Shown here piece after piece: positions 1-64,000 of a stretch of DNA of 64,000 nt. A model generated the notes under the pieces. That model was not told the DNA's origin. It worked only from the letters and a program-made list of their open reading frames with translations, and made no database searches. The translations under genes were made by a program, and so were the position numbers. Each line of letters starts with the position of its first letter. Within the stretch, counting starts at the first letter, position 1. This DNA comes from a virus, in the IMG/VR virus record IMGVR_UViG_3300018915_000002, one strand, 5' to 3'.

Positions 1-48
1 CAAGAACGGGGCATGGCTAGCCTAGTTGAAAAATTCCTTTTTTCTTCA

Positions 49-168
49 TCATTTGTCATTGTTCGCGAACCGCTGAAAGGCAATCATGATCGATGAAGAG
101 TGCTGAACCGTTGTTTCCATGTTTGCATAAACCTGCAATTCCTCTGGGTTAATCGGATACTGCGTCAT
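49..168 (-). CDS. Small hypothetical protein (39 aa, MTQYPINPEEL...)
   Basis: Below the ORF-track cutoff; preceded by the AAGCAAAATCATG leader seen on other small genes. Confidence 0.4.
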   Translation of the reverse strand: MTQYPINPEELQVYANMETTVQHSSSIMIAFQRFANNDK

Positions 169-494
169 GATTTTGCTTGAAATATATTGAGAAATACTGT
201 ATTTATTGCAACAAAACACTAGATTGATAAAGCGATCGCACTATCAGATCGCGCCACGGAAGTCCGTGACGAAGAATCCATTCAAGAGGATGGATTTTTT
301 TGTTGTCTAATGAAGGGCAAAATAATAAAGATCTTATCCCCCTCATGAAATGGAACACGCCCCGGAATTCAAGCTGTTGGTCTCAATCGTTGGGAAAATG
401 GCGCAAGCACTAAGAATCTACGCCAAAGGCTGCGTCAATCCAGAACTTGCCGAAGAGACCTTAAAGGAATACGAAGCGACGATGAGACAACTGT

Positions 495-2525
495 GTGGTG
501 GTCGATGCTCAAATGGGCGAAGATAGGAAAAACTCTTTGTCGCCTCAAATGCTCGATCTTGGCACTCGCTATCAAATAGCTCTGCTCCAGTCTCAGTTGC
601 TGGAATGGAAACTGCTGCAAAGCCAAGGACTGATTGAGCGCAAAGAGGACTGGCGTGATGCTGAGGTAGTGAGGGATGCCACCGGGAGGTTCGCATCGAC
701 TGGGAGAACCCTGTCCAAAGTCGCGGATGATATTAAATCCGGTTTCTCTCCAGATCACCTCAAGGAAATTGAAAAATCAATCCATAACAGTCTCTCCAAC
801 GGCACCCTCGAAGTTCGCAACATCTTAGATAATGCCTTCGGAAATGGCGCTGCTGCATGGCGAAAGGAAGTTGCAGATAGCTTTGGGGATATGACCAAGG
901 GATTGCGAGGAGCTATCCTCAAAAACCCATTCCCTGTACTCACCAAGCAGGCAAATGAGGCGATCGCACGGTTGGAGCAGTACTCGAACAAAGCCATAGA
1001 CGCGGCAACCCAAAACGCCATATCAAAGGAGGTTGCCAGCCTATTTAATAGAGCCAATACCCAGTACGACAAGACAATTTACGACCTTGGGCATTTAGAA
1101 GGGAAGCCGAAGGTCGTGCAGCTATTAGGGAAAGCGGCAGCCGAACTAATTCCTCAGGCAATCTTTATAGGAGGCTTCTACTTCGGTGGACTGCTTGCCA
1201 ATTGGGCAATATTTGCTGCCCTCTTCCCGGCTGGGGTAGCCGTTGCAGGGGTAGGGACAGTAGGTGCTAGGATTCCCCCACTAACGCAGATTTCGAGGCA
1301 AGTTGCTCTTCTTACGGCAACGAGTGAAGTGGCAAAGCTCGATAGAGAAGCTAGGGGCATAGATGAGGAAGCTCTTAAAAATATGCCTTGGTGGAAGAGG
1401 GCTGGGGAGGAGACGAGATCTGTCTTCGTCTATCTTTTTGCCAGTGCAGGTATAGCAGTAGGGCTTGCAGCAATAGATGGCACCTTAATTCGATTCGGTA
1501 AAGATCTTGTTAAGGAGGCAGCGGCTAACGCACTTGCTCGTAAGAATATGCCTGCCGAAATCAAGGCAACCTTAGCGGAAGTTCGCAAAAGCCTCCCACG
1601 GAAGGAGAAGCTGGTTGAACAAAAGATAGCCCAGTTGGCGGAGCATTACAAAGACAGTAAGCCCATGCCTGCTCAGGTTGCGGCTCACGTTTACAAAAGG
1701 GCAGTTAAGTTTGAGCGAGACCTCCTCAATCGGTTTAAAGATGTGCCAGAACTCCCTGAGCTTGTGGAGGCGGCGAATATCAACATCCAACGGGCAATCC
1801 ACGAAGCGGAAATTCACGTCCGCGCACCTGACCCCGCTGTCCCTCAAATCCTCAACTCTCGCTTCAAGACAACGTTCGAGACCAATAGCCGTACCCTGAA
1901 AGGCTACATGCAAAAGCGTAGTCGGGTGGAAAAGAACTTCTTTGGCATCGACAAGGAGTGGCCACCTGAAGAGCGCCCCATTTATGGGTACTTCGCTCGA
2001 CCTGGAAATACAGCAAAACTAGAAGGGGCAAATACAGATGGATATGGTGCGATCGCACTCAAGCTCAAACCGAGTACCAAGCGTCGTGCGACATTCCTGG
2101 GACACGATTCATTCTGGGCAAATGATATGGGATCTATCGCCTCAACCCATGACGTGCCTACAGTTGGGACTTTTTTAAGTGGACAGGAAAGCAAGGCTGA
2201 GACAGTGCGAATAATTTCAGAACTAGCTAAGGCGAAGGATATTGAGGCGATTCGCCAGGTCGCCGGTACCGTTAAAATTCCGGGCAGTAGTATACTCGCC
2301 AAAGCCTCGTACCTGGAGGCTGTCGTGCATGGTGGCGTTGATGGCTCGGAAGTGGCAGAAGTGATTTTCCCTCATATTCCAAAGAACAGGGTGTTAGCCT
2401 TCGAGAAGCTAGCAAAGGTGAGAAAGGACTCAGGGCAAGATCTTGGGGACGAATACCTTAATGCAATAATTGATACAATCAATACGGCAAGAGAAAAGGG
2501 CATTCCCGTAATATTTGGGGGTTAA
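495..2525 (+). CDS. Putative phage effector: N-terminal RDxxGRF motif, central hydrophobic helices, C-terminal DUF3626-like (possible ADP-ribosyltransferase fold) domain
   Basis: VRDATGRFAS; ERPIYGY...GYGAIALKLK...RATFLGHDS...YLEAVVHGG resembles DUF3626 motifs. Confidence 0.55.
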   Translation: MVVDAQMGEDRKNSLSPQMLDLGTRYQIALLQSQLLEWKLLQSQGLIERKEDWRDAEVVRDATGRFASTGRTLSKVADDIKSGFSPDHLKEIEKSIHNSLSNGTLEVRNILDNAFGNGAAAWRKEVADSFGDMTKGLRGAILKNPFPVLTKQANEAIARLEQYSNKAIDAATQNAISKEVASLFNRANTQYDKTIYDLGHLEGKPKVVQLLGKAAAELIPQAIFIGGFYFGGLLANWAIFAALFPAGVAVAGVGTVGARIPPLTQISRQVALLTATSEVAKLDREARGIDEEALKNMPWWKRAGEETRSVFVYLFASAGIAVGLAAIDGTLIRFGKDLVKEAAANALARKNMPAEIKATLAEVRKSLPRKEKLVEQKIAQLAEHYKDSKPMPAQVAAHVYKRAVKFERDLLNRFKDVPELPELVEAANINIQRAIHEAEIHVRAPDPAVPQILNSRFKTTFETNSRTLKGYMQKRSRVEKNFFGIDKEWPPEERPIYGYFARPGNTAKLEGANTDGYGAIALKLKPSTKRRATFLGHDSFWANDMGSIASTHDVPTVGTFLSGQESKAETVRIISELAKAKDIEAIRQVAGTVKIPGSSILAKASYLEAVVHGGVDGSEVAEVIFPHIPKNRVLAFEKLAKVRKDSGQDLGDEYLNAIIDTINTAREKGIPVIFGG

Positions 2526-2526
2526 G

Positions 2527-2754
2527 ATGGAATTTCCAGGATACAAGCCGATTGAAGAAATTCAGATTGCAACCCGTAGTGATAAAGCTAACGTTATTGC
2601 GATCGCCTCATGCCAACTAGGATTGATTGTACGGGTTGAGAGCAATCCACCGTCCCAAGGAATGCTACTCGATAGCCTACTAAACCACACACCACCCGAT
2701 TCCTTAAGTTGGAATGAGGAGAACTGGGCGAAAGTGGAACACTTGAATGGATAG
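2527..2754 (+). CDS. Small hypothetical protein, candidate immunity partner of the upstream effector
   Basis: ATG 1 nt after the upstream stop codon; 75 aa. Confidence 0.5.
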   Translation: MEFPGYKPIEEIQIATRSDKANVIAIASCQLGLIVRVESNPPSQGMLLDSLLNHTPPDSLSWNEENWAKVEHLNG

Positions 2755-2785
2755 ATCACGGAGTTCCGTGGTTTCAATCTGCCCT

Positions 2786-2837
2786 GTCAACTGCCCCACC
2801 CACAAGGCGACGGGGTTTTCTCGGCGATTTTTATAAA
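2786..2837 (+). mobile_element. Minimal IS200/IS605 (IscB-type) end fusion or MITE remnant
   Basis: GTCAACTGCCCCACCCACAAG joined to GCGACGGGGTTTTCTCGGCGATTTTTATAA resembles left and right ends of IscB-carrying elements. Confidence 0.4.
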
Positions 2838-2839
2838 AC

Positions 2840-2874
2840 AAAAGTCCGCCACGGATCTCCGTGACGGACTTTTT
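2840..2874. terminator. Bidirectional terminator with the 14-bp palindrome as its apex
   Basis: AAAAGTCCG-c-CACGGATCTCCGTG-a-CGGACTTTTT between convergent genes. Confidence 0.7.
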
Positions 2875-2888
2875 AGTCATTGCTGAAA

Positions 2889-3371
2889 TTATTTACTCAG
2901 CCAGAAGCTGAGCAGGCAACCAAGCTGGTAGTAATAGCCATCTGGGGATTTTTCTAGACCCAGTTCTTTGGCTTTTTTCTCCTCAATCATGTAGTGGAAT
3001 GGGTGGTAGGAATAGGTGTTGTCATGGAGTTCTTTACTATATATGAATCCCCCTTCGATAAAACTTGAACGAGAACAAATCATGAAGCCTAATTGATAGG
3101 CGGCATTTAGATCTCTCGCTTGAATGAAGAGGGTTCTCTCCCCATCAAACTCCACCGTGTTCCACAAGGTGTAGTAGTCTCGCTGGATCAATACTTCCGC
3201 CATGAATTCTCCTGCATAAGAGGATTCACATATCGCCTTAATTGCCAGTAGAGAATCTTCTTTTTCTCGAAGAAACTCCGGCTTTTCTAGGTCATCGAAG
3301 AATCTGTGGCAGATTTCTTCGACACTTAAACTCTTGAAGAACTCGATCAGTACCTGCTGATTACTTTGCAT
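2889..3371 (-). CDS. Hypothetical protein
   Basis: 160-aa ORF with AAAGCAAAATCATG leader and TGTTACAAT extended -10. Confidence 0.7.
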   Translation of the reverse strand: MQSNQQVLIEFFKSLSVEEICHRFFDDLEKPEFLREKEDSLLAIKAICESSYAGEFMAEVLIQRDYYTLWNTVEFDGERTLFIQARDLNAAYQLGFMICSRSSFIEGGFIYSKELHDNTYSYHPFHYMIEEKKAKELGLEKSPDGYYYQLGCLLSFWLSK

Positions 3372-3474
3372 GATTTTGCTTTAAAAGACCATACACACAT
3401 TGTAACACTTGTGTAGTACAGGATTCTGTACTAAGGCATTAAACTAGAACAGCAACAAACCTCACTTATTAAGT

Positions 3475-3807
3475 ATGGATAGCAACAGTCTTGAAGAACA
3501 GATTAGAGAGCATCGAGACAAGGCATTAGCGGATCAAGAAGCTGACCACGAAAGGAGAATCGCCCAGATCCGAGCTGGACACGAACAGAGGATTGCTGAC
3601 TTTGAAGCCAGGATCGAGAAATACTTTAATTTAATGAAGGAGTTCCAATCCGCACTTGGTTTGTCGAGAGAAGACTGCAACAGACTAATGCAGGATAATG
3701 CACGTTTACAAGCCGAGTTACAGCAGTCTAAAGAGATGTACAACCAACTACTAAAAGTGGTTCAAAGTGCGATCTCGTCGCAAGAGTCTAATAAAAAAAC
3801 TTCGTGA
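3475..3807 (+). CDS. Coiled-coil hypothetical protein
   Basis: 110 aa, heptad-rich in E/Q/R. Confidence 0.65.
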   Translation: MDSNSLEEQIREHRDKALADQEADHERRIAQIRAGHEQRIADFEARIEKYFNLMKEFQSALGLSREDCNRLMQDNARLQAELQQSKEMYNQLLKVVQSAISSQESNKKTS

Positions 3808-3854
3808 TTTAACACACCACGAAGTTTCTTTATCAAAGAGTTATAGCAATTGTC

Positions 3855-5396
3855 TCAAGACGCAGTTGCCAGTAGTAGCTCACCATCTTTACTATCAAGC
3901 AAATGCCGCAATTTATCCAGCCCTGTCTCAGTAATCCGATAGGGCTTATTTTTTTTCTTAGCTTCGCTATCCGTATCTCTATACTCTAAGCAATTGTTCC
4001 GCAACAGATTGTCTACATTGCGGCTATAAGCCTCTTTCCACCGTGGGAATGGATTTTTCCCTTCTCCTATTAATTCCTTGTCCTCTTCGGTAAAGGAATA
4101 CCTGTTTTCTGCCTCCTCATATAGTTCTCGCCTCGTCATCGACTTAGTGCTAAACAAAGTGAGGACTTGTATTGTAAATTTCTCTGTATATTCACGAGAA
4201 ATAGCACTTTTTCTTTCCTCAACCGACGCAGGAAGTAGCGGGAGCGGGAGCGGGAAAGACTTGATATTACTTTGTGCTTTTTTCAAGGGAAGCGAGTCTA
4301 GTTTTCCTAAGATTTCTTGAGCTGCTTTTGTCCCATCTGGAGTTAGAGCATAGACAACCTCGCGCTGACTTTCAATATCAAAACTTTCCTCGCACTCCAC
4401 AAGTCCCTCTTTGATCAAGTAATCCAAGCATAAAGAATAACCTACTATCCAATTCCAGCAACTTACCAATTGTTTGCTTTCTTGTTCATCTCCATAAGTT
4501 AGTGTGGTTTTACTCCACAATTTCTCATCAAAATCAAACAATTCAATAGCCTTTCTGCTAATCGCAACTTCCTCCTGAGGAATCTTAGTTATCCATAGGA
4601 TATAGATAACTTGATTCCATACATTAATCCAGTATTCATCAGACTCTAATAAACCAGCTCGTTCTTTTTGAGCCTCGTTCTTTTTCAGTTCATTCCAAGT
4701 CGTCGATATCTTTAACGCGGAAGCAGCATCGCCCTGCTCAATTGCTTTCTGGAGTTCTCCTCGAAGCAACTCGTCAACCTTATCTAAACCGATACAATCG
4801 ATGACGGCATTACTGAAAAAATCACTCATGGTTTTCTTGCTTAACTTAATATTAGGTAAATATCCTTCGAGGCGAACTTGTGAGTTTTCAATGACTTCCC
4901 AAGCCCCATCCCCGAAAAACTGTTCGCACCAATGACGAACTGTGGCAGTGAGCGATCGCTCACCAAACCACCAGGTTACTGGAATTCCGGTATCCAGATA
5001 ATCACGCGATCGCTGCTCCAGTCCATCTTTTCCACGAATTAGAATCGGAGAAATCTGGCACTCATAGACAGCAACAATCTTCCCCTCTTGAATAGCCGAC
5101 ACGTCAGCAATCCGACACTTGTCCTGCAACCACTGCTCAGTCGTAATTTGAAGATCAGGAAACGTCTGAGTAAGACGGTGCAAGAGCAGCTTTTTCCCGA
5201 TCTCGTGTTCTAATGACTCTCGGCTAACAACTAATTTGGTATGGCAAACTGAATTCGGTTTGTGGCAGTAATGATCTACCCACCCAAACCTCTGGCGGAA
5301 ATATACAGGACTTAGGCAGTCAGGACACACCGCATCTGCTTCTCCAGTACCAGCGAAGATAGGGGATTTTGTTTGCGATGAAATGGCTTGTCGCAT
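3855..5396 (-). CDS. CoiA-like PD-(D/E)xK nuclease fused to C-terminal winged-helix (Mrr_N-like) domain(s)
   Basis: CPDC...HYCHK...C, ESLEH, RIADV...YECQISPI...LEQRSRDY...WWFG; C-terminal ELYEEAENRYSFTEEDKEL...PRWK...YRITETG. Start moved to ATG 5396. Confidence 0.7.
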   Translation of the reverse strand: MRQAISSQTKSPIFAGTGEADAVCPDCLSPVYFRQRFGWVDHYCHKPNSVCHTKLVVSRESLEHEIGKKLLLHRLTQTFPDLQITTEQWLQDKCRIADVSAIQEGKIVAVYECQISPILIRGKDGLEQRSRDYLDTGIPVTWWFGERSLTATVRHWCEQFFGDGAWEVIENSQVRLEGYLPNIKLSKKTMSDFFSNAVIDCIGLDKVDELLRGELQKAIEQGDAASALKISTTWNELKKNEAQKERAGLLESDEYWINVWNQVIYILWITKIPQEEVAISRKAIELFDFDEKLWSKTTLTYGDEQESKQLVSCWNWIVGYSLCLDYLIKEGLVECEESFDIESQREVVYALTPDGTKAAQEILGKLDSLPLKKAQSNIKSFPLPLPLLPASVEERKSAISREYTEKFTIQVLTLFSTKSMTRRELYEEAENRYSFTEEDKELIGEGKNPFPRWKEAYSRNVDNLLRNNCLEYRDTDSEAKKKNKPYRITETGLDKLRHLLDSKDGELLLATAS

Positions 5397-5459
5397 TGAA
5401 AAAATTTCAATCTCTAAAGCAATATTTGCACAAAATAGGCAGAAGGCCACATTTTTTGG

Positions 5460-7748
5460 TCACGGAGTTCCGTGGTTGACTGGAATCCCAGTGAAGGAGA
5501 CTCCTCCCATTCCTGGTTCCCGCAAGGCAATTAGCGCGGTAATATCAGCAAAGCTTGCTGCATGGAAATAGTGATCTGGCGCTCCAGGTGGTTCTATCCA
5601 GCCATCAGGTAGCCTGTCTGATGTGAGGAAGTGGTGCAAGAGATTTCCGTTATCTTTGGGGCTATAGGTTGTATGGGCAGGAAAATGCATCTTACGGCGA
5701 TAGACGCGATCGCGAACGGTGTCGAGTCCGTGTGTTCTATCGAGTAGGTACACAGGCACCAGATCTTCCTTTCCCTTCACCCGTGAGGAATTCTTGGTGC
5801 TTTTCACCTTCCTTAGAGTCCTACGCCACTGTTCTCCTTTGAGCTTTATCTGGTCGAACAGTAGTACCTGGAAGCGATGCCCAACCTTAACCTGACCTGG
5901 CTCCCAGAATTCATCTTCTAAGACAAACTCCACTTCTCCCGGTAGCTTCTCTTTGAAGAATTTATCTAAATCCCGGACATTCCAAGACTGGGTGGAGCGC
6001 GGGAAAATTGTGTATTCAGCGAGGTAGGCGTCAGTCGGGAGATCTCCCCTGCCGTGCTGTATGAACTTGGCAGTTGCCCAACCGTACCGTTCAAGGTATG
6101 GTTCAAAGATGGGGATGGCTTTGCGGTTGTTTACCTTAGCCAAGCAATATTGGGAATAGAGTGGGCGCTGACCCGGAAGATGCCCCAGAGCGAACTCGAC
6201 AGCGGTGTTGAACTCTGGCTCATTATCTAGCCCGATCGCATCAATCTTGAACTGCCGAGCTAGGCTTTCTAATTCATCAAAGTCTCCAATCTCTCGCCAA
6301 TCAAGTACCTCGGCATGACCGTCTGCCCAACTCAATTCCTTGTCTTGGTTATTGGCATAGTAAAATCCAATTGTGATCATCCAGTTGCTGTAGCGCCCTT
6401 GGTCAATACCAGCGACGACAATATCAGGTTTGCGTTCAAAGGGGACAGGTAAGCCCACACAGCCTTGGAGTTGAGATAAGGCAATCTTTCCTCCACCGAG
6501 ACTAATTGCCTTGCCGAGCATTTCTTGTATCCCCAATGCTGGCTTCTTAGTAGTCCACATGAACCGGATGCGTTCTACCGGATCAAATGTCCAGCTTGCG
6601 AGTTTTGGCAGGTGCATGGCGACTGTCTCGCGCACAGGTTCTTGATTCTCTAGTGCGTAGCGATTCAGTTCTACTAAAGTGATTCCTGTATTGGAGCAGA
6701 CAAACGCCCCTGCATCAAACGTCTCTTTCTCTAACTCAATTTCGCATTCTTGGCAGCCAACGTATGCCGTTGCGATCGCTTCATCCTTAGCATGGTCTTG
6801 TAGCTGCCAGTCATTTATCCCTGGAGGGTTATCTGAATAGTGGAACCACTTCAGTGGCCGCCCCATTCGATCCACATACCGTATTTCACTGATTCCATCC
6901 TCAGTTACCTCTACAGGCTTAAGGAAGTTGCCGAAAGCATCTAGGAATTGGACGCAGTTGCAGGTAGGGCAAACAATCTGCCACTGAAATATGTACTTTG
7001 CCTTGCGTACTTCGACATCAACCGTTCCACCTTCCATCGCTGGGGTGCTGCCTGCTCTCGTTGGCTTAGTGGGCCACCGAGACTGTCCGAATCGGGGGGC
7101 AAGCGCATCTAGGATTCCGGGCGCACATAATCCCCACTCGTCAACACAGGCAACACGGGTGGTGAATGAACGAATCTTGGAAGCCGATTGTTCATCATCC
7201 TTTGAGGATTGGACTTTTGCGGGAAAAAGCTCTAGGGGTACTCCTGCGATACTGATACTTTTCTTCGCATCAGAGTCCTGGCGCTTATAAACCCGCTGGC
7301 TCTCTCTTGAAAGCTCCTTGAGTGGCTCACACTTATCAAACGCCAACTGGATGCGATCTGTTGACATCTTCAACAGTTTGTCTTGGGATTCAAACCCAAG
7401 GGCAATAGGCGATCGCGCATAACCTAAGCAGAACGCGCACATAGCCACCAAGACCTCGGAAAACCCCAATTGTGCGGGTTTGCTGATTACGACCTTCTCC
7501 AGCCACAGGTTGCCAAATGTAAGGGCAAACTGATAGAAGAACGGTTCATCCCAACTGAGTTTATCCCCTGTATGGGTTAGGTAATGCTGATCCACCCACC
7601 AGATAAACAGCTCTCCACCCTTTGCGTACCACTCCTTGACGGCTGAATCACGCTGAAAGGCGGATTCCTCAATGAATTTATCACTCTCGCTTTTGTTGCT
7701 GCCCCGCGCATTCTCGGCGGATTTGATAACGGCACTGACCTTAAACAT
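5460..7748 (-). CDS. terL: Terminase large subunit, lambda gpA family
   Basis: KPAQLGFSE (Walker A-like), CVDEW (Walker B), GSTP, CPTC/CQEC Zn knuckles, AGIDQG nuclease motif, DHYFHA. Confidence 0.85.
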   Translation of the reverse strand: MFKVSAVIKSAENARGSNKSESDKFIEESAFQRDSAVKEWYAKGGELFIWWVDQHYLTHTGDKLSWDEPFFYQFALTFGNLWLEKVVISKPAQLGFSEVLVAMCAFCLGYARSPIALGFESQDKLLKMSTDRIQLAFDKCEPLKELSRESQRVYKRQDSDAKKSISIAGVPLELFPAKVQSSKDDEQSASKIRSFTTRVACVDEWGLCAPGILDALAPRFGQSRWPTKPTRAGSTPAMEGGTVDVEVRKAKYIFQWQIVCPTCNCVQFLDAFGNFLKPVEVTEDGISEIRYVDRMGRPLKWFHYSDNPPGINDWQLQDHAKDEAIATAYVGCQECEIELEKETFDAGAFVCSNTGITLVELNRYALENQEPVRETVAMHLPKLASWTFDPVERIRFMWTTKKPALGIQEMLGKAISLGGGKIALSQLQGCVGLPVPFERKPDIVVAGIDQGRYSNWMITIGFYYANNQDKELSWADGHAEVLDWREIGDFDELESLARQFKIDAIGLDNEPEFNTAVEFALGHLPGQRPLYSQYCLAKVNNRKAIPIFEPYLERYGWATAKFIQHGRGDLPTDAYLAEYTIFPRSTQSWNVRDLDKFFKEKLPGEVEFVLEDEFWEPGQVKVGHRFQVLLFDQIKLKGEQWRRTLRKVKSTKNSSRVKGKEDLVPVYLLDRTHGLDTVRDRVYRRKMHFPAHTTYSPKDNGNLLHHFLTSDRLPDGWIEPPGAPDHYFHAASFADITALIALREPGMGGVSFTGIPVNHGTP

Positions 7749-7942
7749 TAGTAGCCCATTTCCCGGCGTGATGGGGGTAACTCAAGCCACTTTTCCAGGT
7801 AGGCGATCGGGACGACATTCGGATCTAGGTTTCGCATCTCCCGACAGTACCAAGTCCACTGAAGGAAGAGTTTCTCGTCCCTCGCTCTAAGATGCTTCAG
7901 GCATTCCTGCATCTGTTCGTCCCAAGGCGGTTTATCTGGCAT
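7748..7942 (-). CDS. Hypothetical protein
   Basis: 64 aa; its stop overlaps the terL start. Confidence 0.55.
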   Translation of the reverse strand: MPDKPPWDEQMQECLKHLRARDEKLFLQWTWYCREMRNLDPNVVPIAYLEKWLELPPSRREMGY

Positions 7943-7995
7943 GGAAGTTTTAAAGTGGCGGCAATCCTATTCTGAGCCAGAATCTCAGCAAACGC

Positions 7996-8030
7996 AAAAA
8001 CCCCTAGACCTTTTTAGATCTAGGGGTTTT
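7996..8030. terminator. Rho-independent terminator
   Basis: AAAAACCCCTAGA...TCTAGGGGTTTT, adjacent to palindrome copy 8037. Confidence 0.7.
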
Positions 8031-8050
8031 GTTCGCCACGGAGTTCCGTG

Positions 8051-9043
8051 TTAGTCGGTTTCTACCTTGAACCCTTTGCCTTCAATTTCAGCAATAAGGG
8101 CTACAATTTCCTCAACTAATTGAGAATGCTCAGAAGATTTAGATATCCAGCCCCAGTACTCTGATAGGCTTTCATCTTGGGAGATGACCTCGTATTCCCC
8201 ACTGAGATACCCAATATGACCAACTACCTTAAGAGAGCCATAAGCGCCTTCGGAGTATATGACATGGGTTAACTGATGGAAATTGTATTCCTGAAGTAGG
8301 GCTTTCCGCTGTTCGTCCTCTTTCTTGTGTTCTGCGAGACATTCCCTTGTCACTTGGCGGGAGATTTCAATCAACTCCTGTTGACGCTCAAGGTATTCCT
8401 CGTAGGATGTAGGTTCATGTTCTGAGCCTTTTGGGAAGCGCTGACTCAACTGAGTCAGAATATTGCTTGCAAATTCAATATTCTCTTTCTGCTCCTTTTC
8501 GGTGTAAGGCGTTCCGATTCCGATACCGTTAGCAGGCGTTTTGAAGATGATAAAGATCATCTCTCGGATACCCGCTAGATAATCTCGATGAATATCATCT
8601 GGCACCTCTGCCATGCAAGCGTACTCACACAGGGGATAAATGCTCAGGCGATCGCCCTCTACTAGAGCAAGTAGGTCTGCATTCTCTCTGCGAAAACGCA
8701 TTTTGCTGTTATGCTCTCTTACCCTGCATAACCCTTCTGCTCGAATGGTTTGAGCCATCTCAGTATGCAAATCATTTTTGAATGACTTTTTCCATGCGGT
8801 TATTTCCTCTTCTTCAGAGCGAAATACTGAATCTGGATCGCGGACTGGATACCCTTCACCCAATTCTTCAATACCTTTAAGAACTCCTCCTTCCCACTCA
8901 TAGCCGTTACCATTCACGCAAAATAGTTGGTGCAGACAGTCTGCGCGATTTTTGAACAGGGAAGGATACTCCCAGATCATCTTTACGATGCGCTGGTAGA
9001 GAACGTTGGAGGCAATCGCGGGACTTACATCGTTGTTGTACAT
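8051..9043 (-). CDS. Hypothetical protein
   Basis: 330-aa ORF with AAAGCAAAACCATG leader. Confidence 0.75.
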   Translation of the reverse strand: MYNNDVSPAIASNVLYQRIVKMIWEYPSLFKNRADCLHQLFCVNGNGYEWEGGVLKGIEELGEGYPVRDPDSVFRSEEEEITAWKKSFKNDLHTEMAQTIRAEGLCRVREHNSKMRFRRENADLLALVEGDRLSIYPLCEYACMAEVPDDIHRDYLAGIREMIFIIFKTPANGIGIGTPYTEKEQKENIEFASNILTQLSQRFPKGSEHEPTSYEEYLERQQELIEISRQVTRECLAEHKKEDEQRKALLQEYNFHQLTHVIYSEGAYGSLKVVGHIGYLSGEYEVISQDESLSEYWGWISKSSEHSQLVEEIVALIAEIEGKGFKVETD

Positions 9044-9459
9044 GGTTTTGCTTTCTCCTTGTTATTTTTGGGGGTTAGAGGACACCAATCAGGAATGAGA
9101 TCCGGTAGATCGCATCTTGGTTGGGTCAAGAACTGCCACTCTTTGAACGAGCGATGTGTACACCAGTAAATAAAACAATGAGGGCAGTCCTTGCAAGATT
9201 CAAGTTGCTCTTTATCTACTTCATTGTCTCTTAATGCACAATCTAGGATTTTTTTAAACCCTTCGCCGCTTGAACAATCTGTAACGATTCCATCGAGAAC
9301 TACCTGCCTATCAATGAATCCGTGAATCAAGGTATGTTCTTGCAGGAAAAATCCATTCTTTAGCTTGAACAGCCTGAATTTACCATGACTTAGGTGGATG
9401 GGATAGAGAGGGATTTCCTTGCCTTCGACTTCCGAGAGTACTGAATAGATGAGTGCCAT
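9025..9459 (-). CDS. Hypothetical protein with C-terminal Cys-rich (Zn-binding-like) domain
   Basis: CKDCPHC...CTHRSFKEWQFL...IPDWCPL. Confidence 0.7.
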   Translation of the reverse strand: MALIYSVLSEVEGKEIPLYPIHLSHGKFRLFKLKNGFFLQEHTLIHGFIDRQVVLDGIVTDCSSGEGFKKILDCALRDNEVDKEQLESCKDCPHCFIYWCTHRSFKEWQFLTQPRCDLPDLIPDWCPLTPKNNKEKAKPCTTTM

Positions 9460-9463
9460 CTGC

Positions 9464-9724
9464 TCACTCCCGGATATCTTTGACTAACAATGCTGCTGCT
9501 AGCTGTTCATTTGCGACAGCAACAGGATTTCGGTTCCGCCTCTCAAAGTACGGACGCTCTGATCTCAACCTGTACTTTGGTCGTACAATTTCCAACCGAC
9601 AGAAACGCGGCACATGAATCCAAACAAATGGGGTTTTGCGGTAAATCAGCAAGTCAATCTCGCCGACTTCGCAAACCAACTCGTAACTTTGAAGCGCGAT
9701 CGCTTCACTTATTTGATTGCTCAT
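9464..9724 (-). CDS. Hypothetical protein
   Basis: AAAGCAAAATTATG leader and TGATAACAT extended -10. Confidence 0.65.
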   Translation of the reverse strand: MSNQISEAIALQSYELVCEVGEIDLLIYRKTPFVWIHVPRFCRLEIVRPKYRLRSERPYFERRNRNPVAVANEQLAAALLVKDIRE

Positions 9725-9859
9725 AATTTTGCTTTAATGTGTATCTATTACTATGTTATCACATCAATCGATTGCCTTATTGAAGTAGTGATCGCATCCA
9801 GCACAAAGCCCCCAGATCCAAAAAAGATCTAGGGGCTTACTTGCCACGGAGTTCCGTGC

Positions 9860-10273
9860 TTACTCAGCCGATGCTGAGGGTATTAGAGGACACCAATCAG
9901 GAATGCGATCGCCTCCTGGGTTGGGTAGGAACTGCCATTCTTTAAATGAGTCATGTGTACAGTAGGTACGATCAAAGTAACAAGGGCAATCCCCGCAACA
10001 CTCAATCGCTGTCGTGACAGTACGAACAGCCTGCTGCACCTGATCAACGTCAGTTGCTTCTTGACTCCGTAGATTAGGAGGAAGCTGAGGTTGTGGACAC
10101 CAAGCTTTACTTGAATCTATTACCCCACTACCTCGCTGGAAAAAGGCTTTCCCTGTACTGTCAAAAGCCACGCAGGGACAGAATCCGCCCCACTGCTCAG
10201 CAATGAATTTGGAATATCCTACTTTTACGGCTTCAATCACTTTATTGGTTCTACGGTCTATCAAATAAATCAA
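9860..10273 (-). CDS. Hypothetical protein with C-terminal Cys-rich domain paralogous to 9025..9459
   Basis: CGDCPC...CTHDSFKEWQFL...IPDWCPL. Confidence 0.7.
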   Translation of the reverse strand: MIYLIDRRTNKVIEAVKVGYSKFIAEQWGGFCPCVAFDSTGKAFFQRGSGVIDSSKAWCPQPQLPPNLRSQEATDVDQVQQAVRTVTTAIECCGDCPCYFDRTYCTHDSFKEWQFLPNPGGDRIPDWCPLIPSASAE

Positions 10274-10524
10274 TTGCTACCCTCCTCTTTGCTCAGTGGA
10301 GAGGAAATGACACGGTAGCCCCAGAATTCATATCCTTCTGCATCATCGTCTGTTACGTCGATGTATCCAGTTTTGTAGTCAAAGCTCATGCCTCTTTTCT
10401 CTGCCCCCTCTAGATAGTGCCGAACCTGGGATAAAGGCATCATCGCCTCTTCTCTGTCTGTCAGGCTCTGACCATCTGTGTACAGTCCATTAGTGGTCAG
10501 GAATTGAACAAATACTCGTTTCAT
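10270..10524 (-). CDS. Hypothetical protein
   Basis: AAAAGCAAAAACCATG leader; 4-nt overlap with next gene. Confidence 0.65.
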   Translation of the reverse strand: MKRVFVQFLTTNGLYTDGQSLTDREEAMMPLSQVRHYLEGAEKRGMSFDYKTGYIDVTDDDAEGYEFWGYRVISSPLSKEEGSN

Positions 10525-10535
10525 GGTTTTTGCTT

Positions 10536-11132
10536 TTATGTGGTAGTTTCAGTTTCTGCTTCAGCTTTCGCTAGGTATTTTTCGGCAGCCGTAATTTGAT
10601 ATCGGATGATGCCATCTGTGATCGCATTCTCTTCGTAGTCGGGCTTGGCTTTGATTGCGAAGAGGATAGCTCGAATCCTCTTCGGCGACTGATTAGCCGC
10701 CATAGCGCATTCGAGCATCCGACTCAGGTCGTCCTTGTCGTGTTGACTTAGTTCCTGCGCCTCAGTAGATTCTTTGATTGGCAGTGTTATCCCAGGATCG
10801 GGGAGATCCTGTTTGTCCAATTCCTCACAGAGGATGCGAATTGCCGACGCTGGCTGATCTGCGTAGGGAAGCATGACTTTAAAGATAGAACCGCTTTCTG
10901 TATGCTCAAAAGCGGTTCTTACCTCAATCCTCCCTTCCTGGAACGCCTGAAGTCTCTCTGCTGACACGGGGGCATACAAGAACAAATCACCTAGGTGAAA
11001 AGTGTCTACCCAGAGACCGAGGAACAGTTGGCCCTCTTGGTTTTCGCACGAGAACAAACAAGGCTGATCATAGTAGTAGTAAATCGATAGGAACTTAAGG
11101 GTTCCTAGCTCCGAATTCAGTGGCAAAGTCAT
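10536..11132 (-). CDS. DUF6575-like protein
   Basis: YYYDQPCLFSCEN...FLGLWVD...FLYAPVSAERL pattern; leader GAGCAAAATCATG. Confidence 0.5.
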   Translation of the reverse strand: MTLPLNSELGTLKFLSIYYYYDQPCLFSCENQEGQLFLGLWVDTFHLGDLFLYAPVSAERLQAFQEGRIEVRTAFEHTESGSIFKVMLPYADQPASAIRILCEELDKQDLPDPGITLPIKESTEAQELSQHDKDDLSRMLECAMAANQSPKRIRAILFAIKAKPDYEENAITDGIIRYQITAAEKYLAKAEAETETTT

Positions 11133-11276
11133 GATTTTGCTCGATGGACATACTACTATGTTATCACACTTAAGTTACCGGACTGAGCAGAGGAGTGCGA
11201 TCGCAAGCATGTAACAATTAAGTTGTTGAGATCGAGGGTATTTGCGCGTGGTTTATACAAAACTGATTGAACAGCA

Positions 11277-11495
11277 GTGGAAATCATTCGAGAAGGAAAC
11301 CATCCCATGAATGCGTCACCAATCCAGAGGCAAGAAATGCGTAGAGCGTTCTATGCTGGTGTCATGTCATTACTCACTCTACAGAAAGACAGGCTTGGGG
11401 ATGACGACATCAATGAAGAGGAAAGTGTGGCAGTACTAGAATCCATTGAGCAAGAATGTGTTGAGTTCGTTTCACAGATTGGACGCAAGTATTAG
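11277..11495 (+). CDS. Hypothetical phage protein
   Basis: QRQEMRRAFYAG motif common in small phage proteins; start uncertain. Confidence 0.6.
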   Translation: MEIIREGNHPMNASPIQRQEMRRAFYAGVMSLLTLQKDRLGDDDINEEESVAVLESIEQECVEFVSQIGRKY

Positions 11496-11506
11496 GGAGT
11501 GATCGC

Positions 11507-11986
11507 ATGGTCATGGAAGATTACTGGAACCAACGATTCGCCTCGACAGAAGGCAACCCTACATTTAGCCAAGTCGAAGACCAAGGGATCGTATTCTTAA
11601 CTCCAGTTCCCGAAATCAAAGTATTCCGTAACGATCAGTGGCGAGTCATTGGGTTGTTCGATATCCGTTTTGTTCGGCAAACCCAGGTGAAAGATGACAC
11701 TCCTTCCATTGGAGCTAACAGCTACTTTGAACTGGAGCTAGAGTCAGGCGAATTTCTTAAGGTAGCTAATGAGCCTCACTCTTTTGGAGTCACCTCTCGA
11801 CGAGAAGCTGATAACACAGTCAGATTCCTGAGGGATTTGCTACTCATCTGCGATCGCTTTACTAAGGGAGAGTTAGTGGATGGTTCGCATACCCCGTACT
11901 TCACCGAATACGCCCGATGGATTAAGCAAATGCTGAAGGTTGATATTGAGGTGTCCATCTGGGACAAGATAAACAAGATTTACTGA
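11507..11986 (+). CDS. Hypothetical protein
   Basis: 159 aa with GGAG ribosome-binding site. Confidence 0.65.
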   Translation: MVMEDYWNQRFASTEGNPTFSQVEDQGIVFLTPVPEIKVFRNDQWRVIGLFDIRFVRQTQVKDDTPSIGANSYFELELESGEFLKVANEPHSFGVTSRREADNTVRFLRDLLLICDRFTKGELVDGSHTPYFTEYARWIKQMLKVDIEVSIWDKINKIY

Positions 11987-11998
11987 GGAAGCGATCGC

Positions 11999-12190
11999 AT
12001 GAGTCGGGAAGAAGGCTTTTACTGGGTCAAGTCCGTTAACGACATCTACGAGGTGGCGTTATGGGTTAATTCTGAGTGGTTCTCTGCTGGGCGTAAAGAT
12101 GGGCGACCAGACAATCACTTCCAGGTGGTGAGCAACTGCCTGAAACCACCGCACCCATCCCAGCCAAGTACACACGATGAGGAAACATAA
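11999..12190 (+). CDS. Hypothetical protein
   Basis: 63 aa, REEGFYWV phage-type start, GAGGA ribosome-binding site. Confidence 0.6.
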   Translation: MSREEGFYWVKSVNDIYEVALWVNSEWFSAGRKDGRPDNHFQVVSNCLKPPHPSQPSTHDEET

Positions 12191-12192
12191 GC

Positions 12193-12423
12193 ATGAACAA
12201 TGGTCAAGGTTATTGGCAGCATCTAACGATATTTCCAGAGGGTTCAACCCCCGCATACTATCCTGTCGAGAGCCTGACATTTATGAAGGGGATGCTGTTT
12301 GAAGTCATTCGTGATTGCTGCGATCGCGGTGTCCCCGTCGTGGTGATTTTGAGCAAAAACTATGGTTCCCCTCTCCGCGCAGGGGATCTCATGGACTACG
12401 AAACCTCAATCCTTAATCAATAA
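12193..12423 (+). CDS. Hypothetical protein
   Basis: 76 aa, tightly packed operon. Confidence 0.5.
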   Translation: MNNGQGYWQHLTIFPEGSTPAYYPVESLTFMKGMLFEVIRDCCDRGVPVVVILSKNYGSPLRAGDLMDYETSILNQ

Positions 12424-12860
12424 CGATAGGTCACGGAGTTCCGTGTCCGAGAACGTGACTTCAAGAAGCCGCGCATCATTGTTTGATTACGCTTGTCTCG
12501 CTCTTTGATTGATAGCACCTCTACTGGCGTTTCCACCTCACAAGGAGGTTTGAGTGGAATAGAGCAGGCAGCCCTATTTATCTCCTTCATCAGTGGCGCT
12601 AAGCCTCTGAAATCAACAGCATTTATCCTGCCAATAAGCTGAGCAAAAGCAGTTCTGATAGTAGACTCTAATCCACCACCACCCGCCCACGACAGTCTGC
12701 TGATATGTTCATTCAGTTCTGCACTAATTCGGACAGGTTCTGGCACGTAACAATTGGGTGCGATCGCATACCAAATGCCATTAATTTTCTGTGGGGTATC
12801 CCACCCGTTCTTCTGGCACCAGTCGAGGACTAAGCGATCTAAGATATCTAGTTCTTCCAT
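12417..12860 (-). CDS. Hypothetical protein
   Basis: 147 aa; WCQKNGWD...WYAIAPN. Confidence 0.6.
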   Translation of the reverse strand: MEELDILDRLVLDWCQKNGWDTPQKINGIWYAIAPNCYVPEPVRISAELNEHISRLSWAGGGGLESTIRTAFAQLIGRINAVDFRGLAPLMKEINRAACSIPLKPPCEVETPVEVLSIKERDKRNQTMMRGFLKSRSRTRNSVTYRY

Positions 12861-12872
12861 ATTCCTGCCTTC

Positions 12873-13160
12873 TTAAGAGATTAGGGACGCGACTTGATCT
12901 ACAGGAGCAGGAGGGAGTGGTGGGTAAGTAATCGATTGCCAGTCATACACCCCGTCAACCGGAAAACTATGCCCCTGCACGTATACAGGACGGAAGAATC
13001 CGTATGACGAAAACCTCACCTTACCAACTTGCCCCACTTTCCACCCTGACGAGGTGAGTAGGAAGCAGTCCTCAAAGGGAGGGGGCTGAAAGTCTGTAAT
13101 AGTTGGACACGACTTATGGTTCAGCAGTGGGTATTTGGAGAGAGTATCCGACATAAACAA
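12873..13160 (-). CDS. Hypothetical protein
   Basis: 95 aa, packed operon. Confidence 0.5.
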   Translation of the reverse strand: MFMSDTLSKYPLLNHKSCPTITDFQPPPFEDCFLLTSSGWKVGQVGKVRFSSYGFFRPVYVQGHSFPVDGVYDWQSITYPPLPPAPVDQVASLIS

Positions 13161-13403
13161 CTAAGTAGTTTCGCCATTTTTAGGATAAGAGGAAAAGCGT
13201 TTCTGGATCTCAAACAGTAGCGATCGCTCCTTCAACTTTGGGTGTTTCTCGAAGAAGCGATCCAGTAACTGCCCTTCAACATTAAGACCAATAGCGTAGT
13301 CCCTCCCATCCCATGTGCCGTGCTTTAAGCCCAGCCAGCCCTCTTCTCGCATCTCTTCTATCTCAAACCTATTAGAAACAGAGATAATCACAATATATTT
13401 CAC
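13161..13403 (-). CDS. Hypothetical protein
   Basis: 80 aa, packed operon. Confidence 0.5.
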   Translation of the reverse strand: MKYIVIISVSNRFEIEEMREEGWLGLKHGTWDGRDYAIGLNVEGQLLDRFFEKHPKLKERSLLFEIQKRFSSYPKNGETT

Positions 13404-13428
13404 GAGGTGGTACGGGGATAATTGAGAA

Positions 13429-14058
13429 ATGGCTAAGAAGAGACCGAAGCGATCGCCTGCCCCTGCGACTCCACCTCAACCGAACGGCAGACCAACGCAC
13501 TTAAACCAAGAAGTCCAAGACGAGATAGTAGGTTACCTGCTTGAGGGCAACTTCTATAGTGTCGCGTGTGAACTCGCTGGGATACCAGCCCCCACTGGCA
13601 AAGAGTGGTTACGACGGGGGTTGGGGAAGATGGCTGAGCGCCCTCCGACTGATAATTTTGCATCCTTTGCATACGCTGTAAAGAAGGCTCAGGCTCAGGC
13701 AGAACGAGATGCGATCGCCCGGATTAGGGAGGCGGCTGTTGGTCGGCGTGTACTGCGTTCCAAAACTGTGACAAAACGATACCGTGACCGAGAAGGGAAC
13801 GAGGTAGAGGAAGTTACTACTGAGTCTGGAGAGACAACAGTCTATGATTGGAGAGCTGATGCGTGGAGGTTGGAACGCGCTCACCCAGAACGCTGGGGAG
13901 TACAACGCATGGCTGAGCTTGAAGCTTGGAAGGTATTAATTGAAGCCGGACAGGTGCCGGATGAAGTGATCGATGCCCTACTTGCTGGAGAGGAGGAGAG
14001 GCGATCGCGTATCAAGGATGTACTGGTCAGGAACGACGAAGACCACGGAACTCCGTGA
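13429..14058 (+). CDS. Terminase small subunit-like HTH protein
   Basis: GRPTHLN...ACELAGI...WL...FAYAVKKAQAQAE...DWRADAWRLER.HPERWG is typical of TerS-like proteins. Confidence 0.65.
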   Translation: MAKKRPKRSPAPATPPQPNGRPTHLNQEVQDEIVGYLLEGNFYSVACELAGIPAPTGKEWLRRGLGKMAERPPTDNFASFAYAVKKAQAQAERDAIARIREAAVGRRVLRSKTVTKRYRDREGNEVEEVTTESGETTVYDWRADAWRLERAHPERWGVQRMAELEAWKVLIEAGQVPDEVIDALLAGEEERRSRIKDVLVRNDEDHGTP

Positions 14059-14145
14059 CCCGCTTATAGTTAGGTGTGAGAGATGCCTATCTCAATCTGA
14101 AGGGAAAATCGGTATTATAGACTGCAACAAAACTTAATATCCCGT

Positions 14146-14682
14146 GTGTCATGCACGGAATGGGATTGCGTGTTATTACGGATGAAACCCCAGTCATGTA
14201 GGAGTAATTTTTTAAGAGTGAATTGTTCTGAATTTCGTAAGATTAGCTTGATGTGCATCGCCCTAGTTCTTGAAATTGACGGCAATGAGGAGTGGTGGTC
14301 TCTACGTGAATTCCTGGAGATTACACACGAGACCTATATAGCAGAAATCACAGGGAGTAACCAAGACGGATACCGATTCCAGTACATTTCTGGCACCACG
14401 AATTATCTGTCAAATTACTATCAGTCTCGAAAAGCAGCGGTAGAGGCATTAAACTTAGCCCTAGTGCGATCGCTTATTTTAAACAGTCCTTTATCGGTAT
14501 TTGCTGTGGAGGCAATCTCGGACCGTATCCTTTACCAATCTGAAAAGAATATTGCTCAATTTGGCAAGAAGCAAGGACAATCCTCATACCAGGTACTTGA
14601 AAACAGAAAAACCTCCTGGGATAAACAGGAGGTTTTTCATGGACAGCTTACTATTTATCGAGAAGTCGAAGTCGTAGGCTGA
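14146..14682 (+). CDS. Hypothetical protein
   Basis: ORF up to 178 aa; start uncertain. Confidence 0.5.
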   Translation: MSCTEWDCVLLRMKPQSCRSNFLRVNCSEFRKISLMCIALVLEIDGNEEWWSLREFLEITHETYIAEITGSNQDGYRFQYISGTTNYLSNYYQSRKAAVEALNLALVRSLILNSPLSVFAVEAISDRILYQSEKNIAQFGKKQGQSSYQVLENRKTSWDKQEVFHGQLTIYREVEVVG

Positions 14683-15539
14683 CCGTTGGGGCGACGTAGG
14701 TCAAGGATTACCCCTTGCCAGTCACCCTTATATATATCTCTGGAAGTAGTGAAAATGATGGGTTGGAGATCATGTCTCCAGCCCTTTATTTTTAAAAGCA
14801 CGAATGATGACGCGATGTAATCTTCTTTTGAAAAAAGGATATTCCTGTCCCCTTCCAAAAGGAGATTCAGGTTTTCTCCAATCCTACCTTCAAAGCCGTT
14901 CTCTTGGGCTGCGGTACGGGGCTGCCCAGGACGACCTAGTATGTTCAGTGATTCAGTTAGCCAATTTTTAAGTCGATAAAACTCCTGTTCGGTGAATTGT
15001 GACACGCCTTTCTTCTCTGATGTGATAGATGATTTAGCTAACTTATCACAAACAGACAATGCTCCCACCGAGGAAAATTCAGGAGCTAAAAGAGATCGCC
15101 CAACAGGAGAAAGGCGACTCATGCGATCCTTTAATTCTTCGATCTCCGCCAATTCAAGTAGGCTTAACTGCGGCTCTTGGTAGCTAGGGGGTACAGTGAA
15201 AAGGAGGGTTTCAATTTCCTTTTGAGAAAAATGCCGACAGTCTTCTTTATTCCAGAAAAACTCAATCTCAACTAGTGATCGCAGTATTTTTGTGTCGAGG
15301 CTGCGGCGAGAATAGGCTTTCTCGTCACCACTTCTCGAAAAGCGATAAAGCTGGTTGTAACTATATTCGATGCCTAGTGGATCGAGCCTGGAATTTATCC
15401 AGTCGGTGGCTTTCGAGAGCCGTAGACCCAAGTGTTCTAAGGAATCGTTGAAGATCTGCCGAAACAGATCCGCGTTGTATTTCATCATCCTATCTGGATT
15501 ACCTCCTGCGGGAGTGGGTTTATTCAACTGTTGCTGCAC
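14655..15539 (-). CDS. Hypothetical protein, possible N-terminal HTH regulator
   Basis: 294 aa, divergent from nrdJ; LSKATDWIN...SYNQLYRF is helix-turn-helix-like. Confidence 0.55.
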   Translation of the reverse strand: MQQQLNKPTPAGGNPDRMMKYNADLFRQIFNDSLEHLGLRLSKATDWINSRLDPLGIEYSYNQLYRFSRSGDEKAYSRRSLDTKILRSLVEIEFFWNKEDCRHFSQKEIETLLFTVPPSYQEPQLSLLELAEIEELKDRMSRLSPVGRSLLAPEFSSVGALSVCDKLAKSSITSEKKGVSQFTEQEFYRLKNWLTESLNILGRPGQPRTAAQENGFEGRIGENLNLLLEGDRNILFSKEDYIASSFVLLKIKGWRHDLQPIIFTTSRDIYKGDWQGVILDLRRPNGQPTTSTSR

Positions 15540-15657
15540 TTCAATTATGGCGCAAAAGAAATCAGGATTTTAGCACACCTGTCTGAAACTTTTCTTTTAT
15601 TCTTATTCTTATTGACAAAAAACTTTTACAATAACTTTAGACAGTATCCGGAAATTC

Positions 15658-18084
15658 ATGATAACTACTGAGAATACGCGGGTGATGTTCCCTGCTGGTA
15701 CGGGTTTACCCGTTTTCTTCCGTACATACAGCCAGCGGGGCGAGGAGTCGTGGTGGGATGTTTGCTCTAGATGCATCAGTGGATTAAAGAAGCTAGGAAA
15801 TTTATTGGAAGAAGAATCGACTCTTCTTCTTCGCTACATGCAAGAACTAAAATCGCTCCCTTCTGGACGATGGCTCTGGGTGGGTGGCTCGTCTTGGGTG
15901 GAAAAACCGGAGAATTTCTCAGGTGCATACAACTGCACCAGTACAAATGTCCGAGCTTACGACGATCAATCGCCTTGGGCAGCTTTTGGGTGGCTCCTCG
16001 ACTTAGGAATGATGGGATGCGGCACAGGGGCTGTTCTAGAGCCTAAACATATCGATACCCTCCCTCCCATCTGTAATAAGCTCAATATCAATATCCAAGG
16101 GGAGCCAGGGGAGGTTTCCAAACAAGAACGACTGGAATCTACCGAAATCTACACAAACCGAAATACAGTCTACATCCTTATTGGGGATTCCCGAAAGGGA
16201 TGGGTGCAGGCGTACCAGAAAATACTGGAGCTTGCCTCTGATCCTAAATTCGCAGGAGAAGTATTTGTCAATATTTATCTTGGCAATGTCCGCCCTTATG
16301 GAGAGAGGCTTGAAGGGTTTGGAGGTGTTGCAAATCCAATCAAATTAGGCTGGATGTTTGAGGCGATCTCCGAAGTTACCAACGCAGCCATCGGGCGGCA
16401 GCTCAATTCTCTTGAGTGCTGCATGGCAATCGACATTGGGGCGGAAACCATCGTCGCTGGGAATCTAAGAAGAAGTGCTGGGATGCGCCAAGGGGCGTGG
16501 GATGACGATGATTTTACTGATGCAAAACTTGGACTTTATGCCCAAGATGAACAGGGCAACTGGTATTTTCCTGACCCTCGTAAATCCGTTTTACGGATTG
16601 CTAACCATACCCGAATCTTTCACCACAAACCCTCACTCGCAGAAGTCACAGAAGCGGTTGGAAAGCAGTACCACTCTGGTGAAGGGGCGATTATGTGGGC
16701 GGGAGAGTCGGTCTATCGCGCCAATCGCGACTTAATCCAAGAGCGCGATCGCACTACCTTCCTTGCTCTTTACAACATGAGAGTACAATACGCTGAGGAC
16801 TTCTTGGCTGTTGCCCATCTTCGTCGCCACGGAGTTCCGTGTTCCGAGGAAGAACTGGAACATAGACTAGGTCGCGTCGGTCTAAACCCATGTGGTGAGA
16901 TATGCGGTGATTCATTCCACTGCAATTTAGCTGAAGTTCATCTAAATCAAGTTGACGTACAAAACCTAAAAGAGCAGGAAGAGGCTTTCACTGCTGGGGC
17001 ATTAAGTGTAGCTGTACTACTGCGCCATGAATTTCCGAATCCTGTTTACCAGCGATCGCGTGAACTTGATCCGATTGTGGGTGTATCGGCGACTGGGATA
17101 TTCGACTTTTTCGTCAAGCTGTTTGGCGCTCCTTGGTTAAGGTGGTGGGAAGCAGGGCGAGACGAGAATTGGATGAGTGGGCAGGGATATGCCGTATTTA
17201 GTGACGACGCAATTGGCAATCGCTACCCTGATTCATACATCAAAATCAAGGTGCCTCAAAGAATCCTTGATTATTCCGACTACAGCCAACAGCCACTGGG
17301 GCGGGTGTTTAAGCGAGTAGAAGAAGCCTACCTTTCCTTCTGGAGGGAGGTTGTTGAGAAAAAAGTGTGGGAGTACTGCGATCGCAACACACTCAAACGC
17401 CCAAACAGGTGTACAACAATTCAGCCTAGTGGTACAAAATCCCTTCTCACCGGTGCATCGCCTGGGTGGCATCCTCCCAAGGGGCAACGGTTTATCAGAA
17501 GGATAACGTGCGATCGCAATGACCCAGTTGCTCTAGCTTGCTTGGACTATGGGTATAAGGTGGTTCCCGCTCAAGGGGATAAGGATGAAAATGGATATCT
17601 TTTAACTGACCCCTTTGACCCCCGCTGTACAGAGTGGCTGGTAGAAATCCCTTGCGAAGTAAGTTGGGCAAATGATCCTGGGGTAGAAGATATTGACGTG
17701 AGCCAGTTTAGCGCATTAGCTCAATTTAACTTCTACATGCAAGTGCAGAGACACTACACGCGCCACAACACAAGCGCGACCATTGAACTGCGTGAACATG
17801 AAATTGAGCCTGTAGCTCAGCGCATTTATCAGGCAATTCAGACTGATGAGGGATATATCTCGGCTTGTCTCAGCTCACGTTTCGATGATCATGAGACATT
17901 TCCTAGGTTGCCTTTTGAACCTATCAACAAGGAGACTTATCAGCAAATGGTGGGTGAGGTAGAGGAGAGAAGGGTTATAGCAGACTTCCAAGAGGCACTG
18001 CGTAAACGCCAACAGGAATCTACTTATATTCGTTCTGCCTCTGGTCCCGCAGGCTGTGACAGTGTTAAGTGCTTAATACCGTAG
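15658..18084 (+). CDS. nrdJ: Class II adenosylcobalamin-dependent ribonucleotide reductase
   Basis: PSGRWLWVGG, GAYNCTS, RRSAGMRQ, GLNPCGEI, CNLAE, TTIQPSGTKSLL, C-terminal GCDSVKC. Confidence 0.95.
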   Translation: MITTENTRVMFPAGTGLPVFFRTYSQRGEESWWDVCSRCISGLKKLGNLLEEESTLLLRYMQELKSLPSGRWLWVGGSSWVEKPENFSGAYNCTSTNVRAYDDQSPWAAFGWLLDLGMMGCGTGAVLEPKHIDTLPPICNKLNINIQGEPGEVSKQERLESTEIYTNRNTVYILIGDSRKGWVQAYQKILELASDPKFAGEVFVNIYLGNVRPYGERLEGFGGVANPIKLGWMFEAISEVTNAAIGRQLNSLECCMAIDIGAETIVAGNLRRSAGMRQGAWDDDDFTDAKLGLYAQDEQGNWYFPDPRKSVLRIANHTRIFHHKPSLAEVTEAVGKQYHSGEGAIMWAGESVYRANRDLIQERDRTTFLALYNMRVQYAEDFLAVAHLRRHGVPCSEEELEHRLGRVGLNPCGEICGDSFHCNLAEVHLNQVDVQNLKEQEEAFTAGALSVAVLLRHEFPNPVYQRSRELDPIVGVSATGIFDFFVKLFGAPWLRWWEAGRDENWMSGQGYAVFSDDAIGNRYPDSYIKIKVPQRILDYSDYSQQPLGRVFKRVEEAYLSFWREVVEKKVWEYCDRNTLKRPNRCTTIQPSGTKSLLTGASPGWHPPKGQRFIRRITCDRNDPVALACLDYGYKVVPAQGDKDENGYLLTDPFDPRCTEWLVEIPCEVSWANDPGVEDIDVSQFSALAQFNFYMQVQRHYTRHNTSATIELREHEIEPVAQRIYQAIQTDEGYISACLSSRFDDHETFPRLPFEPINKETYQQMVGEVEERRVIADFQEALRKRQQESTYIRSASGPAGCDSVKCLIP

Positions 18085-18161
18085 CACGGAGTTCCGTAGG
18101 AAAAAGCCTGGAGAAATCTGGGCTTTTTCTTGTTGAATATAAGTATTTTGTTGTATGACTA

Positions 18162-18190
18162 TTGACACATATAAGATAAACTGATAAGAT
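18162..18190 (+). promoter_or_regulatory. Sigma70-type promoter
   Basis: TTGACA-17 nt-TAAGAT with TGn extension. Confidence 0.7.
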
Positions 18191-18227
18191 TAAGAGAGAT
18201 AGAACTTATAAACAAAAAAGCAAAATC

Positions 18228-18611
18228 ATGGCAACTACATACGAACAAGCCTTCGCGATCGTCGGTTCCTCCTGGGAAGCACTAGCTGAACTGAAGTTAA
18301 CAGACATCAAGAAATGGGCGGACGTGTTAGATGAAGTGGACGAACTCGTTCAGGAGTCATCCTACCGCTTCAAGACTATAGAACGAGCAAGAGAAGGTGT
18401 ATTCCTTCGGATTTTCACTCCGAAGTTCCACCCCTCCTCTCCCCACTGGGGGAAACGATTCGGAGACGAATTGTTCAACCAACTGGTACACAACTGCGAA
18501 GCAGAAAGGTTTTGGGACGGCTATTACGTTCCAGAACAGCACTCGCAAAAAGCCAAAAACATCATCTGGCGACTTCTCGTAGAGAATGATGCGCTAGACC
18601 TCCTGCCTTAG
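18228..18611 (+). CDS. Hypothetical protein (stand-alone cassette)
   Basis: Own promoter, AAAGCAAAATCATG leader, terminator at 18618-18649. Confidence 0.75.
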   Translation: MATTYEQAFAIVGSSWEALAELKLTDIKKWADVLDEVDELVQESSYRFKTIERAREGVFLRIFTPKFHPSSPHWGKRFGDELFNQLVHNCEAERFWDGYYVPEQHSQKAKNIIWRLLVENDALDLLP

Positions 18612-18708
18612 GAGAGAAGACCCGACTTCAAGTTGAAGTCGGGTTTTTTGTGTCTACATGCCTTAACACTTTACCGATCAATGATCAGTGGGGGTGTTTT
18701 TTTGTCCA

Positions 18709-20197
18709 CAAGAGGTCGCCAGAAGATACAACATAACCGCGTGTATCCCCACCCTCAGCGATAGCAGGGTGGGGCGGTAAGCGGGAAAAAGAGAGGGCTA
18801 AATGCCTTCTCTTTTTCCATATCAATTGGTATCATATTATATACAGTTTACTGCTAACCAATGCCCACCAGACGAGTTACCTTTCGCCTCTATCCCACTT
18901 CAGTGCAGGAACAAAAACTGCGCTGGGCACGGGCTATGCACAAGGATTTGTACAACTCGGCACTATCTAATCGTAAAACTCAGTACCAGAAGTTTGGAAA
19001 CAAAGTTGACTATTACCAACAGCAGGGTAGTCTGCCAGCCTTCAAGGAGGTGTGGACAGAATACAAGTTGCTCAATGCTGGTAGTTTGCAAGCCACTCTC
19101 AAACGGGTAGATTTTGCATATCAACGGTTCTTCCAGGGTTTAGGAAAATATCCTAGATTCAAGTCAATTCGTCATTATTCTGGGTGGACATATCCAGATA
19201 GCCGTCAAGGTTTCAAAGCCCACACCATAGGTTTTAACGGGTATCTGGAACTGACCGACTTGGGTATTCAAGTTCAATTAAGGGGGAAGGCAAGAATCTG
19301 GGGCAGACCAACAACCTGTACTATTGTTTACCGCAACAATAAGTGGTACGCATCAATAACAGTCGATATCAAGAATATCCAACGAGAACTGGGAACAGGT
19401 GCCATTGGAATTGATATCGGCTGTAAGTCGGCATTAGCTATCACTGATGGAGAAAATCATCAGTTAATAGAAGCGCCCAAGTTTCTCCGTAGTGCAGAAG
19501 CTCAGATTAAAAGAGCATCTAAATGCAAGAGGAGAAGGAGAGCGCCAAACCGTAAATCAAAAGTCAAAGCTTCTAGAAGATGGAAGAAAGCCTCTAACCG
19601 AGTAGGCAAGCTTACTCGCAAAGTAGCTAACCAGCGCCAGAACTGGGTTCATCAAGTGGCATCAGAAATCTCTTGCTGTAATAGCCTCGTTGCCACCGAA
19701 AAACTAGAAGTCAAGAACATGACCCGTAAAGCTAAAAAAGGTAAGCGGAAGAAACAGAAGGCGGGACTGAATAAATCTATCCTGGATGTTGGCTTTGGAA
19801 TGCTCAAGTCAGCAATTAGATACAAGATAGAAGAAGGTGGGGGACAGTTCATTGAAGTCCCCACCAAGAAAGTGAAGCCTTCTCAAACCTGCCCTAAATG
19901 CGGGAATCAGTATCCTAAGACACTAGATGAACGCACTCATCAATGCAGTGCGTGTGGCTACGAACAGGATCGGGATATCGCTTCTGCTGAAGTATGCCTT
20001 TACTGGGTCAAAGGTACTCTGCCGGGATTGGGAACCAGTCTCGTAGACGCAGATGGGTCTAGCTCTACTTTGTCACCCAAGACTCGCAAGAGTTGCGGAG
20101 GGATGAAGCAACTAGCCCAGAAGAAGCGTCAAAAATCTCAACCTGCTGTCGGGGATGCAGAAACCCCGACCTCCGCGTAGCAGGTCGGGCTAGTTCA
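18709..20197 (+). mobile_element. IS200/IS605-family (IS1341-type, tnpB only) element
   Basis: Left hairpin CCCCACCCT...AGGGTGGGG (18747-18774); right hairpin CCCGACCT...AGGTCGGG then TAGTTCA. Left boundary approximate. Confidence 0.8.
18861..20180 (+). CDS. tnpB: TnpB RNA-guided endonuclease
   Basis: FRLYPT, GIDIG, TEKL, CPKC/CSAC, DRD RuvC residues intact. Confidence 0.93.
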   Translation: MPTRRVTFRLYPTSVQEQKLRWARAMHKDLYNSALSNRKTQYQKFGNKVDYYQQQGSLPAFKEVWTEYKLLNAGSLQATLKRVDFAYQRFFQGLGKYPRFKSIRHYSGWTYPDSRQGFKAHTIGFNGYLELTDLGIQVQLRGKARIWGRPTTCTIVYRNNKWYASITVDIKNIQRELGTGAIGIDIGCKSALAITDGENHQLIEAPKFLRSAEAQIKRASKCKRRRRAPNRKSKVKASRRWKKASNRVGKLTRKVANQRQNWVHQVASEISCCNSLVATEKLEVKNMTRKAKKGKRKKQKAGLNKSILDVGFGMLKSAIRYKIEEGGGQFIEVPTKKVKPSQTCPKCGNQYPKTLDERTHQCSACGYEQDRDIASAEVCLYWVKGTLPGLGTSLVDADGSSSTLSPKTRKSCGGMKQLAQKKRQKSQPAVGDAETPTSA

Positions 20198-20223
20198 TTA
20201 ACCGGAGAATTTGAGGGAGCATC

Positions 20224-20736
20224 ATGTTCAATACCTTAGAAATAGACACATTGGTTGAGGGGCTTCAGTGCCTTGATGCCTCTGCCACATCCCCTGAAGA
20301 GCAAACAAGACTAACTCAACTAAGTGTCAAGGTGGCGAAACTACTAGGTTCCACACCTCCTATTCTTACCCAGCTAGAGGAATTTGAGAAGGAATGCATC
20401 CAGTGTGGGTTTGGATATCGCAACAAGGAGAATGCGATCGCCAAATTAGTGGAGGAATTCGACGAACTGATTGCCGCGATTGAATCGGAGCCTAAAGAGA
20501 GGCAGGAGGAGGAACTGGGGGATCTGCTGTACATGATTGTCAGCACCTGCCGCTTACATCGGCTGGATGCACAAAAGGCAGGGGACACAGTTGTTGCTAA
20601 ATTAAGGGGCAGGATAGAGTTGATGCGATCGCTTTCCTCAGTCCCGATTGGGGAACTTTCAGACGACGAGCAGACAGCATTACTAAGGGAAGTTAAGTCA
20701 CGGAGTTCCGTGGCACATATTCAGAATGATTTATGA
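20224..20736 (+). CDS. mazG: MazG-like NTP pyrophosphohydrolase
   Basis: KLVEEFDEL...EEELGDLLY. Confidence 0.8.
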   Translation: MFNTLEIDTLVEGLQCLDASATSPEEQTRLTQLSVKVAKLLGSTPPILTQLEEFEKECIQCGFGYRNKENAIAKLVEEFDELIAAIESEPKERQEEELGDLLYMIVSTCRLHRLDAQKAGDTVVAKLRGRIELMRSLSSVPIGELSDDEQTALLREVKSRSSVAHIQNDL

Positions 20737-21188
20737 ACCGCAATCAAAATCGCAACAGGAAGAAAAATCCTAATTTCAAGGCATTACTGGCAGATAGCTG
20801 GACTGAGTGGGAGTGGAGGAATCATCTCTCTGATCACGAGTTAGCCCCTGTGGGGTTAATTAAATGCTGCCTTAACAACAAATATTCGATTCAGTTTTAC
20901 CAAAAGGATACTGAGTGGGGAATCATTGACCACATCATAATTCGTCGTCATGACGAGAAACCAGTTCGATCCTGGTACGATTTACAGCGCATCAAAAATG
21001 AACTGGTAGGGGCATCCCGCACAGCAATTGAGGTGTTCCCGGCTGAAGAGGATTTAGTAGATCAGGCACACCTCTACCACCTGTGGGTGCTACCAGAGGA
21101 CTTCAAGATCCCCTTTGGTCTGCACTTCCAGCAATTTAGTAAGGGGACTGAACTAGAGAGGGAAGAATTAGAGGAGCTTTTCAATTGA
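20733..21188 (+). CDS. Conserved hypothetical phage protein
   Basis: SWYDLQRIKNELVG...AIEVFPAEEDLVD...YHLW motif. Confidence 0.7.
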   Translation: MNRNQNRNRKKNPNFKALLADSWTEWEWRNHLSDHELAPVGLIKCCLNNKYSIQFYQKDTEWGIIDHIIIRRHDEKPVRSWYDLQRIKNELVGASRTAIEVFPAEEDLVDQAHLYHLWVLPEDFKIPFGLHFQQFSKGTELEREELEELFN

Positions 21189-21592
21189 AGAAACTAAAAA
21201 CACTCCAAGACGTATACGACGCAATTCCGGAACTTGAGTGCAAGGGGCAGTGCCAGGAGTCCTGTGGCATTATTCCCTTTTTCCCTGCTGAAGCCAAGTC
21301 AATGGCTGAAAAGGGGATACCACAGCCGCGCTCTAATAGTAATTCTGTTACCTGCTCTGCACTACAAGAGGGCAGGTGTTCAATTTATCCAGATCGTCCC
21401 TTCATTTGCCGCCTCTGGGGAAATGTCCCTAAAATGGCGTGTCCTTGGGGCTGTAAACCACTCCGGTACTTAACAGCTATTGAGGAGAGGAGGCTAATTA
21501 TTGCCTTGCACAAGCTTTCTAAAGGGGAGGAGGAGACCAACTGGGTGAACTTCGATACCAATCCCTTGGAACTGCATCCTCCTCTGTTTTAG
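21185..21592 (+). CDS. YkgJ-family (CxxCxxCC-like) cysteine cluster protein
   Basis: CKGQCQESC...CSAL..GRCSIYPDRPFICR. Confidence 0.8.
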   Translation: MKKLKTLQDVYDAIPELECKGQCQESCGIIPFFPAEAKSMAEKGIPQPRSNSNSVTCSALQEGRCSIYPDRPFICRLWGNVPKMACPWGCKPLRYLTAIEERRLIIALHKLSKGEEETNWVNFDTNPLELHPPLF

Positions 21593-22080
21593 TCAGGGTG
21601 CGATCGCCCCAGCATTTGCGACGGCAGATATTCTGTGGCTTTGATATCCTTTGGATAGCATTGAGAATCTCAATCTAGCTGAAGTTTGGTTAGTCCAGCA
21701 GAAGCAGGAAGTCCGACAGCACTTTCCGTATCTGGGATGACGATAGCTCTCAGGGTAGTAACCCGCGATCGCACACTAAAATCTTAATTGAAAGCCGTCT
21801 CGATCTAGGCAGTAAGTATACTGCAAGTAGTTATTTGAGACGATCCTGATGGAAGCTTGGAAACAGGCTAAGAACAGAAAGATCAAAAAGGCTAGGGGTA
21901 ATTTTAGATTTTGGGTTTGGGAGATTTGGGCAGACAACCCGTCAATAATATTTGCCTTGAGTATTCCTTCTGTTTTTGCCAGAGAAAGGGAATATCTTTT
22001 AAAAGAGTGGAGGAGATGGGTTAAAGAAGAGTCAAAGCAGTCGATTTTTCGAGATTAAAGGAGGCAAATCGCAGGGAGGG

Positions 22081-22108
22081 TTGCAATTTCCTAAAAACCT
22101 CCTACAAT
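22081..22108 (+). promoter_or_regulatory. Promoter of the Y RNA / Ro60 unit
   Basis: TTGCAA-16 nt-TACAAT; predicted start near A22116, matching the Y RNA 5' end. Confidence 0.7.
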
Positions 22109-22115
22109 GTACTAC

Positions 22116-22177
22116 AGGGCTGAAGAGATGAGGTTACCGTATATTCTTACAACACCCTCTTCTCAATACCTTGCCCT
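22116..22177 (+). ncRNA. Minimal Y RNA (YrlB-like)
   Basis: 5' AGGGCTGAAG pairs with 3' CTTGCCCT (bulged Ro-binding helix); inner AGA.GAGG/CCTC.TCT helix; upstream of Ro60. Confidence 0.75.
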
Positions 22178-22183
22178 ACCCAC

Positions 22184-22309
22184 GCCAACGTAGCTCAGTG
22201 GTAGAGCAGCTAAAACGTCTCGATTCAATCCCTTGCTCTTTAGAGCTGAAGAATTTGAGGTTATCGCCTTGAAAGCAGCAGGTCTTAGGTTCAAATCCTA
22301 GCGTTGGCA
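22184..22309 (+). ncRNA. tRNA-Y RNA chimera: complete cloverleaf (anticodon loop CTTGAAA) with a 54-nt Ro-binding module in the anticodon stem
   Basis: GCCAACG/CGTTGGC-A acceptor, GCTC/GAGC D arm, TTAGG-TTCAAAT-CCTAG T arm; insert 22212-22265 contains CTTGCTC-TTTA-GAGCTGAAG. Confidence 0.8.
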
Positions 22310-22313
22310 TTTG

Positions 22314-22342
22314 AAAGGTCAGTTCTTCAGAGCTGACCTTTT
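22314..22342 (+). terminator. Terminator/attenuator between the RNAs and the Ro60 gene
   Basis: AAAGGTCAGTTCT-TC-AGAGCTGACCTTTT. Confidence 0.7.
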
Positions 22343-22364
22343 GTTGTTTGTAGGAGGCAAAACT

Positions 22365-23975
22365 ATGAATTATTCATTCTTTTTCGAGAAAAAAGTTCCC
22401 CAAACCCAACCGATTCCTGGACGAGAGTCAGAAATGATCCAAGGGCGAAGTGGCGGCTATATGTTTGCTGCCGATGTTTGGACGCGCCTACGCCGCTGTC
22501 TAATAATCGGGACAGCAGAAAGCACGTACTACGCAGATAAGAAGGAACTAACTGGTGAGTTTGCTGATGTTGTCAAGGAGGCGATCGCACTTGACCCAGA
22601 GCGAGTAGCAACTGAAATTTGGTATGCCTCAGATGGACACGCCATTAATAACAGTGCGCCTATTTTCGCACTGGTATTGCTGTCGGCAGCAGAAAGCAAA
22701 GAAGCGAAAAAGCACTTTAAAAAGTTGTTCCCCCAAGTCATCAGAACAGGGAGCCACCTATACGAGTGGCTGGGGTACACCCGGAAGATTCGGGGGATGG
22801 GGCGAATCATTCGAGAAGTAGCGAAGGAATGGTTGAGCCAAGATGTGAAGTCTCTGGCATACCAGTTACTGAAGTACCAGCAACGCTATGGGTTTAGCTC
22901 TCGTGATGTACTCAGGATATTTAAGCCAGTAGCCCCCAGTGTCCAGCACCAAGATCTGTTCTACTGGGTCACCAAGGGGTGGACAGATGCCGATCTAGGA
23001 ACCGTTGATGTTCATCCTCCAGAGTTAAAGCAGATCTGGTGGTTTGAATACCTCAAGCGTAATCCTGATAAGGGTGCGATCGCAGTGAGGGAAGGTCGCC
23101 TCACGCACGAGATGACCACTGGGGTTGCCAATATGAACAAGGAGGTTTGGCGAGAACTGTTCCTTGGAATGCCTATTGGGGCATTACTGAGAAACCTAGG
23201 TTCCTTAACGGAAATTGGGGTATTGCGTCCTGATGCGATCGCAGATCTGAACTTGGTTGACGAAAAACTAACCAACAAAGACTTGCTGCGTAAGGCGCGG
23301 ATTCATCCAATAGATATTCTCAAAGCTCTAAAAACGTATAAGAGTGGGGGAAGCCTTGGGAAATCAAGCAAGACGTGGAGTCCAGTTGGACGCATCAACG
23401 ACATACTCAACGAGGCGTTGAATTTGAGCTTTCAAACCCAGGAGCCAACTCAGAAATTGTTCCTTCACGCGATTGATGTATCTGGTTCAATGAGTGGGGC
23501 TGCTGCCAAGGGAGCAGCCGATCTTACCTGCTGTGAAATCGCCACTGTCATGGCATTAGTAACAGCGAAAGCTGAGAAGAACTACATCATAAAAGGATTC
23601 TCAAATCAATTTATTGATTTGGGAATTGACGCGAGTGATACCTTCTTTAGTGCGATGAGAAAAGCAAAGAATCACAACTATGGCAGTACTGATGCCTCCC
23701 TTGCTTATGAGTGGGCGCTAAAAGAGAAGATTGTAGTTGATATGTTCTGTTGTTGGACTGACAACGAGTCCTTCGCAGGAAGAAGGCACCCATCACAAGC
23801 TCTTGCTGAGTACAGAAAGAAGGTCAACCCAACTGCGAAGGCGGTGTATGTGAGTATGGCTCCATACGGCATAACCCAGGTCGATCCCAAAGACCCGTTG
23901 AGTTACGACATCGCTGGTTTTGACCCCAGCACCCCGAAGTACATCCAGATGTTGGCTTCTGGAGAGCTTAATTAA
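22365..23975 (+). CDS. rsr: Ro60-related TROVE + vWA RNA-binding protein
   Basis: SGGYMF, LRRCLIIGT, KYQQRYG, MPIGALLRNLG, ARIHP, DVSGSM (MIDAS), TDAS, TDNE, AGFD. AGGAGG ribosome-binding site before ATG 22365. Confidence 0.93.
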   Translation: MNYSFFFEKKVPQTQPIPGRESEMIQGRSGGYMFAADVWTRLRRCLIIGTAESTYYADKKELTGEFADVVKEAIALDPERVATEIWYASDGHAINNSAPIFALVLLSAAESKEAKKHFKKLFPQVIRTGSHLYEWLGYTRKIRGMGRIIREVAKEWLSQDVKSLAYQLLKYQQRYGFSSRDVLRIFKPVAPSVQHQDLFYWVTKGWTDADLGTVDVHPPELKQIWWFEYLKRNPDKGAIAVREGRLTHEMTTGVANMNKEVWRELFLGMPIGALLRNLGSLTEIGVLRPDAIADLNLVDEKLTNKDLLRKARIHPIDILKALKTYKSGGSLGKSSKTWSPVGRINDILNEALNLSFQTQEPTQKLFLHAIDVSGSMSGAAAKGAADLTCCEIATVMALVTAKAEKNYIIKGFSNQFIDLGIDASDTFFSAMRKAKNHNYGSTDASLAYEWALKEKIVVDMFCCWTDNESFAGRRHPSQALAEYRKKVNPTAKAVYVSMAPYGITQVDPKDPLSYDIAGFDPSTPKYIQMLASGELN

Positions 23976-24535
23976 AACAGACCACGGAACTCCGTGACGA
24001 GCTGGCTACTTCTAGCCAGCTTTTTTTTAAAGGGTAGCGATCGCACCAGTTGGGTACAACTCATCAAACGCTTGGATGAAGTTCAGCTTACCCTCTGGAC
24101 TACTGTCGTATTCCATCACATCGCCTGTAGACCAGCCATCGTCCCACCCAACAAGGCATTGAACTGTCACGCCTAGGGTACTACCAGGGACAAAGACATA
24201 AGGTTCCTGACCAATGCTTTTGATCTTGTGGAAGGCAAGTAGAACCCAAGCAATGGAAGCCTTTTCAACACGTTGGTGGCTCATGGATCTGGAATTTGGC
24301 ATACAAGGACAGTATCTCTGAAATCCGCCCATAGTATCCAGCATTAATTCGCTTTTTCCATCCTGTGATCGCCTCCTCCCCGACGAACAGTTCACAGGAA
24401 CCTATGAGCATCCTCTGTTGGGTAAGGGGGTTGGTGAAGTACGCCTTAATTCTTTCATTTGTTTCAATAAATTCGATCATCAAGTACTCTCAAAATAAGC
24501 GACAATAACTAATAGCTAAATAACAATTATTAGTT

Positions 24536-24772
24536 ATGTCCGAAAAATGTCAATCTATTTGGATTGTTCGCAGCCAAGTAGATGGTAAATACGTCTACTT
24601 GGGAGAGTATGCGTCTTGGATATCAGTAGGCACTGTCAAAAGCAAGATCTGGTTCAAGCTTATGTCAGAACCTGAATATAAAGGCAAAACTGCTGATGAG
24701 ATGCTACAGCAATTGGGGTGGAAAATCGTGCGAATTGGCTTTAAACATGAAGACGCAGTGGAGGAAACATGA
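24536..24772 (+). CDS. Hypothetical protein
   Basis: 78 aa, first gene of a long + strand operon. Confidence 0.55.
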   Translation: MSEKCQSIWIVRSQVDGKYVYLGEYASWISVGTVKSKIWFKLMSEPEYKGKTADEMLQQLGWKIVRIGFKHEDAVEET

Positions 24773-25038
24773 CCTACACCTACTGTAGAGAAACAGGTGG
24801 ACAAGTCAGGGAAGTTCTGTCTGTAGCTCGACATACAGAGGACAATAATTGGCTTGTCATCCACAGGGATTGGTTCAAGGCTAATACAACATCACTCGCA
24901 ACTCCCTTGGAAATATTCCAATCCTGCTACAGACCTATTCAATATGACTTCAATCAGAACAAGTGGGTAAGGAGCGATCGCAAATTTCCATTTCCAGAGG
25001 ACACGGAACTCCGTGACGAGGAGAAAGAGGATGCTTGA
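24769..25038 (+). CDS. DUF1653-like protein
   Basis: GG..EVLSVARHTE...LVI. Confidence 0.55.
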   Translation: MTYTYCRETGGQVREVLSVARHTEDNNWLVIHRDWFKANTTSLATPLEIFQSCYRPIQYDFNQNKWVRSDRKFPFPEDTELRDEEKEDA

Positions 25039-25987
25039 AGCCGAGATTAGATCGACTGCTACCCTTAAGGAAAAAGGGGTTGACTTTTGGGATCACCTAA
25101 AAGCGAGAAATTTAGAGTTTGCTACTCGGCTCTCTAGCTGCAACTCACGGTGGGCAGAACGAGCAGAGAAGTGCTGTGACAACCTCAAATTCAAGGAATG
25201 CATCAATGGATATTTGGTGTTCAAAAGTGCCTTCTTCTGTCGAGTCAGGGGATGCCCCTTATGTGAGTGGCGCAAATCGCGCAAGATAGCCAAGTTAATT
25301 GCTGCGGCTGTGAGCAGACACGGCGTTAAACGCAGTGATGAATGGCAGCAACTTACCCTTTGCATCGATCCTGTTCCAGTAGTGGCGCTAGAAAAAACGC
25401 TTGATGAATTTCGTGATGGGTTTGGTAGGCTCTCTCAGTTAAAAGCTTGGAGATTTAAGGGTGGATTTCAATTCCTTCAGTTTCAGTGGATAGGCGACGA
25501 AGTGAGAATATCTATCCACTTCTTGGGACTAACTTCACTCACCGGAGGTCGCAACTACGTCAGCAAGAAGAAATGGACGAACCTATGGAGGCAGAGCCTG
25601 CGTAGAGAATCTACTCCAATGGCAGAATTCCAGAGATTTGGGCAAATCCCCTTTAACTACGTTGCCCAGAAAAGCAAAATGCTCTCATGGCGATCGCTAA
25701 ACCTGGAATTATGTCCAGACAGTTGTTTTGCTGAAGCCGTTGATCAGATCCACAGGCGAAAGACCAATATAGGAATGGGCTGCTTCAGAAAAGCACTCAA
25801 TGAGGAGATCTGTATCCCACGACGCACAAACTACTACCCTTCTGAGGAAGCAAATCTGTGGGCAATGCGATCGCGCTACTTTGGCTATCTGCCCAATCCA
25901 GATAAGGATGACCATGATGATCAATACTTAGTGCTACCAGAGTACTGTTGGGATGAAGAATTAATTGCGGAACTCCGTGGCGAATAA
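25031..25987 (+). CDS. Degenerate Rep_1-family rolling-circle initiator-like protein
   Basis: FCRVRGCPLCEWRKSRK, QLTL, NYVSKKKWTNLWRQSL; the HUH position reads SIHFL. Confidence 0.65.
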   Translation: MLEAEIRSTATLKEKGVDFWDHLKARNLEFATRLSSCNSRWAERAEKCCDNLKFKECINGYLVFKSAFFCRVRGCPLCEWRKSRKIAKLIAAAVSRHGVKRSDEWQQLTLCIDPVPVVALEKTLDEFRDGFGRLSQLKAWRFKGGFQFLQFQWIGDEVRISIHFLGLTSLTGGRNYVSKKKWTNLWRQSLRRESTPMAEFQRFGQIPFNYVAQKSKMLSWRSLNLELCPDSCFAEAVDQIHRRKTNIGMGCFRKALNEEICIPRRTNYYPSEEANLWAMRSRYFGYLPNPDKDDHDDQYLVLPEYCWDEELIAELRGE

Positions 25988-26001
25988 GTTGAGGAATAAT
26001 C

Positions 26002-26388
26002 ATGAAATCAGGCGAAGACAGTCATGAGCGCAGAGAGCAGTTTGTTCAAGCTGTTACATCAGGGAACTGGGAGGCAGCTTCGGAACAGTTCATCTCTGTA
26101 CTGGCAGAGCGAGACAAGCTGTTCATCACGGCAAAAGCCCTCTGCATATACCTTTGCAGGGGAAATGAACAAGAAGCAGAAGCCACGCTCATTAGGTTTC
26201 TTAATCAACCAGTAGAACCACCTGATGAGGTAGTAGAACTCACTCCTGAACAGGTAAGGGTTGGGACGACTATCATAATGTCGCATTCAGAGCGACAGGA
26301 ATTTTTGGAGGCCAGTCCCGAACTCCGGAGAATGCTTGGATGGGAGCCAGATAATACAGGAGGTGCCGATGCTGGCGTGGAAAGTTGA
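26002..26388 (+). CDS. Hypothetical protein
   Basis: 128 aa with GAGGA ribosome-binding site. Confidence 0.6.
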   Translation: MKSGEDSHERREQFVQAVTSGNWEAASEQFISVLAERDKLFITAKALCIYLCRGNEQEAEATLIRFLNQPVEPPDEVVELTPEQVRVGTTIIMSHSERQEFLEASPELRRMLGWEPDNTGGADAGVES

Positions 26389-26938
26389 CGACGAGGAAAT
26401 CTCGGCGATTGTATTTGCGGCTACAGAAGAAGAGGCATCTCGTATTGGTGCAAATGAATTGTTTAGTGATGACGAATCGGTTGAGGTGGTGCGATCGCCT
26501 GAATATGACCAGTACGCGCACCAGGGTTATGTTCCCACCAAGGTGCTGTACGACGACTATTGGTGGTTTGAGTGCAGCAATTGTCAGTGCCGAGTTTCCT
26601 TATCTGATGAGGAGGATGACGATGGGAACCCCATCGATCCGGTGTTTGAAGAGAAACGACTATTCTGTAGTGCAGCGTGTCAGGAGGATCTTCGCGCCTT
26701 GGTTGCACAAGCAGGACAAGACAAGGAAGAGGCAAAATCAGACCTGTTGGCAATGCTGCCAGGAATTGAAATCAAGTCCTGCACTGGAGGGGGAGACTAT
26801 ATCGTAGCCATAGAACTCACCTTCCCAGGTGGGCGGTTCCCGGTCACCTGGACAAGTGAACTTCGGAGAGTATTCCTAGTCAACGAAGCCGATATGGAGG
26901 CTTGGAACGCATTCTCGTCTGTGACAAAACTGCCATAG
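26336..26938 (+). CDS. Hypothetical phage protein with CxxC
   Basis: RSPEYDQYA...WWFECSNC...FCSAAC; true start probably MLAWKV. Confidence 0.65.
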   Translation: MDGSQIIQEVPMLAWKVDDEEISAIVFAATEEEASRIGANELFSDDESVEVVRSPEYDQYAHQGYVPTKVLYDDYWWFECSNCQCRVSLSDEEDDDGNPIDPVFEEKRLFCSAACQEDLRALVAQAGQDKEEAKSDLLAMLPGIEIKSCTGGGDYIVAIELTFPGGRFPVTWTSELRRVFLVNEADMEAWNAFSSVTKLP

Positions 26939-27402
26939 CTTTAAAATATTTATTCATTTAGGCTTGCTCATTTTACAGAGCAAGCCTAAAATTTTTGTAG
27001 ATTCACAAAAAAAAGACACCCCCCGGTGTCTTGGATTTAAGGATTAATATATGAATGAATGGCTCCGAGGCGCTGCGGATTCGCCTTTGGTAATTTATGA
27101 TACAGCCTTTTCAGTAGGGGCGCAAGGGGAAAAATCCCTTCAAGGCGATCGCACAGTACGAATGTGCTATGATTTTTTAAAAGATTCGCTCCCAGGCGGG
27201 GCTTTAGATCTTGTCCATCTAAAGGTGCCTTTCAGGGAACGATTGAGTCCACTTACCCAATTAAGCGGAGCGCTATGAGGAATATTATAGGGCAGAGATT
27301 GTCCTGTCGGCAAGCTTTTTCAATTGTTTCAATAATGTCTTTACTTACAGGAAGCGATCATGCGATCGCTGGAAATGCTATGGCAACCCAGAAGGAGGTG
27401 GT

Positions 27403-28992
27403 GTGAATACACAAGAATTCCTGCTCTGGGAGATGCGATCGCGAGACACAATTGATGTCAAGCGTTGCTACATCGACATTGCTGGTGACCTAGTTAGTGG
27501 AGTCCTTCTTAGTCAGATCATCTATTGGCACCTGCCAGATGAGCAAGGCAGAAGCAAGTTAAGGGTTAATCACGATGGCTATGACTGGTTAGCCAAGAAA
27601 CGCGAACACTGGTGGGATGAATGCCGAATCTCCCCAAAACAGTTTGATCGAGGGGTTGATTCCCTTGAGAAAAAAGGTCTTGTAGCTACACGCCTGTACC
27701 GATTTGACGGAAGTCCCACTAAGCACGTTCGAGTAAACTGGGAAGGATTATTTGAATCGCTCAAAGCCTTAGAGGACAACGATTTTCCCCAAAGGTCAAA
27801 ATCCAATTCTCCCCCTGATTCGATTTTCCCCAAAGGTCAAAATCCAAGTTCCACAAAGGGGAAATTGGAAACTGCCGAAAAGGTAAAAACTATAACAGAG
27901 ACTCCAGCAGAAAATACTCCAGAGACTACTCTCTCCCCCCTACCCCCCGCTGGGGGAGAAGAGAGAGAAAGACGGATTGGATTTGAAATTCCAGAACCGG
28001 AAGAAATTCCAAGCGATACCCCATCGCAAGAACAAGAGGTTAAATCAATTCAGTCTCAAGCAACAGAAGTTTTTCGTGAGGATAAAATTTCCGCTGCCGA
28101 GGCTGTGACAACAAAGTGCGTCGATCCCTTCTTTCACAAAAGGACACCAGTGCAGCAATACGCCAAGCCCTCTAATGATTTTGGGTTGTTTGAATCTCAA
28201 GAAGAGATGACTGATTTCTACAATCAACTCATGAATTTAGGCAAAGATTTGGGCAGAAGCTGTTCGGCGGGATGGGCTTCAACGATCCTCCAAAACATTC
28301 GCTCTGGATTGCCCAATGTTTACCTAGACGAGTATCGCCAAGGTATTCCCCTAGGTTCCTGCGACAAGAAGGAATGGGAAGTGCGCCCTGGTGTGCCTCA
28401 CGAGAAATTCATTACCTACCTCACTGAGCGCTTCAAGCAAAATGGCGGAAGTCGAGAGCAAGCGATCGCAGAAGCGTACCGACAAATCAAGGATACGAAC
28501 AAGGCGGCTGATTTATGGCAAGCGTGTCTGAGGACAGTTGTGCGGTTGGATGAGGATTGGGAGAAGCAAAAAGCACTGGGAGTGAGTACCCCGTATATTC
28601 CACCAGAATTGCAAGATCGCAGTTCAGTTTCCTTGGAACAAGCCTCTGTTGCGATCGCCAACCTAACCCAAGCGACCGATACACCCGCGCTCCCCTCTAG
28701 TGTGCCCAAGGCACTACCTGAAAACTTCATTGGGGAACCTAACACCTACAAAGAGTGGAAGCCTCCTGTAGAGCTATCTGAGGAGGAGAAGGCAATTAAC
28801 ATTCTGCGTATGAGGGCCTTGTTGAGTGGCAAGAAACCAACCCTTGAGGAAGTAAGTGAACTACTCCAAGATCCGACATCCAAGTTTGATGTAGCAGTGC
28901 AGGCAAAAGCCAAGAACTTCCTTTTCGACAACAAAGATTACCTTGCTGACTATGACGAGCAAGGCAGGGTAATTGACATCTACCAGTTTTAA
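27403..28992 (+). CDS. Phage replication initiator (lambda O-like winged helix)
   Basis: IDIAGDLVSGVLLSQIIYW...WLAKKREHWWDECRIS; AAGGAGG ribosome-binding site; internal iterons. Confidence 0.75.
   Translation: MNTQEFLLWEMRSRDTIDVKRCYIDIAGDLVSGVLLSQIIYWHLPDEQGRSKLRVNHDGYDWLAKKREHWWDECRISPKQFDRGVDSLEKKGLVATRLYRFDGSPTKHVRVNWEGLFESLKALEDNDFPQRSKSNSPPDSIFPKGQNPSSTKGKLETAEKVKTITETPAENTPETTLSPLPPAGGEERERRIGFEIPEPEEIPSDTPSQEQEVKSIQSQATEVFREDKISAAEAVTTKCVDPFFHKRTPVQQYAKPSNDFGLFESQEEMTDFYNQLMNLGKDLGRSCSAGWASTILQNIRSGLPNVYLDEYRQGIPLGSCDKKEWEVRPGVPHEKFITYLTERFKQNGGSREQAIAEAYRQIKDTNKAADLWQACLRTVVRLDEDWEKQKALGVSTPYIPPELQDRSSVSLEQASVAIANLTQATDTPALPSSVPKALPENFIGEPNTYKEWKPPVELSEEEKAINILRMRALLSGKKPTLEEVSELLQDPTSKFDVAVQAKAKNFLFDNKDYLADYDEQGRVIDIYQF
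27780..27890 (+). repeat. Iteron-like direct repeats (putative origin)
   Basis: CGATTTTCCCCAAAGGTCAAAATCCAA at 27780-27806 and 27821-27847, then two degenerate units at about 21-bp spacing. Confidence 0.75.
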
Positions 28993-29006
28993 AAACACGG
29001 AGTTCC

Positions 29007-29891
29007 GTGGTGAAGAAGAAAATGACCCCATTACACAGCTTGATTTGTCAGTTACAACTAATCGACCTCGAACTAAAGCAAGCCAACGAAGAGGAGGAGT
29101 TGCGGAGGAATGCTCCACCATCACAGCCTAGATACCATTGGATAGACTTGAATGGGTTCGATTTACGTGACCCAGCAACGCAATCGCAGCTTCTTGTCGA
29201 GCCAGCAATTCCTCCGAAATTCCCTTCGGATGAGCGTTTTGCCACATTGGTAAAGAGACTTTTGATTGATATTCGTGGGGCAAAAATTTACTTGCAACAC
29301 GATGCCTACCCGATGGCAAAAGCAAGGTCAGAGCGTTTGTCCAAACTAGAGGCAGCGCTTAAGCGACTAGAGGAGTTATCAGCAAACGTAGAAATTCCTG
29401 ACCCTCACTACATCAACCAGATGTTTCTTCCTGACAACGATCAGGAGTACTGCTGGGATTGTGGTGTTCAAATCATAGAGCGAACTCGGAGTGCGTTGAT
29501 TTACTCCTGCATGTTGCTTTCTCGCCAGTATCCAAGGCTTGCTCATCGATTCTGGAGGCTTTGCCAGCAAGGAGGCTGGTGGTGGAGTTTCTACTATTCG
29601 GATGTTCGCCCTTATCAATTCAACAGCGTCGATATTGAAAAAAGCAGGGTATGCAATTGCTGTTTCAAACTTCTCCACTACTCCCTCAGTTCCCTCGGTA
29701 TAGACGAGGAATCTGATATTTTCCTCGACTACGAACACGAGATGGATGAAGAGGGGTGGTGGCAGTTATGGGTGATTTTTAATGCGGCTCATGAACGCGG
29801 CTATCCCAACTACCTTGCAGATAAGTTGGAAAAACTCATTTCCAAGTATCAACTCGATAGCCCACGGACTTCCGTGTTGGAGGACGCATGA
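29007..29891 (+). CDS. Hypothetical protein with CxxC pairs
   Basis: 294 aa; CWDC, CNCC. Confidence 0.65.
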   Translation: MVKKKMTPLHSLICQLQLIDLELKQANEEEELRRNAPPSQPRYHWIDLNGFDLRDPATQSQLLVEPAIPPKFPSDERFATLVKRLLIDIRGAKIYLQHDAYPMAKARSERLSKLEAALKRLEELSANVEIPDPHYINQMFLPDNDQEYCWDCGVQIIERTRSALIYSCMLLSRQYPRLAHRFWRLCQQGGWWWSFYYSDVRPYQFNSVDIEKSRVCNCCFKLLHYSLSSLGIDEESDIFLDYEHEMDEEGWWQLWVIFNAAHERGYPNYLADKLEKLISKYQLDSPRTSVLEDA

Positions 29892-31051
29892 GAACCCAGT
29901 ATGTATTGGACTTATGCTCTGGTGGAGGTGGCTTTATCCTTGCAGAGGCGATTTGCGCCGAGAGGGGTGATAATAGCCCTCGATTTCAAACAGTGGCAGT
30001 GTGTGATAATAACAGAAGCTGCCAGGATGTGTTGAATTTGCGATTTCCCGGCATCCCCGTCATTCAAAACATAGTCGATGTTACAACTGAAACTCTTCAG
30101 CGATTGGGACTCCCCCCAATCGACGGAATCTGTGGAGGCTTCCCCTGCCAGCCCCACAGTGTCTCTGGCAAGAAAAAAGGTTCCCAAGACGACAGGGACT
30201 TATGGCCTGAATTTCGCAGAATCCTTTGCGATTTACGCCCAAAATGGGCGGTTCTTGAAAATGTACCAGGGCTATTTACAACAGACTCTGGACGGTTCCT
30301 ACGAGGAATTCTTGGAGATCTTGCCGAATTGGATTTTGATGCGGAGACGGGAATTGTTCCCTGCGCCTATATGGAATCAAGCGATCGCGAATTCATTGGA
30401 GTTGGAGGCGTTCATCTCCGGGAAAGAGCATGGATTATTGCCTACTCCAACAGCATCGGATGCATCGATGGCAGCGGTGTTCAACGAACGAACCCAGATT
30501 TACTTCACGAAGAATGGCACTCCCAGGAAAATCAGCAACCAGGGAGTCAATGGCTCGGTGGGTCTGAGCCGATTTATTCGGCTGATGACTGGGGAGGAGG
30601 GCAATCTCAATCCCTACCTCCCAGCCGTAATGATGGGTTACCCGCCAACTTGGGCGGATACCTCCTGCGACACGACAATCTTGAGGAATGGCTCTCCGCA
30701 GCCACAGTGCCCAGTTTCTCTAGGCAGATGCGTAGCTCGATTGAACTCACTCCAGAGGAAGTTAGAGCCTTACCACCGGAGGATCGAGAAGAGTATAAAA
30801 AACTCAAACGAGCCTTCGACGGAGTTTTTGATCGAGCAGCTAAAAGCCTTGAAGAAAAAAGCGCAAGCAAATATCGCAGCATCACGGAGGAATACTCCCT
30901 CCAATTCAAGGAATACCAGGAACTCAAAAAGGCAATGAATTGCCAATTGTCGATATTTGGGAATGCCATTGTCCCTCAAGTGGGCGCGATCGCATTCTCT
31001 GTTTTGAAAGATCGTTTAGCACGGATATCCGTGGCGGAGGAAGTATGTTGA
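29888..31051 (+). CDS. C5 DNA cytosine methyltransferase (alpha-type polypeptide)
   Basis: Motif I LDLCSGGGG, IV GGFPCQ, VI ENVPG, VIII RER, X FGNAIVP. Confidence 0.9.
   Translation: MRTQYVLDLCSGGGGFILAEAICAERGDNSPRFQTVAVCDNNRSCQDVLNLRFPGIPVIQNIVDVTTETLQRLGLPPIDGICGGFPCQPHSVSGKKKGSQDDRDLWPEFRRILCDLRPKWAVLENVPGLFTTDSGRFLRGILGDLAELDFDAETGIVPCAYMESSDREFIGVGGVHLRERAWIIAYSNSIGCIDGSGVQRTNPDLLHEEWHSQENQQPGSQWLGGSEPIYSADDWGGGQSQSLPPSRNDGLPANLGGYLLRHDNLEEWLSAATVPSFSRQMRSSIELTPEEVRALPPEDREEYKKLKRAFDGVFDRAAKSLEEKSASKYRSITEEYSLQFKEYQELKKAMNCQLSIFGNAIVPQVGAIAFSVLKDRLARISVAEEVC
30078..30938 (+). CDS. Nested alternative-frame methyltransferase beta-type polypeptide
   Basis: 286-aa ORF inside the methyltransferase gene with LLPTPTASD and LNPYLPAVMMGYPPTW motifs typical of phage C5 methyltransferase C-terminal parts. 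Confidence 0.7.
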   Translation: MLQLKLFSDWDSPQSTESVEASPASPTVSLARKKVPKTTGTYGLNFAESFAIYAQNGRFLKMYQGYLQQTLDGSYEEFLEILPNWILMRRRELFPAPIWNQAIANSLELEAFISGKEHGLLPTPTASDASMAAVFNERTQIYFTKNGTPRKISNQGVNGSVGLSRFIRLMTGEEGNLNPYLPAVMMGYPPTWADTSCDTTILRNGSPQPQCPVSLGRCVARLNSLQRKLEPYHRRIEKSIKNSNEPSTEFLIEQLKALKKKAQANIAASRRNTPSNSRNTRNSKRQ

Positions 31052-31758
31052 TAATCGGCGTAGATGAAGTGGGCTTGGGTCCCGCGTTTGGTCCTGTTGT
31101 CGCCTGCGCGTATAGTCCAAGCCTCAACCATATCCAGGACTTGGAAGAACTACTGGGTTGGGGGAAGTGCGAGGGGAAAGACTCCAAAATGCGATCGCAC
31201 AAGCAACGATCATCCCTGCTTCCCTTACTCAAGGAGTACGGGAGCTGGCAGATTGGAGTTGGCTCAGTGACTGAGATTAATAAGTTCAATATTTGCCAAG
31301 CGTCCCTACTCGCAATGAGGAGGGCGGTTGAGGGCTTAAATATCAAGGCTGATCGGATTTTGGTGGATGGGATAAACCTGATTCCTGGAATTGATAAGCG
31401 ACTGCAATCTTCTGTAATCAAGGGCGATACGTCTATTTGTGCGATCGCTGCCGCGTCAATTTTGGCAAAGGAATGGAGGGATTCCCTGATTACCCACCTC
31501 GCCACCTGGCCACAGTTTTCCAGGTATGGTTTAGCCCAACACAAGGGCTACACCACCTCCCCCAGGAAGGGAGAGCCTGGGGTGCATGAGAATGCGATCG
31601 CGCTGTATGGCGCATCGGCATTACATCACCGCAAGAACAAAGCCGTTATTCGCGGTCACAACAAATTTCTCGGATTGGATGTCGTACCAGTTCCTCAAGA
31701 ACAACCTACAACAAGGAAGAGCGAATTATGCCTACAACTACAGCAACTCAGCTACTAA
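31045..31758 (+). CDS. rnhB: Ribonuclease HII
   Basis: IIGVDEVG.GP.FGPVV, DSK, LVDG, IKGD, IAAASILAK, HKGY. Confidence 0.92.
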   Translation: MLIIGVDEVGLGPAFGPVVACAYSPSLNHIQDLEELLGWGKCEGKDSKMRSHKQRSSLLPLLKEYGSWQIGVGSVTEINKFNICQASLLAMRRAVEGLNIKADRILVDGINLIPGIDKRLQSSVIKGDTSICAIAAASILAKEWRDSLITHLATWPQFSRYGLAQHKGYTTSPRKGEPGVHENAIALYGASALHHRKNKAVIRGHNKFLGLDVVPVPQEQPTTRKSELCLQLQQLSY

Positions 31759-33140
31759 CAGTCGGGGAAATGTATCGCGTCACCAAGGGTCAGCACAATG
31801 GCTCAGTGGTTCAACTTGATTTCCATGAACCAGATAGTGAATGCTACACAGGGAAAGCTCGGTGCGTAATCACCTCCTCTAGTGGCAACCGACGTAATGA
31901 GTGGATCGAAGTTGATAGCCTACGTCCCTGTAATCAATTGAAAGCTACCTTAGGGGAAGTGGGTGCGATCGCCACAGTGACTCCTCAAGGGACAGTGCTG
32001 GATATCAAGGATGGTGATTCTCTCGTTCAGTACCATGCCGGGAAAATCTTGAAAACCCAGGAAGAAGTGGAGGCTGCCTTAGAAGAATTCGTTCAGAAAC
32101 GCGCAGCACGGAGTTCCGTGGTAGAGGAGCCAGAAGAATCCTTGGTTCTAGAGGAAGAGGATGACGAGAAATTGTCTACTGAACCTGAAGAAGTCAAGAA
32201 GAGCAACGTACTCCAATTTATGGCACGGAGTTCCGTGGTACAGGAGGAAGTTATTCTAGAAAAGCCTGAACCTGAGGCTACTAAAGAAGAAACTCCGTCT
32301 GAGACTGTGCCACTGGAACCCACGGGCGAGACGGAGGAAGAAGATTGGATTTATATTAGCCCAGATCTGGAGAGAAAATGTGAGACCGTTGCCTCGCAAA
32401 TTATCTCGATTACTCAGCCTTATGCAAAGGCTATTACACAATTCCTGTGGGAACTTAAGTTTGTTGTGTTCGAGGATGACCATCGTCGAAAATCCCGAAA
32501 ATTCGGGACATTTGAGCAGATGTGTCGGCATCTTCACCAGGAGCATGACTTCCCCCTGCACCCCAACACTGCTCGTGAAAGGGCAAATGCTGAACAAGAA
32601 CGTCGTACCCTACGTCAGTTGCTCCCAACTGTTGAGGTAGAGACGATGAGTGATCATGCGGCGTTAGAATTGAGGCGAATAGATTCCTTCAAAGGGGCTG
32701 AGCCAGAGGTTATTCTGGAAGCTAAGAAGGCGATTGTTAAAGAGGCTCCAAAGCTCACCCAAAAGGCGATCGCCGACACGATTAAGTCTATGGCAGAGGC
32801 GGAGGATTGGGAAGATAAATACAGGTTTCGCTACAACCCTAAGCCCAAAAATCGTGAGCAGGGAGAGAAGCCAGAACCGATTTCCAGGAAGGAGGTTGAA
32901 GATCTCCAAAATCGAAATGCCCACTTAAATAAGCAGGTGCAACAGCTCCAGTCAGAAGTGACGGGGATGATTTCCGAAATGATGCATCTCAAGGAGGAGA
33001 ATGATCAAAAAGCTCGTAACGAAAAATTCCTCGCCGATAACTTGGAGTTGGCTCAGAATCAATTGAGTGAGAAAGACCAGGAAATTGAGCGGTTGAAGCA
33101 GGAGTTGGAAGAGGCTCGGAGAATGAGGTTCGCAGGATGA
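31728..33140 (+). CDS. Hypothetical acidic/coiled-coil protein, possible DNA-binding domain
   Basis: 470 aa; GTFEQMC...NTARERANA loosely resembles DUF3102-like HTH; C-terminal coiled coil. Confidence 0.65.
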   Translation: MPTTTATQLLTVGEMYRVTKGQHNGSVVQLDFHEPDSECYTGKARCVITSSSGNRRNEWIEVDSLRPCNQLKATLGEVGAIATVTPQGTVLDIKDGDSLVQYHAGKILKTQEEVEAALEEFVQKRAARSSVVEEPEESLVLEEEDDEKLSTEPEEVKKSNVLQFMARSSVVQEEVILEKPEPEATKEETPSETVPLEPTGETEEEDWIYISPDLERKCETVASQIISITQPYAKAITQFLWELKFVVFEDDHRRKSRKFGTFEQMCRHLHQEHDFPLHPNTARERANAEQERRTLRQLLPTVEVETMSDHAALELRRIDSFKGAEPEVILEAKKAIVKEAPKLTQKAIADTIKSMAEAEDWEDKYRFRYNPKPKNREQGEKPEPISRKEVEDLQNRNAHLNKQVQQLQSEVTGMISEMMHLKEENDQKARNEKFLADNLELAQNQLSEKDQEIERLKQELEEARRMRFAG

Positions 33141-33176
33141 GCGCGATCACATCCTAGACCACGGAACTCCGTGATA

Positions 33177-33218
33177 CGAAAAACCCCTCGATCTTCACAA
33201 GGATCGAGGGGTTTTTCG
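33177..33218. terminator. Bidirectional terminator
   Basis: CGAAAAACCCCTCGATC...GATCGAGGGGTTTTTCG between convergent genes. Confidence 0.8.
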
Positions 33219-33539
33219 CTAAGAGCGTCTTAATTGTTTCCGTGCATCGGGGTAGGAGTATTTATCGTCGGGCAATGGTTGCTCGTCGAGAAATATCTCG
33301 TAGCAATCGTTCCACGGATCAAAGAAGCGTCCGGGTTCCTTTTCCCAATTGCTTTGTAGGCTGAGAGAACGATGAACTCCTTTGGGTGTTATTTCTAGTT
33401 CAGCAATTATTGTTGCCCCACGGCAAGCAATAAGAGCCTTCTGTTCGACGGCTGACTGATTTCTACTCCTTTGTATTACAACAGGCGAATACATCGGTAG
33501 AGCTTCTATTTCTCGAAAAGTTAGCGTGGTTTTACTCAA
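33219..33539 (-). CDS. Hypothetical protein
   Basis: 106 aa, TTG start. Confidence 0.5.
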   Translation of the reverse strand: MSKTTLTFREIEALPMYSPVVIQRSRNQSAVEQKALIACRGATIIAELEITPKGVHRSLSLQSNWEKEPGRFFDPWNDCYEIFLDEQPLPDDKYSYPDARKQLRRS

Positions 33540-33562
33540 TCATCTAATACATCAGGTGTTTT

Positions 33563-33745
33563 CTAAGTATCTCGCCTAGGACACCCCGGAGGAGGGGATT
33601 GAGTCCTGTCCGAGCAATCAACCTTAATTTCTGTCCCTGCTGTTGTAGCTACTGGCACTACTGTTCCCCTTGCCTGAGTAGGGATAGCCGGCATTGTAAG
33701 ATTGGTCGCTACAAGAGCGATCGCAATCAATTTTTTCGCGTTCAT
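33563..33745 (-). CDS. Small secreted peptide precursor
   Basis: MNAKKLIAIALVA signal peptide; C-terminal CSDRTQSPPPGCPRRD; own promoter and AAAGCAAAATTCATG leader. Confidence 0.6.
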   Translation of the reverse strand: MNAKKLIAIALVATNLTMPAIPTQARGTVVPVATTAGTEIKVDCSDRTQSPPPGCPRRDT

Positions 33746-33902
33746 GAATTTTGCTTTAATAATTAGTAGACACTGGGCTGTTTTTGTTCAATCGGAATTA
33801 ACAGCCATCTTCCTTATTGTAACAAGCCTACAAAGTGATCGCAAAAATGTAGGTGAATTATCAAAAATAATTGATATTCTAAGTATCAAAGCGAGGAAAA
33901 GT

Positions 33903-34154
33903 ATGTTTGACCTAGAAGCAGAGCTAGGAATGACGTGGGCAGATATTGCCCAAGCAACTTATGAAATCGAGGCAGCGATCGCAGAGGATCGGGGGCATGA
34001 GACCCCGTCTTGGGATGATCTGCCGATTGAGAAAAAGATTGCCAGAGAGTGTGGGGTAAGAGTGCTTGAGGCGTTTTTTAATAATAGCCCTACTGATATT
34101 GAATACTGGCAAAAATTTGCGAGTAAGCGTTTGAGTAGAAGGACGGCTAAGTGA
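33903..34154 (+). CDS. Hypothetical protein
   Basis: Start placed at MFDLEAEL after GAGGA; overlaps the lysin start. Confidence 0.5.
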   Translation: MFDLEAELGMTWADIAQATYEIEAAIAEDRGHETPSWDDLPIEKKIARECGVRVLEAFFNNSPTDIEYWQKFASKRLSRRTAK

Positions 34155-35731
34155 GCGATTACCGTCTATCAATTCGCAAGGCAGCCTATCAAAAGCTATT
34201 TGATAGCTGTCAATTACGGGCAAACTGGCAACCTCGGATTGAAGAAGCGATCGCGACCATCCTCGAAGGGCGATCTCGCTATGAGTTTATTGAGGAGAAA
34301 ACAACAGTTCCTTGGTGGTTTGTGGGGATACTCCATTACCGGGAGTCCACCTGTAGTTTTAAGTGCCACCTGCACAACGGCGATCCTCTAACCCGGAGAA
34401 CCGTCCAAGTACCCAAGGGGCGACCAACTGCTCCCCCACAAAAGGGGTCTTCCTACACTTGGGAGGAATCGGCAATTGACGCGCTGGTCTGGAAGACCTA
34501 CCACAATGCGAAAGATACCTCAATCGCGGCTTGGCTGTGGCGATTTGAATTGTGGAATGGCTTCGGCTATGCGATGCGGGGATTGAATTCAGAGTATTTG
34601 TGGGGTGGCTGCAACCATTTTGGTTCCCCTCCCCACTGTGGAAAATTTGTCGCTGATGGGCGATTCGATTCTAGGGCCGAGTCTCATCAAGTTGGGGCAG
34701 CCGTTTTGTTGTGGGCAATGAACCAGCGGGGATTACTTGCTACCACGAAAACCGAGGTACAGGTTACCTTGCAAACTGTACCTGAGGAGCAAACTGTAGC
34801 TGAGGAAGAGATGACAGAACTTAAAGGGGGGCAATGCGATATCCGCATCCTTCGGGATACCTGGTTTGTGCAATCTGTTGCCCTTGCCCCAGAATTGCTG
34901 CCGGAAGATCAGAAACTTTTCCTTCCAGCAGGCAGTGTTCTCCCAGTGTTAGCGTGGCGATCGCTGCCTACTAATCATCTGGTCGTCACCTTGAATAACG
35001 TTGTTCTCAAGGGACGCAACACCTGGCATTGCTCACTTGATGAGGTGAAAATGCGGTTACCTAAGGTCGCCACCCCCGCACCCGCAGCTACCCCTGTGAT
35101 TCAACACGCGACTCCTCGCCCAACCGTTCCAGGTGATTTATCCAGTCTTCCTGGGGAGAAGGTGATTCGGTTCATGAGGAGTCGGGATTTCCGAATCCGG
35201 GCGCTCAATATTGTGTATCTGGTTAATGCGTCCGCCCAGGACTGGTCTCCCTTAGCCAATACAATAGACACCTGGAACGATGTCCGCTGCATTGTTCGGG
35301 ATACCGGGGAAGTATTAGGCAGTTGGCAGGCGACAACAGATCCAGGACAGCATTATTTGCACAACTGGATGAATCCAAAGGGGTGCGCCATACTCGCGCT
35401 AGGGCAGCACCGGGATGCGTGGAGAATTGGGTTGCATCATGGTCATCCGGCGCTCTCTCAATGCGATAATTTAGTGATATATCGCGATCGCACAAAGAGC
35501 TTGATGCGATCAGGGCACACAGTTATTGCTGGTGCCGAGTGCGGCATCAATCATCATGGAACATCAGGGAAAGATGGCAACCCTAAGTCAATTGGGCGCT
35601 ACAGCGCTGGCTGCTGCGTCGGACTCTATTGGAAATCGCATTTGCAATTCATCGAATTTTGTCACCACTCCGGAAATTCGCGCTTTGATGCAACCCTCAT
35701 TGATGGGGGGACGCTGCATCAGTTCGCCTGA
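34151..35731 (+). CDS. Modular endolysin: lysozyme-family N-terminal domain plus second C-terminal catalytic/cell-wall domain
   Basis: PWWFVGILHYRES, LHNGDPL..RTVQVPKGRP, NGFGY, YLWGG, GKFVADG; C-terminal ATTDPG...GINHH...SAGC. Confidence 0.8.
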   Translation: MSDYRLSIRKAAYQKLFDSCQLRANWQPRIEEAIATILEGRSRYEFIEEKTTVPWWFVGILHYRESTCSFKCHLHNGDPLTRRTVQVPKGRPTAPPQKGSSYTWEESAIDALVWKTYHNAKDTSIAAWLWRFELWNGFGYAMRGLNSEYLWGGCNHFGSPPHCGKFVADGRFDSRAESHQVGAAVLLWAMNQRGLLATTKTEVQVTLQTVPEEQTVAEEEMTELKGGQCDIRILRDTWFVQSVALAPELLPEDQKLFLPAGSVLPVLAWRSLPTNHLVVTLNNVVLKGRNTWHCSLDEVKMRLPKVATPAPAATPVIQHATPRPTVPGDLSSLPGEKVIRFMRSRDFRIRALNIVYLVNASAQDWSPLANTIDTWNDVRCIVRDTGEVLGSWQATTDPGQHYLHNWMNPKGCAILALGQHRDAWRIGLHHGHPALSQCDNLVIYRDRTKSLMRSGHTVIAGAECGINHHGTSGKDGNPKSIGRYSAGCCVGLYWKSHLQFIEFCHHSGNSRFDATLIDGGTLHQFA

Positions 35732-35769
35732 GGCAAAGGTTTATACCTGTAGTAAGTGCCATCAAACCT

Positions 35770-36072
35770 CTACCGACCTTGATGTTTTGCGACGGCTTTG
35801 TGTGACCGACAACTGTCCGTATGACGATTAATGATGAGGTTTGTCTTGTTGAGTATGATCGCCGTTCTCTCAACTGCTACCCCAATCTCAAATAATGCCC
35901 ACGCACACTGCTGTTGTTGCTCTTGATTGAGTTTGTCCCACGGAAGTCCGTGACGGATTCTAGCGATATCGTTCAGCAGCCTCAGTTGGGCTGAGCCACT
36001 CATCGTCTGGAGAGTCAAATCCGCCAGTTGTGGGATACTCTTCTGTTGGGGGGAGACTGTAACCATCGGCAC
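35770..36072 (-). CDS. Hypothetical protein
   Basis: 100 aa, overlaps the upstream ORF. Confidence 0.4.
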   Translation of the reverse strand: MPMVTVSPQQKSIPQLADLTLQTMSGSAQLRLLNDIARIRHGLPWDKLNQEQQQQCAWALFEIGVAVERTAIILNKTNLIINRHTDSCRSHKAVAKHQGR

Positions 36073-36421
36073 TGACGTTCATCTCAGAGATGTTAGACAT
36101 AGATCCAGACGAGGCTGCAACATTCTCTACTGGTCGTTGGAACTGTTGCTGGACAACTGAGGCTTTCTTGGGATCGTAGATAATACCGCCTAACCCTCCC
36201 GCTGCTAATAGCGTTTGCGCCCAGGCGGGAAGATCGATTTTGTTGAGGGAGAGGATAACTACAGTGGATGCGATCGCAACAATAGACACACAGGTGGTTA
36301 GTGTGCCACCCGTCTTTTCAATGAAGTCCCCAACGGCATCTAAATTTTCCTTAAAGCTGGATGGCATGGCTTTGAAGAGTGTTTGTCGATACCTTAGTTT
36401 AAACGCAAAAAAGCCGCCCAC
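35960..36421 (-). CDS. Two-TM membrane protein (holin candidate)
   Basis: Hydrophobic LTTCVSIVAIASTVVILSL and AQTLLAAGGLGGII; near the lysin. Likely start at MPSSFK. Confidence 0.45.
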   Translation of the reverse strand: MGGFFAFKLRYRQTLFKAMPSSFKENLDAVGDFIEKTGGTLTTCVSIVAIASTVVILSLNKIDLPAWAQTLLAAGGLGGIIYDPKKASVVQQQFQRPVENVAASSGSMSNISEMNVSADGYSLPPTEEYPTTGGFDSPDDEWLSPTEAAERYR

Positions 36422-36540
36422 TAGAACTTCTAGTGGGCGGCTTTACTAATAAGACGCTCTATTTCTTCGTTTCAAGTATATTTATGACCGGAAGTGGCTT
36501 CCATTGCTATCGAGTTATGCTTTGTTGCGGAACTCCGTGG

Positions 36541-37236
36541 TCAAGGGCGGTAATGCGCGATCGCACCTTCTAACTGATCTATCAGTCTTTCTCGTACCCC
36601 ACTTTGGCTGAGTATCTTGCAATTCTTCCCGTATTGGATGACTTCTCGGATGAACCAGAAAGTGCTAGTGATTTGACGAGTGATGACTTTGGTTTTCTTG
36701 TCCCAGTAATCTAGGCGATCATTCGGTTGCAGGACGTAGGCATGTGCTAGCCAGCCGTAAAGCTCAAACTGTACAGGTAGAACTTCCAGCCCCTCCCTCC
36801 AGGTTGCTGAGTCTAATGGCACAACAGCAGAATCCTCCTCAGGAATACGATCAATCCGTAGGCTCCAGTTGTGCTGAAGTCCTGGGATGTCTTGGTTGTT
36901 TTCAGTCTGGTCGCACCAGCATTCCAGGTAATGCCGTTTTTCTCGATATACAACCTCGGCATACCGAGCGGTGAAGGTGAAAAATCGCCCTGCTGCGTCA
37001 ACGTAGCTGAGGTGGAAGGGGACTTTGTTTGTAATCAGTTCAAGGATTTCCGTCGCTCTCTTGTTGTTTAAGTCAGCAGGCTTGCTAACCTGCACCTCTC
37101 GGTAGGCGATCGCTTTATACAATGCCGTCTGATTCCCTCGATCTCCCCAGTTGAATCCCTGTTCCTGTGCGATCAATTCAAACTGTTGTTGTTCCTGTTC
37201 GGTGACATTTAGCTGTACGGTGTTGCGCTTGCTCAT
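36541..37236 (-). CDS. WYL-domain transcriptional regulator
   Basis: FHLSYVDAAG, YLECWCDQTE, HNWSLRIDRI, FWFIREVIQYG..C.ILS...VR (WCX). Confidence 0.85.
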   Translation of the reverse strand: MSKRNTVQLNVTEQEQQQFELIAQEQGFNWGDRGNQTALYKAIAYREVQVSKPADLNNKRATEILELITNKVPFHLSYVDAAGRFFTFTARYAEVVYREKRHYLECWCDQTENNQDIPGLQHNWSLRIDRIPEEDSAVVPLDSATWREGLEVLPVQFELYGWLAHAYVLQPNDRLDYWDKKTKVITRQITSTFWFIREVIQYGKNCKILSQSGVRERLIDQLEGAIAHYRP

Positions 37237-37250
37237 TGACTTTTGTGTGA

Positions 37251-37280
37251 TAGCAGGATAGAAATAATTCTATCCTGCTA
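37251..37280. promoter_or_regulatory. Perfect 13-bp inverted repeat, putative WYL operator
   Basis: TAGCAGGATAGAA-ATAA-TTCTATCCTGCTA in the 60-bp divergent gap. Confidence 0.7.
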
Positions 37281-37296
37281 AACTGCTAAAATAGGA

Positions 37297-38058
37297 ATGA
37301 ACCCACAAAAGGAACGAATGCTTTGTTTGTTCGATAAGGATGGAACGCTGGTTGAAACCAAGTCTGGGAAACCGTTTCCTAAGCTTGGCGATCAGCGACT
37401 GATTCCCGGTGTCAAGGAACGAATTAGTGCCTTGGCTTTGACTGGCAGCATCATTGCCGTCACCAGCAACCAAGCTGGCATTGAGAAGGGGTATAAGAGC
37501 TTGGAGGATGCGATCGCAGAGTTTCAAGAACTGATGCAGTTATTACCCGAAGTCTCGGCTTGCTATTTTTGCCCCAATTTCTCTGGAAGCAAATGCTTCT
37601 ACGTTAATAAGGAAGGGCGAGTTGTAGCTGTCCACGAACAGTGGAAAAAGTACAGTGATTTGATCGGTCGCTTCAGGAAACCCAATCCAGGGATGCTTTT
37701 GTTGGCTATCGAACACGAACTATGGACATCTATGCTTGGGCAAAGGAAGCCGAACAAAGATGTCGCTTGCTACACAGGCGATCGCCCAGAGGATGAAAGG
37801 GCAGCCTATTTGGCTGATGTGCCATATCAGCACGTCACTGATTGGCTGCTAGATCACAACATGACGCACGGAGGAGATTGGAATTATCAAATTCTGGTGA
37901 CAACCCCTGAGTATGTCAGGGTGAAGACTTATGTCTATGCCCTCAATCAAATTGAAGCCATCGACTTCGCCAAACGCAATGCTTCTGCTCTGCTTAATTC
38001 AGGACAGGAGCTTGAGGATTTAAGCGAGTGGAAGACTGAATTTCTGAAGATGCCGTAA
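37297..38058 (+). CDS. HAD-IIIA phosphatase (GmhB / polynucleotide 3'-phosphatase-like)
   Basis: FDKDGTL, SNQAG, RKPNPGML, GDRPEDE.AA..A. Confidence 0.85.
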   Translation: MNPQKERMLCLFDKDGTLVETKSGKPFPKLGDQRLIPGVKERISALALTGSIIAVTSNQAGIEKGYKSLEDAIAEFQELMQLLPEVSACYFCPNFSGSKCFYVNKEGRVVAVHEQWKKYSDLIGRFRKPNPGMLLLAIEHELWTSMLGQRKPNKDVACYTGDRPEDERAAYLADVPYQHVTDWLLDHNMTHGGDWNYQILVTTPEYVRVKTYVYALNQIEAIDFAKRNASALLNSGQELEDLSEWKTEFLKMP

Positions 38059-38082
38059 CTGGAAAATAAGAAAAGCAAAATC

Positions 38083-38346
38083 ATGATAACTTACGCTTAC
38101 AACGTCCAACTAAAATCAGACAGATCTCAGCTTCTTCTGCAATCCGTTGTATCCACAAATGAAGGGATACAAATAGGTGTTCTGCCAAATTCAGATGTTG
38201 AACAAGAATATGTAGAACGAAGAAATCCGGAAACCGGAGACATTTTATGGTGCAAGGCTGAGGACTACTATGAAGACAGCGAAGGGTTGTTGCAATTCTT
38301 GGCTGGCGAAGGGATTCAAGGTAATCCCTTTACGGAGACAACCTGA
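38083..38346 (+). CDS. Hypothetical protein
   Basis: AAAAGCAAAATCATG leader. Confidence 0.65.
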   Translation: MITYAYNVQLKSDRSQLLLQSVVSTNEGIQIGVLPNSDVEQEYVERRNPETGDILWCKAEDYYEDSEGLLQFLAGEGIQGNPFTETT

Positions 38347-38374
38347 TAATTACGGCAGTGAATGAAGCAAAACC

Positions 38375-38695
38375 ATGAACCAACATCAATCTCAAGATGA
38401 ATCTGAGCTTCAAAAACTCAGAGATGCAATCAACCACTACGTGGGATATATTGCGCGATCGCAGCCACGAATCAATCAGAACGATACGGCAATGCGGGAT
38501 ATATTCACGATTCTTGCCAAGGCATCGTATGAAAATGGCAATGATTGGGGCTTCGTTGAACAATTAACCCTAACCCTTTGGGACTTTGATCCAGAACTTG
38601 CCAATGTAATTGATGGTATCCGGATGAAGCGCATTGAATCTGGACAATACAGAGCAAATGTTCAACCTTGGATCGAAGGAGATAGCAATGAGTAA
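38375..38695 (+). CDS. Hypothetical protein
   Basis: GAAGCAAAACCATG leader. Confidence 0.65.
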   Translation: MNQHQSQDESELQKLRDAINHYVGYIARSQPRINQNDTAMRDIFTILAKASYENGNDWGFVEQLTLTLWDFDPELANVIDGIRMKRIESGQYRANVQPWIEGDSNE

Positions 38696-38978
38696 CTCGA
38701 TTGCAAGCACCCTAGATCTTCTACAGAAGGAATTCCCAAACCTAGAGTGGAAAGGATATCACCGTAATATAGACGAAGTCCATTTCTTTACTGCCGAATT
38801 CTGCGGCTGGTGGAAACTAATGGTACAAGTTCTCCCCAATGGCTGTATGGCAATACTTTCAATTCCAAAGTGTTGCCAAATAGCTGGTTCCCCCAATGAG
38901 CCAGGTAAAACATTGGAAGAAGTAGTGTCTTATATCAGGAATGAGTGGGACAAAATAGCTCACGCAATGAGCAAATAA
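38688..38978 (+). CDS. Hypothetical protein
   Basis: Start placed at MSNSIAS after AAGGAG; terminator follows at 38994-39023. Confidence 0.6.
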   Translation: MSNSIASTLDLLQKEFPNLEWKGYHRNIDEVHFFTAEFCGWWKLMVQVLPNGCMAILSIPKCCQIAGSPNEPGKTLEEVVSYIRNEWDKIAHAMSK

Positions 38979-39044
38979 TCACACATTTATGTGAAAAGCC
39001 TCGGTATTTTACCGAGGCTTTTTCTGTATCTACAAGGAGAAATC

Positions 39045-40721
39045 ATGATTGAGAAGTATCAATCAGCCCAGATAATTCCAAGCATCATCCAAACTTCTAA
39101 CGGCGACTATGCCCTACTGCTCTGGGACAAGGCAGTGGATCAAGACATTGTCACGGCTATCGAGCAGGGTCACACACTCGGCAACTACTGTTTGATTGGG
39201 GTTAGCGAAACGCCTTATGGCCCACTTTCTTGGATGTTATCTGCCATCGGTACAGTGGAGGAGTTCGCTGACCCTAATTCCACCCTGTTCTGGTTTGACT
39301 ATATTGTTAATCCAGGAAAAATCACCAGCTACGAGAAGCGCTGGTTCAAGATATTGAGCAAGCAATCTTCCCTGAGTCTTGGCATCCCATTAGGGACAAA
39401 AATTCGCCCCAACGGACTGATCTCTGACCGCACACTGGCGACATACCTTGAAGGCATCAACCACGCGATCGCTCATTGGCATATTGGCTGCGACTATGCC
39501 GCCGCTGTGGAGTGGCTCTGGAAGAATGAACTGGATGAACTCGTCAATGAAGCGATGCGAGAAATTCCCCAGAAGTACGGAAACCGCAATGGACAGGAAG
39601 TATTGGTTGATTGCTTAGGGCAAGCCGCCACTACTGTTTTAGATTCGGCTCATCCCCTGTGCCAGATTTATGAGCAGGGGCAGTTAGGGACGTATCTCCA
39701 AGCGTGGAAAAAGACAATTTCATTGAGTGATCTTAAAGAGCGATCGCAAGACCCAGCAGAAAACCTCAAACGAGACTGGCTTTTTGCCTCCACCTGCTTG
39801 ACCAAAAGTGAAAATCCCCTCAAGATTGCCGTGGGGTCTATCAATGGAACATGGATCTGGGCAGACTTTCCTTACAAGAGTAGTCGCCCAGAGTCCCTCT
39901 ATCTCCTGAGTAAGACTTACCGCTATTTGTTGGGGCATAACTTCAAGCCTTTGCTACATCGCAATGATGCTCTACTAAATCATCTTGAGCTTCCTGCCGT
40001 CGCCTCTTTAGGCAAAATACCCCAGCGCTCTTCCTTTGATCAAGTTGGCCGCATTCTCCAGGGAGCCATTCTTGACCGTGAGTTCGCCCTCCTTCAGCCA
40101 ACAGCAATCCTCGTAGGCAAACGGGGACTAGAAGAGGTTGAATATCACCCATTGACTAGGGGTGGTGTTTCCTGCCTCTTCAAGGTCAGGTTGATGGCAG
40201 ACTCTAATCGTGGGACGAATCTAGTCCTCGTTGGAAAACTGAACGCGGCTTCAGGAGTAATAGAAGCAATTGGGATAAAGGAAACTCCTGAGGTTAAGTT
40301 GATTTTGTTCCTCGTTGCGATAGCCTACCGAGATATCTTGGTTGCTCGGAATGCCGCAACTGTCCCAAGTAAGGGACGTGAAGGGAAGGGTAAATCCCCT
40401 CGTCGTTCACTAAGTCCCCCTGTGAAACTTGTGGCTCGTGTCAAGCAGTCCAGGACACAGATCCAGGAAACTTTTGCTGACCCACAGCAGTTGGTGCAGT
40501 CCTTACGAAAGTACAGCAGCTATCTACGGTCATGCCACCTGCGCCGTCTTCACGAAGGCTGGAATGCTTCTGAAAAGGCACTAAAGGTTGCTGAGCAATA
40601 TCAGTGGCTTGTTCCAGAAGGATTCACATTCGTGAAGCCAGCCATAGTTGAGGGGGATAGCGAGTTTAAGCTCAGGGAAGAATTCAAGTCCATATCCTTG
40701 ATGGATTTGCTATTTGGTTGA
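39045..40721 (+). CDS. Large hypothetical phage protein
   Basis: AAGGAG ribosome-binding site; C-terminal HLRRL..GW.AS...A...VPEGFTFVKP. Confidence 0.75.
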   Translation: MIEKYQSAQIIPSIIQTSNGDYALLLWDKAVDQDIVTAIEQGHTLGNYCLIGVSETPYGPLSWMLSAIGTVEEFADPNSTLFWFDYIVNPGKITSYEKRWFKILSKQSSLSLGIPLGTKIRPNGLISDRTLATYLEGINHAIAHWHIGCDYAAAVEWLWKNELDELVNEAMREIPQKYGNRNGQEVLVDCLGQAATTVLDSAHPLCQIYEQGQLGTYLQAWKKTISLSDLKERSQDPAENLKRDWLFASTCLTKSENPLKIAVGSINGTWIWADFPYKSSRPESLYLLSKTYRYLLGHNFKPLLHRNDALLNHLELPAVASLGKIPQRSSFDQVGRILQGAILDREFALLQPTAILVGKRGLEEVEYHPLTRGGVSCLFKVRLMADSNRGTNLVLVGKLNAASGVIEAIGIKETPEVKLILFLVAIAYRDILVARNAATVPSKGREGKGKSPRRSLSPPVKLVARVKQSRTQIQETFADPQQLVQSLRKYSSYLRSCHLRRLHEGWNASEKALKVAEQYQWLVPEGFTFVKPAIVEGDSEFKLREEFKSISLMDLLFG

Positions 40722-40809
40722 ATGTTCCGCAGTGGATTTAAACTTAGATCCACTGCGTTTCTTCTGTCCACTTCGCTTTAAACTTAAAGAGCCTTGGCTC
40801 GAACCGAAA

Positions 40810-41883
40810 ATGATGGACTTCATGCCCCACGGGGCTTGCTATCTCTGGGACGGAAAAATCATACTACTACACGTAGTTAGTGATGCTGGCATTGCTTTAG
40901 CGTATTTGTGCCTTCCGTTACTGCTTTGGCACTTTTCCCGGAAACGCAAAGACATCCCGTTTTCCTGGCTCTTCGCCATGTTTGGTGCATTTATTCTGAG
41001 TTGCGGCTCAACGCATCTTATGGGTATTTGGACATTGTGGCATCCCAGTTATTTGGCGGATGGATTACTCAAATTGGCGACAGCGGTAATCAGCCTAATG
41101 ACTGCGATCGCCCTTTTCACCCATCTGCCTGAGGTAATTGCCCTACCCTCTCCCTCTCAGATGTCCGAAAAGGAGCAACAACTGGAGGCGGCTTTGAAGA
41201 AGGAGCGGGAAATTAATGAATTTCGTCGGCGTATTGTCTCTACAGTGGCGCATGAGTATCGAACCCCACTAACGTCTATCCTCTCCTCTGCTGAACTGGT
41301 AGAGCGCTATCCAACTGGCAAGCGCTCAGTCCAGCACTTTGAAAATATTAGGAGAAAAATCACCTACCTTTCCAAGCTAATTGATGATGCCCTGATTCTA
41401 GATAAAGCTGAATCCGGGAGGTTGGAATTTCAACCTACTGAAATCGACGCAATTTCATGGTGTAGCGAGGTTCTTGCGGAATTAGATTGGGGAAAGCACA
41501 CGTTGCAGCTCAGTGCATTAGATGAGGCAGTAGGCTTATTCGATTTACGACTACTCAATGCCCTAGTTACCAATCTGGTGTACAACGCTTGTAAGTATTC
41601 CGATCCGGAATCTATTGTTTATGTTCGGCTACAAAGGGGTAACGAATCATTTATTTTGGAAGTTGAAGATCAGGGGATTGGCATTCCACTTGAGGATATT
41701 CCCCGCATTTTTGAATCTTACTTTCGAGCAGCCAATGTTGATTCTGCCCCTGGCACTGGTGTTGGACTTTCTATTGTGCAAGGATGTGTTAATCTCCACG
41801 ACGGCACTATCTCTGTTGTGAGCGAAGTGGGAGTTGGTACAACCTTTCGGGTTGTTTTGCCCCTGCGCCACGGAACTCCGTGA
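40810..41883 (+). CDS. Sensor histidine kinase with ethylene-receptor-type (ETR1-like) transmembrane domain
   Basis: FMPHGACYLW, SDAGIALAY, FILSCGSTHLM; HisKA HEYRTPL; HATPase NACKYS, DQGIGIP, GTGVGL, GTTF. Confidence 0.88.
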   Translation: MMDFMPHGACYLWDGKIILLHVVSDAGIALAYLCLPLLLWHFSRKRKDIPFSWLFAMFGAFILSCGSTHLMGIWTLWHPSYLADGLLKLATAVISLMTAIALFTHLPEVIALPSPSQMSEKEQQLEAALKKEREINEFRRRIVSTVAHEYRTPLTSILSSAELVERYPTGKRSVQHFENIRRKITYLSKLIDDALILDKAESGRLEFQPTEIDAISWCSEVLAELDWGKHTLQLSALDEAVGLFDLRLLNALVTNLVYNACKYSDPESIVYVRLQRGNESFILEVEDQGIGIPLEDIPRIFESYFRAANVDSAPGTGVGLSIVQGCVNLHDGTISVVSEVGVGTTFRVVLPLRHGTP

Positions 41884-41929
41884 TAACGATTGCGTTACAA
41901 TAGAGGCAAGAGTTTTTCGGAAAATTGAA

Positions 41930-42811
41930 ATGTTCAAAAAAGCGACCAGAGAAAACCTTTTTCTGAAGATTGCATTGGTCGGTTCTCCAGGTAGCGGAAA
42001 GACCTTTTCCGCTTTGGCGATTGCAAGTCAATTCACAGATAAAATTGCTGTAATTGACACTGAGCGTGGTAGTTCACGTTTATATTCAAATCAGTTTGAC
42101 TTTGACATGTGTGAACTAACAGAACATAAACCGTTCAATTATGTTGAGGCAGTAAATGCTGCTCTAGAGATGGGATATGGAGCAATCATTATTGATAGCT
42201 TGTCTCACGCTTGGTTCGCTGAATTAGAGATGATTCAGGGGCGAAACACGTTTGCGGCTTGGGCGAAAGTTAGACCACAAGAAAGGGTATTAATTGAAAC
42301 CATCATCTCTGCCAAATCCCACATCATTGTAACGATGAGGGAAAAAACTGAATGGGACACATCTCAAAAAGATGAAGCGGGAAAGGTAAAGCCAGTCAAA
42401 GTTGGAACCAAAGCTATCCAAGCCGTCGGGATTGAGTACGAGTTTGATATCGTTGGACGAATCAACCAAGAACACGTATTAGCGATTACGAAAACTCGTT
42501 TTCCTGCGATCGCTAACCGCTCGTTCCCAAATCCCGGTAAGGCATTGGCTACAGAACTAAAAATTTCGATGGGGCTAGAGCAACCCTCTGTCGCTCCCAG
42601 CTTAATTCGATCAGATCAGCCAATTGATCCGACACAAGCCAATGAACAAATAATGGAGGAACTAAAGCGCATTGGCTGGTCAAAACAGGATGCCCAAGCA
42701 TACCTGGATCGGGTTTATAAAAAGACTTCGCGATCACATCTTACTGAGGCAGAACTACTGGAGTTTCTGTCCCACCTTCAGAGCCAACCGGAAAGCACGG
42801 CTCCTGTTTAA
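41930..42811 (+). CDS. AAA_24 / Sak4-like P-loop ATPase (phage recombination)
   Basis: GSPGSGKT, IDTERGS, IIIDSLSH.W, EYEFD. Confidence 0.8.
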   Translation: MFKKATRENLFLKIALVGSPGSGKTFSALAIASQFTDKIAVIDTERGSSRLYSNQFDFDMCELTEHKPFNYVEAVNAALEMGYGAIIIDSLSHAWFAELEMIQGRNTFAAWAKVRPQERVLIETIISAKSHIIVTMREKTEWDTSQKDEAGKVKPVKVGTKAIQAVGIEYEFDIVGRINQEHVLAITKTRFPAIANRSFPNPGKALATELKISMGLEQPSVAPSLIRSDQPIDPTQANEQIMEELKRIGWSKQDAQAYLDRVYKKTSRSHLTEAELLEFLSHLQSQPESTAPV

Positions 42812-42883
42812 ATCTTTCCCATGAAAAAGCCGCACTCGTCTGAGTGCGGCTTTTTGTTGCGTATGCCCACGGAACTCCGTGGT

Positions 42884-43111
42884 TCAATGCTTGATGACAA
42901 AGGCAACACCATTAGGCATTCCATCTGGTGCCTCTGGATGGTGCTTCAATTCGCTTAGAGCCTCATCAAAGTGCTTGGCACAGCAAAATAGTTCGCCTGC
43001 GACATCTAAGGGAATGTCTCTAGTTTTTACGCCTTCGAGTACTTCTTGGATATTGGCAAGGTTGGCTACCCTTGTTTCTTCGATTTTTGCTACTAATTCT
43101 GGCTTGTTCAT
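42884..43111 (-). CDS. Hypothetical protein
   Basis: 75 aa with GGAGG ribosome-binding site. Confidence 0.6.
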   Translation of the reverse strand: MNKPELVAKIEETRVANLANIQEVLEGVKTRDIPLDVAGELFCCAKHFDEALSELKHHPEAPDGMPNGVAFVIKH

Positions 43112-43257
43112 ATTTTTGCCTCCGGTTCATCTTAATATTAGCGCTTCATGCGATCGCTTGTCTCATTATAGTCTTCAGCTTGTTACAAGAACACAAAAAG
43201 AAACACCCATTCAAGGCTTGCCTTGAATGGGTGTTTGCATCCGGTGGGATTGCAATG

Positions 43258-43710
43258 TTATTGGAAGTATTCCTCAACTTCCTTAATGAATGCAGCCTTA
43301 TTGGCTGCGAATTCTCGTCCAATCTTCTCGAAATTAACGTTTTGTGTTGACATCGAGGTGAGATTTTGTGCTGCTGAAAGGCAAGCGGGTTTCCCTACTT
43401 TCTCAAGCGCTTCGCACACAAGTGGGTTGTAGTAGTGGTATTCGTTGACTACCCATGTCGGATAGCCGTTCCCACTGATTTGCCCGTAGAAAGCCTTCAG
43501 CATATAGGCGTTCCGCTCTGCTTCAGGCAGAGTCTTAAAAAACTCGACCTCTCTGACCCGCCAAGGGGTCTTAATCTTAGTCGGCGAAAGCTTCTCTTCT
43601 CTCCTCGCCGTCTCCCAAAACATCTGCCACTTCTCAGTAGCTACTTGAGCAAGATTCCAGAAATTGGAATCCTCTGTGAATCGGGACACAGAGATTGTTT
43701 GTGTTTTCAT
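43258..43710 (-). CDS. Hypothetical protein
   Basis: 150 aa. Confidence 0.6.
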   Translation of the reverse strand: MKTQTISVSRFTEDSNFWNLAQVATEKWQMFWETARREEKLSPTKIKTPWRVREVEFFKTLPEAERNAYMLKAFYGQISGNGYPTWVVNEYHYYNPLVCEALEKVGKPACLSAAQNLTSMSTQNVNFEKIGREFAANKAAFIKEVEEYFQ

Positions 43711-43807
43711 AATAAATAGCGAATGTTGCTATACTCATTATAGCCAAGTCTTGTTATAACATCAATGGTTTTGTTACAATCGTAATAGGTCAATTATTAG
43801 CAAAATC

Positions 43808-44338
43808 ATGACGCATTTAGATACGATCGCTGCCTCTTACCAATCTGTTATCAATCAGATGGTTGAACGACTTAAGGAAATTCTCAAGGAAACCCAAACG
43901 CCTATAGATGGACTTACAGCCCAAGAGATCATTTGCTCTGATGATTGTTCCATCTGGGAACCCTTCATCTCCTTGGCTCGAAATTACAGTTCTTGTCTCC
44001 AAGGCTTTGACGTAATTCCCAGTGAGGTTGAGCGAGAGTGCGTTGAGAGTGCGATCGCTCAGCACAGGAAACAGAGGGAGTTGAGTTATCTTTTAGACAA
44101 ACTATCGGATGAGTTAATAGAATTACAGCATGTAGACATCACTTTTGCCACAGAAGCTGCGGTGAAAAAACTCATTGATCTCTGGATTCAAGTTATCCGG
44201 GATGGGCGCGAAAACCATGATTTTCGCTTAGATACCGAGGTTACGGTGAAGGAAATAGAGACTTGGTCGAGCAAGGCTGATCCTGTCCTCAAAAAGTACA
44301 GCAACAGGATTGCTCGCCTGAACGAACAACTAGGTTAA
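43808..44338 (+). CDS. Hypothetical protein (cassette)
   Basis: TGTTACAAT promoter, AGCAAAATCATG leader, palindrome-containing terminator 44355-44388. Confidence 0.7.
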   Translation: MTHLDTIAASYQSVINQMVERLKEILKETQTPIDGLTAQEIICSDDCSIWEPFISLARNYSSCLQGFDVIPSEVERECVESAIAQHRKQRELSYLLDKLSDELIELQHVDITFATEAAVKKLIDLWIQVIRDGRENHDFRLDTEVTVKEIETWSSKADPVLKKYSNRIARLNEQLG

Positions 44339-44484
44339 GAGCCTACTAGCTATTGAGCGCACCACGGAGTTCCGTGGTGCGCTTTTTGTTTGTGAGATCA
44401 AACAGACTGTTCCAACACGGAGTATGTTGCAATACATTTAGATATGTTACAATACATTTTAGAACTGTTTAAAGCAAAAACAAA

Positions 44485-44994
44485 ATGAACAAATCATTTC
44501 CTGTTTTTAGTATTGATCGTGAAGACATCAAGAACTACGGATACGATGGAGATTCTCTGACTGACGAACAGATGCAAACAATCTCAGCCAAAATGGTTGA
44601 AGAAATGTTGGATGAAGGCACCTATTTGTATTGCATCGAAAATGGCTTCACAGTCTATGATGCGGCAATTGAAAGGGTACTTAAACGACTGCATAAAGAC
44701 AAAGTCTTAGAGTACAGGATTCATCTGATGCCAACAAATTCGACTATTGTAGTAAAAGATGTTGAACGCAGTCCAGACTTTCCGTTGATAGAAGCTGCAC
44801 TCAAAAACAAGTTGTTAGTCGTTATTCTTTGTGTCCAGCAGAATAATTGGGTTAAAGTCACTTATCATTCAGCCCACCGATATCCTACGAGTGCGGATGA
44901 AGCCGCCGATCCATCTGGAAGTGATTCTTCTGTCTGGGTAGAATTAATTTCTCCTATCGATTGGGCAAACTGGGATTACGACTGGCAGTGGTAA
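44485..44994 (+). CDS. Hypothetical protein (cassette)
   Basis: TGTTACAAT promoter, AAAGCAAAAACAAAATG leader, terminator 45012-45052. Confidence 0.7.
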   Translation: MNKSFPVFSIDREDIKNYGYDGDSLTDEQMQTISAKMVEEMLDEGTYLYCIENGFTVYDAAIERVLKRLHKDKVLEYRIHLMPTNSTIVVKDVERSPDFPLIEAALKNKLLVVILCVQQNNWVKVTYHSAHRYPTSADEAADPSGSDSSVWVELISPIDWANWDYDWQW

Positions 44995-45067
44995 CCTAGT
45001 TCCTAATTAACAAAGCCGTCCCGGCGCATTATATGCATCGGAGCGGCTTTTTGTTTTGGGATTTTAT

Positions 45068-47635
45068 ATGGTTTCCTTAGAAAAACTCGCCCGTCCAGAT
45101 TTCGCTGAAGGCAGATTTACAGACCTCAATGAAGGTCGAATAATGGGAGGACTCCCAGCCGAGATCACCTCGCTCAATGATCCAGAAAAGCTTGGTCGTA
45201 TCCAGGTCTGTTGCCCACTTATTGACGACACTGCAAACCTGCCAAACGGGGATGACGGTTGGATTCAAGCGATCGAGCTGTTTACGAATAACGCCACCCC
45301 CGGTGGTAGTCATCGTCTCCTGCACGTCGGTAGCCAAGTAATTTTACTACCTATACTAGGTCATCCCAACCAAATGATATTGCTGGGGTGTATCCCAAAT
45401 CGAATTGATCGCCCCTCTCCAGAAGTTGATCGCGCAGAAGGTCTCTACGGTCACCATACCCAGAATGGGGTTTTCAAAATTCGCAATGACAAGGAGCAGT
45501 CAGAAATCAATGCCTTTCCGCACGGTGTTACCCAACACGTTTCCGGCGGTGGAGATATTACGCAGCAGACTAAAGAGGGTGCGAAGGTTCAACTCAAATC
45601 TGACGGCACTGTTAGAAATGAAAATCCAAAAAGTTCAACGACACTCGCCCCAGATGGAACAGTTGAAACGAGGAACGCCGCCTCCGGCACCAGTGTGCTG
45701 ACCAAGGACGGGAACTGGGAAATTAAATCCAAGAACCAAGCCTCCCTCAAACTGAACGATGGCGATGCCGTGATGGAAGGTCCCAAGTCTCAACTTTCCT
45801 CCCTCGTCTCCGGACTCAAGCAAAAACTCGCCGGTACACTGGGACAGGGTGAATCTCTTGTGCGCCAAATCGAAGGACTCAAAGATTCGATTGGCAGCAT
45901 GAGTATAGAGAATTTATTGACCGAGTTACCCGATGCGATCGCCTCTGTAGACTCGATCATCAAATCATTCCCCGATGTACTCGATACCCTCGACGAAATC
46001 AAGAAGTTTCCTGTCGAGGAATTGGGCGACTCTCTGATGGGACAGGCTACCCAGTTCCTTGATGCGGGATTAGGAGGCATTATCCCTGTGATCCAGGAGG
46101 TATTATCCAGTCCCGGTGGCATCGAGGAGAAGGTTAGTGAACTGGTAGAAAACTTAGGCTATACAGGGTCTGTACAAGAGCTTCGCGACATCTTAACCGG
46201 ACTAGACGGGATGCCCGATATCCAAATACAAGCAATATCAAGCCTTGTAGCGCCTGGAGGCTTTGAAGCATCGAAGAATATATTTGGTCTGGGCTTAGAG
46301 TCTACACTGTCTAAACTAGATCTAAACCTGAGCTATACAGGCTCTGTACAGGGTCTAAACGAGACCTCTACGAATACCTCTATTCAAGGTCTAATACAGG
46401 GGTTGACAAGTACTGGTCAAGATCTAGTGCAGGGCTATACAGGCTCTGTACAGGATCTAAACCTAGCAACTGTTGCCAATACATTGAATAAACTTGGTCT
46501 CTCGCTCGACAAAGATGATCTGAACCTCGCCGCGATACTCAACCCAACCTTCACACCCAACCCCACTACACAGTCGGGCAATATCGCCTCGCTTGCCACG
46601 GAGTTCCGTGGCGCTCAACAATTCCTGAACCAGTTGATTGAGCAGGAAATCCCCAGTCTCCTACCTGCACCCCTCAAGGATCTGTTTAGCAATGACGATG
46701 TGATGAACATTGTCCAACTAGCCCTAATCGGTGGGAACCCGATGGGAATGTTGCTGGGTCAATCCGCTTCAAAGCTGATTGGGGATTTAGCGCCAACGCT
46801 ATTAGAAGGAGTAGGGCTGGGAGGTGCGATCGCGCCCGTCCAGCAGTTGCTCGGTTCTCTCCAATCCGGAAACCTGGAAGGTGTAGGAAGCATCATCGAC
46901 ACGATCATCCCTGGTCTAGATCTTGATAAGGTCTTGTCAGGTGGTGTACAGGGGATTGTAGAGAATGTATTGCCCGATGCTCTTGGTGGAATAACGGGAG
47001 CATTGGGTGGACTCTTCGGCGGCGGAAAGAAGAAGGCTAACTTAGCGTTCAATGCGCTGAATGGGGCTGCCAAAGGTGGAACGATTCGCGCTACCAAAGA
47101 TAAGGTAGAAGCCGTAGCTGATTCCGCCCTGCCCACCGCAAAAATGGTGATCACTCGAAGTAAAGCCGCCCTTGTTGCTCAGACTGGACTCGCCGAGGTC
47201 TTCGCTGGTGGTGCAACAGCCGGGGTCTCAACTCCTTATGGTAGTTTTGGGTTTGGAGCAGGTGGCGGTAGCCTATTTAGTAAGGGTGCGATGGCGATGC
47301 GGATTGCCCAAGATATTGGTAAATCTGCGGGTCTGGTGCTACATCCAAAGTCAGGCGTTTCCTTGGCGAGTTTTGCTGACAGTGATTTTGATCCAGATAA
47401 ATCAGACGACTGGGATAGGAAAACCGCTGAGGTGACGATTGATGAGGGGAACGTGTACATCGCCTCTCATGGTAGTGACCATGATGGGATTGCTGTTACT
47501 CCGAATGGCGTTTACCTGGAAGGGTGGCACATTCGGGAATTGGTTAACAGGCTTTCTAGCCTAGAGACTTCCTTTGCTGGATTGTCTGTTCAGTCTGTAG
47601 TTGATGATATGGTGGGAGGTGCAATTTTGCCTTAG
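45068..47635 (+). CDS. Baseplate spike protein (gp5/GpV/VgrG OB-fold plus beta-helix) with long helical insertion
   Basis: NDPEKLGRIQV..P...W...LHVGSQV...GHP...LLG; repeated xxDGxVx beta-helix units. Confidence 0.7.
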   Translation: MVSLEKLARPDFAEGRFTDLNEGRIMGGLPAEITSLNDPEKLGRIQVCCPLIDDTANLPNGDDGWIQAIELFTNNATPGGSHRLLHVGSQVILLPILGHPNQMILLGCIPNRIDRPSPEVDRAEGLYGHHTQNGVFKIRNDKEQSEINAFPHGVTQHVSGGGDITQQTKEGAKVQLKSDGTVRNENPKSSTTLAPDGTVETRNAASGTSVLTKDGNWEIKSKNQASLKLNDGDAVMEGPKSQLSSLVSGLKQKLAGTLGQGESLVRQIEGLKDSIGSMSIENLLTELPDAIASVDSIIKSFPDVLDTLDEIKKFPVEELGDSLMGQATQFLDAGLGGIIPVIQEVLSSPGGIEEKVSELVENLGYTGSVQELRDILTGLDGMPDIQIQAISSLVAPGGFEASKNIFGLGLESTLSKLDLNLSYTGSVQGLNETSTNTSIQGLIQGLTSTGQDLVQGYTGSVQDLNLATVANTLNKLGLSLDKDDLNLAAILNPTFTPNPTTQSGNIASLATEFRGAQQFLNQLIEQEIPSLLPAPLKDLFSNDDVMNIVQLALIGGNPMGMLLGQSASKLIGDLAPTLLEGVGLGGAIAPVQQLLGSLQSGNLEGVGSIIDTIIPGLDLDKVLSGGVQGIVENVLPDALGGITGALGGLFGGGKKKANLAFNALNGAAKGGTIRATKDKVEAVADSALPTAKMVITRSKAALVAQTGLAEVFAGGATAGVSTPYGSFGFGAGGGSLFSKGAMAMRIAQDIGKSAGLVLHPKSGVSLASFADSDFDPDKSDDWDRKTAEVTIDEGNVYIASHGSDHDGIAVTPNGVYLEGWHIRELVNRLSSLETSFAGLSVQSVVDDMVGGAILP

Positions 47636-48165
47636 CTCGTCGGATTAAGGACTTCGATTAAAAAGTCCTGGTTCAGCATAAATTCATAAGCAACTGCCTC
47701 AACGCCCTCTCTCGTTCTTGGGGTAGTAATCGAGCAAAGTGCTTCTAGTTGAGAAGGGGAAATTAAACTCTCGTTACAGGGAGACAATTGATTCATCAAA
47801 TCAATCGCCAAAAGCTTGTTTTCCCTTCGATAACTATCTAATGCCTCAAATATTGAACCCGCCTTAAACTGAAGGTTGCTCCAGCATGTATCAGGGTCGA
47901 AGCTTATGGAATTGATCAGTATAGCTATTTTCAATCCAAAGGCTTTTAAAAACCATGCTGTGAACAATATTGAAGCCTCAGATATCCCAAAGATCCGTAT
48001 ATAAGAACACAACATCCAAAATGAGTAATAGCTAAGTGTCGGATCTAGATCCTCCAAGATTTCAATCAATTCCTGGGTTTTAGCGACGGAGATGTTCCCA
48101 TCTGGATCAAGCCATTCTTTAGTTTTATTTTCGATTTCTTCTCTTTTATGGGGGTCAGGTATCAT
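47632..48165 (-). CDS. Hypothetical protein
   Basis: 177 aa, AT-richer than neighbours. Confidence 0.55.
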   Translation of the reverse strand: MIPDPHKREEIENKTKEWLDPDGNISVAKTQELIEILEDLDPTLSYYSFWMLCSYIRIFGISEASILFTAWFLKAFGLKIAILINSISFDPDTCWSNLQFKAGSIFEALDSYRRENKLLAIDLMNQLSPCNESLISPSQLEALCSITTPRTREGVEAVAYEFMLNQDFLIEVLNPTS

Positions 48166-48419
48166 TGCTTTCTACAACCTAAACTAAACTCAATTTACTG
48201 GCTCAAGATTTTTCTTCACTCTCACCAAAACTATCCTAGCTATAAGTGGCTAGTGGCAACAGACTCCAAAAGTTGTTAGTATAAAAGGTAACCTATACAA
48301 GTGAATAACGATTGCTAGCGCCATTCTATCGGTGGACCCGCTAGCGCTTGTGAAGGGCTTGTTCATGGTTTTGCTTTAAATTAACGAAGGCTGCTTCACT
48401 CTGTGAGGCAGCCTGTTTT

Positions 48420-48944
48420 TTAGCTTGTGAGTCTACTCTTCTTTGTCTTAACAGGTGCGATAGGGATTGTAACTTCTGCTTCGAGATGCGCGATCGCCTT
48501 CCTCGCATGAGCCACCATGTCTTCTATCTCTGCTTGGAACTCATCCACTTCATCCCCCTTCATTTTTTCTAACTCACGAACCATGTGAAGTAGGCGACAG
48601 CGCTTGACCCACGCTTGGGGATTGTCCTTGAAATCGTCTTGGGTCAATGTTTTAGTCCTAGGTACAAACATCCAGTCGTTTATTAACTGAGTCATTAATC
48701 GAGTGGAATCAACCTTTTTATGGAAGTAGTATTCGAGGTCTTCATACTCCCCATTAAAACTTCCGGTTTCTTGGCACTCTCCGTGGTCATTAATGATTTT
48801 CCAATTGAATGCCTTGGATAACTGATGGTAGTACTGCGACAGCTCCAACTTCCACCCAAAGTAGTATTGACTTTCTAAAGCCATTTCCGGTGGAGGGGAT
48901 GCGATCACAGGGGTGGCTACAGCAGGCAAAGGTAGTGTGTTCAT
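48420..48944 (-). CDS. Hypothetical protein
   Basis: Start placed at MNTLPLP after GAAGCAAAACCAATG. Confidence 0.6.
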   Translation of the reverse strand: MNTLPLPAVATPVIASPPPEMALESQYYFGWKLELSQYYHQLSKAFNWKIINDHGECQETGSFNGEYEDLEYYFHKKVDSTRLMTQLINDWMFVPRTKTLTQDDFKDNPQAWVKRCRLLHMVRELEKMKGDEVDEFQAEIEDMVAHARKAIAHLEAEVTIPIAPVKTKKSRLTS

Positions 48945-49059
48945 TGGTTTTGCTTCGAGTTTACTCAATCCTAGCTCAGGATTCTGTTGCAAAAGAAAAA
49001 GAGGTGATCGCTTATTACTACAGGCGATCACCTCTTTTTTGGGTCACGGAACTCCGTGT

Positions 49060-50025
49060 TCAGAAAACGTCAATCGACCGAATCTTCTTTCTCCTTGCAG
49101 TTGCTTGCAACCGCCTCAAAGCCTTTGCTTCGATTTGTCGAATCCGCTCACGGCTTAACTCTAGTTTGTCGCCGATTTGGGATAAACTCATGGGTTCTCC
49201 CTTTTCCCCATAGAATCGCAATCGGATAACCTCCTTTTCTCTCCCACTCAAAGAGGCGAGTAGTTCCGTTGCCGCGTCCTTTACGTCGGGCGAAACGTCG
49301 TCCTCTCCACGTCTATCAGGGATTAAATCGAGCAATTCGGTATCCTTCTCGTTGCCAATGTAGGTGGAAAGGGAGACGACGTTTCTGGCGTTTGCCAAAA
49401 TCTCTGCAATATCCTCCGGCTTCATCCCCATTTGGGCGGCTACTTCAGTTCTCCTGGGCGGTCTACCTAGCTGGTTTTCGAGTTCGCGAATTGTTTTTTT
49501 GATCTTATTGATCTTCTCTGTTACATGGATTGGGTTCCTAATCGGTCGTGCATCATTGGCGATCGCACGGGTGATTGCTTGCCGAATCCACCAGTAGGCG
49601 TAGGTTGAAAATTTATACCCTTTTTCAACGTCAAACTTTTCTGTTGCTCTCTGTAGCCCCATGTTTCCCTCTTGGATTAACTGAAGCAAATCCAGTCCCC
49701 TATTCTGGTACTTTTTGGCAACTGAAACCACCAGCCTTAGGTTGCTCTCAACCATTTTTTTCTTCGCCCGCAGCCCCCTTTCTAAAATCCGATTAAAGCT
49801 ATCGGGATCTATGTTTGCTGCCTTCCTCCACTCGTCCTGGGAGGGTTCTCGGTCAAGCGTCTCTTCTAGGCGATCGCGAATCTCCTCTAACTTGACCCGC
49901 TCGGTGACGAGTCTCGCTAGTTCAATTTCCTCATTCGGCTGTAGCAGTGGAATTCGCCCAATTTCACACAAATATTGGCGAACTCCATCAGTTGTTAATG
50001 GTTTTGCTTTCTTGGTAGCTGGCAT
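49060..50025 (-). CDS. RNA polymerase sigma factor, RpoD/SigA family (group 2-like, no region 1.1)
   Basis: DGVRQYL.EIGRIPLL, NLRLVVSVAKKY, EGNMGL.RA.EKFD, KFSTYAYWWIRQAITRA, SRERIRQIE. Confidence 0.92.
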   Translation of the reverse strand: MPATKKAKPLTTDGVRQYLCEIGRIPLLQPNEEIELARLVTERVKLEEIRDRLEETLDREPSQDEWRKAANIDPDSFNRILERGLRAKKKMVESNLRLVVSVAKKYQNRGLDLLQLIQEGNMGLQRATEKFDVEKGYKFSTYAYWWIRQAITRAIANDARPIRNPIHVTEKINKIKKTIRELENQLGRPPRRTEVAAQMGMKPEDIAEILANARNVVSLSTYIGNEKDTELLDLIPDRRGEDDVSPDVKDAATELLASLSGREKEVIRLRFYGEKGEPMSLSQIGDKLELSRERIRQIEAKALRRLQATARRKKIRSIDVF

Positions 50026-50260
50026 GACTTTCTTGACTCGCCTTCTCGAACATCCTATCCCGGTTTGCCACAAAAAAGCGATCCGCATGTGGAGAATGCG
50101 AGTCGCTTGAGCCAGGGATACATCTCCCTGAATCATATATTTTTTTGCGGAAGAATACAAAAAAGCGATCGCAAGTGAACGATCGCTCAGCCAAGGTGAT
50201 CTACATTTGCAATCATGTTATCGTTTCTGTGGCTATTAAATGATTTACCCAAGCAAAACG

Positions 50261-50482
50261 ATGAGCAATGTTCCGGTAGACTCTTCTGGGAAAACCTTTC
50301 ACCTCCCCGACGAGTTAGTTCAGACCGTACAAAATGTAGCAGCAGCGGAGGGCGTTAGCGAAGATGAAGCCCTTCGCCGATTGATTGTTGACGGAGCTTT
50401 CGTTCATCAACAGATGAATCGAGGTTGCAAGGTTCTTCTCCAAGACCCGTCGAAGAAAACCAAGGAAGTGATTTTTCGGTAG
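50261..50482 (+). CDS. Small ribbon-helix-helix-like protein
   Basis: TFHLPDELVQTVQNVAAAEGVSEDEALRRLI; AAGCAAAACGATG leader. Confidence 0.55.
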   Translation: MSNVPVDSSGKTFHLPDELVQTVQNVAAAEGVSEDEALRRLIVDGAFVHQQMNRGCKVLLQDPSKKTKEVIFR

Positions 50483-50503
50483 GTAGACCTAGACTTAAAA
50501 CCC

Positions 50504-51860
50504 CTGCTCTCTAAAACTTGATCAAAGGTAACCATAGCTGGTCAGAGCTTATCCGTCTAGTTCCTGTTTCACCCTAGGAAGTCGGCTCCTTCTAGTCCAC
50601 AGGCGTAAATTCCGCTCAAGCCAAGCGTACTCGGTCGTCAGGGGCATTTTCAAGATTAATCGACGCATTTTCGTCGCGGTCTTGGGAGTACCCACATTTT
50701 TGGCAATTAAAAACCCTGTCCTTCAGCTTCATATCTTGGACATGACCACACTTAGAGCAGGTCTTGGAACTGGGATACCAACGGTCTACCAGTTCTACCT
50801 TTGTCCCGTAGTGAGGTTGCTTGTAAATAAGCTGACGACGGATTTCGTAAAAGCACTTGTCACTCACAGCATTAGCCAACTTGTGGTTGGCAATCATACC
50901 TGAGACATTGAGGTCTTCTATGCGGATGTTGTAAACACGACGACTTAGGTCTGTCGTCATCTTCTGAGTCGTGTCTTGGCGAATATTAGCAATTCGCGCA
51001 TGACGACGAGAGAGCTTAACGTAGTACCGTCTAGCCTGACCGGAGGCTTGTATCTTCAGCTTTTTATTTCCCAGAACCTTGTTACGATTACGCCATTGCA
51101 GTTTGCCGAGCTTGGTTTTCGCCCTTATTGTGGCAGCAGGCATCTCGTACTTAGTTCCATCGGAAACTGTAGCTAGACATTTGACTCCCAGATCCACTCC
51201 GACTCGTTGCAGTGGATGGATAACTGGGGGTATTTTTTCAGCATCTAGGGTGAAAGAAACGTACCATCTATCCGCCGTTCTCGAAACCGTGAAGGTCTGA
51301 GAACTACAGGTAAAGTCTATCTTCTCTTTCAAACGAAAGGTCGCCAACCCTGGAAGCTTAATTCGCTTTCCAGGATTGACGACCACTCTGTTTGTAAAGG
51401 GTAGTGCAGGCTTCCCTTTTTCGGGATATACTCCAGCCGTCTTATAGACAGTGAAGGAGTCTCCTCTCTTTTTGGACTTCTTCTTAGGAAAGCCAGATAA
51501 GCCCTTGCGCCAACGAGCAAAAGCTTCTTTGATGTCGATGAATGCAGATTGGTAGACCGTGGAGGGATACTTCTTCATCCACGCGAATTCTGGTTTCTGC
51601 ATTGTGACATTGGTAAAAACCTTTTTAATTGCAGCAATCCGCTTGGAATCACTCGCTTTTACATCTTCAAAGTCCCAACTGACGACGATTAAGTCGAGGC
51701 AGTAGTTATAAACAAAGCGCTTAAATCCAGCACAGCCACGCATGAGAGAACGTTCTCTGTTATTCAGTTTTAGTTCTCTTTTGAGGGCGTACATGATTAG
51801 ACTTTTATCTTCGTGTGTTGATTATAACAAAGACCTTGAGTGGCACTCAAGGTCTTTGTG
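50504..51860 (-). mobile_element. IS607-type tnpB-only element
   Basis: After tnpB: TTTACGCCTGTGGAC...GGTGAAACAGGAA...GTTTTAGAGAGCAG, typical of IS607-type right ends. No serine transposase. Left end approximate. Confidence 0.7.
50616..51794 (-). CDS. tnpB: TnpB RNA-guided endonuclease
   Basis: GVDLG, IEDLNVSGM, PSSKTCSKCG, DRDENAS.NL. Confidence 0.93.
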   Translation of the reverse strand: MYALKRELKLNNRERSLMRGCAGFKRFVYNYCLDLIVVSWDFEDVKASDSKRIAAIKKVFTNVTMQKPEFAWMKKYPSTVYQSAFIDIKEAFARWRKGLSGFPKKKSKKRGDSFTVYKTAGVYPEKGKPALPFTNRVVVNPGKRIKLPGLATFRLKEKIDFTCSSQTFTVSRTADRWYVSFTLDAEKIPPVIHPLQRVGVDLGVKCLATVSDGTKYEMPAATIRAKTKLGKLQWRNRNKVLGNKKLKIQASGQARRYYVKLSRRHARIANIRQDTTQKMTTDLSRRVYNIRIEDLNVSGMIANHKLANAVSDKCFYEIRRQLIYKQPHYGTKVELVDRWYPSSKTCSKCGHVQDMKLKDRVFNCQKCGYSQDRDENASINLENAPDDRVRLA

Positions 51861-51894
51861 GTGAAGTTTATGTGGTGGGTGAGATCGCCTCTTC

Positions 51895-52677
51895 TTACCG
51901 GCTGATGATGATGTCCGTTGGCGTTGAGATTGCTTCTACCCCAAGGTTCTGCGAGAGTTGATATGCCGTTCCAGTCTCATCAATAAAAGTGAGGTACTGA
52001 TGCGTAATCTTCCGCCAGCTTCCGTTCCCAGAGACACAGCGCCAAGAAACGTCTACTCTAGTCTGTTCTGGAGTGATTACAGCGTTTTTTAGATCTCGAA
52101 TAAACTCACCTGTTTGTCTCCGGAACTGGGATAAATCAAATTCATGCCAGAACTCATGCCGTCGTCTGTTCACGGCTTGTTTCAAGGTGGTGGTAGTTAA
52201 CAAGGCAACGGAAGAGGCACTCATGACGACCTGCCTTTCGTCGCGAACTCGCGTAATTCCAGTGATCAATTTTGGGTTTTCCATCATCCAAGTGACTCGA
52301 TTCAGAACTTGTGGGCTAACAGTCAGTTCGCCAACCTCAATAGTAGGAACGGTAATGAGCGGTTCGTCTTGCATGGTAAAATCTCCTGATAGTTGACTTG
52401 TTGGTGAAGCGGATACAGGGATAGGGTTGTGGCTCATTGACCAAAAAATTTCTACAGCCGATTGTCCCCAGTCCCTGCAAGCACTCGCCAATTTCTTCCT
52501 TTTTTCCTTGTACAGCCTTTTGGCTGCCTGTGCGCTCGGAGTAAAGATGCGTATGAGATCGGAGCAAAACGCCCCAGGATAGGGAATATCATGCTCCTGA
52601 GCAAACATTTTCCAAGCAGCTTGGCTAACGATGAGTGATGCATCCCTGATTAGCGGTCCCGTTACTTCCATTCCCAA
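51895..52677 (-). CDS. Hypothetical protein (possible PAS-like C-terminus)
   Basis: 260 aa; overlaps the upstream regulator; start uncertain. Confidence 0.5.
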   Translation of the reverse strand: MGMEVTGPLIRDASLIVSQAAWKMFAQEHDIPYPGAFCSDLIRIFTPSAQAAKRLYKEKRKKLASACRDWGQSAVEIFWSMSHNPIPVSASPTSQLSGDFTMQDEPLITVPTIEVGELTVSPQVLNRVTWMMENPKLITGITRVRDERQVVMSASSVALLTTTTLKQAVNRRRHEFWHEFDLSQFRRQTGEFIRDLKNAVITPEQTRVDVSWRCVSGNGSWRKITHQYLTFIDETGTAYQLSQNLGVEAISTPTDIIISR

Positions 52678-53350
52678 ATTCCTCCTTACGCATTTTCATT
52701 AACTGATCAAGACTTACCCCCGTAACGGACGAAATAAGTTCTAATTCTTCGTCGGTCGGTCTACCACCTGCTGCGATTGCACTAACTCGATTTTCGTGAT
52801 CCGTGATGATCTCGTCGAACAGCTCGATGCATTCATTTCGGTTTGATGTGACCAGCTTGGCTATAGTGGAAGGTTCAACTGATGATTGAATAGGTGACTC
52901 CAGTACGTTTTTTAGCCTGTCTTGGAGAATATTCCACGCTTTATTCATCACTTCCACTAGAAATAGTGGAGAGAGCTTGTTTAATAGCCGTAGAATCTCT
53001 CCAGCAATCTGAGCTTCATCAATAGGGGCTTCTGTTTCGTTTATCGCGGCGAAAATGCGATCGCTTGATAGATTACCTTTGATGTACTGTTTGAGATCGT
53101 TCTCATTGACCTCGATTGCCTGTGCCAGTTGACCAATGTTTTGATCGAGTATTCCCTGAGTCCCTCTTTCCCACCTCTTAACCGTTTCGACAGAGAAGCG
53201 TTTAGATGCCTCTGGAATATTTCGATTCAAGTAATTCGCCAAGGCAATCGAGTCCTTGCTTCCAATGCGCGATCGCACGAAAGCTATTAATTCTGCTAGC
53301 CGCGCACGAGTGGCTAGCTTTTCTTCTTCTGGTTGTTTTTTTCTGCCCAA
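52625..53350 (-). CDS. XRE/CI-like transcriptional regulator
   Basis: IALANYLN...SVETVKRWERG...LAQAIEV HTH; GGAGG ribosome-binding site; divergent from a long + operon. Confidence 0.6.
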   Translation of the reverse strand: MGRKKQPEEEKLATRARLAELIAFVRSRIGSKDSIALANYLNRNIPEASKRFSVETVKRWERGTQGILDQNIGQLAQAIEVNENDLKQYIKGNLSSDRIFAAINETEAPIDEAQIAGEILRLLNKLSPLFLVEVMNKAWNILQDRLKNVLESPIQSSVEPSTIAKLVTSNRNECIELFDEIITDHENRVSAIAAGGRPTDEELELISSVTGVSLDQLMKMRKEEFGNGSNGTANQGCITHR

Positions 53351-53600
53351 CTTCCTCCCTCCTCACTTCTCGTTGATTCTCTCATTTATCTCGTCTATTC
53401 AGCAATCTCATTGTCACAGGCTGAATAGCTAGATACCTGAGAAGGTTTTTCTGCACCCCTTGTCACATTTCGTTTTACTTGCTTATACTGATTGTAGTGA
53501 TTAAACGAGAAAAACGAAACTCAAGTTACTCGTTAAACACAAGCACCCTGACAGCGCACCACCTTCTCACCGAGGTGGTGCATCTCTAAAGCAAAACCCA

Positions 53601-54233
53601 ATGAACAAGCCCACAGAACAACTCAACGCGATCGCCTCCTCCCTGGAGGCTATCGCTTCACTGTGGGCGTATCGCAGCACGGAATTCCGTGGTCAAACCC
53701 GTCATGGAGAGATTATGAAACACAGGTTAATCAAGTTAATGGCAGGGGGCGCGATCGCACTCCCACTACTAATAACAACAACCTCTTGTAGAGGAGGCGC
53801 GACTGCTGTCCCAGTGGCACCGATTGTAGTAACTCCTGTTGCTGCTCCTTCGGTTGCCTCAGCTAATCCCCAAGCAGATAGGTGTCCTGATACGTGGACA
53901 GCGACTCTTTGGGTAAGTGATGTTCAACCAGAACAGGTTGAGGACATCAAGGTAACCGCCAAGTCTGATGCCGTATTCTGCCAACGCTTCGTTGGTAATA
54001 CTGATTCTGAGAAGGAATCAGAAGTAGGCGTAATGGTTAAGGTCGATGTGCCTGATATTTCAGCCGCACTGCCCCAGGAAACGATAACCTTCGCTAACCA
54101 AAAGGAAGCGGCGGAACACATCGCTAAGACCGAGGCTATGCTGTTGGATTCTGGGATAGAACCCAAAATCGATGCCACTCTCAAGCTCCTAGAAGAGGTT
54201 GGGTACAAGGTATCGGTCGGCTCTCTTGGATGA
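53601..54233 (+). CDS. Putative lipoprotein / hypothetical protein
   Basis: MKHRLIKLMAGGAIALPLLITTTSC lipobox-like sequence if the internal ATG (GGAG) is used. Confidence 0.55.
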   Translation: MNKPTEQLNAIASSLEAIASLWAYRSTEFRGQTRHGEIMKHRLIKLMAGGAIALPLLITTTSCRGGATAVPVAPIVVTPVAAPSVASANPQADRCPDTWTATLWVSDVQPEQVEDIKVTAKSDAVFCQRFVGNTDSEKESEVGVMVKVDVPDISAALPQETITFANQKEAAEHIAKTEAMLLDSGIEPKIDATLKLLEEVGYKVSVGSLG

Positions 54234-54260
54234 TCGCGAGTTCCGCATTAAAGCAAAACT

Positions 54261-54572
54261 ATGACTAATTTCACTCCAGAAACTACGGGTAGAGATATTT
54301 ACTTACAGGACTTCACTGATACCTGTAGGCTGATCTCCGCGTCCCAAGTAGTAGAAGAGTTAGAACTGCTTAATCAAGCGATCGCGAAAGCCAATCAACA
54401 AAATACTGGTGCAACGGATCGCTTGCTGATTGCGGGTCAACTGTACATCGACGGTAGCCAGTGTGATTCTGGCAAGGAAATCATGCGACAGTTTATCGCT
54501 CGAACCAATGCCAGCACTGAGAAATCACTGAATCGCCTCAGGGCGCAGTTAAATAACACCGATGATTGGTAG
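54261..54572 (+). CDS. Hypothetical protein
   Basis: AAAGCAAAACTATG leader. Confidence 0.65.
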   Translation: MTNFTPETTGRDIYLQDFTDTCRLISASQVVEELELLNQAIAKANQQNTGATDRLLIAGQLYIDGSQCDSGKEIMRQFIARTNASTEKSLNRLRAQLNNTDDW

Positions 54573-54634
54573 GCAATGCCGCCAATTTTGTCCCCACGGA
54601 ACTCCGTGTTTAGTTTTCTAAATAAAGCAAAATC

Positions 54635-54841
54635 ATGATCAAAAGCATAAACAAGAAACCAGAAGTCATTAAAGTTCATTTGGAATTAGAGTTTTCGCCT
54701 CATCTTTTTAGGGCAATCAGACTGTTCCTCACTATCCGAAATATCACCTTTGAGCAGTTAATTGCCTCCTGGTGCGATCGCCTCATCCCCGATGCTCCCG
54801 ATATCCCTGATGAGGTGTCGGAGGTCGAGCGATCGCGCTAG
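54635..54841 (+). CDS. Hypothetical small protein
   Basis: AAAGCAAAATCATG leader. Confidence 0.6.
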   Translation: MIKSINKKPEVIKVHLELEFSPHLFRAIRLFLTIRNITFEQLIASWCDRLIPDAPDIPDEVSEVERSR

Positions 54842-54916
54842 TCAGGGAGTTTTTCCCACCCGTGCTTCTGAAGAAGAAGGCGGGATGGGGTAATCCCCCG
54901 TAAGTAAGAGCGGAGT

Positions 54917-56020
54917 GTGGTGTGTGAGATTAGTCCAGCGATTTTAGTCATGGCATTAAAGATTGAATATGGCGACAAACCATTTGACGAGGGAGAGGAA
55001 GGAGTTCAGTCGGAACCCGAACCCGAACTCGAAAACTTAGAGGAAGAGGCAAGATCTGTGCAAGCTGAAGTCCTTTCACCAGAAGAGGAGATCAACTACC
55101 CACCAAATGAACCAAGTCGGTCATCAGAGGAAGAGGACAATACCTACGTCTTTGACACTAGGGTTGGCAAACTCGAACTCATTAACTACTTGCCACGAGT
55201 ACCTCGCGAGGTACTTGATGGAGAGCGCGATTTTACCGAAGAAGAGTGGGCGCTCGCCTCCGAAGATTACAACCGAGGCTTTCGACCAATCGAGAAGCGG
55301 TATCTCATCAAGTACCAGGTTCCCGATGATGCGTCCAGGTTCCGTACCCAGGAGGATCTAAGCCGCTACTGCATCAAAATGTCTCCGGGCATGATTGGCA
55401 GGTGGGTAAAAGCGACGACAAATGAGTCGGCTCAGAGGTTTCCGAGGCATCTACTCAAGGATGACTACGGGTTTACCCAGTATGCGGTAGCCGTCTACCG
55501 CAACTTAATGAATTACACCTGCACCAGGCGATTCAAGGCGGATGCCAACGGATTCATTGATTGGGAAAAGATTGATCGGGATGCCGAAGTCTCGCCCATT
55601 AAAGATCCGGAATTGAGCGAGGCTAATCCAAGTCACGCGCTTAATTCCAGTTACTGGGAAAAACTTCAAGAGCAGTGGGATGACTACTGCAACTTGATGG
55701 CTTGGATAGAGGAATACAAGCAGTTTCTTTCCCTCAGAAGCCAACAACCAGAAGTGATGGACTTTGATGGACAAGGCGATCGCGTCTTAGCTCAACAGAT
55801 GAGCCAGTTCGCTGCCAAGGTTGAACTCACTAAACAGGCAGCACTCCAATACCTTGATCAAGAACTGGATGATCTCAATAAAAAGGCGGTGACCAAGGCA
55901 AAGGTGAAGGCGGCAAAAGGCAGGGCGGATGCTCTAGATGCCTACGCTGAAACCTTTAATCAAAGAGATCCCCAGCCAGTCCCTGAGGAAGAAGATTTGT
56001 GGTCAGGCGAACAATCCTGA
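54917..56020 (+). CDS. Hypothetical acidic protein upstream of the actin-like ATPase
   Basis: 367 aa; start uncertain. Confidence 0.65.
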   Translation: MVCEISPAILVMALKIEYGDKPFDEGEEGVQSEPEPELENLEEEARSVQAEVLSPEEEINYPPNEPSRSSEEEDNTYVFDTRVGKLELINYLPRVPREVLDGERDFTEEEWALASEDYNRGFRPIEKRYLIKYQVPDDASRFRTQEDLSRYCIKMSPGMIGRWVKATTNESAQRFPRHLLKDDYGFTQYAVAVYRNLMNYTCTRRFKADANGFIDWEKIDRDAEVSPIKDPELSEANPSHALNSSYWEKLQEQWDDYCNLMAWIEEYKQFLSLRSQQPEVMDFDGQGDRVLAQQMSQFAAKVELTKQAALQYLDQELDDLNKKAVTKAKVKAAKGRADALDAYAETFNQRDPQPVPEEEDLWSGEQS

Positions 56021-56047
56021 CCGCGTACACCCTAGAAAAGGATAGAT

Positions 56048-57253
56048 ATGAGTACGTCCAAAGCAAAAGCATTACCGGCAGCCAATCTCGGTCTCGTTCA
56101 GTTTACTGACGAGAAAGACGACATTGATCCGGCTGATAGCGCGATGCAAATCAAGCTTAGTTCCAGTGATCCGGATCGCGCCATCATCAAACTCGCTCGA
56201 CCAGAGGCTCTTCCTGATGGGCACAACGTTTGCATGGATATGGGACGGCGATTCATCAAGATTGCCTACTGGAAAAATCCTTCAACCATTGTCATCGACA
56301 AAATGCCGACGGAACTCGCTGACGTGCCAGCGGAAAAAAACCTAGGGGTAGCCAAGAGTAAGTTCTTGGCTAGGAACCAAAAGAAGGTAGCGGCTAAGAA
56401 TCGAGTTAGTATCACCTATTTGGATAAGACCTACACTGCCGCTCTTCGCGCCCAGAAGCTAGGCGGAAAAAGAGGATTAGGGGAAAAGAAGACTAAAGAT
56501 CTCCTACCTCGTGTCCTTTGTGCCTTGACCCTGCACGAAATAAAGGAAGGGAAAGTTAACCTCATCCTCACTATTCCCTTTGAGGGGGCTAGTGATTGGG
56601 CTACCCAAGAAGCTATGGCGGCTGAGCTTGTGGATGGCCAACGAGTTTGGACTTCGGACTTGGGTCTACATGATGTCACCATTCGGTGTGCTGTTGTCCC
56701 TGAGAGCTTCTATGCCGAGAAGTTCCCTCGGCTTTCCGGTTCGGAATCTCCGGACTGGGAAGAAATTGACCACCACGTTTTTGACTTCGGATATCAAACC
56801 TTCCTGAAATCAACATTCGTGTTTGACCCAATCATGGAACGGTCTTCCTTTGACCCAGACCTTTCCGCTTGCTACGACGGCAAAGGCTTAAGCCTCTACT
56901 ATGAGTACGTCGCAGTGGCTTGTGGTTACGGCAAAGAGAATTCTGAAGACCCAGCTTTTATCGAAGCGGTTAACAGAGAAGACGAAAACTTTGTGTGCTC
57001 GAAAGGAACGCTGGTTCTCACACCGGCGATCGCAATAGCCTCTACTCGTTACCTCAACGAGATCGTCGCGCTTGCCAATCCTTCTCCTGGTATCGTTCAC
57101 TTCCAGATAGTAGGTGGTGGAGCATATAAGTTCGGTCAAGAATTCTGCAATCACTTTGAGTACGCAGAAACCTTTGTGACTGACTTACCTGACCTAGCCA
57201 ACATCATTGGTCAAGCGATTAGCTTGCCAACTGAAGAATTATTCAACGATTAA
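56048..57253 (+). CDS. ParM/StbA-like actin-fold ATPase
   Basis: Phosphate-1 CMDMGRRFIK, connect VVPES, phosphate-2 FDFGYQT, adenosine IVGGGA, ANIIG. Confidence 0.75.
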   Translation: MSTSKAKALPAANLGLVQFTDEKDDIDPADSAMQIKLSSSDPDRAIIKLARPEALPDGHNVCMDMGRRFIKIAYWKNPSTIVIDKMPTELADVPAEKNLGVAKSKFLARNQKKVAAKNRVSITYLDKTYTAALRAQKLGGKRGLGEKKTKDLLPRVLCALTLHEIKEGKVNLILTIPFEGASDWATQEAMAAELVDGQRVWTSDLGLHDVTIRCAVVPESFYAEKFPRLSGSESPDWEEIDHHVFDFGYQTFLKSTFVFDPIMERSSFDPDLSACYDGKGLSLYYEYVAVACGYGKENSEDPAFIEAVNREDENFVCSKGTLVLTPAIAIASTRYLNEIVALANPSPGIVHFQIVGGGAYKFGQEFCNHFEYAETFVTDLPDLANIIGQAISLPTEELFND

Positions 57254-57316
57254 GTAGCCACGTCACCCAGTCCATAAGGACTGGGTGAGGATGCAAGCCG
57301 AAACAAAAAGGAATCC

Positions 57317-57745
57317 ATGACTAACTCAACACAAACCCTTACCCCAGAAGCTTTCAAGGCAGCACTCCTCGGAATGGAGACTCAATATCCGAAATTAGCC
57401 TCTTCTCTAGAGAACCTAAGGAAAGAGGTGGAGGGCACCTTGTACGGACACCTGATGGAACCTCATCTTTGGATGAAAATGGCGGTGGGTCTTGAATACC
57501 CAGAAATCGCAGCCCAAGGGGCAGACATAGCGGCTTGTTTCACTGTTGAATTTATTGCAGGAATGGAGAAACAAGCCGGATATTACCTGGAATATTTACC
57601 TAAGTACTGTAATAGCTACCCGATGGTTCAGGAGTTCCATGAACTCGTAACTAAGTACATCAAGGAACACTCAGGTCAATTCATCCGCCAAGCCCCTCCA
57701 ATCACTAACGAGCGGATTGATCGTGCCCGCAGGAATTTCGGCTAG
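57317..57745 (+). CDS. Hypothetical protein
   Basis: 142 aa with AAGGA ribosome-binding site. Confidence 0.65.
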   Translation: MTNSTQTLTPEAFKAALLGMETQYPKLASSLENLRKEVEGTLYGHLMEPHLWMKMAVGLEYPEIAAQGADIAACFTVEFIAGMEKQAGYYLEYLPKYCNSYPMVQEFHELVTKYIKEHSGQFIRQAPPITNERIDRARRNFG

Positions 57746-57768
57746 TAGATGACTGCACCTTCCTAGCT

Positions 57769-58401
57769 ATGGTGGCTAGGCGGGATGGAGTCATTTACCA
57801 GACGAACATGACAAAAACTGCTCTTGCCTCAGATTGGGGGGATGAAGATGAACCTAACCCCCGAAAATTCAACCGCTTCTACAATCGCCCAGGAGCAGAG
57901 GTGTTACGAAACCTCAAAATCCCGGTCGATATCTTAGATCGCATTGAACGGTTTAAGGAAGAAAACAATCTAGATCCAGACAAAATAGCCAAGGCGGCTG
58001 AATCAGGCAGTGAAATTGCGGATGCAGTCAGCGAGGAATTAACTAACGTCAAGCTTATAGCAATGGAAGGCTTGATCGTCCAGCAGGGAATAAATTCCCT
58101 ATCAAAAACCCAAGCAGGCGTTGAACAACAGCAAAAAATTCATACCCGAAATCAACACCTGCTTAAGCGAAATCGAGAGTTAGAGGCATACACAAAAGAT
58201 CTAGTCATAACGTTGACTTGGACACAGCTTAAAGCCGCTCTCCCTTACATTGGCATTGCTGCTCTTTGCATCACTGCTGTTGCCGTAACCCACCTAGCCA
58301 CTAAATCGTCAAATGGTAGTAGCGTTTCGCCCAACCAAAGTCAGTCGCCAGCCGTTCAGCCCCAAGTCGTGCCATCTACTGGGGCAAGTCCAGGAAGTTG
58401 A
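57769..58401 (+). CDS. Membrane-anchored coiled-coil protein
   Basis: C-terminal TM LPYIGIAALCITAVAV. Confidence 0.6.
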   Translation: MVARRDGVIYQTNMTKTALASDWGDEDEPNPRKFNRFYNRPGAEVLRNLKIPVDILDRIERFKEENNLDPDKIAKAAESGSEIADAVSEELTNVKLIAMEGLIVQQGINSLSKTQAGVEQQQKIHTRNQHLLKRNRELEAYTKDLVITLTWTQLKAALPYIGIAALCITAVAVTHLATKSSNGSSVSPNQSQSPAVQPQVVPSTGASPGS

Positions 58402-59581
58402 GGAGAAACTTGCCTCCCTTCAGGAGCTGGTCAAATTCAACTCAGATTGTGTTCAAGCTCATTTTTCATTCCATGAACTACTTGTCCTTGTTGAAGACCG
58501 TTCCACGGAACTCAAGAAGGCAGGTAAATACAACGAGGCGATACGCCAACTTATCGCTCTTGCCGCTGTTATTGGGGTTTCAATCGCCACGTTTGGTGGA
58601 GAGGTTCGCGTAGAATCCTCCTCCTCGCCTCACCTTGTTGGCGATCGCATTGAAGTTGTTCAAGGCACATCCACCCAAGACTCGCAAGCTGTTCAGTCGA
58701 AACAAGTTGCTCCCAGTGCCGTGCGTAAGCAGGTTGCCACCCAAGACGAGAAAATTACGGCATTGATGAGAGCCATTATTGGACAGGAGTCTGCGGGTAA
58801 GTTCAAGGCGGTGAATCCGCACTCCGGAGCATTGGGCTATGGCCAAGTCATGGCAGCTAATGTGCCAAGTTGGACAACGGAAGCCCTCGGCTATGAACTT
58901 TCCACTAGCGAGTTTCTGAACTCGCCCAAGCTGCAAATTAAGGTGATCAAATTCCAGCTTAGTAAAGCTTGGAACTCTCAATTAGCTGTAGCTAAAACAG
59001 AAGAACAGCTCGTTCGCCGTGTAGCTTCGATCTGGTACTCTGGACGCTCTAAGCTCTGGAATAATACCAAGCCCCAGTTCTACAACGGACATCCCTACCC
59101 CAGTATCAATGATTACACCAAGTCGGTGTTTCAGAAGTACCAGAGGGAACTTAGTGGGGAGAAAAGTGAACTAAAAATTGATAGTGCCACACCCGCTAAG
59201 GATGAGCAGATTGCTGGCTATACCGTTACTTCTCCTTGGGGCAAGCGCAATACGGGAATTCCAGGGGCAACTAAATTCCATAAAGGCACTGATCTGAACT
59301 TACCCGAAGGGACAAAAGTTTATCCCATCGGCGAGGCAAAGAACTTCCGCTGCTGGTGGGATAACAGTGGAGGTGGCAATGTTGCCAGCTTTGATGTCCC
59401 TTCCGTTGGCAAGTCCTTCGACTACCTTCATCTGAAGGAGTGCAATGCGGCTACTAAAGAAATGCGGAGTGGTAGCACCGGCATTGGTGCCGCACACCTC
59501 CACATCACTCAGAGGGATGCCTCTGGGAAGAAGGAACCAGCTTGGAGGAAGTTCATCAAGCAGGCAATTAGAGGAAAGTGA
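58313..59581 (+). CDS. Lytic transglycosylase + M23 peptidase fusion
   Basis: IIGQESAG...SGALGYGQVM (SLT-like); VTSPWG.R...HKGTD...YLHL...HLH (M23). Start uncertain. Confidence 0.8.
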   Translation: MVVAFRPTKVSRQPFSPKSCHLLGQVQEVEEKLASLQELVKFNSDCVQAHFSFHELLVLVEDRSTELKKAGKYNEAIRQLIALAAVIGVSIATFGGEVRVESSSSPHLVGDRIEVVQGTSTQDSQAVQSKQVAPSAVRKQVATQDEKITALMRAIIGQESAGKFKAVNPHSGALGYGQVMAANVPSWTTEALGYELSTSEFLNSPKLQIKVIKFQLSKAWNSQLAVAKTEEQLVRRVASIWYSGRSKLWNNTKPQFYNGHPYPSINDYTKSVFQKYQRELSGEKSELKIDSATPAKDEQIAGYTVTSPWGKRNTGIPGATKFHKGTDLNLPEGTKVYPIGEAKNFRCWWDNSGGGNVASFDVPSVGKSFDYLHLKECNAATKEMRSGSTGIGAAHLHITQRDASGKKEPAWRKFIKQAIRGK

Positions 59582-59820
59582 CTCAGAATATAGACCTTCT
59601 AAAAGAGTTTGACTTTTGCAGACTCCGAATACTTTTAGTCACAAAAAAGGAAGAAGATTTAATGCGTGATCTCTTGGATTTAATGAGAGGTGTGCGCGTC
59701 GTCTTTCACTTACTTTCTGAAGATTGCAAACAAGAAGCTATCGAACTGTTTCATACAAGAGGATACTTTACTGCCACAACCAAGGTTCGCATACTGGTTT
59801 CAAAGAGCAAGCTACTTTAG
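59578..59820 (+). CDS. Hypothetical protein (paralog of next gene)
   Basis: DLMRDLLDL..G...GY...ILVSKS. Confidence 0.55.
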   Translation: MTQNIDLLKEFDFCRLRILLVTKKEEDLMRDLLDLMRGVRVVFHLLSEDCKQEAIELFHTRGYFTATTKVRILVSKSKLL

Positions 59821-59822
59821 CC

Positions 59823-60077
59823 ATGCTTGACCTAAACAAACACTTCAACTTTTATTTGATAGCAAACGCGCTTTGGAGCACATCTAAAGAAGATGACGAA
59901 CAGCTATCGCGAGACTTGCTGAAGCTCTACAAAGGACAAGAAGTTGTTTTGCGCTTAGGTAAACCATCAGGTCTTTCTGATGCGGTAGAACATCTAGAGT
60001 CTCTTGGTTATTTCTGTGTAAGGATCGGCGGCAACCTGATTGTTTCAAAGTCTAATACAACAACCGAGAAGAAATGA
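59823..60077 (+). CDS. Hypothetical protein (paralog of previous gene)
   Basis: QLSRDLLKL..G...GY...LIVSKS. Confidence 0.55.
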   Translation: MLDLNKHFNFYLIANALWSTSKEDDEQLSRDLLKLYKGQEVVLRLGKPSGLSDAVEHLESLGYFCVRIGGNLIVSKSNTTTEKK

Positions 60078-60426
60078 GTAAAAGAACGTACATTGAGACT
60101 GGGAAGATTTCAATTATCTACTCGTTCCGTATCCCATTCATCGAACAAGATATCGATCTAAGTTGGGATTTTACTTTGTTGAAAATCAGCATTCATGATA
60201 TGCGAAGAACACCAGAACACAAGGATAACAACAATGGATCTTGAACTTAAAACAGAAGATCTAATGAATTCGCCAGATAAATTAGAGGTTGCTCTCAATC
60301 GGTTATTCACCTTAGATGAGCTATACCACGACAAATAAAAAGTCACTGTACAAAACTATTTCGCACCCTAACTTACGTGACAGGTAAGTGGGGCTGGGGA
60401 ACTAGTCTCACACCCCCAGGAGAAAT

Positions 60427-60618
60427 ATGGAAGACGGCACTACTTACGTCTATCAGGACAGCAAAAATGTTTATGTGGTTACGGACAAAGACAGCGAAGG
60501 AGAGGCTCGTAGAGCCGTAGAAGACCGACGTTCTAGTGGCGACAGCGATAGGGTCAAGATCGTTTCCTCTGACAACACAGGGGTTGTGGCGATCCCTAAA
60601 GGTTACCTTGCCGACTAA
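60427..60618 (+). CDS. Hypothetical protein
   Basis: 63 aa with AGGAG ribosome-binding site. Confidence 0.6.
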   Translation: MEDGTTYVYQDSKNVYVVTDKDSEGEARRAVEDRRSSGDSDRVKIVSSDNTGVVAIPKGYLAD

Positions 60619-60674
60619 ATCCTGCCCCACGGAACTCCGTGTTCACGTCAAAACATTCATCTAAAAGGAAGAAA

Positions 60675-60911
60675 ATGGCAATCTTTGGAGATACAGGAAA
60701 ATTAGAAAATCGTGTTGCTCAACCTGCGCCAGTAGCTGAAGGCGAAATAGAAGCCAAATACAAGCAAGCGGTGGCTGAACTGCAAAGGCAAGATATGCCA
60801 ATCACGCGAGAGGAAGAGCTTGCTGCCGATGAGATAAACAGACGTTATCCTGGCATAGATGATTCAATCCTTGATCATCCGAATCTAGAGGACTTTAACC
60901 CGCCTACCTAA
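60675..60911 (+). CDS. Hypothetical protein
   Basis: Start placed at MAIFGD after AAGGA. Confidence 0.55.
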   Translation: MAIFGDTGKLENRVAQPAPVAEGEIEAKYKQAVAELQRQDMPITREEELAADEINRRYPGIDDSILDHPNLEDFNPPT

Positions 60912-61354
60912 CGGACGGCAACCTTGTGCTTGCCGACAACCAGCCCGCTCTTCTTGTTTTTAACCTCAGCAAAATAGCGGGGTTCAGAACCCGAAGGCTC
61001 TACTGACATATAAGCTCCTTCTCGAATCCGCAAGATCACCGTCGTCTTAGATTGTGTGTCCCAACGATCAAGAAGGAGTATTTTTATGTCCCCCTGAATC
61101 CTAATGATCGCCTCATCAAACGTATCCTTACGCGGAACATTTTTAGGAGGCGACTCCTGCCCAGTGCTTAAATCCAGCATGGGCAGTGAAGTTGTAACCC
61201 CGTACTTTATCTCCACATTGGGTGAGCCGTGCCGAAGATTAATTTCAATGGCGACAGCTTTATTGTTGTGGATCTTCGTATCTGCGATCGCACTACGAAC
61301 CAAGGGAGACAGGCGCTCCATGATTAGCTGTAGGGGTGTTTTCTCGGTCGTCAC
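60908..61354 (-). CDS. Hypothetical protein
   Basis: 148 aa with GGAGG ribosome-binding site. Confidence 0.6.
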   Translation of the reverse strand: MTTEKTPLQLIMERLSPLVRSAIADTKIHNNKAVAIEINLRHGSPNVEIKYGVTTSLPMLDLSTGQESPPKNVPRKDTFDEAIIRIQGDIKILLLDRWDTQSKTTVILRIREGAYMSVEPSGSEPRYFAEVKNKKSGLVVGKHKVAVR

Positions 61355-61374
61355 AATCTTCTTCCTCCGTACCC

Positions 61375-62499
61375 CTACAGATCATCGTCTGTCGTTAGAT
61401 CAAAGCTCTGATACAGGAATTGTCTCGGTAAACGCGCCCAGTTAATCTGATAGGGAAATGTTTCCTGCCCACAGGCACAAGCAATCCCGTCGATGATCGT
61501 CACGGGACCGGGATTCAATCGCCCCGCTGCATTTCTAAGGGCACTAATGTCACGGGTGCTCATCCTCTTGTACAAGTCTGAGCAGAGTGGGCTGCCAGCC
61601 TTTCTGCCGTACATTTCCGATTCTGGAATCTCACTCACCATCGCGGTGATCATTTCGATATCCGGAACCTTATTCCCTGTTATGAATAACCCCAACTGGT
61701 AAAGCTTCAACGGCTCTACATAGAAATGCTTGATGACCGACTTCCCATCATTAATCTCGTGCTGAAGCGTGAACTTAAAGAGGGGTTTGTCCGTTAAGCC
61801 TGGAATAGACTTAATCTTAATGTCCTTCAACGTCTGGAAGGAGCGGCAGCGTTCTCGGCAATCAGGGGCAGGACACTCTCTCTCAACAGCAATCCGATTT
61901 TTATCAATTTGCTCCCCAGTTTCCTCGTCAATTCCTTGGTACTCACCGATCTGCAATCGTGCGGCAAACATGATCGTGGCAACGTCGCCAAGGAACATAT
62001 TGCTGATAAGCTGCGCCCCAGACGTGTACTTCGTTTTCTGGGAAACAAATTCCCGGAAGTCATACCCACCCAAGCTCTCGATCGCTCCCAAGTGGTAGCC
62101 GTCTTTGGTCTTCCCACCACCAAGAAACGCGCAAATCGTATCCACAGTTCGCTTCGGATTGTCGCCCTGTTTGGGGTCAAGATTGGCGAGGAATTCGTCA
62201 AAATCCCCTAGATGAATGTTGGGGCGAATTGTGAATTCAGTAATTCTCTGCTTGGGTTCACCCTCATCTTCCCCGTCAATAAACAATCCTATCGGTAGTT
62301 GAAGGGGTCTCTCCGCATAGTCTCCAATCGTTACAATATCGTACTTTACATCTTCGATTGGAATACTACGGGCTTCTATCTCTCGTGCGCGGTCACTCCC
62401 GTCATCAGATGGGGTGAGCGCTGGTGCTGCGAATCCACTTCTTGTCATGTCACCCTGTTTTTTCTGGGTTTTTACTCTACCCAGACTAGGGTTTTGCAA
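61375..62499 (-). CDS. Possible baseplate hub / tail assembly chaperone-like protein
   Basis: LPIGL, CPAPDC and CACG Zn knuckles, RMSTRDI..L motif reminiscent of tail chaperones. Confidence 0.4.
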   Translation of the reverse strand: MQNPSLGRVKTQKKQGDMTRSGFAAPALTPSDDGSDRAREIEARSIPIEDVKYDIVTIGDYAERPLQLPIGLFIDGEDEGEPKQRITEFTIRPNIHLGDFDEFLANLDPKQGDNPKRTVDTICAFLGGGKTKDGYHLGAIESLGGYDFREFVSQKTKYTSGAQLISNMFLGDVATIMFAARLQIGEYQGIDEETGEQIDKNRIAVERECPAPDCRERCRSFQTLKDIKIKSIPGLTDKPLFKFTLQHEINDGKSVIKHFYVEPLKLYQLGLFITGNKVPDIEMITAMVSEIPESEMYGRKAGSPLCSDLYKRMSTRDISALRNAAGRLNPGPVTIIDGIACACGQETFPYQINWARLPRQFLYQSFDLTTDDDL

Positions 62500-62545
62500 T
62501 CTAAAATTTTAAAATTAGGCACAACAAGTCAGGAACTCGCGCAAA

Positions 62546-62857
62546 ATGCAAGAATTGGCGATGATACGACGCGATCGCACGGGTTGGTCGAAGGAAAAGA
62601 TATTAGGAGACGAACTTCGTATAGCCAGAGAGTGCCTGGGACTATCGCAAGAGGAATTGGGGCAGAGGATTGAATTGTCTCGACAACAGGTGGGGCTTAT
62701 AGAGCAGGGGAAGCGAAAGCTGGAGTGGGATGAATTTGAGAATTGGGCTACGGCTGTGGGGCGGACAACTGACAGCTTTCGTAGGATTGTCCGACAAGAA
62801 TTAGAGAAAAAAAAGCTACCACGGAACTCCGTGATAGAGGAAATTAAGGGTTCTTAG
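62546..62857 (+). CDS. XRE-family HTH regulator
   Basis: LRIARECLGLSQEELGQRIELSRQQVGLIEQGKR. Confidence 0.85.
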   Translation: MQELAMIRRDRTGWSKEKILGDELRIARECLGLSQEELGQRIELSRQQVGLIEQGKRKLEWDEFENWATAVGRTTDSFRRIVRQELEKKKLPRNSVIEEIKGS

Positions 62858-62978
62858 CTAAATCGCCGTAAGCCCCGCACTCTAATCGACGCGGATATAT
62901 CGAGCATTTATGCGAGTACCGCGTGACGATTGAGTGTCGGGATATAAGGCGGGTCGCCGGAAGTATGGAGGCGACCAA

Positions 62979-63452
62979 TTAATCTCGGTTGTCACAAGTA
63001 ACTTGTTCAATCAGTTCACGCGGTTGTGTTTGAACATATTTTATCAACACATCTAGCTTTGCCCCACCCACTGAATTAATAGCATAAGATTCATTCCAAA
63101 ATACTCTTACCTCTTTACCTGTTTTGGGATTAATAGTTGGCGGATATATAGTCCGTAGATACTCGTCATAGTTTTGATTCATTCTTCTACTGGAAACACT
63201 TTTAAGATTATCAATAAGTTTGCTTAGCTGAAGTTGAGGGTAATAACGAAAGATTAAATGGAAATGGTCTGGCTCTCCATTGCCCTCTGTATATTCACAT
63301 TGCCATTTTTCGCATAACTCTTCCATAACCAACTTCAAATAGGTCAACATAGGTTCAGTTATCACCTTATACCTGTACTTAGTTGTCATCACAAGATGAG
63401 CGTGTAGATTACTAACCCCTCTAGACCTTAGCTTATAGACTTGCTTGGACAT
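62979..63452 (-). CDS. tnpA: IS200/IS605 Y1 HUH transposase
   Basis: HLVMTTKYR, EPDHFHL, LKSVSSR, FWNESY, YVQTQ. Confidence 0.92.
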   Translation of the reverse strand: MSKQVYKLRSRGVSNLHAHLVMTTKYRYKVITEPMLTYLKLVMEELCEKWQCEYTEGNGEPDHFHLIFRYYPQLQLSKLIDNLKSVSSRRMNQNYDEYLRTIYPPTINPKTGKEVRVFWNESYAINSVGGAKLDVLIKYVQTQPRELIEQVTCDNRD

Positions 63453-63513
63453 ATTGACTAAATATGAGTGTGTGATGTAAGTTAGAAGGTAACGTTGATA
63501 GAGGTCGATGTCA

Positions 63514-64000
63514 ATGCAACTCACTTACAAATACAAGCTGAAGCCCACTAAGCCGCAAATAGCTACTTTCCAGACTTGGCTTGAACTATGTAGACGGCAG
63601 TATAACTTCAGACTAGGACAGCGCTTTAATTGGTACGAACAAACACGAACATCAATTAATGCTTGTCCTTTAAATGTAAGTATTGTTGCTATTGACGACA
63701 TCTACAAAAATATCCCCTTAGAAAAAGAGCTATCTAAGGGGAAAAGAAAGGGAGAGATGAAGTCCTTGATTAATCAAGGCTATGTGGATTGGGCAATCAT
63801 CCAGAAAGATGATTTAACTTCTACGAAGAAACTCTTCCCAGAATACAAAGCCCTGCATTCTCAAGTCTTACAAGATGTAGTCAAGCGAGTTGATTTCGCT
63901 TTTGACCGCTTCACTAAACCAGATAAAAATGGCAATCGAAGTGGAAAACCGAGGTTCAAAGGGAGGCACTATTACAGCAGCTTCACTTATCCTCAGCTTG
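63514..64000 (+). CDS. tnpB: TnpB, 5' part (runs off the window)
   Basis: MQLTYKYKLKPT...LELCRRQYNFRL...SQVLQDVVKRVDFAFDRF...GKPRFK. Confidence 0.85.
   Translation, partial: MQLTYKYKLKPTKPQIATFQTWLELCRRQYNFRLGQRFNWYEQTRTSINACPLNVSIVAIDDIYKNIPLEKELSKGKRKGEMKSLINQGYVDWAIIQKDDLTSTKKLFPEYKALHSQVLQDVVKRVDFAFDRFTKPDKNGNRSGKPRFKGRHYYSSFTYPQL

Follow-up and report, generated by a model that had tools for sequence, protein, structure and literature searches.

The window analysed here, a 64,000-nt stretch at one end of the 243-kb (242,772-bp) genome of a soil-crust cyanobacterial jumbo phage, carries 28 exact and three near copies of a 14-bp palindrome (Table 1), which is retained in related lineages and is probably a protein-bound DNA site. 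Our best explanation as a whole, put forward tentatively, is that a dimeric phage protein, most likely the product of 31728-33140, binds the palindrome in a genome-wide structural role. All window counts cover 64 of the 243 kb. The phage is probably a phage-plasmid; one relative is a plasmid in the cultured strain Nostoc sp. C052, and the complete C052 phage-plasmid was compared. A putative partition protein encoded in the window would be actin-like as judged by its motif, and the region upstream of the partition-like gene pair showed no iteron array.

Distribution of the palindrome in the window

The copy number and density given in the initial annotation (about one copy per 2.1 kb) were borne out, with a mean spacing of 2,086 bp and 0 copies in 100 shuffles. 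The centre, described there as usually AC/GT, had this form in 22 of the 28 exact copies and in 25 of 31 overall. The flanking pattern RN-[motif]-NY also held: the second base after the motif was a pyrimidine in 28 of 28 copies and the second base before it a purine in 23 of 28. The site is better parsed as two 5-bp arms that flank a 4-bp centre, with the outer bases giving R-N-[14 bp]-N-Y. Spacing was more even than random (CV 0.67; p=0.014 relative to random placement and 0.03 relative to randomly drawn stop codons). A 14-mer scan of viral contigs returned single chance matches only, and a literature search found neither exact 14-mer of the motif among the papers listed.

The proposed closeness to stop codons was evident in 24 of the 31 sites, which lay no more than 45 nt from a stop codon (p about 7e-18 against a background of 10.7%; distances computed on our own gene set). 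A predicted terminator was found within 40 nt of 14 of the 31 sites, against a background of 21%. The suggestion that some copies form the apex of terminators applied only at 2850 and 44363 and weakly at 62820. While 6 of 12 convergent gaps contained a site, only 1 of 11 divergent gaps did so; the sites avoid divergent promoter gaps. Four copies lie deep in coding sequence as first described, in nrdJ, in spike and twice in 31728-33140. The reported absence from IS elements is true for the three IS genes, but it carries no information, given that sites deep in coding sequence are infrequent in general (4 in about 48 kb). Two other repeats considered as analogues, the AAAGCAAAATCATG repeat of the window and an oriented 12-mer of G005, lie ahead of start codons and were judged to be leaders.

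Table 1. Window coordinates of the palindrome sites and associated features
Feature	Position	Strand	Remark
Palindrome array, 28 exact 14-bp sites	255..62833	.	Motif count
Exact site starts, first half	255, 2757, 2850, 5461, 8037, 9845, 12432, 14044, 16828, 20699, 23983, 25002, 28996, 29863
Exact site starts, second half	31020, 32107, 32224, 33160, 35939, 41869, 42868, 44363, 46597, 49045, 53678, 54595, 60628, 62820
Near copy	18085..18098	.	One outer mismatch; directly 3' of the nrdJ stop
Near copy	25966..25979	.	Outer CA to TG; within the 3' end of the Rep_1 gene
Near copy	36526..36539	.	Outer CA to TG; after the WYL/WCX gene
Terminase large subunit	5460..7748	-	Site read through in last four codons and stop
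terS	13429-14058		Final codons and stop likewise read through site
Histidine kinase	40810-41883		Final codons and stop likewise read through site
Variable slot: site, C5 DNA methylase, site	29863..31033	+
Candidate reader, 470 aa	31728..33140	+	Fold and dimer predicted
Partition protein, weak match	56048..57253	+	phrog_691, E 3e-4; context for plasmid-prophage state
XRE helix-turn-helix gene, rival reader	62546..62857	+	Holds a site in its 3' end, as in the Nostoc relative

Conservation in relatives and the half-site rule

Positional conservation, on which the original proposal of a binding site depended, was found: five related lineages retain the site, often at orthologous positions, and at 36526..36539 a relative carries its own variant at the same place. 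Across lineages the half-site is C[AC]C[AG]G (YRCGG in Nostoc), and the 4-bp centre is lineage-specific. The general motif C[AC]C[AG]G-N4-C[CT]G[GT]G occurs 11 times in L207, 8 times in L209, twice each in L127 and L123 and three times each in L218 and L217, with a chance expectation of 0.13-0.25 in these loci. The centre is identical in all five L123/L218 sites. The complete Nostoc C052 phage-plasmid contains 13 YRCGGAATTCCGYR, and L130 combines a homologue of the candidate reader with one Nostoc-type site in 22 kb; L215 and L216 were too short to be of use. G002 and G003 carry an analogous array. DUF3102 was not found in five records.

The deep coding sites were gained by substitution; the nrdJ, terL and spike sites align without indels to orthologues that have no site. 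In the window and L209 the spike site occupies the same codon and yet the amino acids differ, so that the DNA is kept while the protein changes. Read on the transcribed strand, the centre was AC in 11 cases and GT in 8, with no strand bias, and mixed half-sites that mispair on both strands occurred four times. Mixed half-sites, missing strand bias and in-register gains inside genes together argue for a duplex-DNA signal rather than an RNA hairpin or an inserted element. The initial idea of a genome-wide site for a dimeric phage protein is supported as far as the site behaves as a duplex-DNA dimer site; its role may be partition, compaction or a roadblock.

Candidate readers of the site

Judging from its modelled structure, the product of 31728-33140, already named as a candidate in the initial annotation, may be the reader of the site. 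It is composed of a KOW/SH3-like N-terminus (KOW-like by weak structural matches), an acidic linker, whose coding region contains two sites, a helical domain at about aa 205-360 and a coiled coil at about aa 385-467. The model reached a pLDDT of 86, whereas an earlier fold from 12 sequences was poor (pLDDT 51). Structural matches included the KorB DNA-binding domain (Z 6.0, rmsd 3.1, 95 aligned; and Z 5.4), VirB (Z 4.9), SopB (Z 4.3), P1 ParB (Z 4.2) and ParB-parS (Z 4.0), with all Z scores below 8 and Raf1 as top match (Z 6.4). ParB-type domains fitted with TM 0.43-0.47 (HTH_ParB 0.47), and DUF222 fitted better in the Atlas (TM 0.57). Foldseek against PDB and viral libraries returned nothing significant, and sequence searches of the helical domain against PDB, Pfam and PHROGs gave no match. 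A ParB-N CTPase domain was sought with Pfam ParB_N, with no match, and profile comparison with Nostoc ParB was negative, leaving no sequence-level ParB link. The predicted homodimer scored 0.67 versus 0.00 for the best control, with at least 82% of contacts agreeing between runs and pLDDT of at least 80; 20 of 30 solved homodimers passed the same mark, as did 1 of 23 single chains, and a long coiled coil may pass it by likeness. A ParB/KorB-type fold (at moderate scores) and a dimer are both predictions.

A homologue of the candidate is present in all six motif-bearing lineages and was not found in five more distant records without the motif. L217 and L218, contigs chosen via two reader homologues, later proved to be motif-bearing. 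This co-occurrence could stem from shared ancestry, and where checkable the XRE gene co-occurs with the motif just as well. The motif was absent from 50 kb of each of two ordinary plasmids in which the same domain is fused to a nuclease, and no homologue was found in G002 and G003. P0032 and P0039 are near-identical phages and share their motif, yet several residues of the predicted helix-turn-helix differ between them. The Nostoc element also encodes a normal ParAB pair (ParB WP_179070812.1), besides its homologue of the candidate, WP_179070805.1, and its XRE protein, WP_179070909.1. The in-gene site of the candidate is absent from L218 and from the Nostoc gene and is therefore weak evidence of autoregulation.

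The best alternative, which we nevertheless consider rather unlikely, keeps the DNA site and changes the reader: the XRE protein or the product of a gene outside the window would bind it, as a symmetric repressor or a transcription roadblock, and keep the prophage silent at the ends of genes. XRE dimers, for instance those of phages 434 and P22, recognise palindromes of 14-18 bp whose centre they do not contact. The XRE gene is 67-79% conserved in a small family and has a site in its own 3' end, the terminators near sites would suit a roadblock, and 180 kb of genome lies beyond the window. However, the divergent gap upstream of the XRE gene has no site, as in all but one of these gaps, and copies inside the nrdJ, spike and tape-measure genes are more in keeping with coverage than with regulation. 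The sites are also unoriented to transcription, whereas stoperators need orientation (PMC9283540). Cluster A stoperators likewise number more than 20 per temperate phage genome and occupy short intergenic spaces, but they are asymmetric, transcription-oriented and monomer-bound, and the window site is an unoriented dyad; the stoperator comparison drawn initially fails on this point (PMC9283540).

Other explanations and known systems

We regard it as improbable that the sites are recombination boundaries for cassette swapping, with the lineage-uniform centre providing matching crossover cores. The slot between a 290-aa gene and RNase HII varies accordingly: it reads site-methylase-site in the window and L207, holds longer cargo between two sites in L218 and is reduced to a single site without cargo in L209, and DNA homology breaks at its site. 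The Rep_1 gene likewise has a site on either side, the centre is asymmetric and uniform within a lineage, and similar indels occur at Cluster O repeats (PMC4351075). The comparison for gene gain/loss breakpoints at sites, proposed earlier, gave one clear case, but many synteny breaks lack a site and some conserved junctions have one. Moreover, deep coding sites arise via substitution, the two sites flanking the methylase have unlike centres, and in tight junctions every breakpoint lands near a site. No cognate recombinase was found in the window or the complete Nostoc relative; a tyrosine recombinase was likewise not found in the latter or in G002/G003. One variable slot has a site at either end, so recombination at the sites could be a by-product. 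The boundary sequences through which phages exchange modules are similarly short and conserved and lie at junctions where synteny breaks; dyad symmetry and deep coding copies set the window site apart from such simple homology linkers (PMC3233612). Contig joints touching sites in 1-20000 had sides of about 20 bases, and a source contig runs through this region without change; they were taken for repeat artefacts, and speak neither for nor against rearrangement.

An RNA-level signal at mRNA 3' ends, where a 5-bp stem closed by a four-base loop would act as terminator tip, processing site or protein-bound hairpin, is very improbable. The placement near stops, the terminator apex formed by two or three copies and the often symmetric arm changes between lineages would fit it. 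Against it, the hairpin alone reaches -5.9 kcal/mol and the mixed variants only -1.2 to -2.7, the base outside the arms is complementary in 3 of 31 copies (below chance, p=0.0015), and both loop orientations are equally transcribed. A stable stem with a U tract or a longer REP stem was not found at most copies (apex in 2-3 of 31), and no Rfam match was found at the sites.

Least credible of all is a second HIP1-like word that host or phage methylation and repair would produce, with no protein devoted to reading it. In its favour, HIP1 is abundant (85 copies), sites arise by substitution and a C5 methylase gene lies between two of them, but 401 cyanobacterial genomes show no enrichment, L209 retains the motif without that methylase at the locus, and strong 3'-end placement with 10-12 fixed bases is unlike a methylase target. 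The 401 cyanobacterial genomes gave 16 chance-level matches (at most two per genome, like a reversed control), so that within this sample the site is not a host HIP, in line with the initial view. HIP1 is likewise an iterated palindrome written into coding sequence with non-random spacing; it is 8 bp long, host-wide and tied to methylases, whereas the window site is 14-18 bp and element-specific (PMC4390886, PMC5861425).

The initial annotation did not recognise the feature, but its kind has a precedent. Dispersed dyad arrays in phages were described in 2015, with no reader or function given (Cresawn et al. 2015, PMC4351075), and the closest precedent is the very similar array of 17-bp dyad repeats in Cluster O mycobacteriophages (PMC4351075). 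Both comprise tens of dyads (>30 dispersed copies in Cluster O; 31 in 64 kb here, rare in the 401 cyanobacterial genomes) with invariant arms and a preferred asymmetric centre unoriented to transcription; in both, some copies lie in genes, positions are conserved and indels occasionally occur between two copies (PMC4351075). Cluster O repeats differ in sequence, arms, spacer and host phylum, and are biased to intergenic and 5' positions, whereas the window array has a 3'-end bias, even spacing, lineage-wide turnover of centre and arms, a probably temperate phage-plasmid as carrier and a candidate reader (PMC4351075). KorB/OB of RK2, ParB/parS and Noc/NBS share a palindrome of similar length and a dimeric reader with a DNA-binding domain resembling the candidate's predicted fold (PMC11790492). 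However, KorB, ParB and Noc are CTP clamps and no ParB-N domain was detected in the candidate; OB sites act on promoters, whereas the window sites avoid promoter gaps and are denser (PMC11790492).

In the explanation that we favour, a phage-encoded dimer, most likely the 470-aa product, would bind the palindrome as duplex DNA, each subunit reading one C[AC]C[AG]G half-site, with affinity tuned by the centre and the outer R/Y bases, which would shift together across a lineage. Since a ParB/KorB-type domain without a CTP clamp would not be expected to enter at a handful of sites and spread by sliding, sites would instead recur throughout the genome at intervals of 2-5 kb, placed after stop codons and clear of promoters. 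The system would likely serve to organise, segregate or dampen the 243-kb genome, probably while this is a plasmid prophage. More speculatively, this may be a phage-plasmid genome-organising system in which a ParB-family domain without a CTP clamp compensates via a lattice of about 100 sites, site and reader drifting together and each lineage marking its own genome.

New here are the family half-site rule and the structural case for a reader. If the more speculative reading is true, the Cluster O-type dyad arrays known from many phages would gain their first assigned reader, and if the candidate is right, ParB-type domains would have a means of spanning a large replicon that needs no clamp. 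With the half-site rule, natural variants in six lineages, a protein candidate and the cultured Nostoc sp. C052, binding and function are directly testable.

Abundance and placement of the palindrome

The palindrome CACGGA-NN-TCCGTG occurs in the window in 28 exact and three near copies, against 0 exact copies in dinucleotide shuffles. This recount confirmed the excess over chance claimed by the initial annotation and bore out its description of the centre, the flanking bases, the closeness to stop codons and four copies deep in genes. The window also contains 85 copies of HIP1, the iterated palindrome of cyanobacteria, indicating a cyanobacterial host. Across 401 cyanobacterial genomes, a sample outside which the host itself lies, the motif was not enriched (16 matches, at most two per genome). 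On this distribution among the genomes sampled we rejected a host HIP variant, which the initial annotation had named as the reading to adopt should the host chromosome show equal density.

For placement statistics we used a gene set curated by hand. A stop codon lay within 45 nt of 24 of the 31 sites (background 10.7%), and with the sites deep in genes left aside the proportion was 24 of 27, against a background of 40% (p=2.5e-7). Only one of 11 divergent gaps held a site, versus six of 12 convergent ones, and at the ends of three genes the site is read through to a TGA. The sites were spaced more regularly than expected by chance (CV 0.67, p=0.014), also when compared with randomly drawn stop codons (p=0.03). 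Terminators were predicted near 14 sites, with the terminator tip formed by only two or three.

A family of sites in related elements

The same motif, with CACAG arm variants, recurs at about 5 per 10 kb in the related loci L207 and L211. In L209 and L127, CCCAG arms with a TATC centre accompany CACGG arms and hybrids; L217 has hybrid sites, L123 and L218 an AGAA centre in 5/5 copies seen, and the Nostoc element pC052_F 13 copies with an AATT centre. All share the core CRG-N4-CYG. Positions are often orthologous, for example at the ends of the 290-aa, methylase, MazG and WYL genes, which supports the conservation in relatives that the initial annotation had asked about. The spike site keeps the same codon with different amino acids. 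For the sites within nrdJ, terL and spike, orthologues that have no site align without a shift in register, so these sites arose by substitution, not insertion. The distant phages G002 and G003 carry an unrelated AT-rich dyad at the same density and evenly spaced (36 and 55 copies, respectively, CV 0.63-0.64), with six copies within one 18-kb gene; no such array was seen in G009.

The site centre showed no strand preference. Hybrid sites are mispaired on both strands and fold with only -1 to -2 kcal/mol, and bases just outside the arms pair at 3 of 31 sites, below chance (p=0.0015). These features fit two half-sites that would be read separately on duplex DNA.

Gene gain and loss by recombination at the sites is a possible alternative, although it may be a side effect, as in Cluster O mycobacteriophages. 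The slot separating the 290-aa gene from RNase HII holds a methylase in the window and L207, four or five genes in L218 and no cargo in L209, where one site is left; homology at this slot breaks at the site. This is the one clear case of a site-bounded variable slot, the kind of coincidence that the initial annotation had suggested looking for; many synteny breaks lack sites. The complete Nostoc element contained no tyrosine recombinase.

The element and its lifestyle

The window forms an end of a contig of 242,772 bp that comes from biocrust metagenomes, with one study as the possible source. Its genes encode terminase subunits, a baseplate spike, NrdJ, a sigma factor and replication proteins, with a weak match to a partition protein. 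The relative with 51% terminase identity is pC052_F, a circular 223-kb plasmid of Nostoc sp. C052 whose genes include tape-measure, portal and ParAB. By analogy with this relative, we infer a phage-plasmid lifestyle.

Coordinates of the sites, candidate genes and further features of the window and compared records
Feature	Location	Remarks
Near copies of the palindrome	window 18085, 25966, 36526	
Candidate reader ORF	window 31728-33140	470 aa
XRE gene	window 62546-62857	
290-aa gene/RNase HII slot	window 29863-31033	
Dyad array A[AT]TAAA-GG-TTTA[AT]T	G003, G002 (whole records, L173-L184)	separate from the window motif
Perfect 22-bp palindrome, three copies	L128: 881-902, 6734-6755, 18624-18645	parS-like core; another 245-kb phage, same sample
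Two predicted helix-turn-helix alleles	P0032/P0034 vs P0039/P0031 (L207, L211)	six or seven residue differences, between phages 98.8% identical in DNA
Helical domain fused to endonuclease-like domain	L213:25215-26177; L214:700-1755	ordinary cyanobacterial plasmids; divergent from HTH gene
Possible ParMR-type pair	window 54950-57253	acidic 357-367-aa ORF, then weak partition-protein match with actin-like motif
Rep_1 gene (rolling-circle)	window 25002-25987	has a site on either side in this jumbo phage; in L123 located elsewhere, with no sites beside it
Histidine kinase	window 40810-41883	ethylene-receptor-like N-terminal domain; gene ends in a site
Short tandem repeats in spike gene	window 46144-46462	11-bp period
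Rfam tRNA match	window 22184-22309	126 nt at 49.4 bits, not called by ARAGORN; may be a tRNA mimic of the Y-RNA kind
Ro60/TROVE gene	window 22365-23975	just downstream of the tRNA match
Leader repeat AAAGCAAAA(T/C)CATG	window 161-181, 3364-3384, 9035-9056, 9717-9737, 48358-48379, 54624-54638	immediately before start codons; start-linked words particular to each are present in G005 and the Nostoc element
Orphan cas5d and Csx3 genes	L201:38696-39394; L202:17272-17586	Nostoc phage-plasmid

A candidate reader and the likely role of the array

The candidate for a protein reading the site is an ORF with two sites inside and a third directly after it. In a wide structural search, the predicted fold of its conserved domain (pLDDT 86) best matched Raf1 (Z 6.4), followed by DNA-binding domains of KorB (Z 6.0, 5.4), VirB, SopB, P1 ParB, ParB-parS and Spo0J; Atlas matches were DUF222 (TM 0.57) and HTH_ParB (0.47). 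These scores are moderate, and fold alone shows no function. A ParB-N domain was not detected in the ORF. Residues 200-470 are predicted to dimerize via both the helical domain and the coiled coil (score 0.67, best control 0.00; dimer mark reached by 20 of 30 dimers and one of 23 monomers).

Homologues accompany the motif in all six motif-bearing lineages, L127 and L123 being linked by shared sample and motif rather than a shared contig, and were not found in G001-G005 or G009. However, these lineages are kin, so the co-occurrence is not independent. Nuclease-fused homologues on two ordinary plasmids come without the motif in 50 kb each, the predicted helix-turn-helix varies between near-identical phages, and the L218 homologue has no site within the gene. 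The XRE gene, which co-occurs equally, is a rival reader.

The array is real, conserved and has precedent, its nearest described counterpart being the dispersed dyad repeats of Cluster O mycobacteriophages (PMC4351075). The stoperators of Cluster A (PMC9283540), invoked by the initial annotation, differ in orientation, and the array does not belong with them. It resembles KorB/OB or Noc/NBS arrays in its hypothesized working, but falls outside them because no CTPase domain was detected in the candidate reader. The proposal of a genome-wide site for a dimeric protein stands as regards element specificity and duplex-DNA behaviour, with modelling pointing to a candidate protein. Most likely, a dimeric phage protein would coat the genome at these sites, which would be parked where binding harms least; their number would offset the absent CTP clamp, we infer. 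The genome so coated would be organised, segregated or dampened.

What the first reader, a model, noticed from the sequence alone, without database searches (positions are those of the whole stretch)
22184..22309. tRNA with a circularly permuted Y-RNA Ro-binding module grafted into its anticodon stem, upstream of a phage Ro60
Seen: deleting 22212-22265 (54 nt) leaves a perfect 72-nt cloverleaf: GCCAACG TA GCTC AGTGGTA GAGC A GCT^GC CTTGAAA GCAGC AGGTC TTAGG TTCAAAT CCTAG CGTTGGC A. The insert holds both strands of the adjacent Y RNA in reversed order: the 3' strand (AAAAC..CTC..CAATCCCTTGCTC), a TTTA loop, then the 5' strand (GAGCTGAAG..GAGGTTATC). Known: YrlA RNAs have the Ro helix at the free ends and a tRNA-like domain with a closed acceptor and no anticodon loop. 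Here the topology is inverted, leaving free acceptor ends and an anticodon loop. The UGA anticodon with a short variable loop and A73 lacks Ser identity elements. Inference: a Ro60-tethered tRNA decoy or sensor against anticodon-nuclease defences, or a tRNA whose maturation is gated by Ro60.
Basis: partly seen in the sequence, partly recalled or inferred. Interest (0 to 1): 0.9.

Follow-up and report, generated by a model that had tools for sequence, protein, structure and literature searches.

The report
tRNA-shaped Y RNA beside Ro60
A small RNA gene in front of a phage-borne Ro60 gene is built like a complete tRNA, with the docking helix for the Ro60 ring protein branching out of its anticodon stem. 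This layout is the reverse of the bacterial Y RNAs described so far, and it also sits beside Ro60 in many cyanobacteria.

Summary
Window 22184-22309 matches Rfam tRNA (49.4 bits), interrupted by 54 nt (22212-22265) in the 5' strand of the anticodon stem. The insert is a capped copy, in reversed strand order, of the hairpin at 22116-22177, and Ro60 follows at 22365-23975.

It is not a one-off graft. A covariance model finds 327 such units in 86 Ro60 loci of cyanobacteria and viral contigs. All seven helices covary, including the open acceptor stem and the split anticodon stem.

The branch carries the bacterial Ro60-binding motif GNCGAAG; the window has the rare variant GCUGAAG. The anticodon-like loop keeps 7 nt, U33 and a purine at 37, while its triplet is the most variable part of the RNA.

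In 151 sampled genomes, units occur in 12 of 13 with this Ro60 type and in 0 of 138 others. Rfam's YrlA model matches only below threshold and straddles two adjacent units.

Best reading: a Ro60 partner RNA processed like a tRNA and used unspliced as a tRNA mimic. A spliced decoder is unlikely. The decoy or sensor idea is untested.

I found no description of this layout in the papers searched. This scan had already noted the layout on another cyanobacterial genome (e1-3076673).

The parts
22081..22108 (+). Promoter-like site: TTGCAA, 16-nt spacer, TACAAT. It would place the transcript start near 22116.
   Evidence: The region holds 3 such sites against 2.9 expected by chance, so this is weak on its own. 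A similar TTGACA/TAGTAT pair precedes the homologous hairpin in L081.
22116..22177 (+). Simple Y-RNA-like hairpin ('Y1'). The ends pair (AGGGC/GCCCU). The motif GCUGAAG lies on the 5' strand and CCUUGC on the 3' strand. The distal helix is GAGAUGAGG/CCUCUUCUC.
   Evidence: Fold (-18.5 kcal/mol). L081:1985-2045 has a homologous hairpin at the same place, with compensating changes in the distal helix (read by eye).
22184..22309 (+). tRNA-shaped Y RNA, 126 nt. Parts: acceptor 22184-22190 with 22302-22308; D arm 22193-22207; variable loop 22280-22284; T arm 22285-22301; discriminator A at 22309.
   Evidence: Rfam tRNA 49.4 bits; model R1 111 bits; family covariation. Present in the window and near-invariant across the 150 aligned units: U8, A14, G18, G19, U54-U55-C56 and A58.
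22209..22211 (+). The first three nucleotides (GCU) of the split anticodon stem. They pair with AGC at 22277-22279.
   Evidence: One search lists the pairs. In the family the stem is split 2+3 in 119 units, and 3+2 in 15 units (G31-C141) plus 2 units including the window (U31-A141).
22212..22265 (+). Ro60-binding branch. Parts: A-rich linker; distal helix 3' strand 22217-22226; UU 22233-22234; cap stem GCUC-UUUA-GAGC 22235-22246; bulged U 22247; GA 22248-22249; distal helix 5' strand 22251-22261; linker UAUC 22262-22265.
   Evidence: Helices 4 and 5 covary and are predicted independently by RNAalifold. The bulge column is C in 148 of 150 units and U in 2. CUU, GA and UUAUC are invariant or nearly so. 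The motif GNCGAAN0-1G is from Chen 2014.
22266..22276 (+). Anticodon-like hairpin: GC, loop CUUGAAA, GC. The loop triplet is UGA.
   Evidence: 129 of 150 units have a 7-nt loop. Position 33 is U in 140 of 150 and position 37 is a purine in 143 of 150. There are 25 different triplets. Helix 6 covaries.
22312..22353 (+). Intrinsic terminator: a 14-pair stem followed by a U-rich tract, lying between the RNA genes and Ro60.
   Evidence: fold.
22365..23975 (+). Ro60 (Rsr) gene, 536 aa, with ribosome-binding site AGGAGG at 22352-22357.
   Evidence: PF05731 TROVE and PF25045 Ro60 vWA; phrog_850. It is 60-65% identical to cyanobacterial chromosomal Ro60 and about 67% identical to the one on IMG/VR contig L081.

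Best explanation
The element is a partner RNA (Y RNA) of the adjacent Ro60 protein, built on an unpermuted tRNA frame.

Inferred steps. One transcript starts at about 22116 and ends at the terminator at 22312-22343. It carries a simple Y hairpin and then the tRNA-shaped unit. RNase P cuts at 22183/22184, which frees the hairpin and creates the unit's 5' end; 3' trimming and CCA addition may follow. Read-through of the terminator supplies Ro60 mRNA in smaller amounts.

Shown by comparison. The unit folds as a full L-shaped tRNA. Its 5-bp anticodon stem is interrupted by a three-way junction, and a bulged helix with the Ro60-binding motif, closed by a small loop, projects from that junction.

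Inferred function. Ro60 docks on the branch. The tRNA body, with free acceptor end and anticodon-like loop, stays exposed and engages a protein that recognises tRNA. The RNA therefore acts as tether and gate for Ro60, as Y RNAs do elsewhere. It works unspliced and is not a decoder.
For: Synteny. Units lie directly upstream of Ro60 in the window, in 80 cyanobacterial genome loci and in viral contig L081. In five complete genomes, insert-bearing hits occur only at the six Ro60 loci, while ordinary 70-73-nt tRNAs score 57 bits or less. In 151 sampled genomes, units occur in 12 of 13 with this Ro60 type and in 0 of 138 others (Fisher p 7e-17).

Structure. 97.3% of cells are paired, 31 of 35 pairs show compensating changes, 0 of 500 shuffles reach these values, and slid controls fall to 38-52% paired. 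RNAalifold on an unfitted MAFFT alignment recovers the acceptor, D, T and both branch helices.

Ro site. The family consensus GCCGAAG fits GNCGAAN0-1G, which Chen 2014 link to Rsr binding and to the GGUCCGA contacted by Xenopus Ro60. CUU, the bulged C and GA are invariant or nearly so.

Not a decoder. Genome G003 has ordinary tRNA-Gly(UCC), Gly(GCC), Lys, Asn and Ile as well as its units. Units with Tyr-, Leu- or Ser-type triplets have 5-nt variable loops.

Precedents. M. smegmatis YrlA is cut by RNase P and receives CCA. Thermus phage Ro60 binds two upstream hairpin RNAs carrying CGAA.
Against: There are no expression, processing or binding data for any member.

The window's own sequence does not prefer the proposed fold: -24.5 kcal/mol against a minimum free energy of -37.3, with a z-score of only -1.83.

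Both window modules have U where 148 of 150 relatives have the bulged C, so binding strength is uncertain.

RNAalifold did not predict the short split anticodon helices. Support for them rests on counts from a model-fitted alignment, although the spacing there is fixed by invariant flanks.

The effector that would read the tRNA body is unknown. The promoter call is at chance level.
Confidence: 0.7

Rival explanations
1. Decoy or sensor in conflicts over tRNA. The exposed anticodon-like loop would be bait for anticodon nucleases or tRNA-modifying effectors, and Ro60 would sequester, report or help dispose of the cut RNA. This refines the function of the best explanation rather than replacing its anatomy.
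For: The three 'anticodon' columns are the most variable of the aligned columns in the Ro60-proximal unit (1.83-2.02 bits, 14 triplets in 56 loci). 35% of unit pairs that are at least 95% identical elsewhere differ in the triplet, while U33, purine 37 and loop length are kept. Arrays carry several different loops. The closest viral relative, L081, has an RNA ligase gene (PF09414) just upstream. In Salmonella, rsr and the Y RNAs share an operon with the RtcB ligase, and that operon is induced by damaged tRNA (PMC7790460, listed).
Against: High variability at three positions is also what simple lack of constraint gives. No nuclease, ligase or kinase was found beside Ro60 in the window or in cyanobacterial locus L025. 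The family is mainly chromosomal rather than phage-borne.
Confidence: 0.15
2. A leader or processing element of the Ro60 mRNA. Ro60 would bind its own leader to tune termination or translation, and the tRNA shape would serve only as an RNase P/Z cutting signal.
For: The last unit ends about 38 nt before the Ro60 start codon in chromosomal loci, with no U-tract terminator between them. In the window a terminator lies between the RNA and the ORF and no separate promoter is called, so Ro60 expression depends on read-through.
Against: Arrays of up to about eight units reach more than 1 kb upstream (L008). Some units lie 1.4-5.5 kb from Ro60 and some lie downstream of it. A cutting signal would not need a conserved anticodon-like loop or the complete set of tRNA elbow nucleotides.
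Confidence: 0.1
3. A real tRNA gene with an intron. The 54-nt branch would be excised and the halves joined to give a working 72-nt tRNA(UGA).
For: Removing 22212-22265 gives a perfect cloverleaf that ARAGORN calls tRNA-Ser(tga). Relatives show authentic-looking loops such as CUCAUAA and CUGCCAA.
Against: No bacterial enzyme is known to excise a helix from an anticodon stem (Wang 2018 note that splicing endonucleases are unreported in bacteria). 54 nt is too short for a group I intron. I see no bulge-helix-bulge at the junctions (direct reading). The branch and its linkers are the most conserved part of the RNA. The position of the break shifts by one nucleotide between units. Canonical tRNAs with the same anticodons exist in G003. 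Ser-, Leu- and Tyr-type triplets come with short variable loops.
Confidence: 0.04
4. An ordinary YrlA, circularly permuted relative to tRNA: the Ro helix formed by the RNA ends, the T arm before the D arm, and a closed acceptor stem-loop.
For: Rfam YrlA gives weak hits (23-41 bits) in the cyanobacterial and L081 arrays. The Ro-helix strands of neighbouring units pair as well between units as within them (13.44 against 13.46 of 14).
Against: There is no YrlA hit in the window even at E up to 10. The window has a single unit, so no second half exists to pair with. All array hits are far below the gathering score of 69 and straddle two units. Acceptor strands pair within units (6.98 of 7) better than between units (5.9 of 7), with compensating changes at all seven pairs.
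Confidence: 0.02

Closest known systems
YrlA (Rfam RF02553; Chen et al. 2014, PMC4201824; Wang et al. 2018, bioRxiv 10.1101/312249)
   Same: It is encoded next to Ro60/Rsr. It is modular, with a Ro60-binding helix carrying GNCGAAN0-1G plus a domain that keeps the tRNA D and T loops and the tertiary-pair nucleotides.
   Different: In YrlA the Ro helix is formed by the RNA's own ends, the T arm precedes the D arm, the acceptor stem is a closed loop and there is no anticodon loop. Here the order is that of a tRNA, the acceptor ends are free, the Ro helix is an internal capped branch, and an anticodon-like stem-loop is kept. The Rfam model does not reach threshold and straddles two units.
[quoted passage not shown] 2014)
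   Same: The result is a Ro60-bound RNA with an open 7-bp acceptor stem and a tRNA-like 3' end.
   Different: There the open ends arise by cutting a closed loop, which leaves two pieces held by the Ro helix. Here a single chain has that topology from the start and also has an anticodon-like loop.
Deinococcus radiodurans Yrn1 and metazoan Y RNAs
   Same: Both strands of the bulged Ro-binding helix are recognisable: GGC-C-GA facing UUGCC in the family, compared with GGUCCGA in vertebrates. Yrn1 can also be drawn with an 'anticodon arm'.
   Different: In those RNAs the Ro helix sits at the RNA termini, in the acceptor position for Yrn1. Their tRNA likeness is partial, and Yrn1's loop has 6 nt.
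Thermus phage phiLo Yrl1/Yrl2 with phage Ro60 (PMC12135203)
   Same: A phage Ro60 gene is preceded by short hairpin RNAs with a CGAA-type motif that bind the protein in vitro. The window's hairpin at 22116-22177 is of this simple kind.
   Different: No tRNA-shaped member is described there. The window's motif is UGAA rather than CGAA.
Circularly permuted and intron-containing tRNA genes of algae and archaea
   Same: The tRNA parts are interrupted or reordered at the gene level.
   Different: Those are processed by a splicing endonuclease and a ligase into normal tRNAs. Here nothing points to excision.
Earlier finding of this scan, e1-3076673 (another cyanobacterial genome)
   Same: The same family: unpermuted tRNA-shaped RNAs in front of rsr, conserved across cyanobacteria.
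   Different: That note describes the anticodon arm as replaced. Here the arm is shown to be retained as a split 5-bp stem with a 7-nt loop. In addition a phage-borne operon, the straddling YrlA hits and the co-occurrence numbers are new.

Membership tests
Y RNA (Ro60 partner RNA, broad sense) | Encoded beside a Ro60/TROVE gene, on the same strand | tested here: met
   The unit ends 56 nt before the Ro60 start codon. The same holds in 86 loci, and units co-occur with Ro60 in 12 of 13 genomes against 0 of 138.
Y RNA (Ro60 partner RNA, broad sense) | A helix carrying the Ro60-binding motif (GNCGAAN0-1G in bacteria; bulged helix) | tested here: inconclusive
   The family consensus GCCGAAG fits the motif exactly. 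Both window copies read GCUGAAG, with U at the bulge position, a variant seen in 2 of 150 units.
Y RNA (Ro60 partner RNA, broad sense) | The Ro-binding stem is formed by the 5' and 3' ends of the RNA | tested here: not met
   In the unit the stem is internal and capped by UUUA. The feature is met by the separate hairpin at 22116-22177.
Y RNA (Ro60 partner RNA, broad sense) | Physically bound by Ro60 | not testable with these tools
   This needs co-immunoprecipitation or a gel-shift assay.
YrlA (RF02553) | Matches the Rfam model at its gathering score (69 bits) | tested here: not met
   There is no hit in the window at gathering score or at E up to 10. Relatives give 23-41 bits, each hit spanning two units.
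YrlA (RF02553) | T arm 5' of D arm, closed acceptor stem-loop, no anticodon loop | tested here: not met
   The order is acceptor, D, branch, anticodon hairpin, T, acceptor. The acceptor is formed by the unit's own ends, with 7 of 7 pairs covarying.
YrlA (RF02553) | A tRNA-like elbow (conserved D-loop and T-loop nucleotides) | tested here: met
   U8, A14, A21, U54 and the G53-C61 pair are invariant. G18, G19, U55, C56 and A58 are near-invariant, in 100-148 of 150 units.
tRNA (RF00005) | Cloverleaf with the conserved nucleotides, above the Rfam gathering score | tested here: met
   49.4 bits against 29.
tRNA (RF00005) | An uninterrupted anticodon stem-loop in the mature gene product | tested here: not met
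   There is a 54-nt conserved branch within the stem. Default ARAGORN finds no tRNA.
tRNA (RF00005) | Identity elements that agree with the anticodon, and a needed role in decoding | tested here: not met
   The UGA triplet comes with a 5-nt variable loop and A73, whereas bacterial tRNA-Ser has a long variable arm (established knowledge). G003 holds canonical tRNAs with the units' triplets.
Intron-containing tRNA (group I or bulge-helix-bulge type) | An intron in or next to the anticodon loop, with a group I core or a bulge-helix-bulge motif | tested here: not met
   The insert lies between stem positions 29 and 30 (28 and 29 in most relatives). It is 54 nt long, it gives no Rfam intron hit, and no bulge-helix-bulge is visible by inspection.

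The most novel reading that the evidence does not exclude
Cyanobacteria and their phages use Ro60 together with complete, end-processed tRNA look-alikes whose 'anticodons' change quickly. These RNAs would be active players in conflicts over tRNA, as bait or sensors for anticodon nucleases or as guides for tRNA repair. Alternatively they would be CCA-tailed or even charged molecules that bring Ro60 to the translation machinery. In this view the known permuted YrlA arose from tandem copies of such units.
Probability: 0.2. Interest if true: 0.85.

Novelty: new variant of a known kind. Interest (0 to 1): 0.7.

Why it matters
The partner of the tRNA-like half of bacterial Y RNAs has been unknown since 2014. 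A version with free acceptor ends and an anticodon-like loop gives concrete handles for finding it: RNase P, CCA-adding enzyme, synthetases, modification enzymes and anticodon nucleases can each be tested directly.

The result also suggests that the cyanobacterial 'YrlA with a much longer acceptor stem' in the literature is two adjacent tRNA-shaped units read as one. That is an inference, because the published supplement could not be read.

It further supplies living examples of the tandem tRNA arrangement from which YrlA was proposed to have evolved (Wang 2018).

Finally, a phage-like element carries its own copy of both protein and RNAs, with a private variant of the binding motif. This raises the testable idea that the element runs its own Ro60 particle alongside the host's.

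Tried and rejected
- **Single-protein locus scans:** these found nothing in viral or genome contigs. An alignment query worked.
- **Metagenome scan:** it gave only ordinary cyanobacterial loci and nothing closer than L081.
- **Sequenced phages:** blastn of the RNA region gave only short generic tRNA matches. tblastn of Ro60 gave only actinophage, Vibrio-phage and alpha-proteobacterial-phage Ro60 at 35% identity or less, with no isolated cyanophage.
- **Single-sequence folding:** it does not give the cloverleaf, so I relied on comparative evidence.
- **First MAFFT alignment:** it mis-set the 3' acceptor strand and was redone without the discriminator base.
- **PF05731 genome search at E 1e-10:** it missed genomes that do have this Ro60, including G001, and was replaced by a protein query.
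- **RNA ligase in the window:** tblastn with the L081 ligase found none in these 64 kb.
- **Literature:** four full-text searches found no description of this topology. The 2020 Annual Review (PMC10870794) and the supplements of Chen 2014 are not held.
- **Readings rejected:** pseudogene with an inserted repeat (ruled out by the covariation) and canonical YrlA (ruled out by the single unit and the acceptor covariation).

Full report
**What is in the window**

Positions 22184-22309 (+) match the Rfam tRNA model over its full length at 49.4 bits (E 1.5e-07), with a 65-nt gap in the anticodon region. Default ARAGORN reports no tRNA anywhere in the 64 kb. Read directly, the element has these parts:
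- a 7-bp acceptor stem (GCCAACG with CGUUGGC);
- U8 and a D arm with G18 G19;
- a 5-nt variable loop and a T arm with UUCAAAU;
- discriminator A.

The anticodon stem is GCU^GC paired with GCAGC, around the loop CUUGAAA. With these 54 nt removed in silico, ARAGORN calls a 72-nt tRNA-Ser(tga), and the minimum-energy fold is the cloverleaf.

**The insert is a Ro60-binding module in reversed strand order**

Upstream, 22116-22177 folds as a hairpin whose ends pair (AGGGC with GCCCU). It has GCUGAAG on the 5' strand, CCUUGC on the 3' strand, and a distal helix GAGAUGAGG with CCUCUUCUC. The insert carries the same module as 3' strand, UUUA cap, 5' strand. Its helices differ from the hairpin's by compensating changes.

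The ORF at 22365-23975 has the TROVE and Ro60 vWA domains. A promoter-like TTGCAA/TACAAT pair would start transcription at about 22116, and a strong terminator lies at 22312-22343. The promoter call alone is at chance level.

The surroundings hold terminase small and large subunits, ribonucleotide reductase, MazG, an endolysin-like gene and replication genes. The DNA also has 85 HIP1 palindromes against 0.65 expected. I therefore call it a phage or prophage-like element of a cyanobacterium.

**It is a family, not a single graft**

The Ro60 protein is 60-65% identical to chromosomal Ro60 of many cyanobacteria and about 67% identical to one on a 104-kb IMG/VR contig, L081. Upstream of nearly all of these genes lie one to about eight units with the same plan.

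A covariance model built from 16 units (R1) finds 327 matches in 86 loci, and only one in the window. On the 150 best:
- 97.3% of cells are standard pairs;
- 31 of 35 pairs show changes on both sides;
- no shuffle out of 500 reaches these values;
- sliding the partners drops pairing to 38-52%.

Every helix takes part: the acceptor, D, T, both helices of the branch, and the two short pieces of the split anticodon stem.

That alignment is fitted to the model, and the sequences are related, so the shuffle counts are not probabilities. Two points offset this. RNAalifold on the plain MAFFT alignment independently recovers the acceptor, D, T and both branch helices. The short anticodon helices sit at fixed spacing between invariant flanks.

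L081 has the same operon as the window: promoter-like site, simple hairpin, three units, terminator, Ro60.

**The branch looks like a Ro60 site**

In the family the 5' strand reads GGCCGAAG. This fits the bacterial motif GNCGAAN0-1G, which Chen et al. tie to Rsr binding and to the GGUCCGA contacted by Xenopus Ro60. Facing it, CUU is invariant or nearly so. This allows GGC-[C]-GA to pair with UUGCC as a bulged helix, a pairing I infer from the sequence. The bulged base is C in 148 of 150 units and U in two, one of them the window. The window's hairpin also has U there. The linker UUAUC after the branch is invariant.

**The anticodon arm is kept, not replaced**

Of the 150 units, 129 have a 7-nt loop. 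Position 33 is U in 140 and position 37 is a purine in 143. The three middle positions take 25 different triplets. Many loops look authentic, for example CUCAUAA, CUGCCAA and CUGAUAA.

The break in the stem sits after two nucleotides in 119 units. It sits after three in 15 units (G-C pair), and in the window plus one other (U-A pair). The total stays at five pairs.

In the unit nearest Ro60, across 56 loci, the triplet columns are the most variable aligned columns (1.83-2.02 bits). 35% of unit pairs that are at least 95% identical elsewhere differ in the triplet. This may reflect diversifying pressure or simply freedom from constraint. I cannot tell which.

**Association with Ro60**

In five complete genomes, hits that include the branch occur only at the six Ro60 loci, one of which belongs to a second Ro60 paralogue. 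Ordinary tRNAs score 57 bits or less. In a sample of 151 genomes of the phylum, 13 have this Ro60 type. Twelve of those have units close by, within 6 kb. None of the other 138 genomes has any (p 7e-17). Six genomes with a distant Ro60 (34-36% identity) had none at that threshold.

**Not a decoder, and probably not spliced**

Genome G003 has normal tRNA-Gly(UCC), Gly(GCC), Lys, Asn and Ile in addition to its units. Units with Ser-, Leu- or Tyr-type triplets have short variable loops, which bacterial class II tRNAs never have (established knowledge). The branch and its linkers are the best-conserved part of the RNA, which is the opposite of what an intron shows. No group I core or bulge-helix-bulge is present. 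[quoted passage not shown]

**Relation to published YrlA**

YrlA has the Ro helix at its ends, the T arm before the D arm, a closed acceptor loop and no anticodon loop. The literature says cyanobacterial YrlAs have 'much longer' acceptor stems.

The Rfam YrlA model gives no hit in the window. In the arrays it gives only 23-41 bits against a threshold of 69, and each hit runs from the 3' half of one unit into the 5' half of the next. Acceptor strands pair within units (6.98 of 7) better than across units (5.9 of 7).

I infer that the published long-stem forms are two tRNA-shaped units read together. I could not read the supplement to confirm this. The arrays also resemble the tandem-tRNA ancestor proposed for YrlA.

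**How it most likely works**

Shown: the fold, the motif and the linkage to Ro60. Inferred, in order:
- the transcript is cut by RNase P at 22183/22184, as M. smegmatis YrlA is;
- this frees the hairpin and the unit;
- Ro60 binds the branch;
- the exposed tRNA body recruits a tRNA-recognising protein, so that the RNA tethers or gates Ro60.

Terminator read-through would keep Ro60 mRNA below the level of the RNAs.

Confidence is 0.7 for the anatomy and the Ro60 partnership, and much less for any particular effector. The decoy or sensor idea stays open at about 0.15. The RNA ligase next to the L081 operon hints at tRNA repair, but the window has no such gene in these 64 kb.

**Novelty**

Four full-text searches found no description of this layout. 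This scan had already noted the layout on another cyanobacterial genome (e1-3076673), and I reached the same reading before seeing that note.

New here are the retained split anticodon arm, the phage-type operon with a simple hairpin, the straddling YrlA hits and the co-occurrence figures. I class it as a new variant of a known kind.

Noticed in passing
L004:2176-2313, L025:2175-2312, L001:2042-2179 (about 138 nt): A second layout in the same arrays. It has a full 5-bp anticodon stem, then a small extra hairpin, then the Ro module. Rfam tRNA scores it 51-54 bits with a 70-nt gap where the anticodon loop would be.
   Followed up: partly
L008:1325-1448, L077:250-375, L020:1808-1935: A third layout. 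The Ro module is cut at a different point: cap stem and motif first, then the distal helix closed by its own loop. The tRNA body therefore joins at the module's internal loop.
   Followed up: no
L001:4181-4288, L003:4181-4288, L018:4162-4273 and about 40 other loci: Directly after the Ro60 stop codon lies a fourth kind of unit. It has an acceptor stem and T arm but no D arm, with the Ro module and a further hairpin between them. The window has no counterpart.
   Followed up: no
A4 (150 units) with their flanks: 128 of 150 units have G at position -1 and C at 73, which allows an eighth acceptor pair like that of bacterial tRNA-His. 27 of 150 encode CCA after the discriminator. The window unit has neither.
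   Followed up: partly
L081:745-1740: An RNA ligase gene (PF09414 with the PHA02142 OB fold) sits about 250 nt upstream of the Y RNA/Ro60 operon of the closest viral relative.
   Followed up: partly
window 40714-41883: A histidine kinase with an ethylene-receptor-like N-terminal domain (PF25487, 4e-36) lies inside this phage-like region.
   Followed up: no
window 18861-20180 and 50616-51794: Two IS605-family TnpB (OrfB) genes are present. The first lies between the ribonucleotide reductase and MazG genes.
   Followed up: no
whole window: There are 85 HIP1 palindromes (GCGATCGC) against 0.65 expected. They are spread evenly, including inside the terminase and Ro60 genes, so the element shares the host's sequence habits.
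   Followed up: yes
L186:3026-3148 with ORF L186:1243-2850 (genome G002): One Calothrix genome has a second Ro60 paralogue, 60% identical to the window's, with its own tRNA-shaped unit upstream.
   Followed up: partly

Follow-up and report, generated by a model that had tools for sequence, protein, structure and literature searches.

An ethylene-receptor-type histidine kinase encoded by a giant cyanobacterial phage

The 64-kb stretch of viral DNA analysed here (the window) carries, at 40810..41883 on the plus strand, a gene for a histidine kinase of 357 residues (P0001) whose sensor is an ethylene-binding domain (EBD) of the type found in the receptor ETR1. The gene is complete with its stop codon, as read from the open frame, its translation and the Pfam domains of the product. 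The carrier DNA is a giant cyanobacterial phage. By sequence and architecture the protein is unexceptional within a family that is well known in bacteria; what is new is that it belongs to a conserved, selected, phage-specific clade, and that some of the phages concerned encode their own response regulator together with the kinase. On balance we lean towards reading the protein as a working phage sensor kinase, in which an ETR1-type copper(I) site would perceive an ethylene-like ligand and the signal would pass to a CheY-like regulator.

The kinase gene and its product

Gene callers placed the start of the frame at TTG 40714 or GTG 40732, giving proteins of 389 or 383 residues, respectively. 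The start is better placed at ATG 40810, because in the alignment the N-terminus lies 3–4 residues ahead of a PHG motif in all phage homologues, and because a hairpin lies between this ATG and the stop of the upstream open reading frame at 40721. Throughout, residue 1 is the ATG at 40810, and D25, Y32, C65 and H69 are then numbered as in ETR1. The hairpin, found by scanning, is terminator-like (40728..40757, plus strand), with a 13-bp stem followed by a T-rich tail, TTTCTTCT, and an RNA fold z-score of -2.7. The promoter scan revealed no sigma-70-type promoter directly 5′ of the kinase gene. In the same region the 10-nt word TTTAAACTTA occurs at 40737–40746, in the loop region of the hairpin, and again at 40777–40786, ending 24 nt before the kinase ATG, where TAAACT could be a -10 element. 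With these two local copies and no others in the window, the word was ruled out as a phage-wide motif.

At its 3′ end the gene runs into a 14-bp copy of the phage-wide palindrome, CACGGAACTCCGTG (41869..41882, plus strand, read directly), which supplies the codons for the C-terminal HGTP and reaches into the stop codon. A single copy of HIP1 (GCGATCGC), located in the course of the window-wide HIP1 count, lies inside the gene at 41104..41111 (plus strand), and the GC content of the gene is 0.471 vs. 0.469 for the window. The initial annotation had regarded the gene as assimilated into the phage, and the HIP1 copy, the palindrome at the stop codon and the matching base composition bear this out.

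Three Pfam domains follow one another in the protein, in the order ETR1_N, HisKA and HATPase_c. The first, an ethylene-binding-type transmembrane sensor at residues 17–112 (40858..41145, plus strand; PF25487), was matched with 123.8 bits against a cut-off of 27 (E = 3.5e-36), over profile positions 2–97 of 97. The equivalents of D25, Y32, P36, I62, C65, H69 and K91 of ETR1 are all kept, an equivalence which rests on the Pfam profile, the identical numbering and published descriptions; the sensor motifs quoted in the initial annotation, which had called the protein an ethylene-receptor-type kinase retaining D25, Y32, C65 and H69, read as written. D25 is encoded at 40882–40884, C65 at 41002–41004, H69 at 41014–41016 and K88, the counterpart of ETR1 K91, at 41071–41073. 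Across alignments of 14 and 40 homologues D25, Y32, I62, C65, H69 and K88 are invariant, with D25, C65 and H69 present in all phage copies. P36 is nearly invariant across the 40 homologues (the related phage L001 has Ser there), and the position of ETR1 I35 is occupied by Leu in the window protein. Y32 reportedly belongs to the ETR1 ethylene-binding residue set as described by Wang and colleagues in 2006. The roles of D25, C65, H69 and K91 have been published (PMC10266040, PMC6586836): C65 and H69 coordinate copper(I), D25 contributes to copper and ethylene affinity, and K91 couples the binding site to helix 3 (PMC10266040), while I35, P36 and I62 are among the residues essential for ethylene binding by ETR1 (PMC6586836).

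The HisKA dimerisation/phospho-acceptor domain (PF00512, E = 1.6e-12) covers residues 139–203 (41224..41418, plus strand) and contains the H-box HEYRTPL, in which H148 (codon 41251–41253) is invariant in both alignments. It is followed by the HATPase_c catalytic domain (PF02518, E = 1.1e-26) at residues 247–353 (41548..41868, plus strand). The ATP-binding boxes N259, D287-x-G289-x-G291, F301 and G317-x-G319 are all present; N259 and G317-x-G319 are invariant across the two alignments and D287-x-G289-x-G291 nearly so. Between sensor and kinase Pfam found no GAF or PAS domain even at E up to 1, in agreement with the direct fusion described at the outset.

An AlphaFold2 model, built from the 40-sequence alignment (mean pLDDT 86), predicts three transmembrane helices at residues 15–45, 52–77 and 81–111, a block with pLDDT 88–96, then a brief break at a conserved LPSP motif and one long helix, residues 115–165, bearing H148. 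The linker from TM3 to the H-box is modelled as a single helix of about 35 residues, and because helix 115–165 is continuous in the model, the sensor seems to be joined to the kinase by one helix with no domain between them. The cytoplasmic part of the model matches active histidine kinases, and the best Foldseek matches are the cytoplasmic cores of YycG and HK853. Sequence and fold searches of the PDB returned matches to the cytoplasmic kinase core only (VicK-like, YycG and HK853) and no solved EBD structure. The NCBIfam matches were likewise sub-threshold and confined to the kinase core. The best of these was a model of a sensor kinase for the biosynthesis of scytonemin, a sunscreen of soil-crust cyanobacteria; the match (residues 91–353) spans the kinase core only and, at 192 bits against a cut-off of 865, is far below membership.

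Residue conservation suggests that the phage protein may bind copper and ethylene. Since a few substituted EBDs, e.g. D25N, bind ethylene poorly (PMC10266040), such conservation is no guarantee of affinity. It is therefore pertinent to consider that the domain might instead sense copper(I) availability, redox state or some other small ligand, with the kinase reporting the metal or oxidative status of the host. The conserved residues are copper ligands first of all (PMC10266040) and constitute the only link to ethylene; in addition, the P6-H7-G8-x-C10 motif before TM1 is invariant in bacterial and phage EBDs, and the EBDs of other IMG/VR contigs have very different outputs attached, or none at all. 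On the other hand, all EBDs keeping these residues that have been tested so far, namely ETR1, SynEtr1 and AzoEtr1, bind ethylene saturably (PMC11819568, PMC10266040), and K88, which is tied to signal output and not to copper binding, is also invariant. We consider this alternative unlikely. The longer form of the N-terminal motif, P-H-G-x-C-x-L-W (residues 6–13, window 40825–40848), lies ahead of TM1 and is invariant or nearly so throughout the aligned EBD proteins of bacteria and phages, in which it might provide an additional metal ligand or a contact within the dimer.

The carrier, its relatives and the paired regulator

A protein search located the identical protein on a contig of 242,772 bp. 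The window itself encodes a terminase large subunit at 5460–7748 (GpA_ATPase, 37.1 bits vs. the Pfam cut-off of 25.6, together with PHROG terminase matches), as well as a ribonucleotide reductase, a replication initiator, a sigma factor and an endolysin-like protein, all of phage type, and a Sak4/AAA_24 recombinase gene lies directly 3′ of the kinase. A baseplate-spike match at 45056–47635 is weak and under the Pfam cut-off, and no tRNA genes were found in the window. The palindrome CACGGA-NN-TCCGTG occurs there in 28 copies against 0 expected, and HIP1 in 85 copies against 0.65 expected, an abundance which indicates a cyanobacterial host. Taken with the position of homologues of the kinase about 2 kb from portal genes, the terminase and the size of the contig uphold the original assignment of this DNA to a phage and not to a host chromosome. 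We found no near-identical DNA among cultured-phage records, no close protein relatives in the IMG/VR search and, in 185,579 GTDB species genomes, no prophage copy that would name a host (best full-length match, 36%). A separate observation concerns a gene 1.4 kb downstream of the kinase (43258–43710, minus strand), whose product is DMP19-like (PF14300, 27.2 bits, just over the cut-off); the DMP19 of Neisseria is a DNA-mimic protein.

The kinase belongs to a sharply bounded group of phage proteins. Five near relatives were found at 64–70% identity in the protein search, followed by a fall to 42% or less, and the window protein has about 42% identity with its nearest counterpart from cells. The clade is distributed over three phage lineages, represented by the window phage, by L001–L003 with L005, and by L004 with L121–L123. 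Phylogeny, proposed as a check in the initial annotation, returned the phage copies as a monophyletic, phage-only clade with 100% support, both in the EBD tree and in the kinase-core tree. In L001–L003 and L005 a Phage_portal gene follows about 2 kb downstream of the kinase, and in L005 the frame of the kinase is intact although the gene call is truncated. Between lineages synonymous differences are saturated, at 0.77–0.88 per site, with non-synonymous differences of about 0.2 per site, and in the comparison of L001 with L005, the closest pair, dN/dS is 0.07 overall and lowest, at 0.044, in the EBD. The saturation of synonymous sites combined with low dN/dS therefore indicates that purifying selection has maintained the gene while its phage carriers diverged over a long period.

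These results bear directly on the question of whether the gene is a mere passenger, either captured recently from a host or situated on a host chromosome or plasmid misread as phage, and without a role in infection. The carrier's own genes were read within the 64-kb window of the 242,772-bp contig, the window contains TnpB/IS605 transposase genes, and in L001 and L005 the kinase has beside it a T5orf172/MUG113 gene, of a kind typical of mobile cassettes. Such an explanation is nevertheless very improbable in view of the terminase and the phage-wide palindrome in the window, the portal gene near the homologues, and the fact that parts of the same phage were assembled independently from other samples. 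It is further opposed by the limited identity of cellular proteins and the lack of any copy in the species genomes searched, as well as by the phage-only clade with its three diverged lineages, saturated synonymous sites and low dN/dS. At L001:8851-9897 and L005:8638-9696, the T5orf172/MUG113 gene precedes the kinase on the opposite strand. Genes of this type are frequent in mobile or homing cassettes, and this neighbour hints that the kinase may move between positions in phage genomes as a cassette.

The lineage of L004, L121 (74 kb), L122 and L123, contigs which also have the phage palindrome, revealed the genetic setting in which the kinase is paired with a regulator. Their neighbourhood is collinear with that of the window, with the common order of a PG-binding, lysin-like gene, a WYL regulator gene, a PNK3P phosphatase gene, small genes and the kinase. 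Two genes of the window serve as syntenic anchors: the divergent WYL-type regulator at 36541–37236 (minus strand), with 70% protein identity to L004, and the PNK3P/HAD phosphatase at 37297–38058 (plus strand; PNK3P match), with 51%. In all four contigs, which derive from three samples, a gene for a single-domain CheY-like regulator of 126–146 residues is located 27 bp upstream of the kinase, and its product, which lacks an output domain, has a full Response_reg domain (87.6 bits). Close homologues of the L004-type regulator (87–98% identical) are confined to this sister lineage, with none on the 242,772-bp contig, and no regulator gene lies beside the kinase in the L001/L005 lineage.

Within the 64-kb window no receiver domain was detected, either by tblastn with the regulator of a related phage or by a custom receiver HMM applied to six frames with filters off. 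Synteny comparison showed that the slot in which the relatives have the regulator is occupied in the window by an unrelated viral gene for a protein of 576 residues (38991..40721, plus strand). This open reading frame was considered as a hidden receiver or partner and ruled out as a regulator, having no receiver signal, no Pfam or PHROG match and ESM Atlas neighbours that are viral hypothetical proteins. It ends in its own terminator-like hairpin, and 14% of its top Atlas cluster carry AcrVA2-like (PF26125), a weak lead. The system is thus a two-component pair of which the window phage is without the partner at that position. The early finding of a window devoid of response regulators was accordingly correct, and the designation "orphan" is apt for the locus of the window phage; for the family it does not hold, given the regulator 27 bp upstream in the sister phages.

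Cellular relatives, other viral EBDs and known systems

The best whole-protein matches in cells are the EBD-PAS-kinases P0008–P0010, which are found in ordinary chromosomal contexts, and in the kinase-core tree the phage core nests among PAS-kinases. Between P0008 and the phage protein the sensors are 49% and the kinases 42% identical; the PAS segment of P0008 is missing from the phage protein. DHp helix 1, which holds most partner-specificity residues, is nearly identical in the two, with the common motif HEYRTPLT-x-ILSSAE. The phage protein looks to be derived, with loss of the PAS domain, from cellular EBD-PAS-kinases of which AzoEtr1 is an example. The minimal EBD-HisKA-HATPase layout is also frequent in bacterial chromosomes, in proteins of 353–399 residues (Dulcicalothrix, Calothrix, Leptolyngbya and others), so the fusion without GAF or PAS is in itself no unusual feature. 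Proteins with the same three domains include P0036 of Dulcicalothrix desertica, P0030 of Calothrix sp., P0047 of Leptolyngbya sp. and one on the soil contig L008. These cellular minimal kinases are, however, only 33–38% identical to the phage protein, have the H-box SHDLKAPL vs. HEYRTPL in the phage, and possess a longer coiled-coil linker. Because they are distant in these respects, and because the phage core nests with PAS-kinases, the minimal layout of the phage protein probably arose separately, by independent PAS loss. As to partners among the cellular minimal kinases, L007 is an orphan, while in L008 the kinase is followed by a single-domain regulator.

The likeness of DHp helix 1 to that of P0008, together with the loss of the PAS domain of the cellular relatives and with the lack of an adjoining partner gene in the window phage and in the L001/L005 lineage, would also suit a kinase that acts as a decoy or phosphatase in a host EBD-kinase pathway. 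Such a protein would drain phosphate from the host regulator or form mixed dimers with EBD kinases of the host, silencing or locking a behavioural response of the host independently of any ligand. We judge this to be quite unlikely, since conservation is as strict at the sensor-site residues as in the kinase boxes and the EBD has the lowest dN/dS, which argues that the sensing function itself is under selection; moreover, the sister phages encode their own regulator.

To place the clade among viruses, we turned to the survey of phage genomes suggested in the initial annotation. INPHARED phage records contain no EBD; they contain many kinase cores, all at most 32% identical, and several of these records resemble unfiltered host DNA. 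A pattern scan of IMG/VR with an EBD alignment returned seven contigs out of 2.9 million, and in 7/7 the ETR1_N domain was confirmed by Pfam. The EBD is joined to an HWE kinase in L089 (279-kb contig), to STAS in L095 (91 kb, terminal repeats) and to an unassigned C-terminal region in L093 (64 kb, terminal repeats), whereas in L090 (54 kb), L091 (350 kb), L092 (24 kb) and L094 (36 kb) it stands alone, in proteins of 139–269 residues without obvious output. The two contigs with terminal repeats have a CheckV completeness of 100%. None of the seven is related to the window phage or HIP1-rich, there were no matches to the Pfam Phage_portal and HK97 capsid families on them, and their viral status is that given by the IMG/VR and CheckV labels only. 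Two HIP1-rich IMG/VR contigs, L009 (101 kb) and L082 (68 kb), share their sample of origin (3300036939) with L001 and encode histidine kinases without an EBD, with 37% and 28% identity to the kinase core; one of these adjoins a receiver gene.

A full-text literature search found no report of an EBD in a phage. Reviews deal with histidine kinases of viruses and phages in general and with the possibility that viruses have carried hormone receptors from one eukaryote to another. The virus and phage histidine kinases of Hargreaves et al. 2014 and Delaroque et al. 2001, as they are cited in PMC6324907, have other sensor domains, and none is reported there with an ethylene-binding domain.

Among the characterised systems, AzoEtr1 of Azospirillum brasilense is an EBD-PAS-kinase of 525 residues encoded next to AzoRR-etr1, a regulator of 135 residues with no output domain, and the system controls biofilm and root colonisation (PMC11819568). 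Like the phage protein, AzoEtr1 has an N-terminal three-helix EBD with the binding residues, followed by HisKA/HATPase, and as in the sister phages L004 and L121–L123 a single-domain regulator is encoded beside the kinase. Its layout is that of P0008–P0010, P0008 also having 525 residues. The phage protein differs in having no PAS domain and in being phage-encoded, and in the window phage the neighbouring regulator is absent. In the system of SynEtr1 (Slr1212), Slr1213 and csiR1 of Synechocystis PCC 6803, surface properties and phototaxis are under kinase-dependent control by SynEtr1 (PMC11819568, PMC7700396). The cyanobacterial setting and the combination of an EBD with histidine-kinase signalling are shared with the phage protein, as would be phosphotransfer to a response regulator. 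In contrast, SynEtr1 is a long, bifunctional receptor for light and ethylene with a photosensory region, whereas the phage protein is minimal, and the regulator of SynEtr1 is a transcription factor, whereas that of the phage relatives has no DNA-binding domain. With Arabidopsis ETR1 the phage protein has in common the ETR1_N domain, the seven equivalent residues listed above and the three transmembrane helices; unlike ETR1, it has neither a GAF nor a receiver domain, and it carries the N-terminal PHG-x-C motif. ETR1 signals through CTR1, largely without kinase activity (PMC10266040, PMC6586836).

Proposed mechanism and significance

We propose that during infection the kinase would insert into the host membrane via its three transmembrane helices, which would form an ETR1-type copper(I)-dependent site from C65, H69 and D25; K88 would couple this site to helix 3. 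The most likely occupant of the site would be ethylene or another small unsaturated molecule resembling it. From TM3 the signal would run through the LPSP hinge and residues 115–165 to the H-box as one continuous helix, and occupancy would alter autophosphorylation of H148. Ethylene lowers the kinase activity of ETR1 and, by indirect evidence, that of SynEtr1 likewise. The phosphoryl group would then pass from H148 to a single-domain CheY-like response regulator. The window phage may have lost or replaced this regulator at the upstream position, and because it is gone from that slot, the partner would be either a regulator of the host, which is more likely, or one encoded elsewhere in the 243-kb genome. 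A host regulator appears to be the most economical candidate, and it fits with the near-identity of DHp helix 1 to its counterpart in the closest cellular EBD-PAS-kinases. If SynEtr1 and AzoEtr1 are a guide, the output would likely be a change in host surface properties, motility or biofilm, or in the timing of phage genes.

A more far-reaching reading, which we offer only tentatively, is that one lineage of giant cyanophages reads ambient ethylene directly and thereby resets host motility or biofilm or the timing of infection, with or without a CheY-like partner of its own. In this tentative scheme ambient ethylene might serve, e.g., as an indicator of the action of sunlight on organic matter or of plants or microbes active nearby. 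The plant-derived cue and the link to the choice between lysis and lysogeny, both of which had been suggested for this kinase, found no support in our data, and no prophage copy was present in the species genomes.

If ambient ethylene is indeed what these phages sense, the kinase would be the first ethylene receptor known to be encoded by a virus, and environmental sensing by phages would gain a new class. Peptide and quorum signals are already known to be perceived by phages, and a phage membrane receptor for a gas or metal cue would widen the range of what viruses can sense. The case is unusually testable, since assays for the domain are established (ethylene-binding measurements in yeast on the first ~130 residues, C65 and D25 mutants, and copper titration) and the likely phospho-partner is known from the sister phages. 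The ethylene-binding domain is usually discussed as having passed from cyanobacteria to plants; the phage clade adds a viral branch to its evolutionary history.
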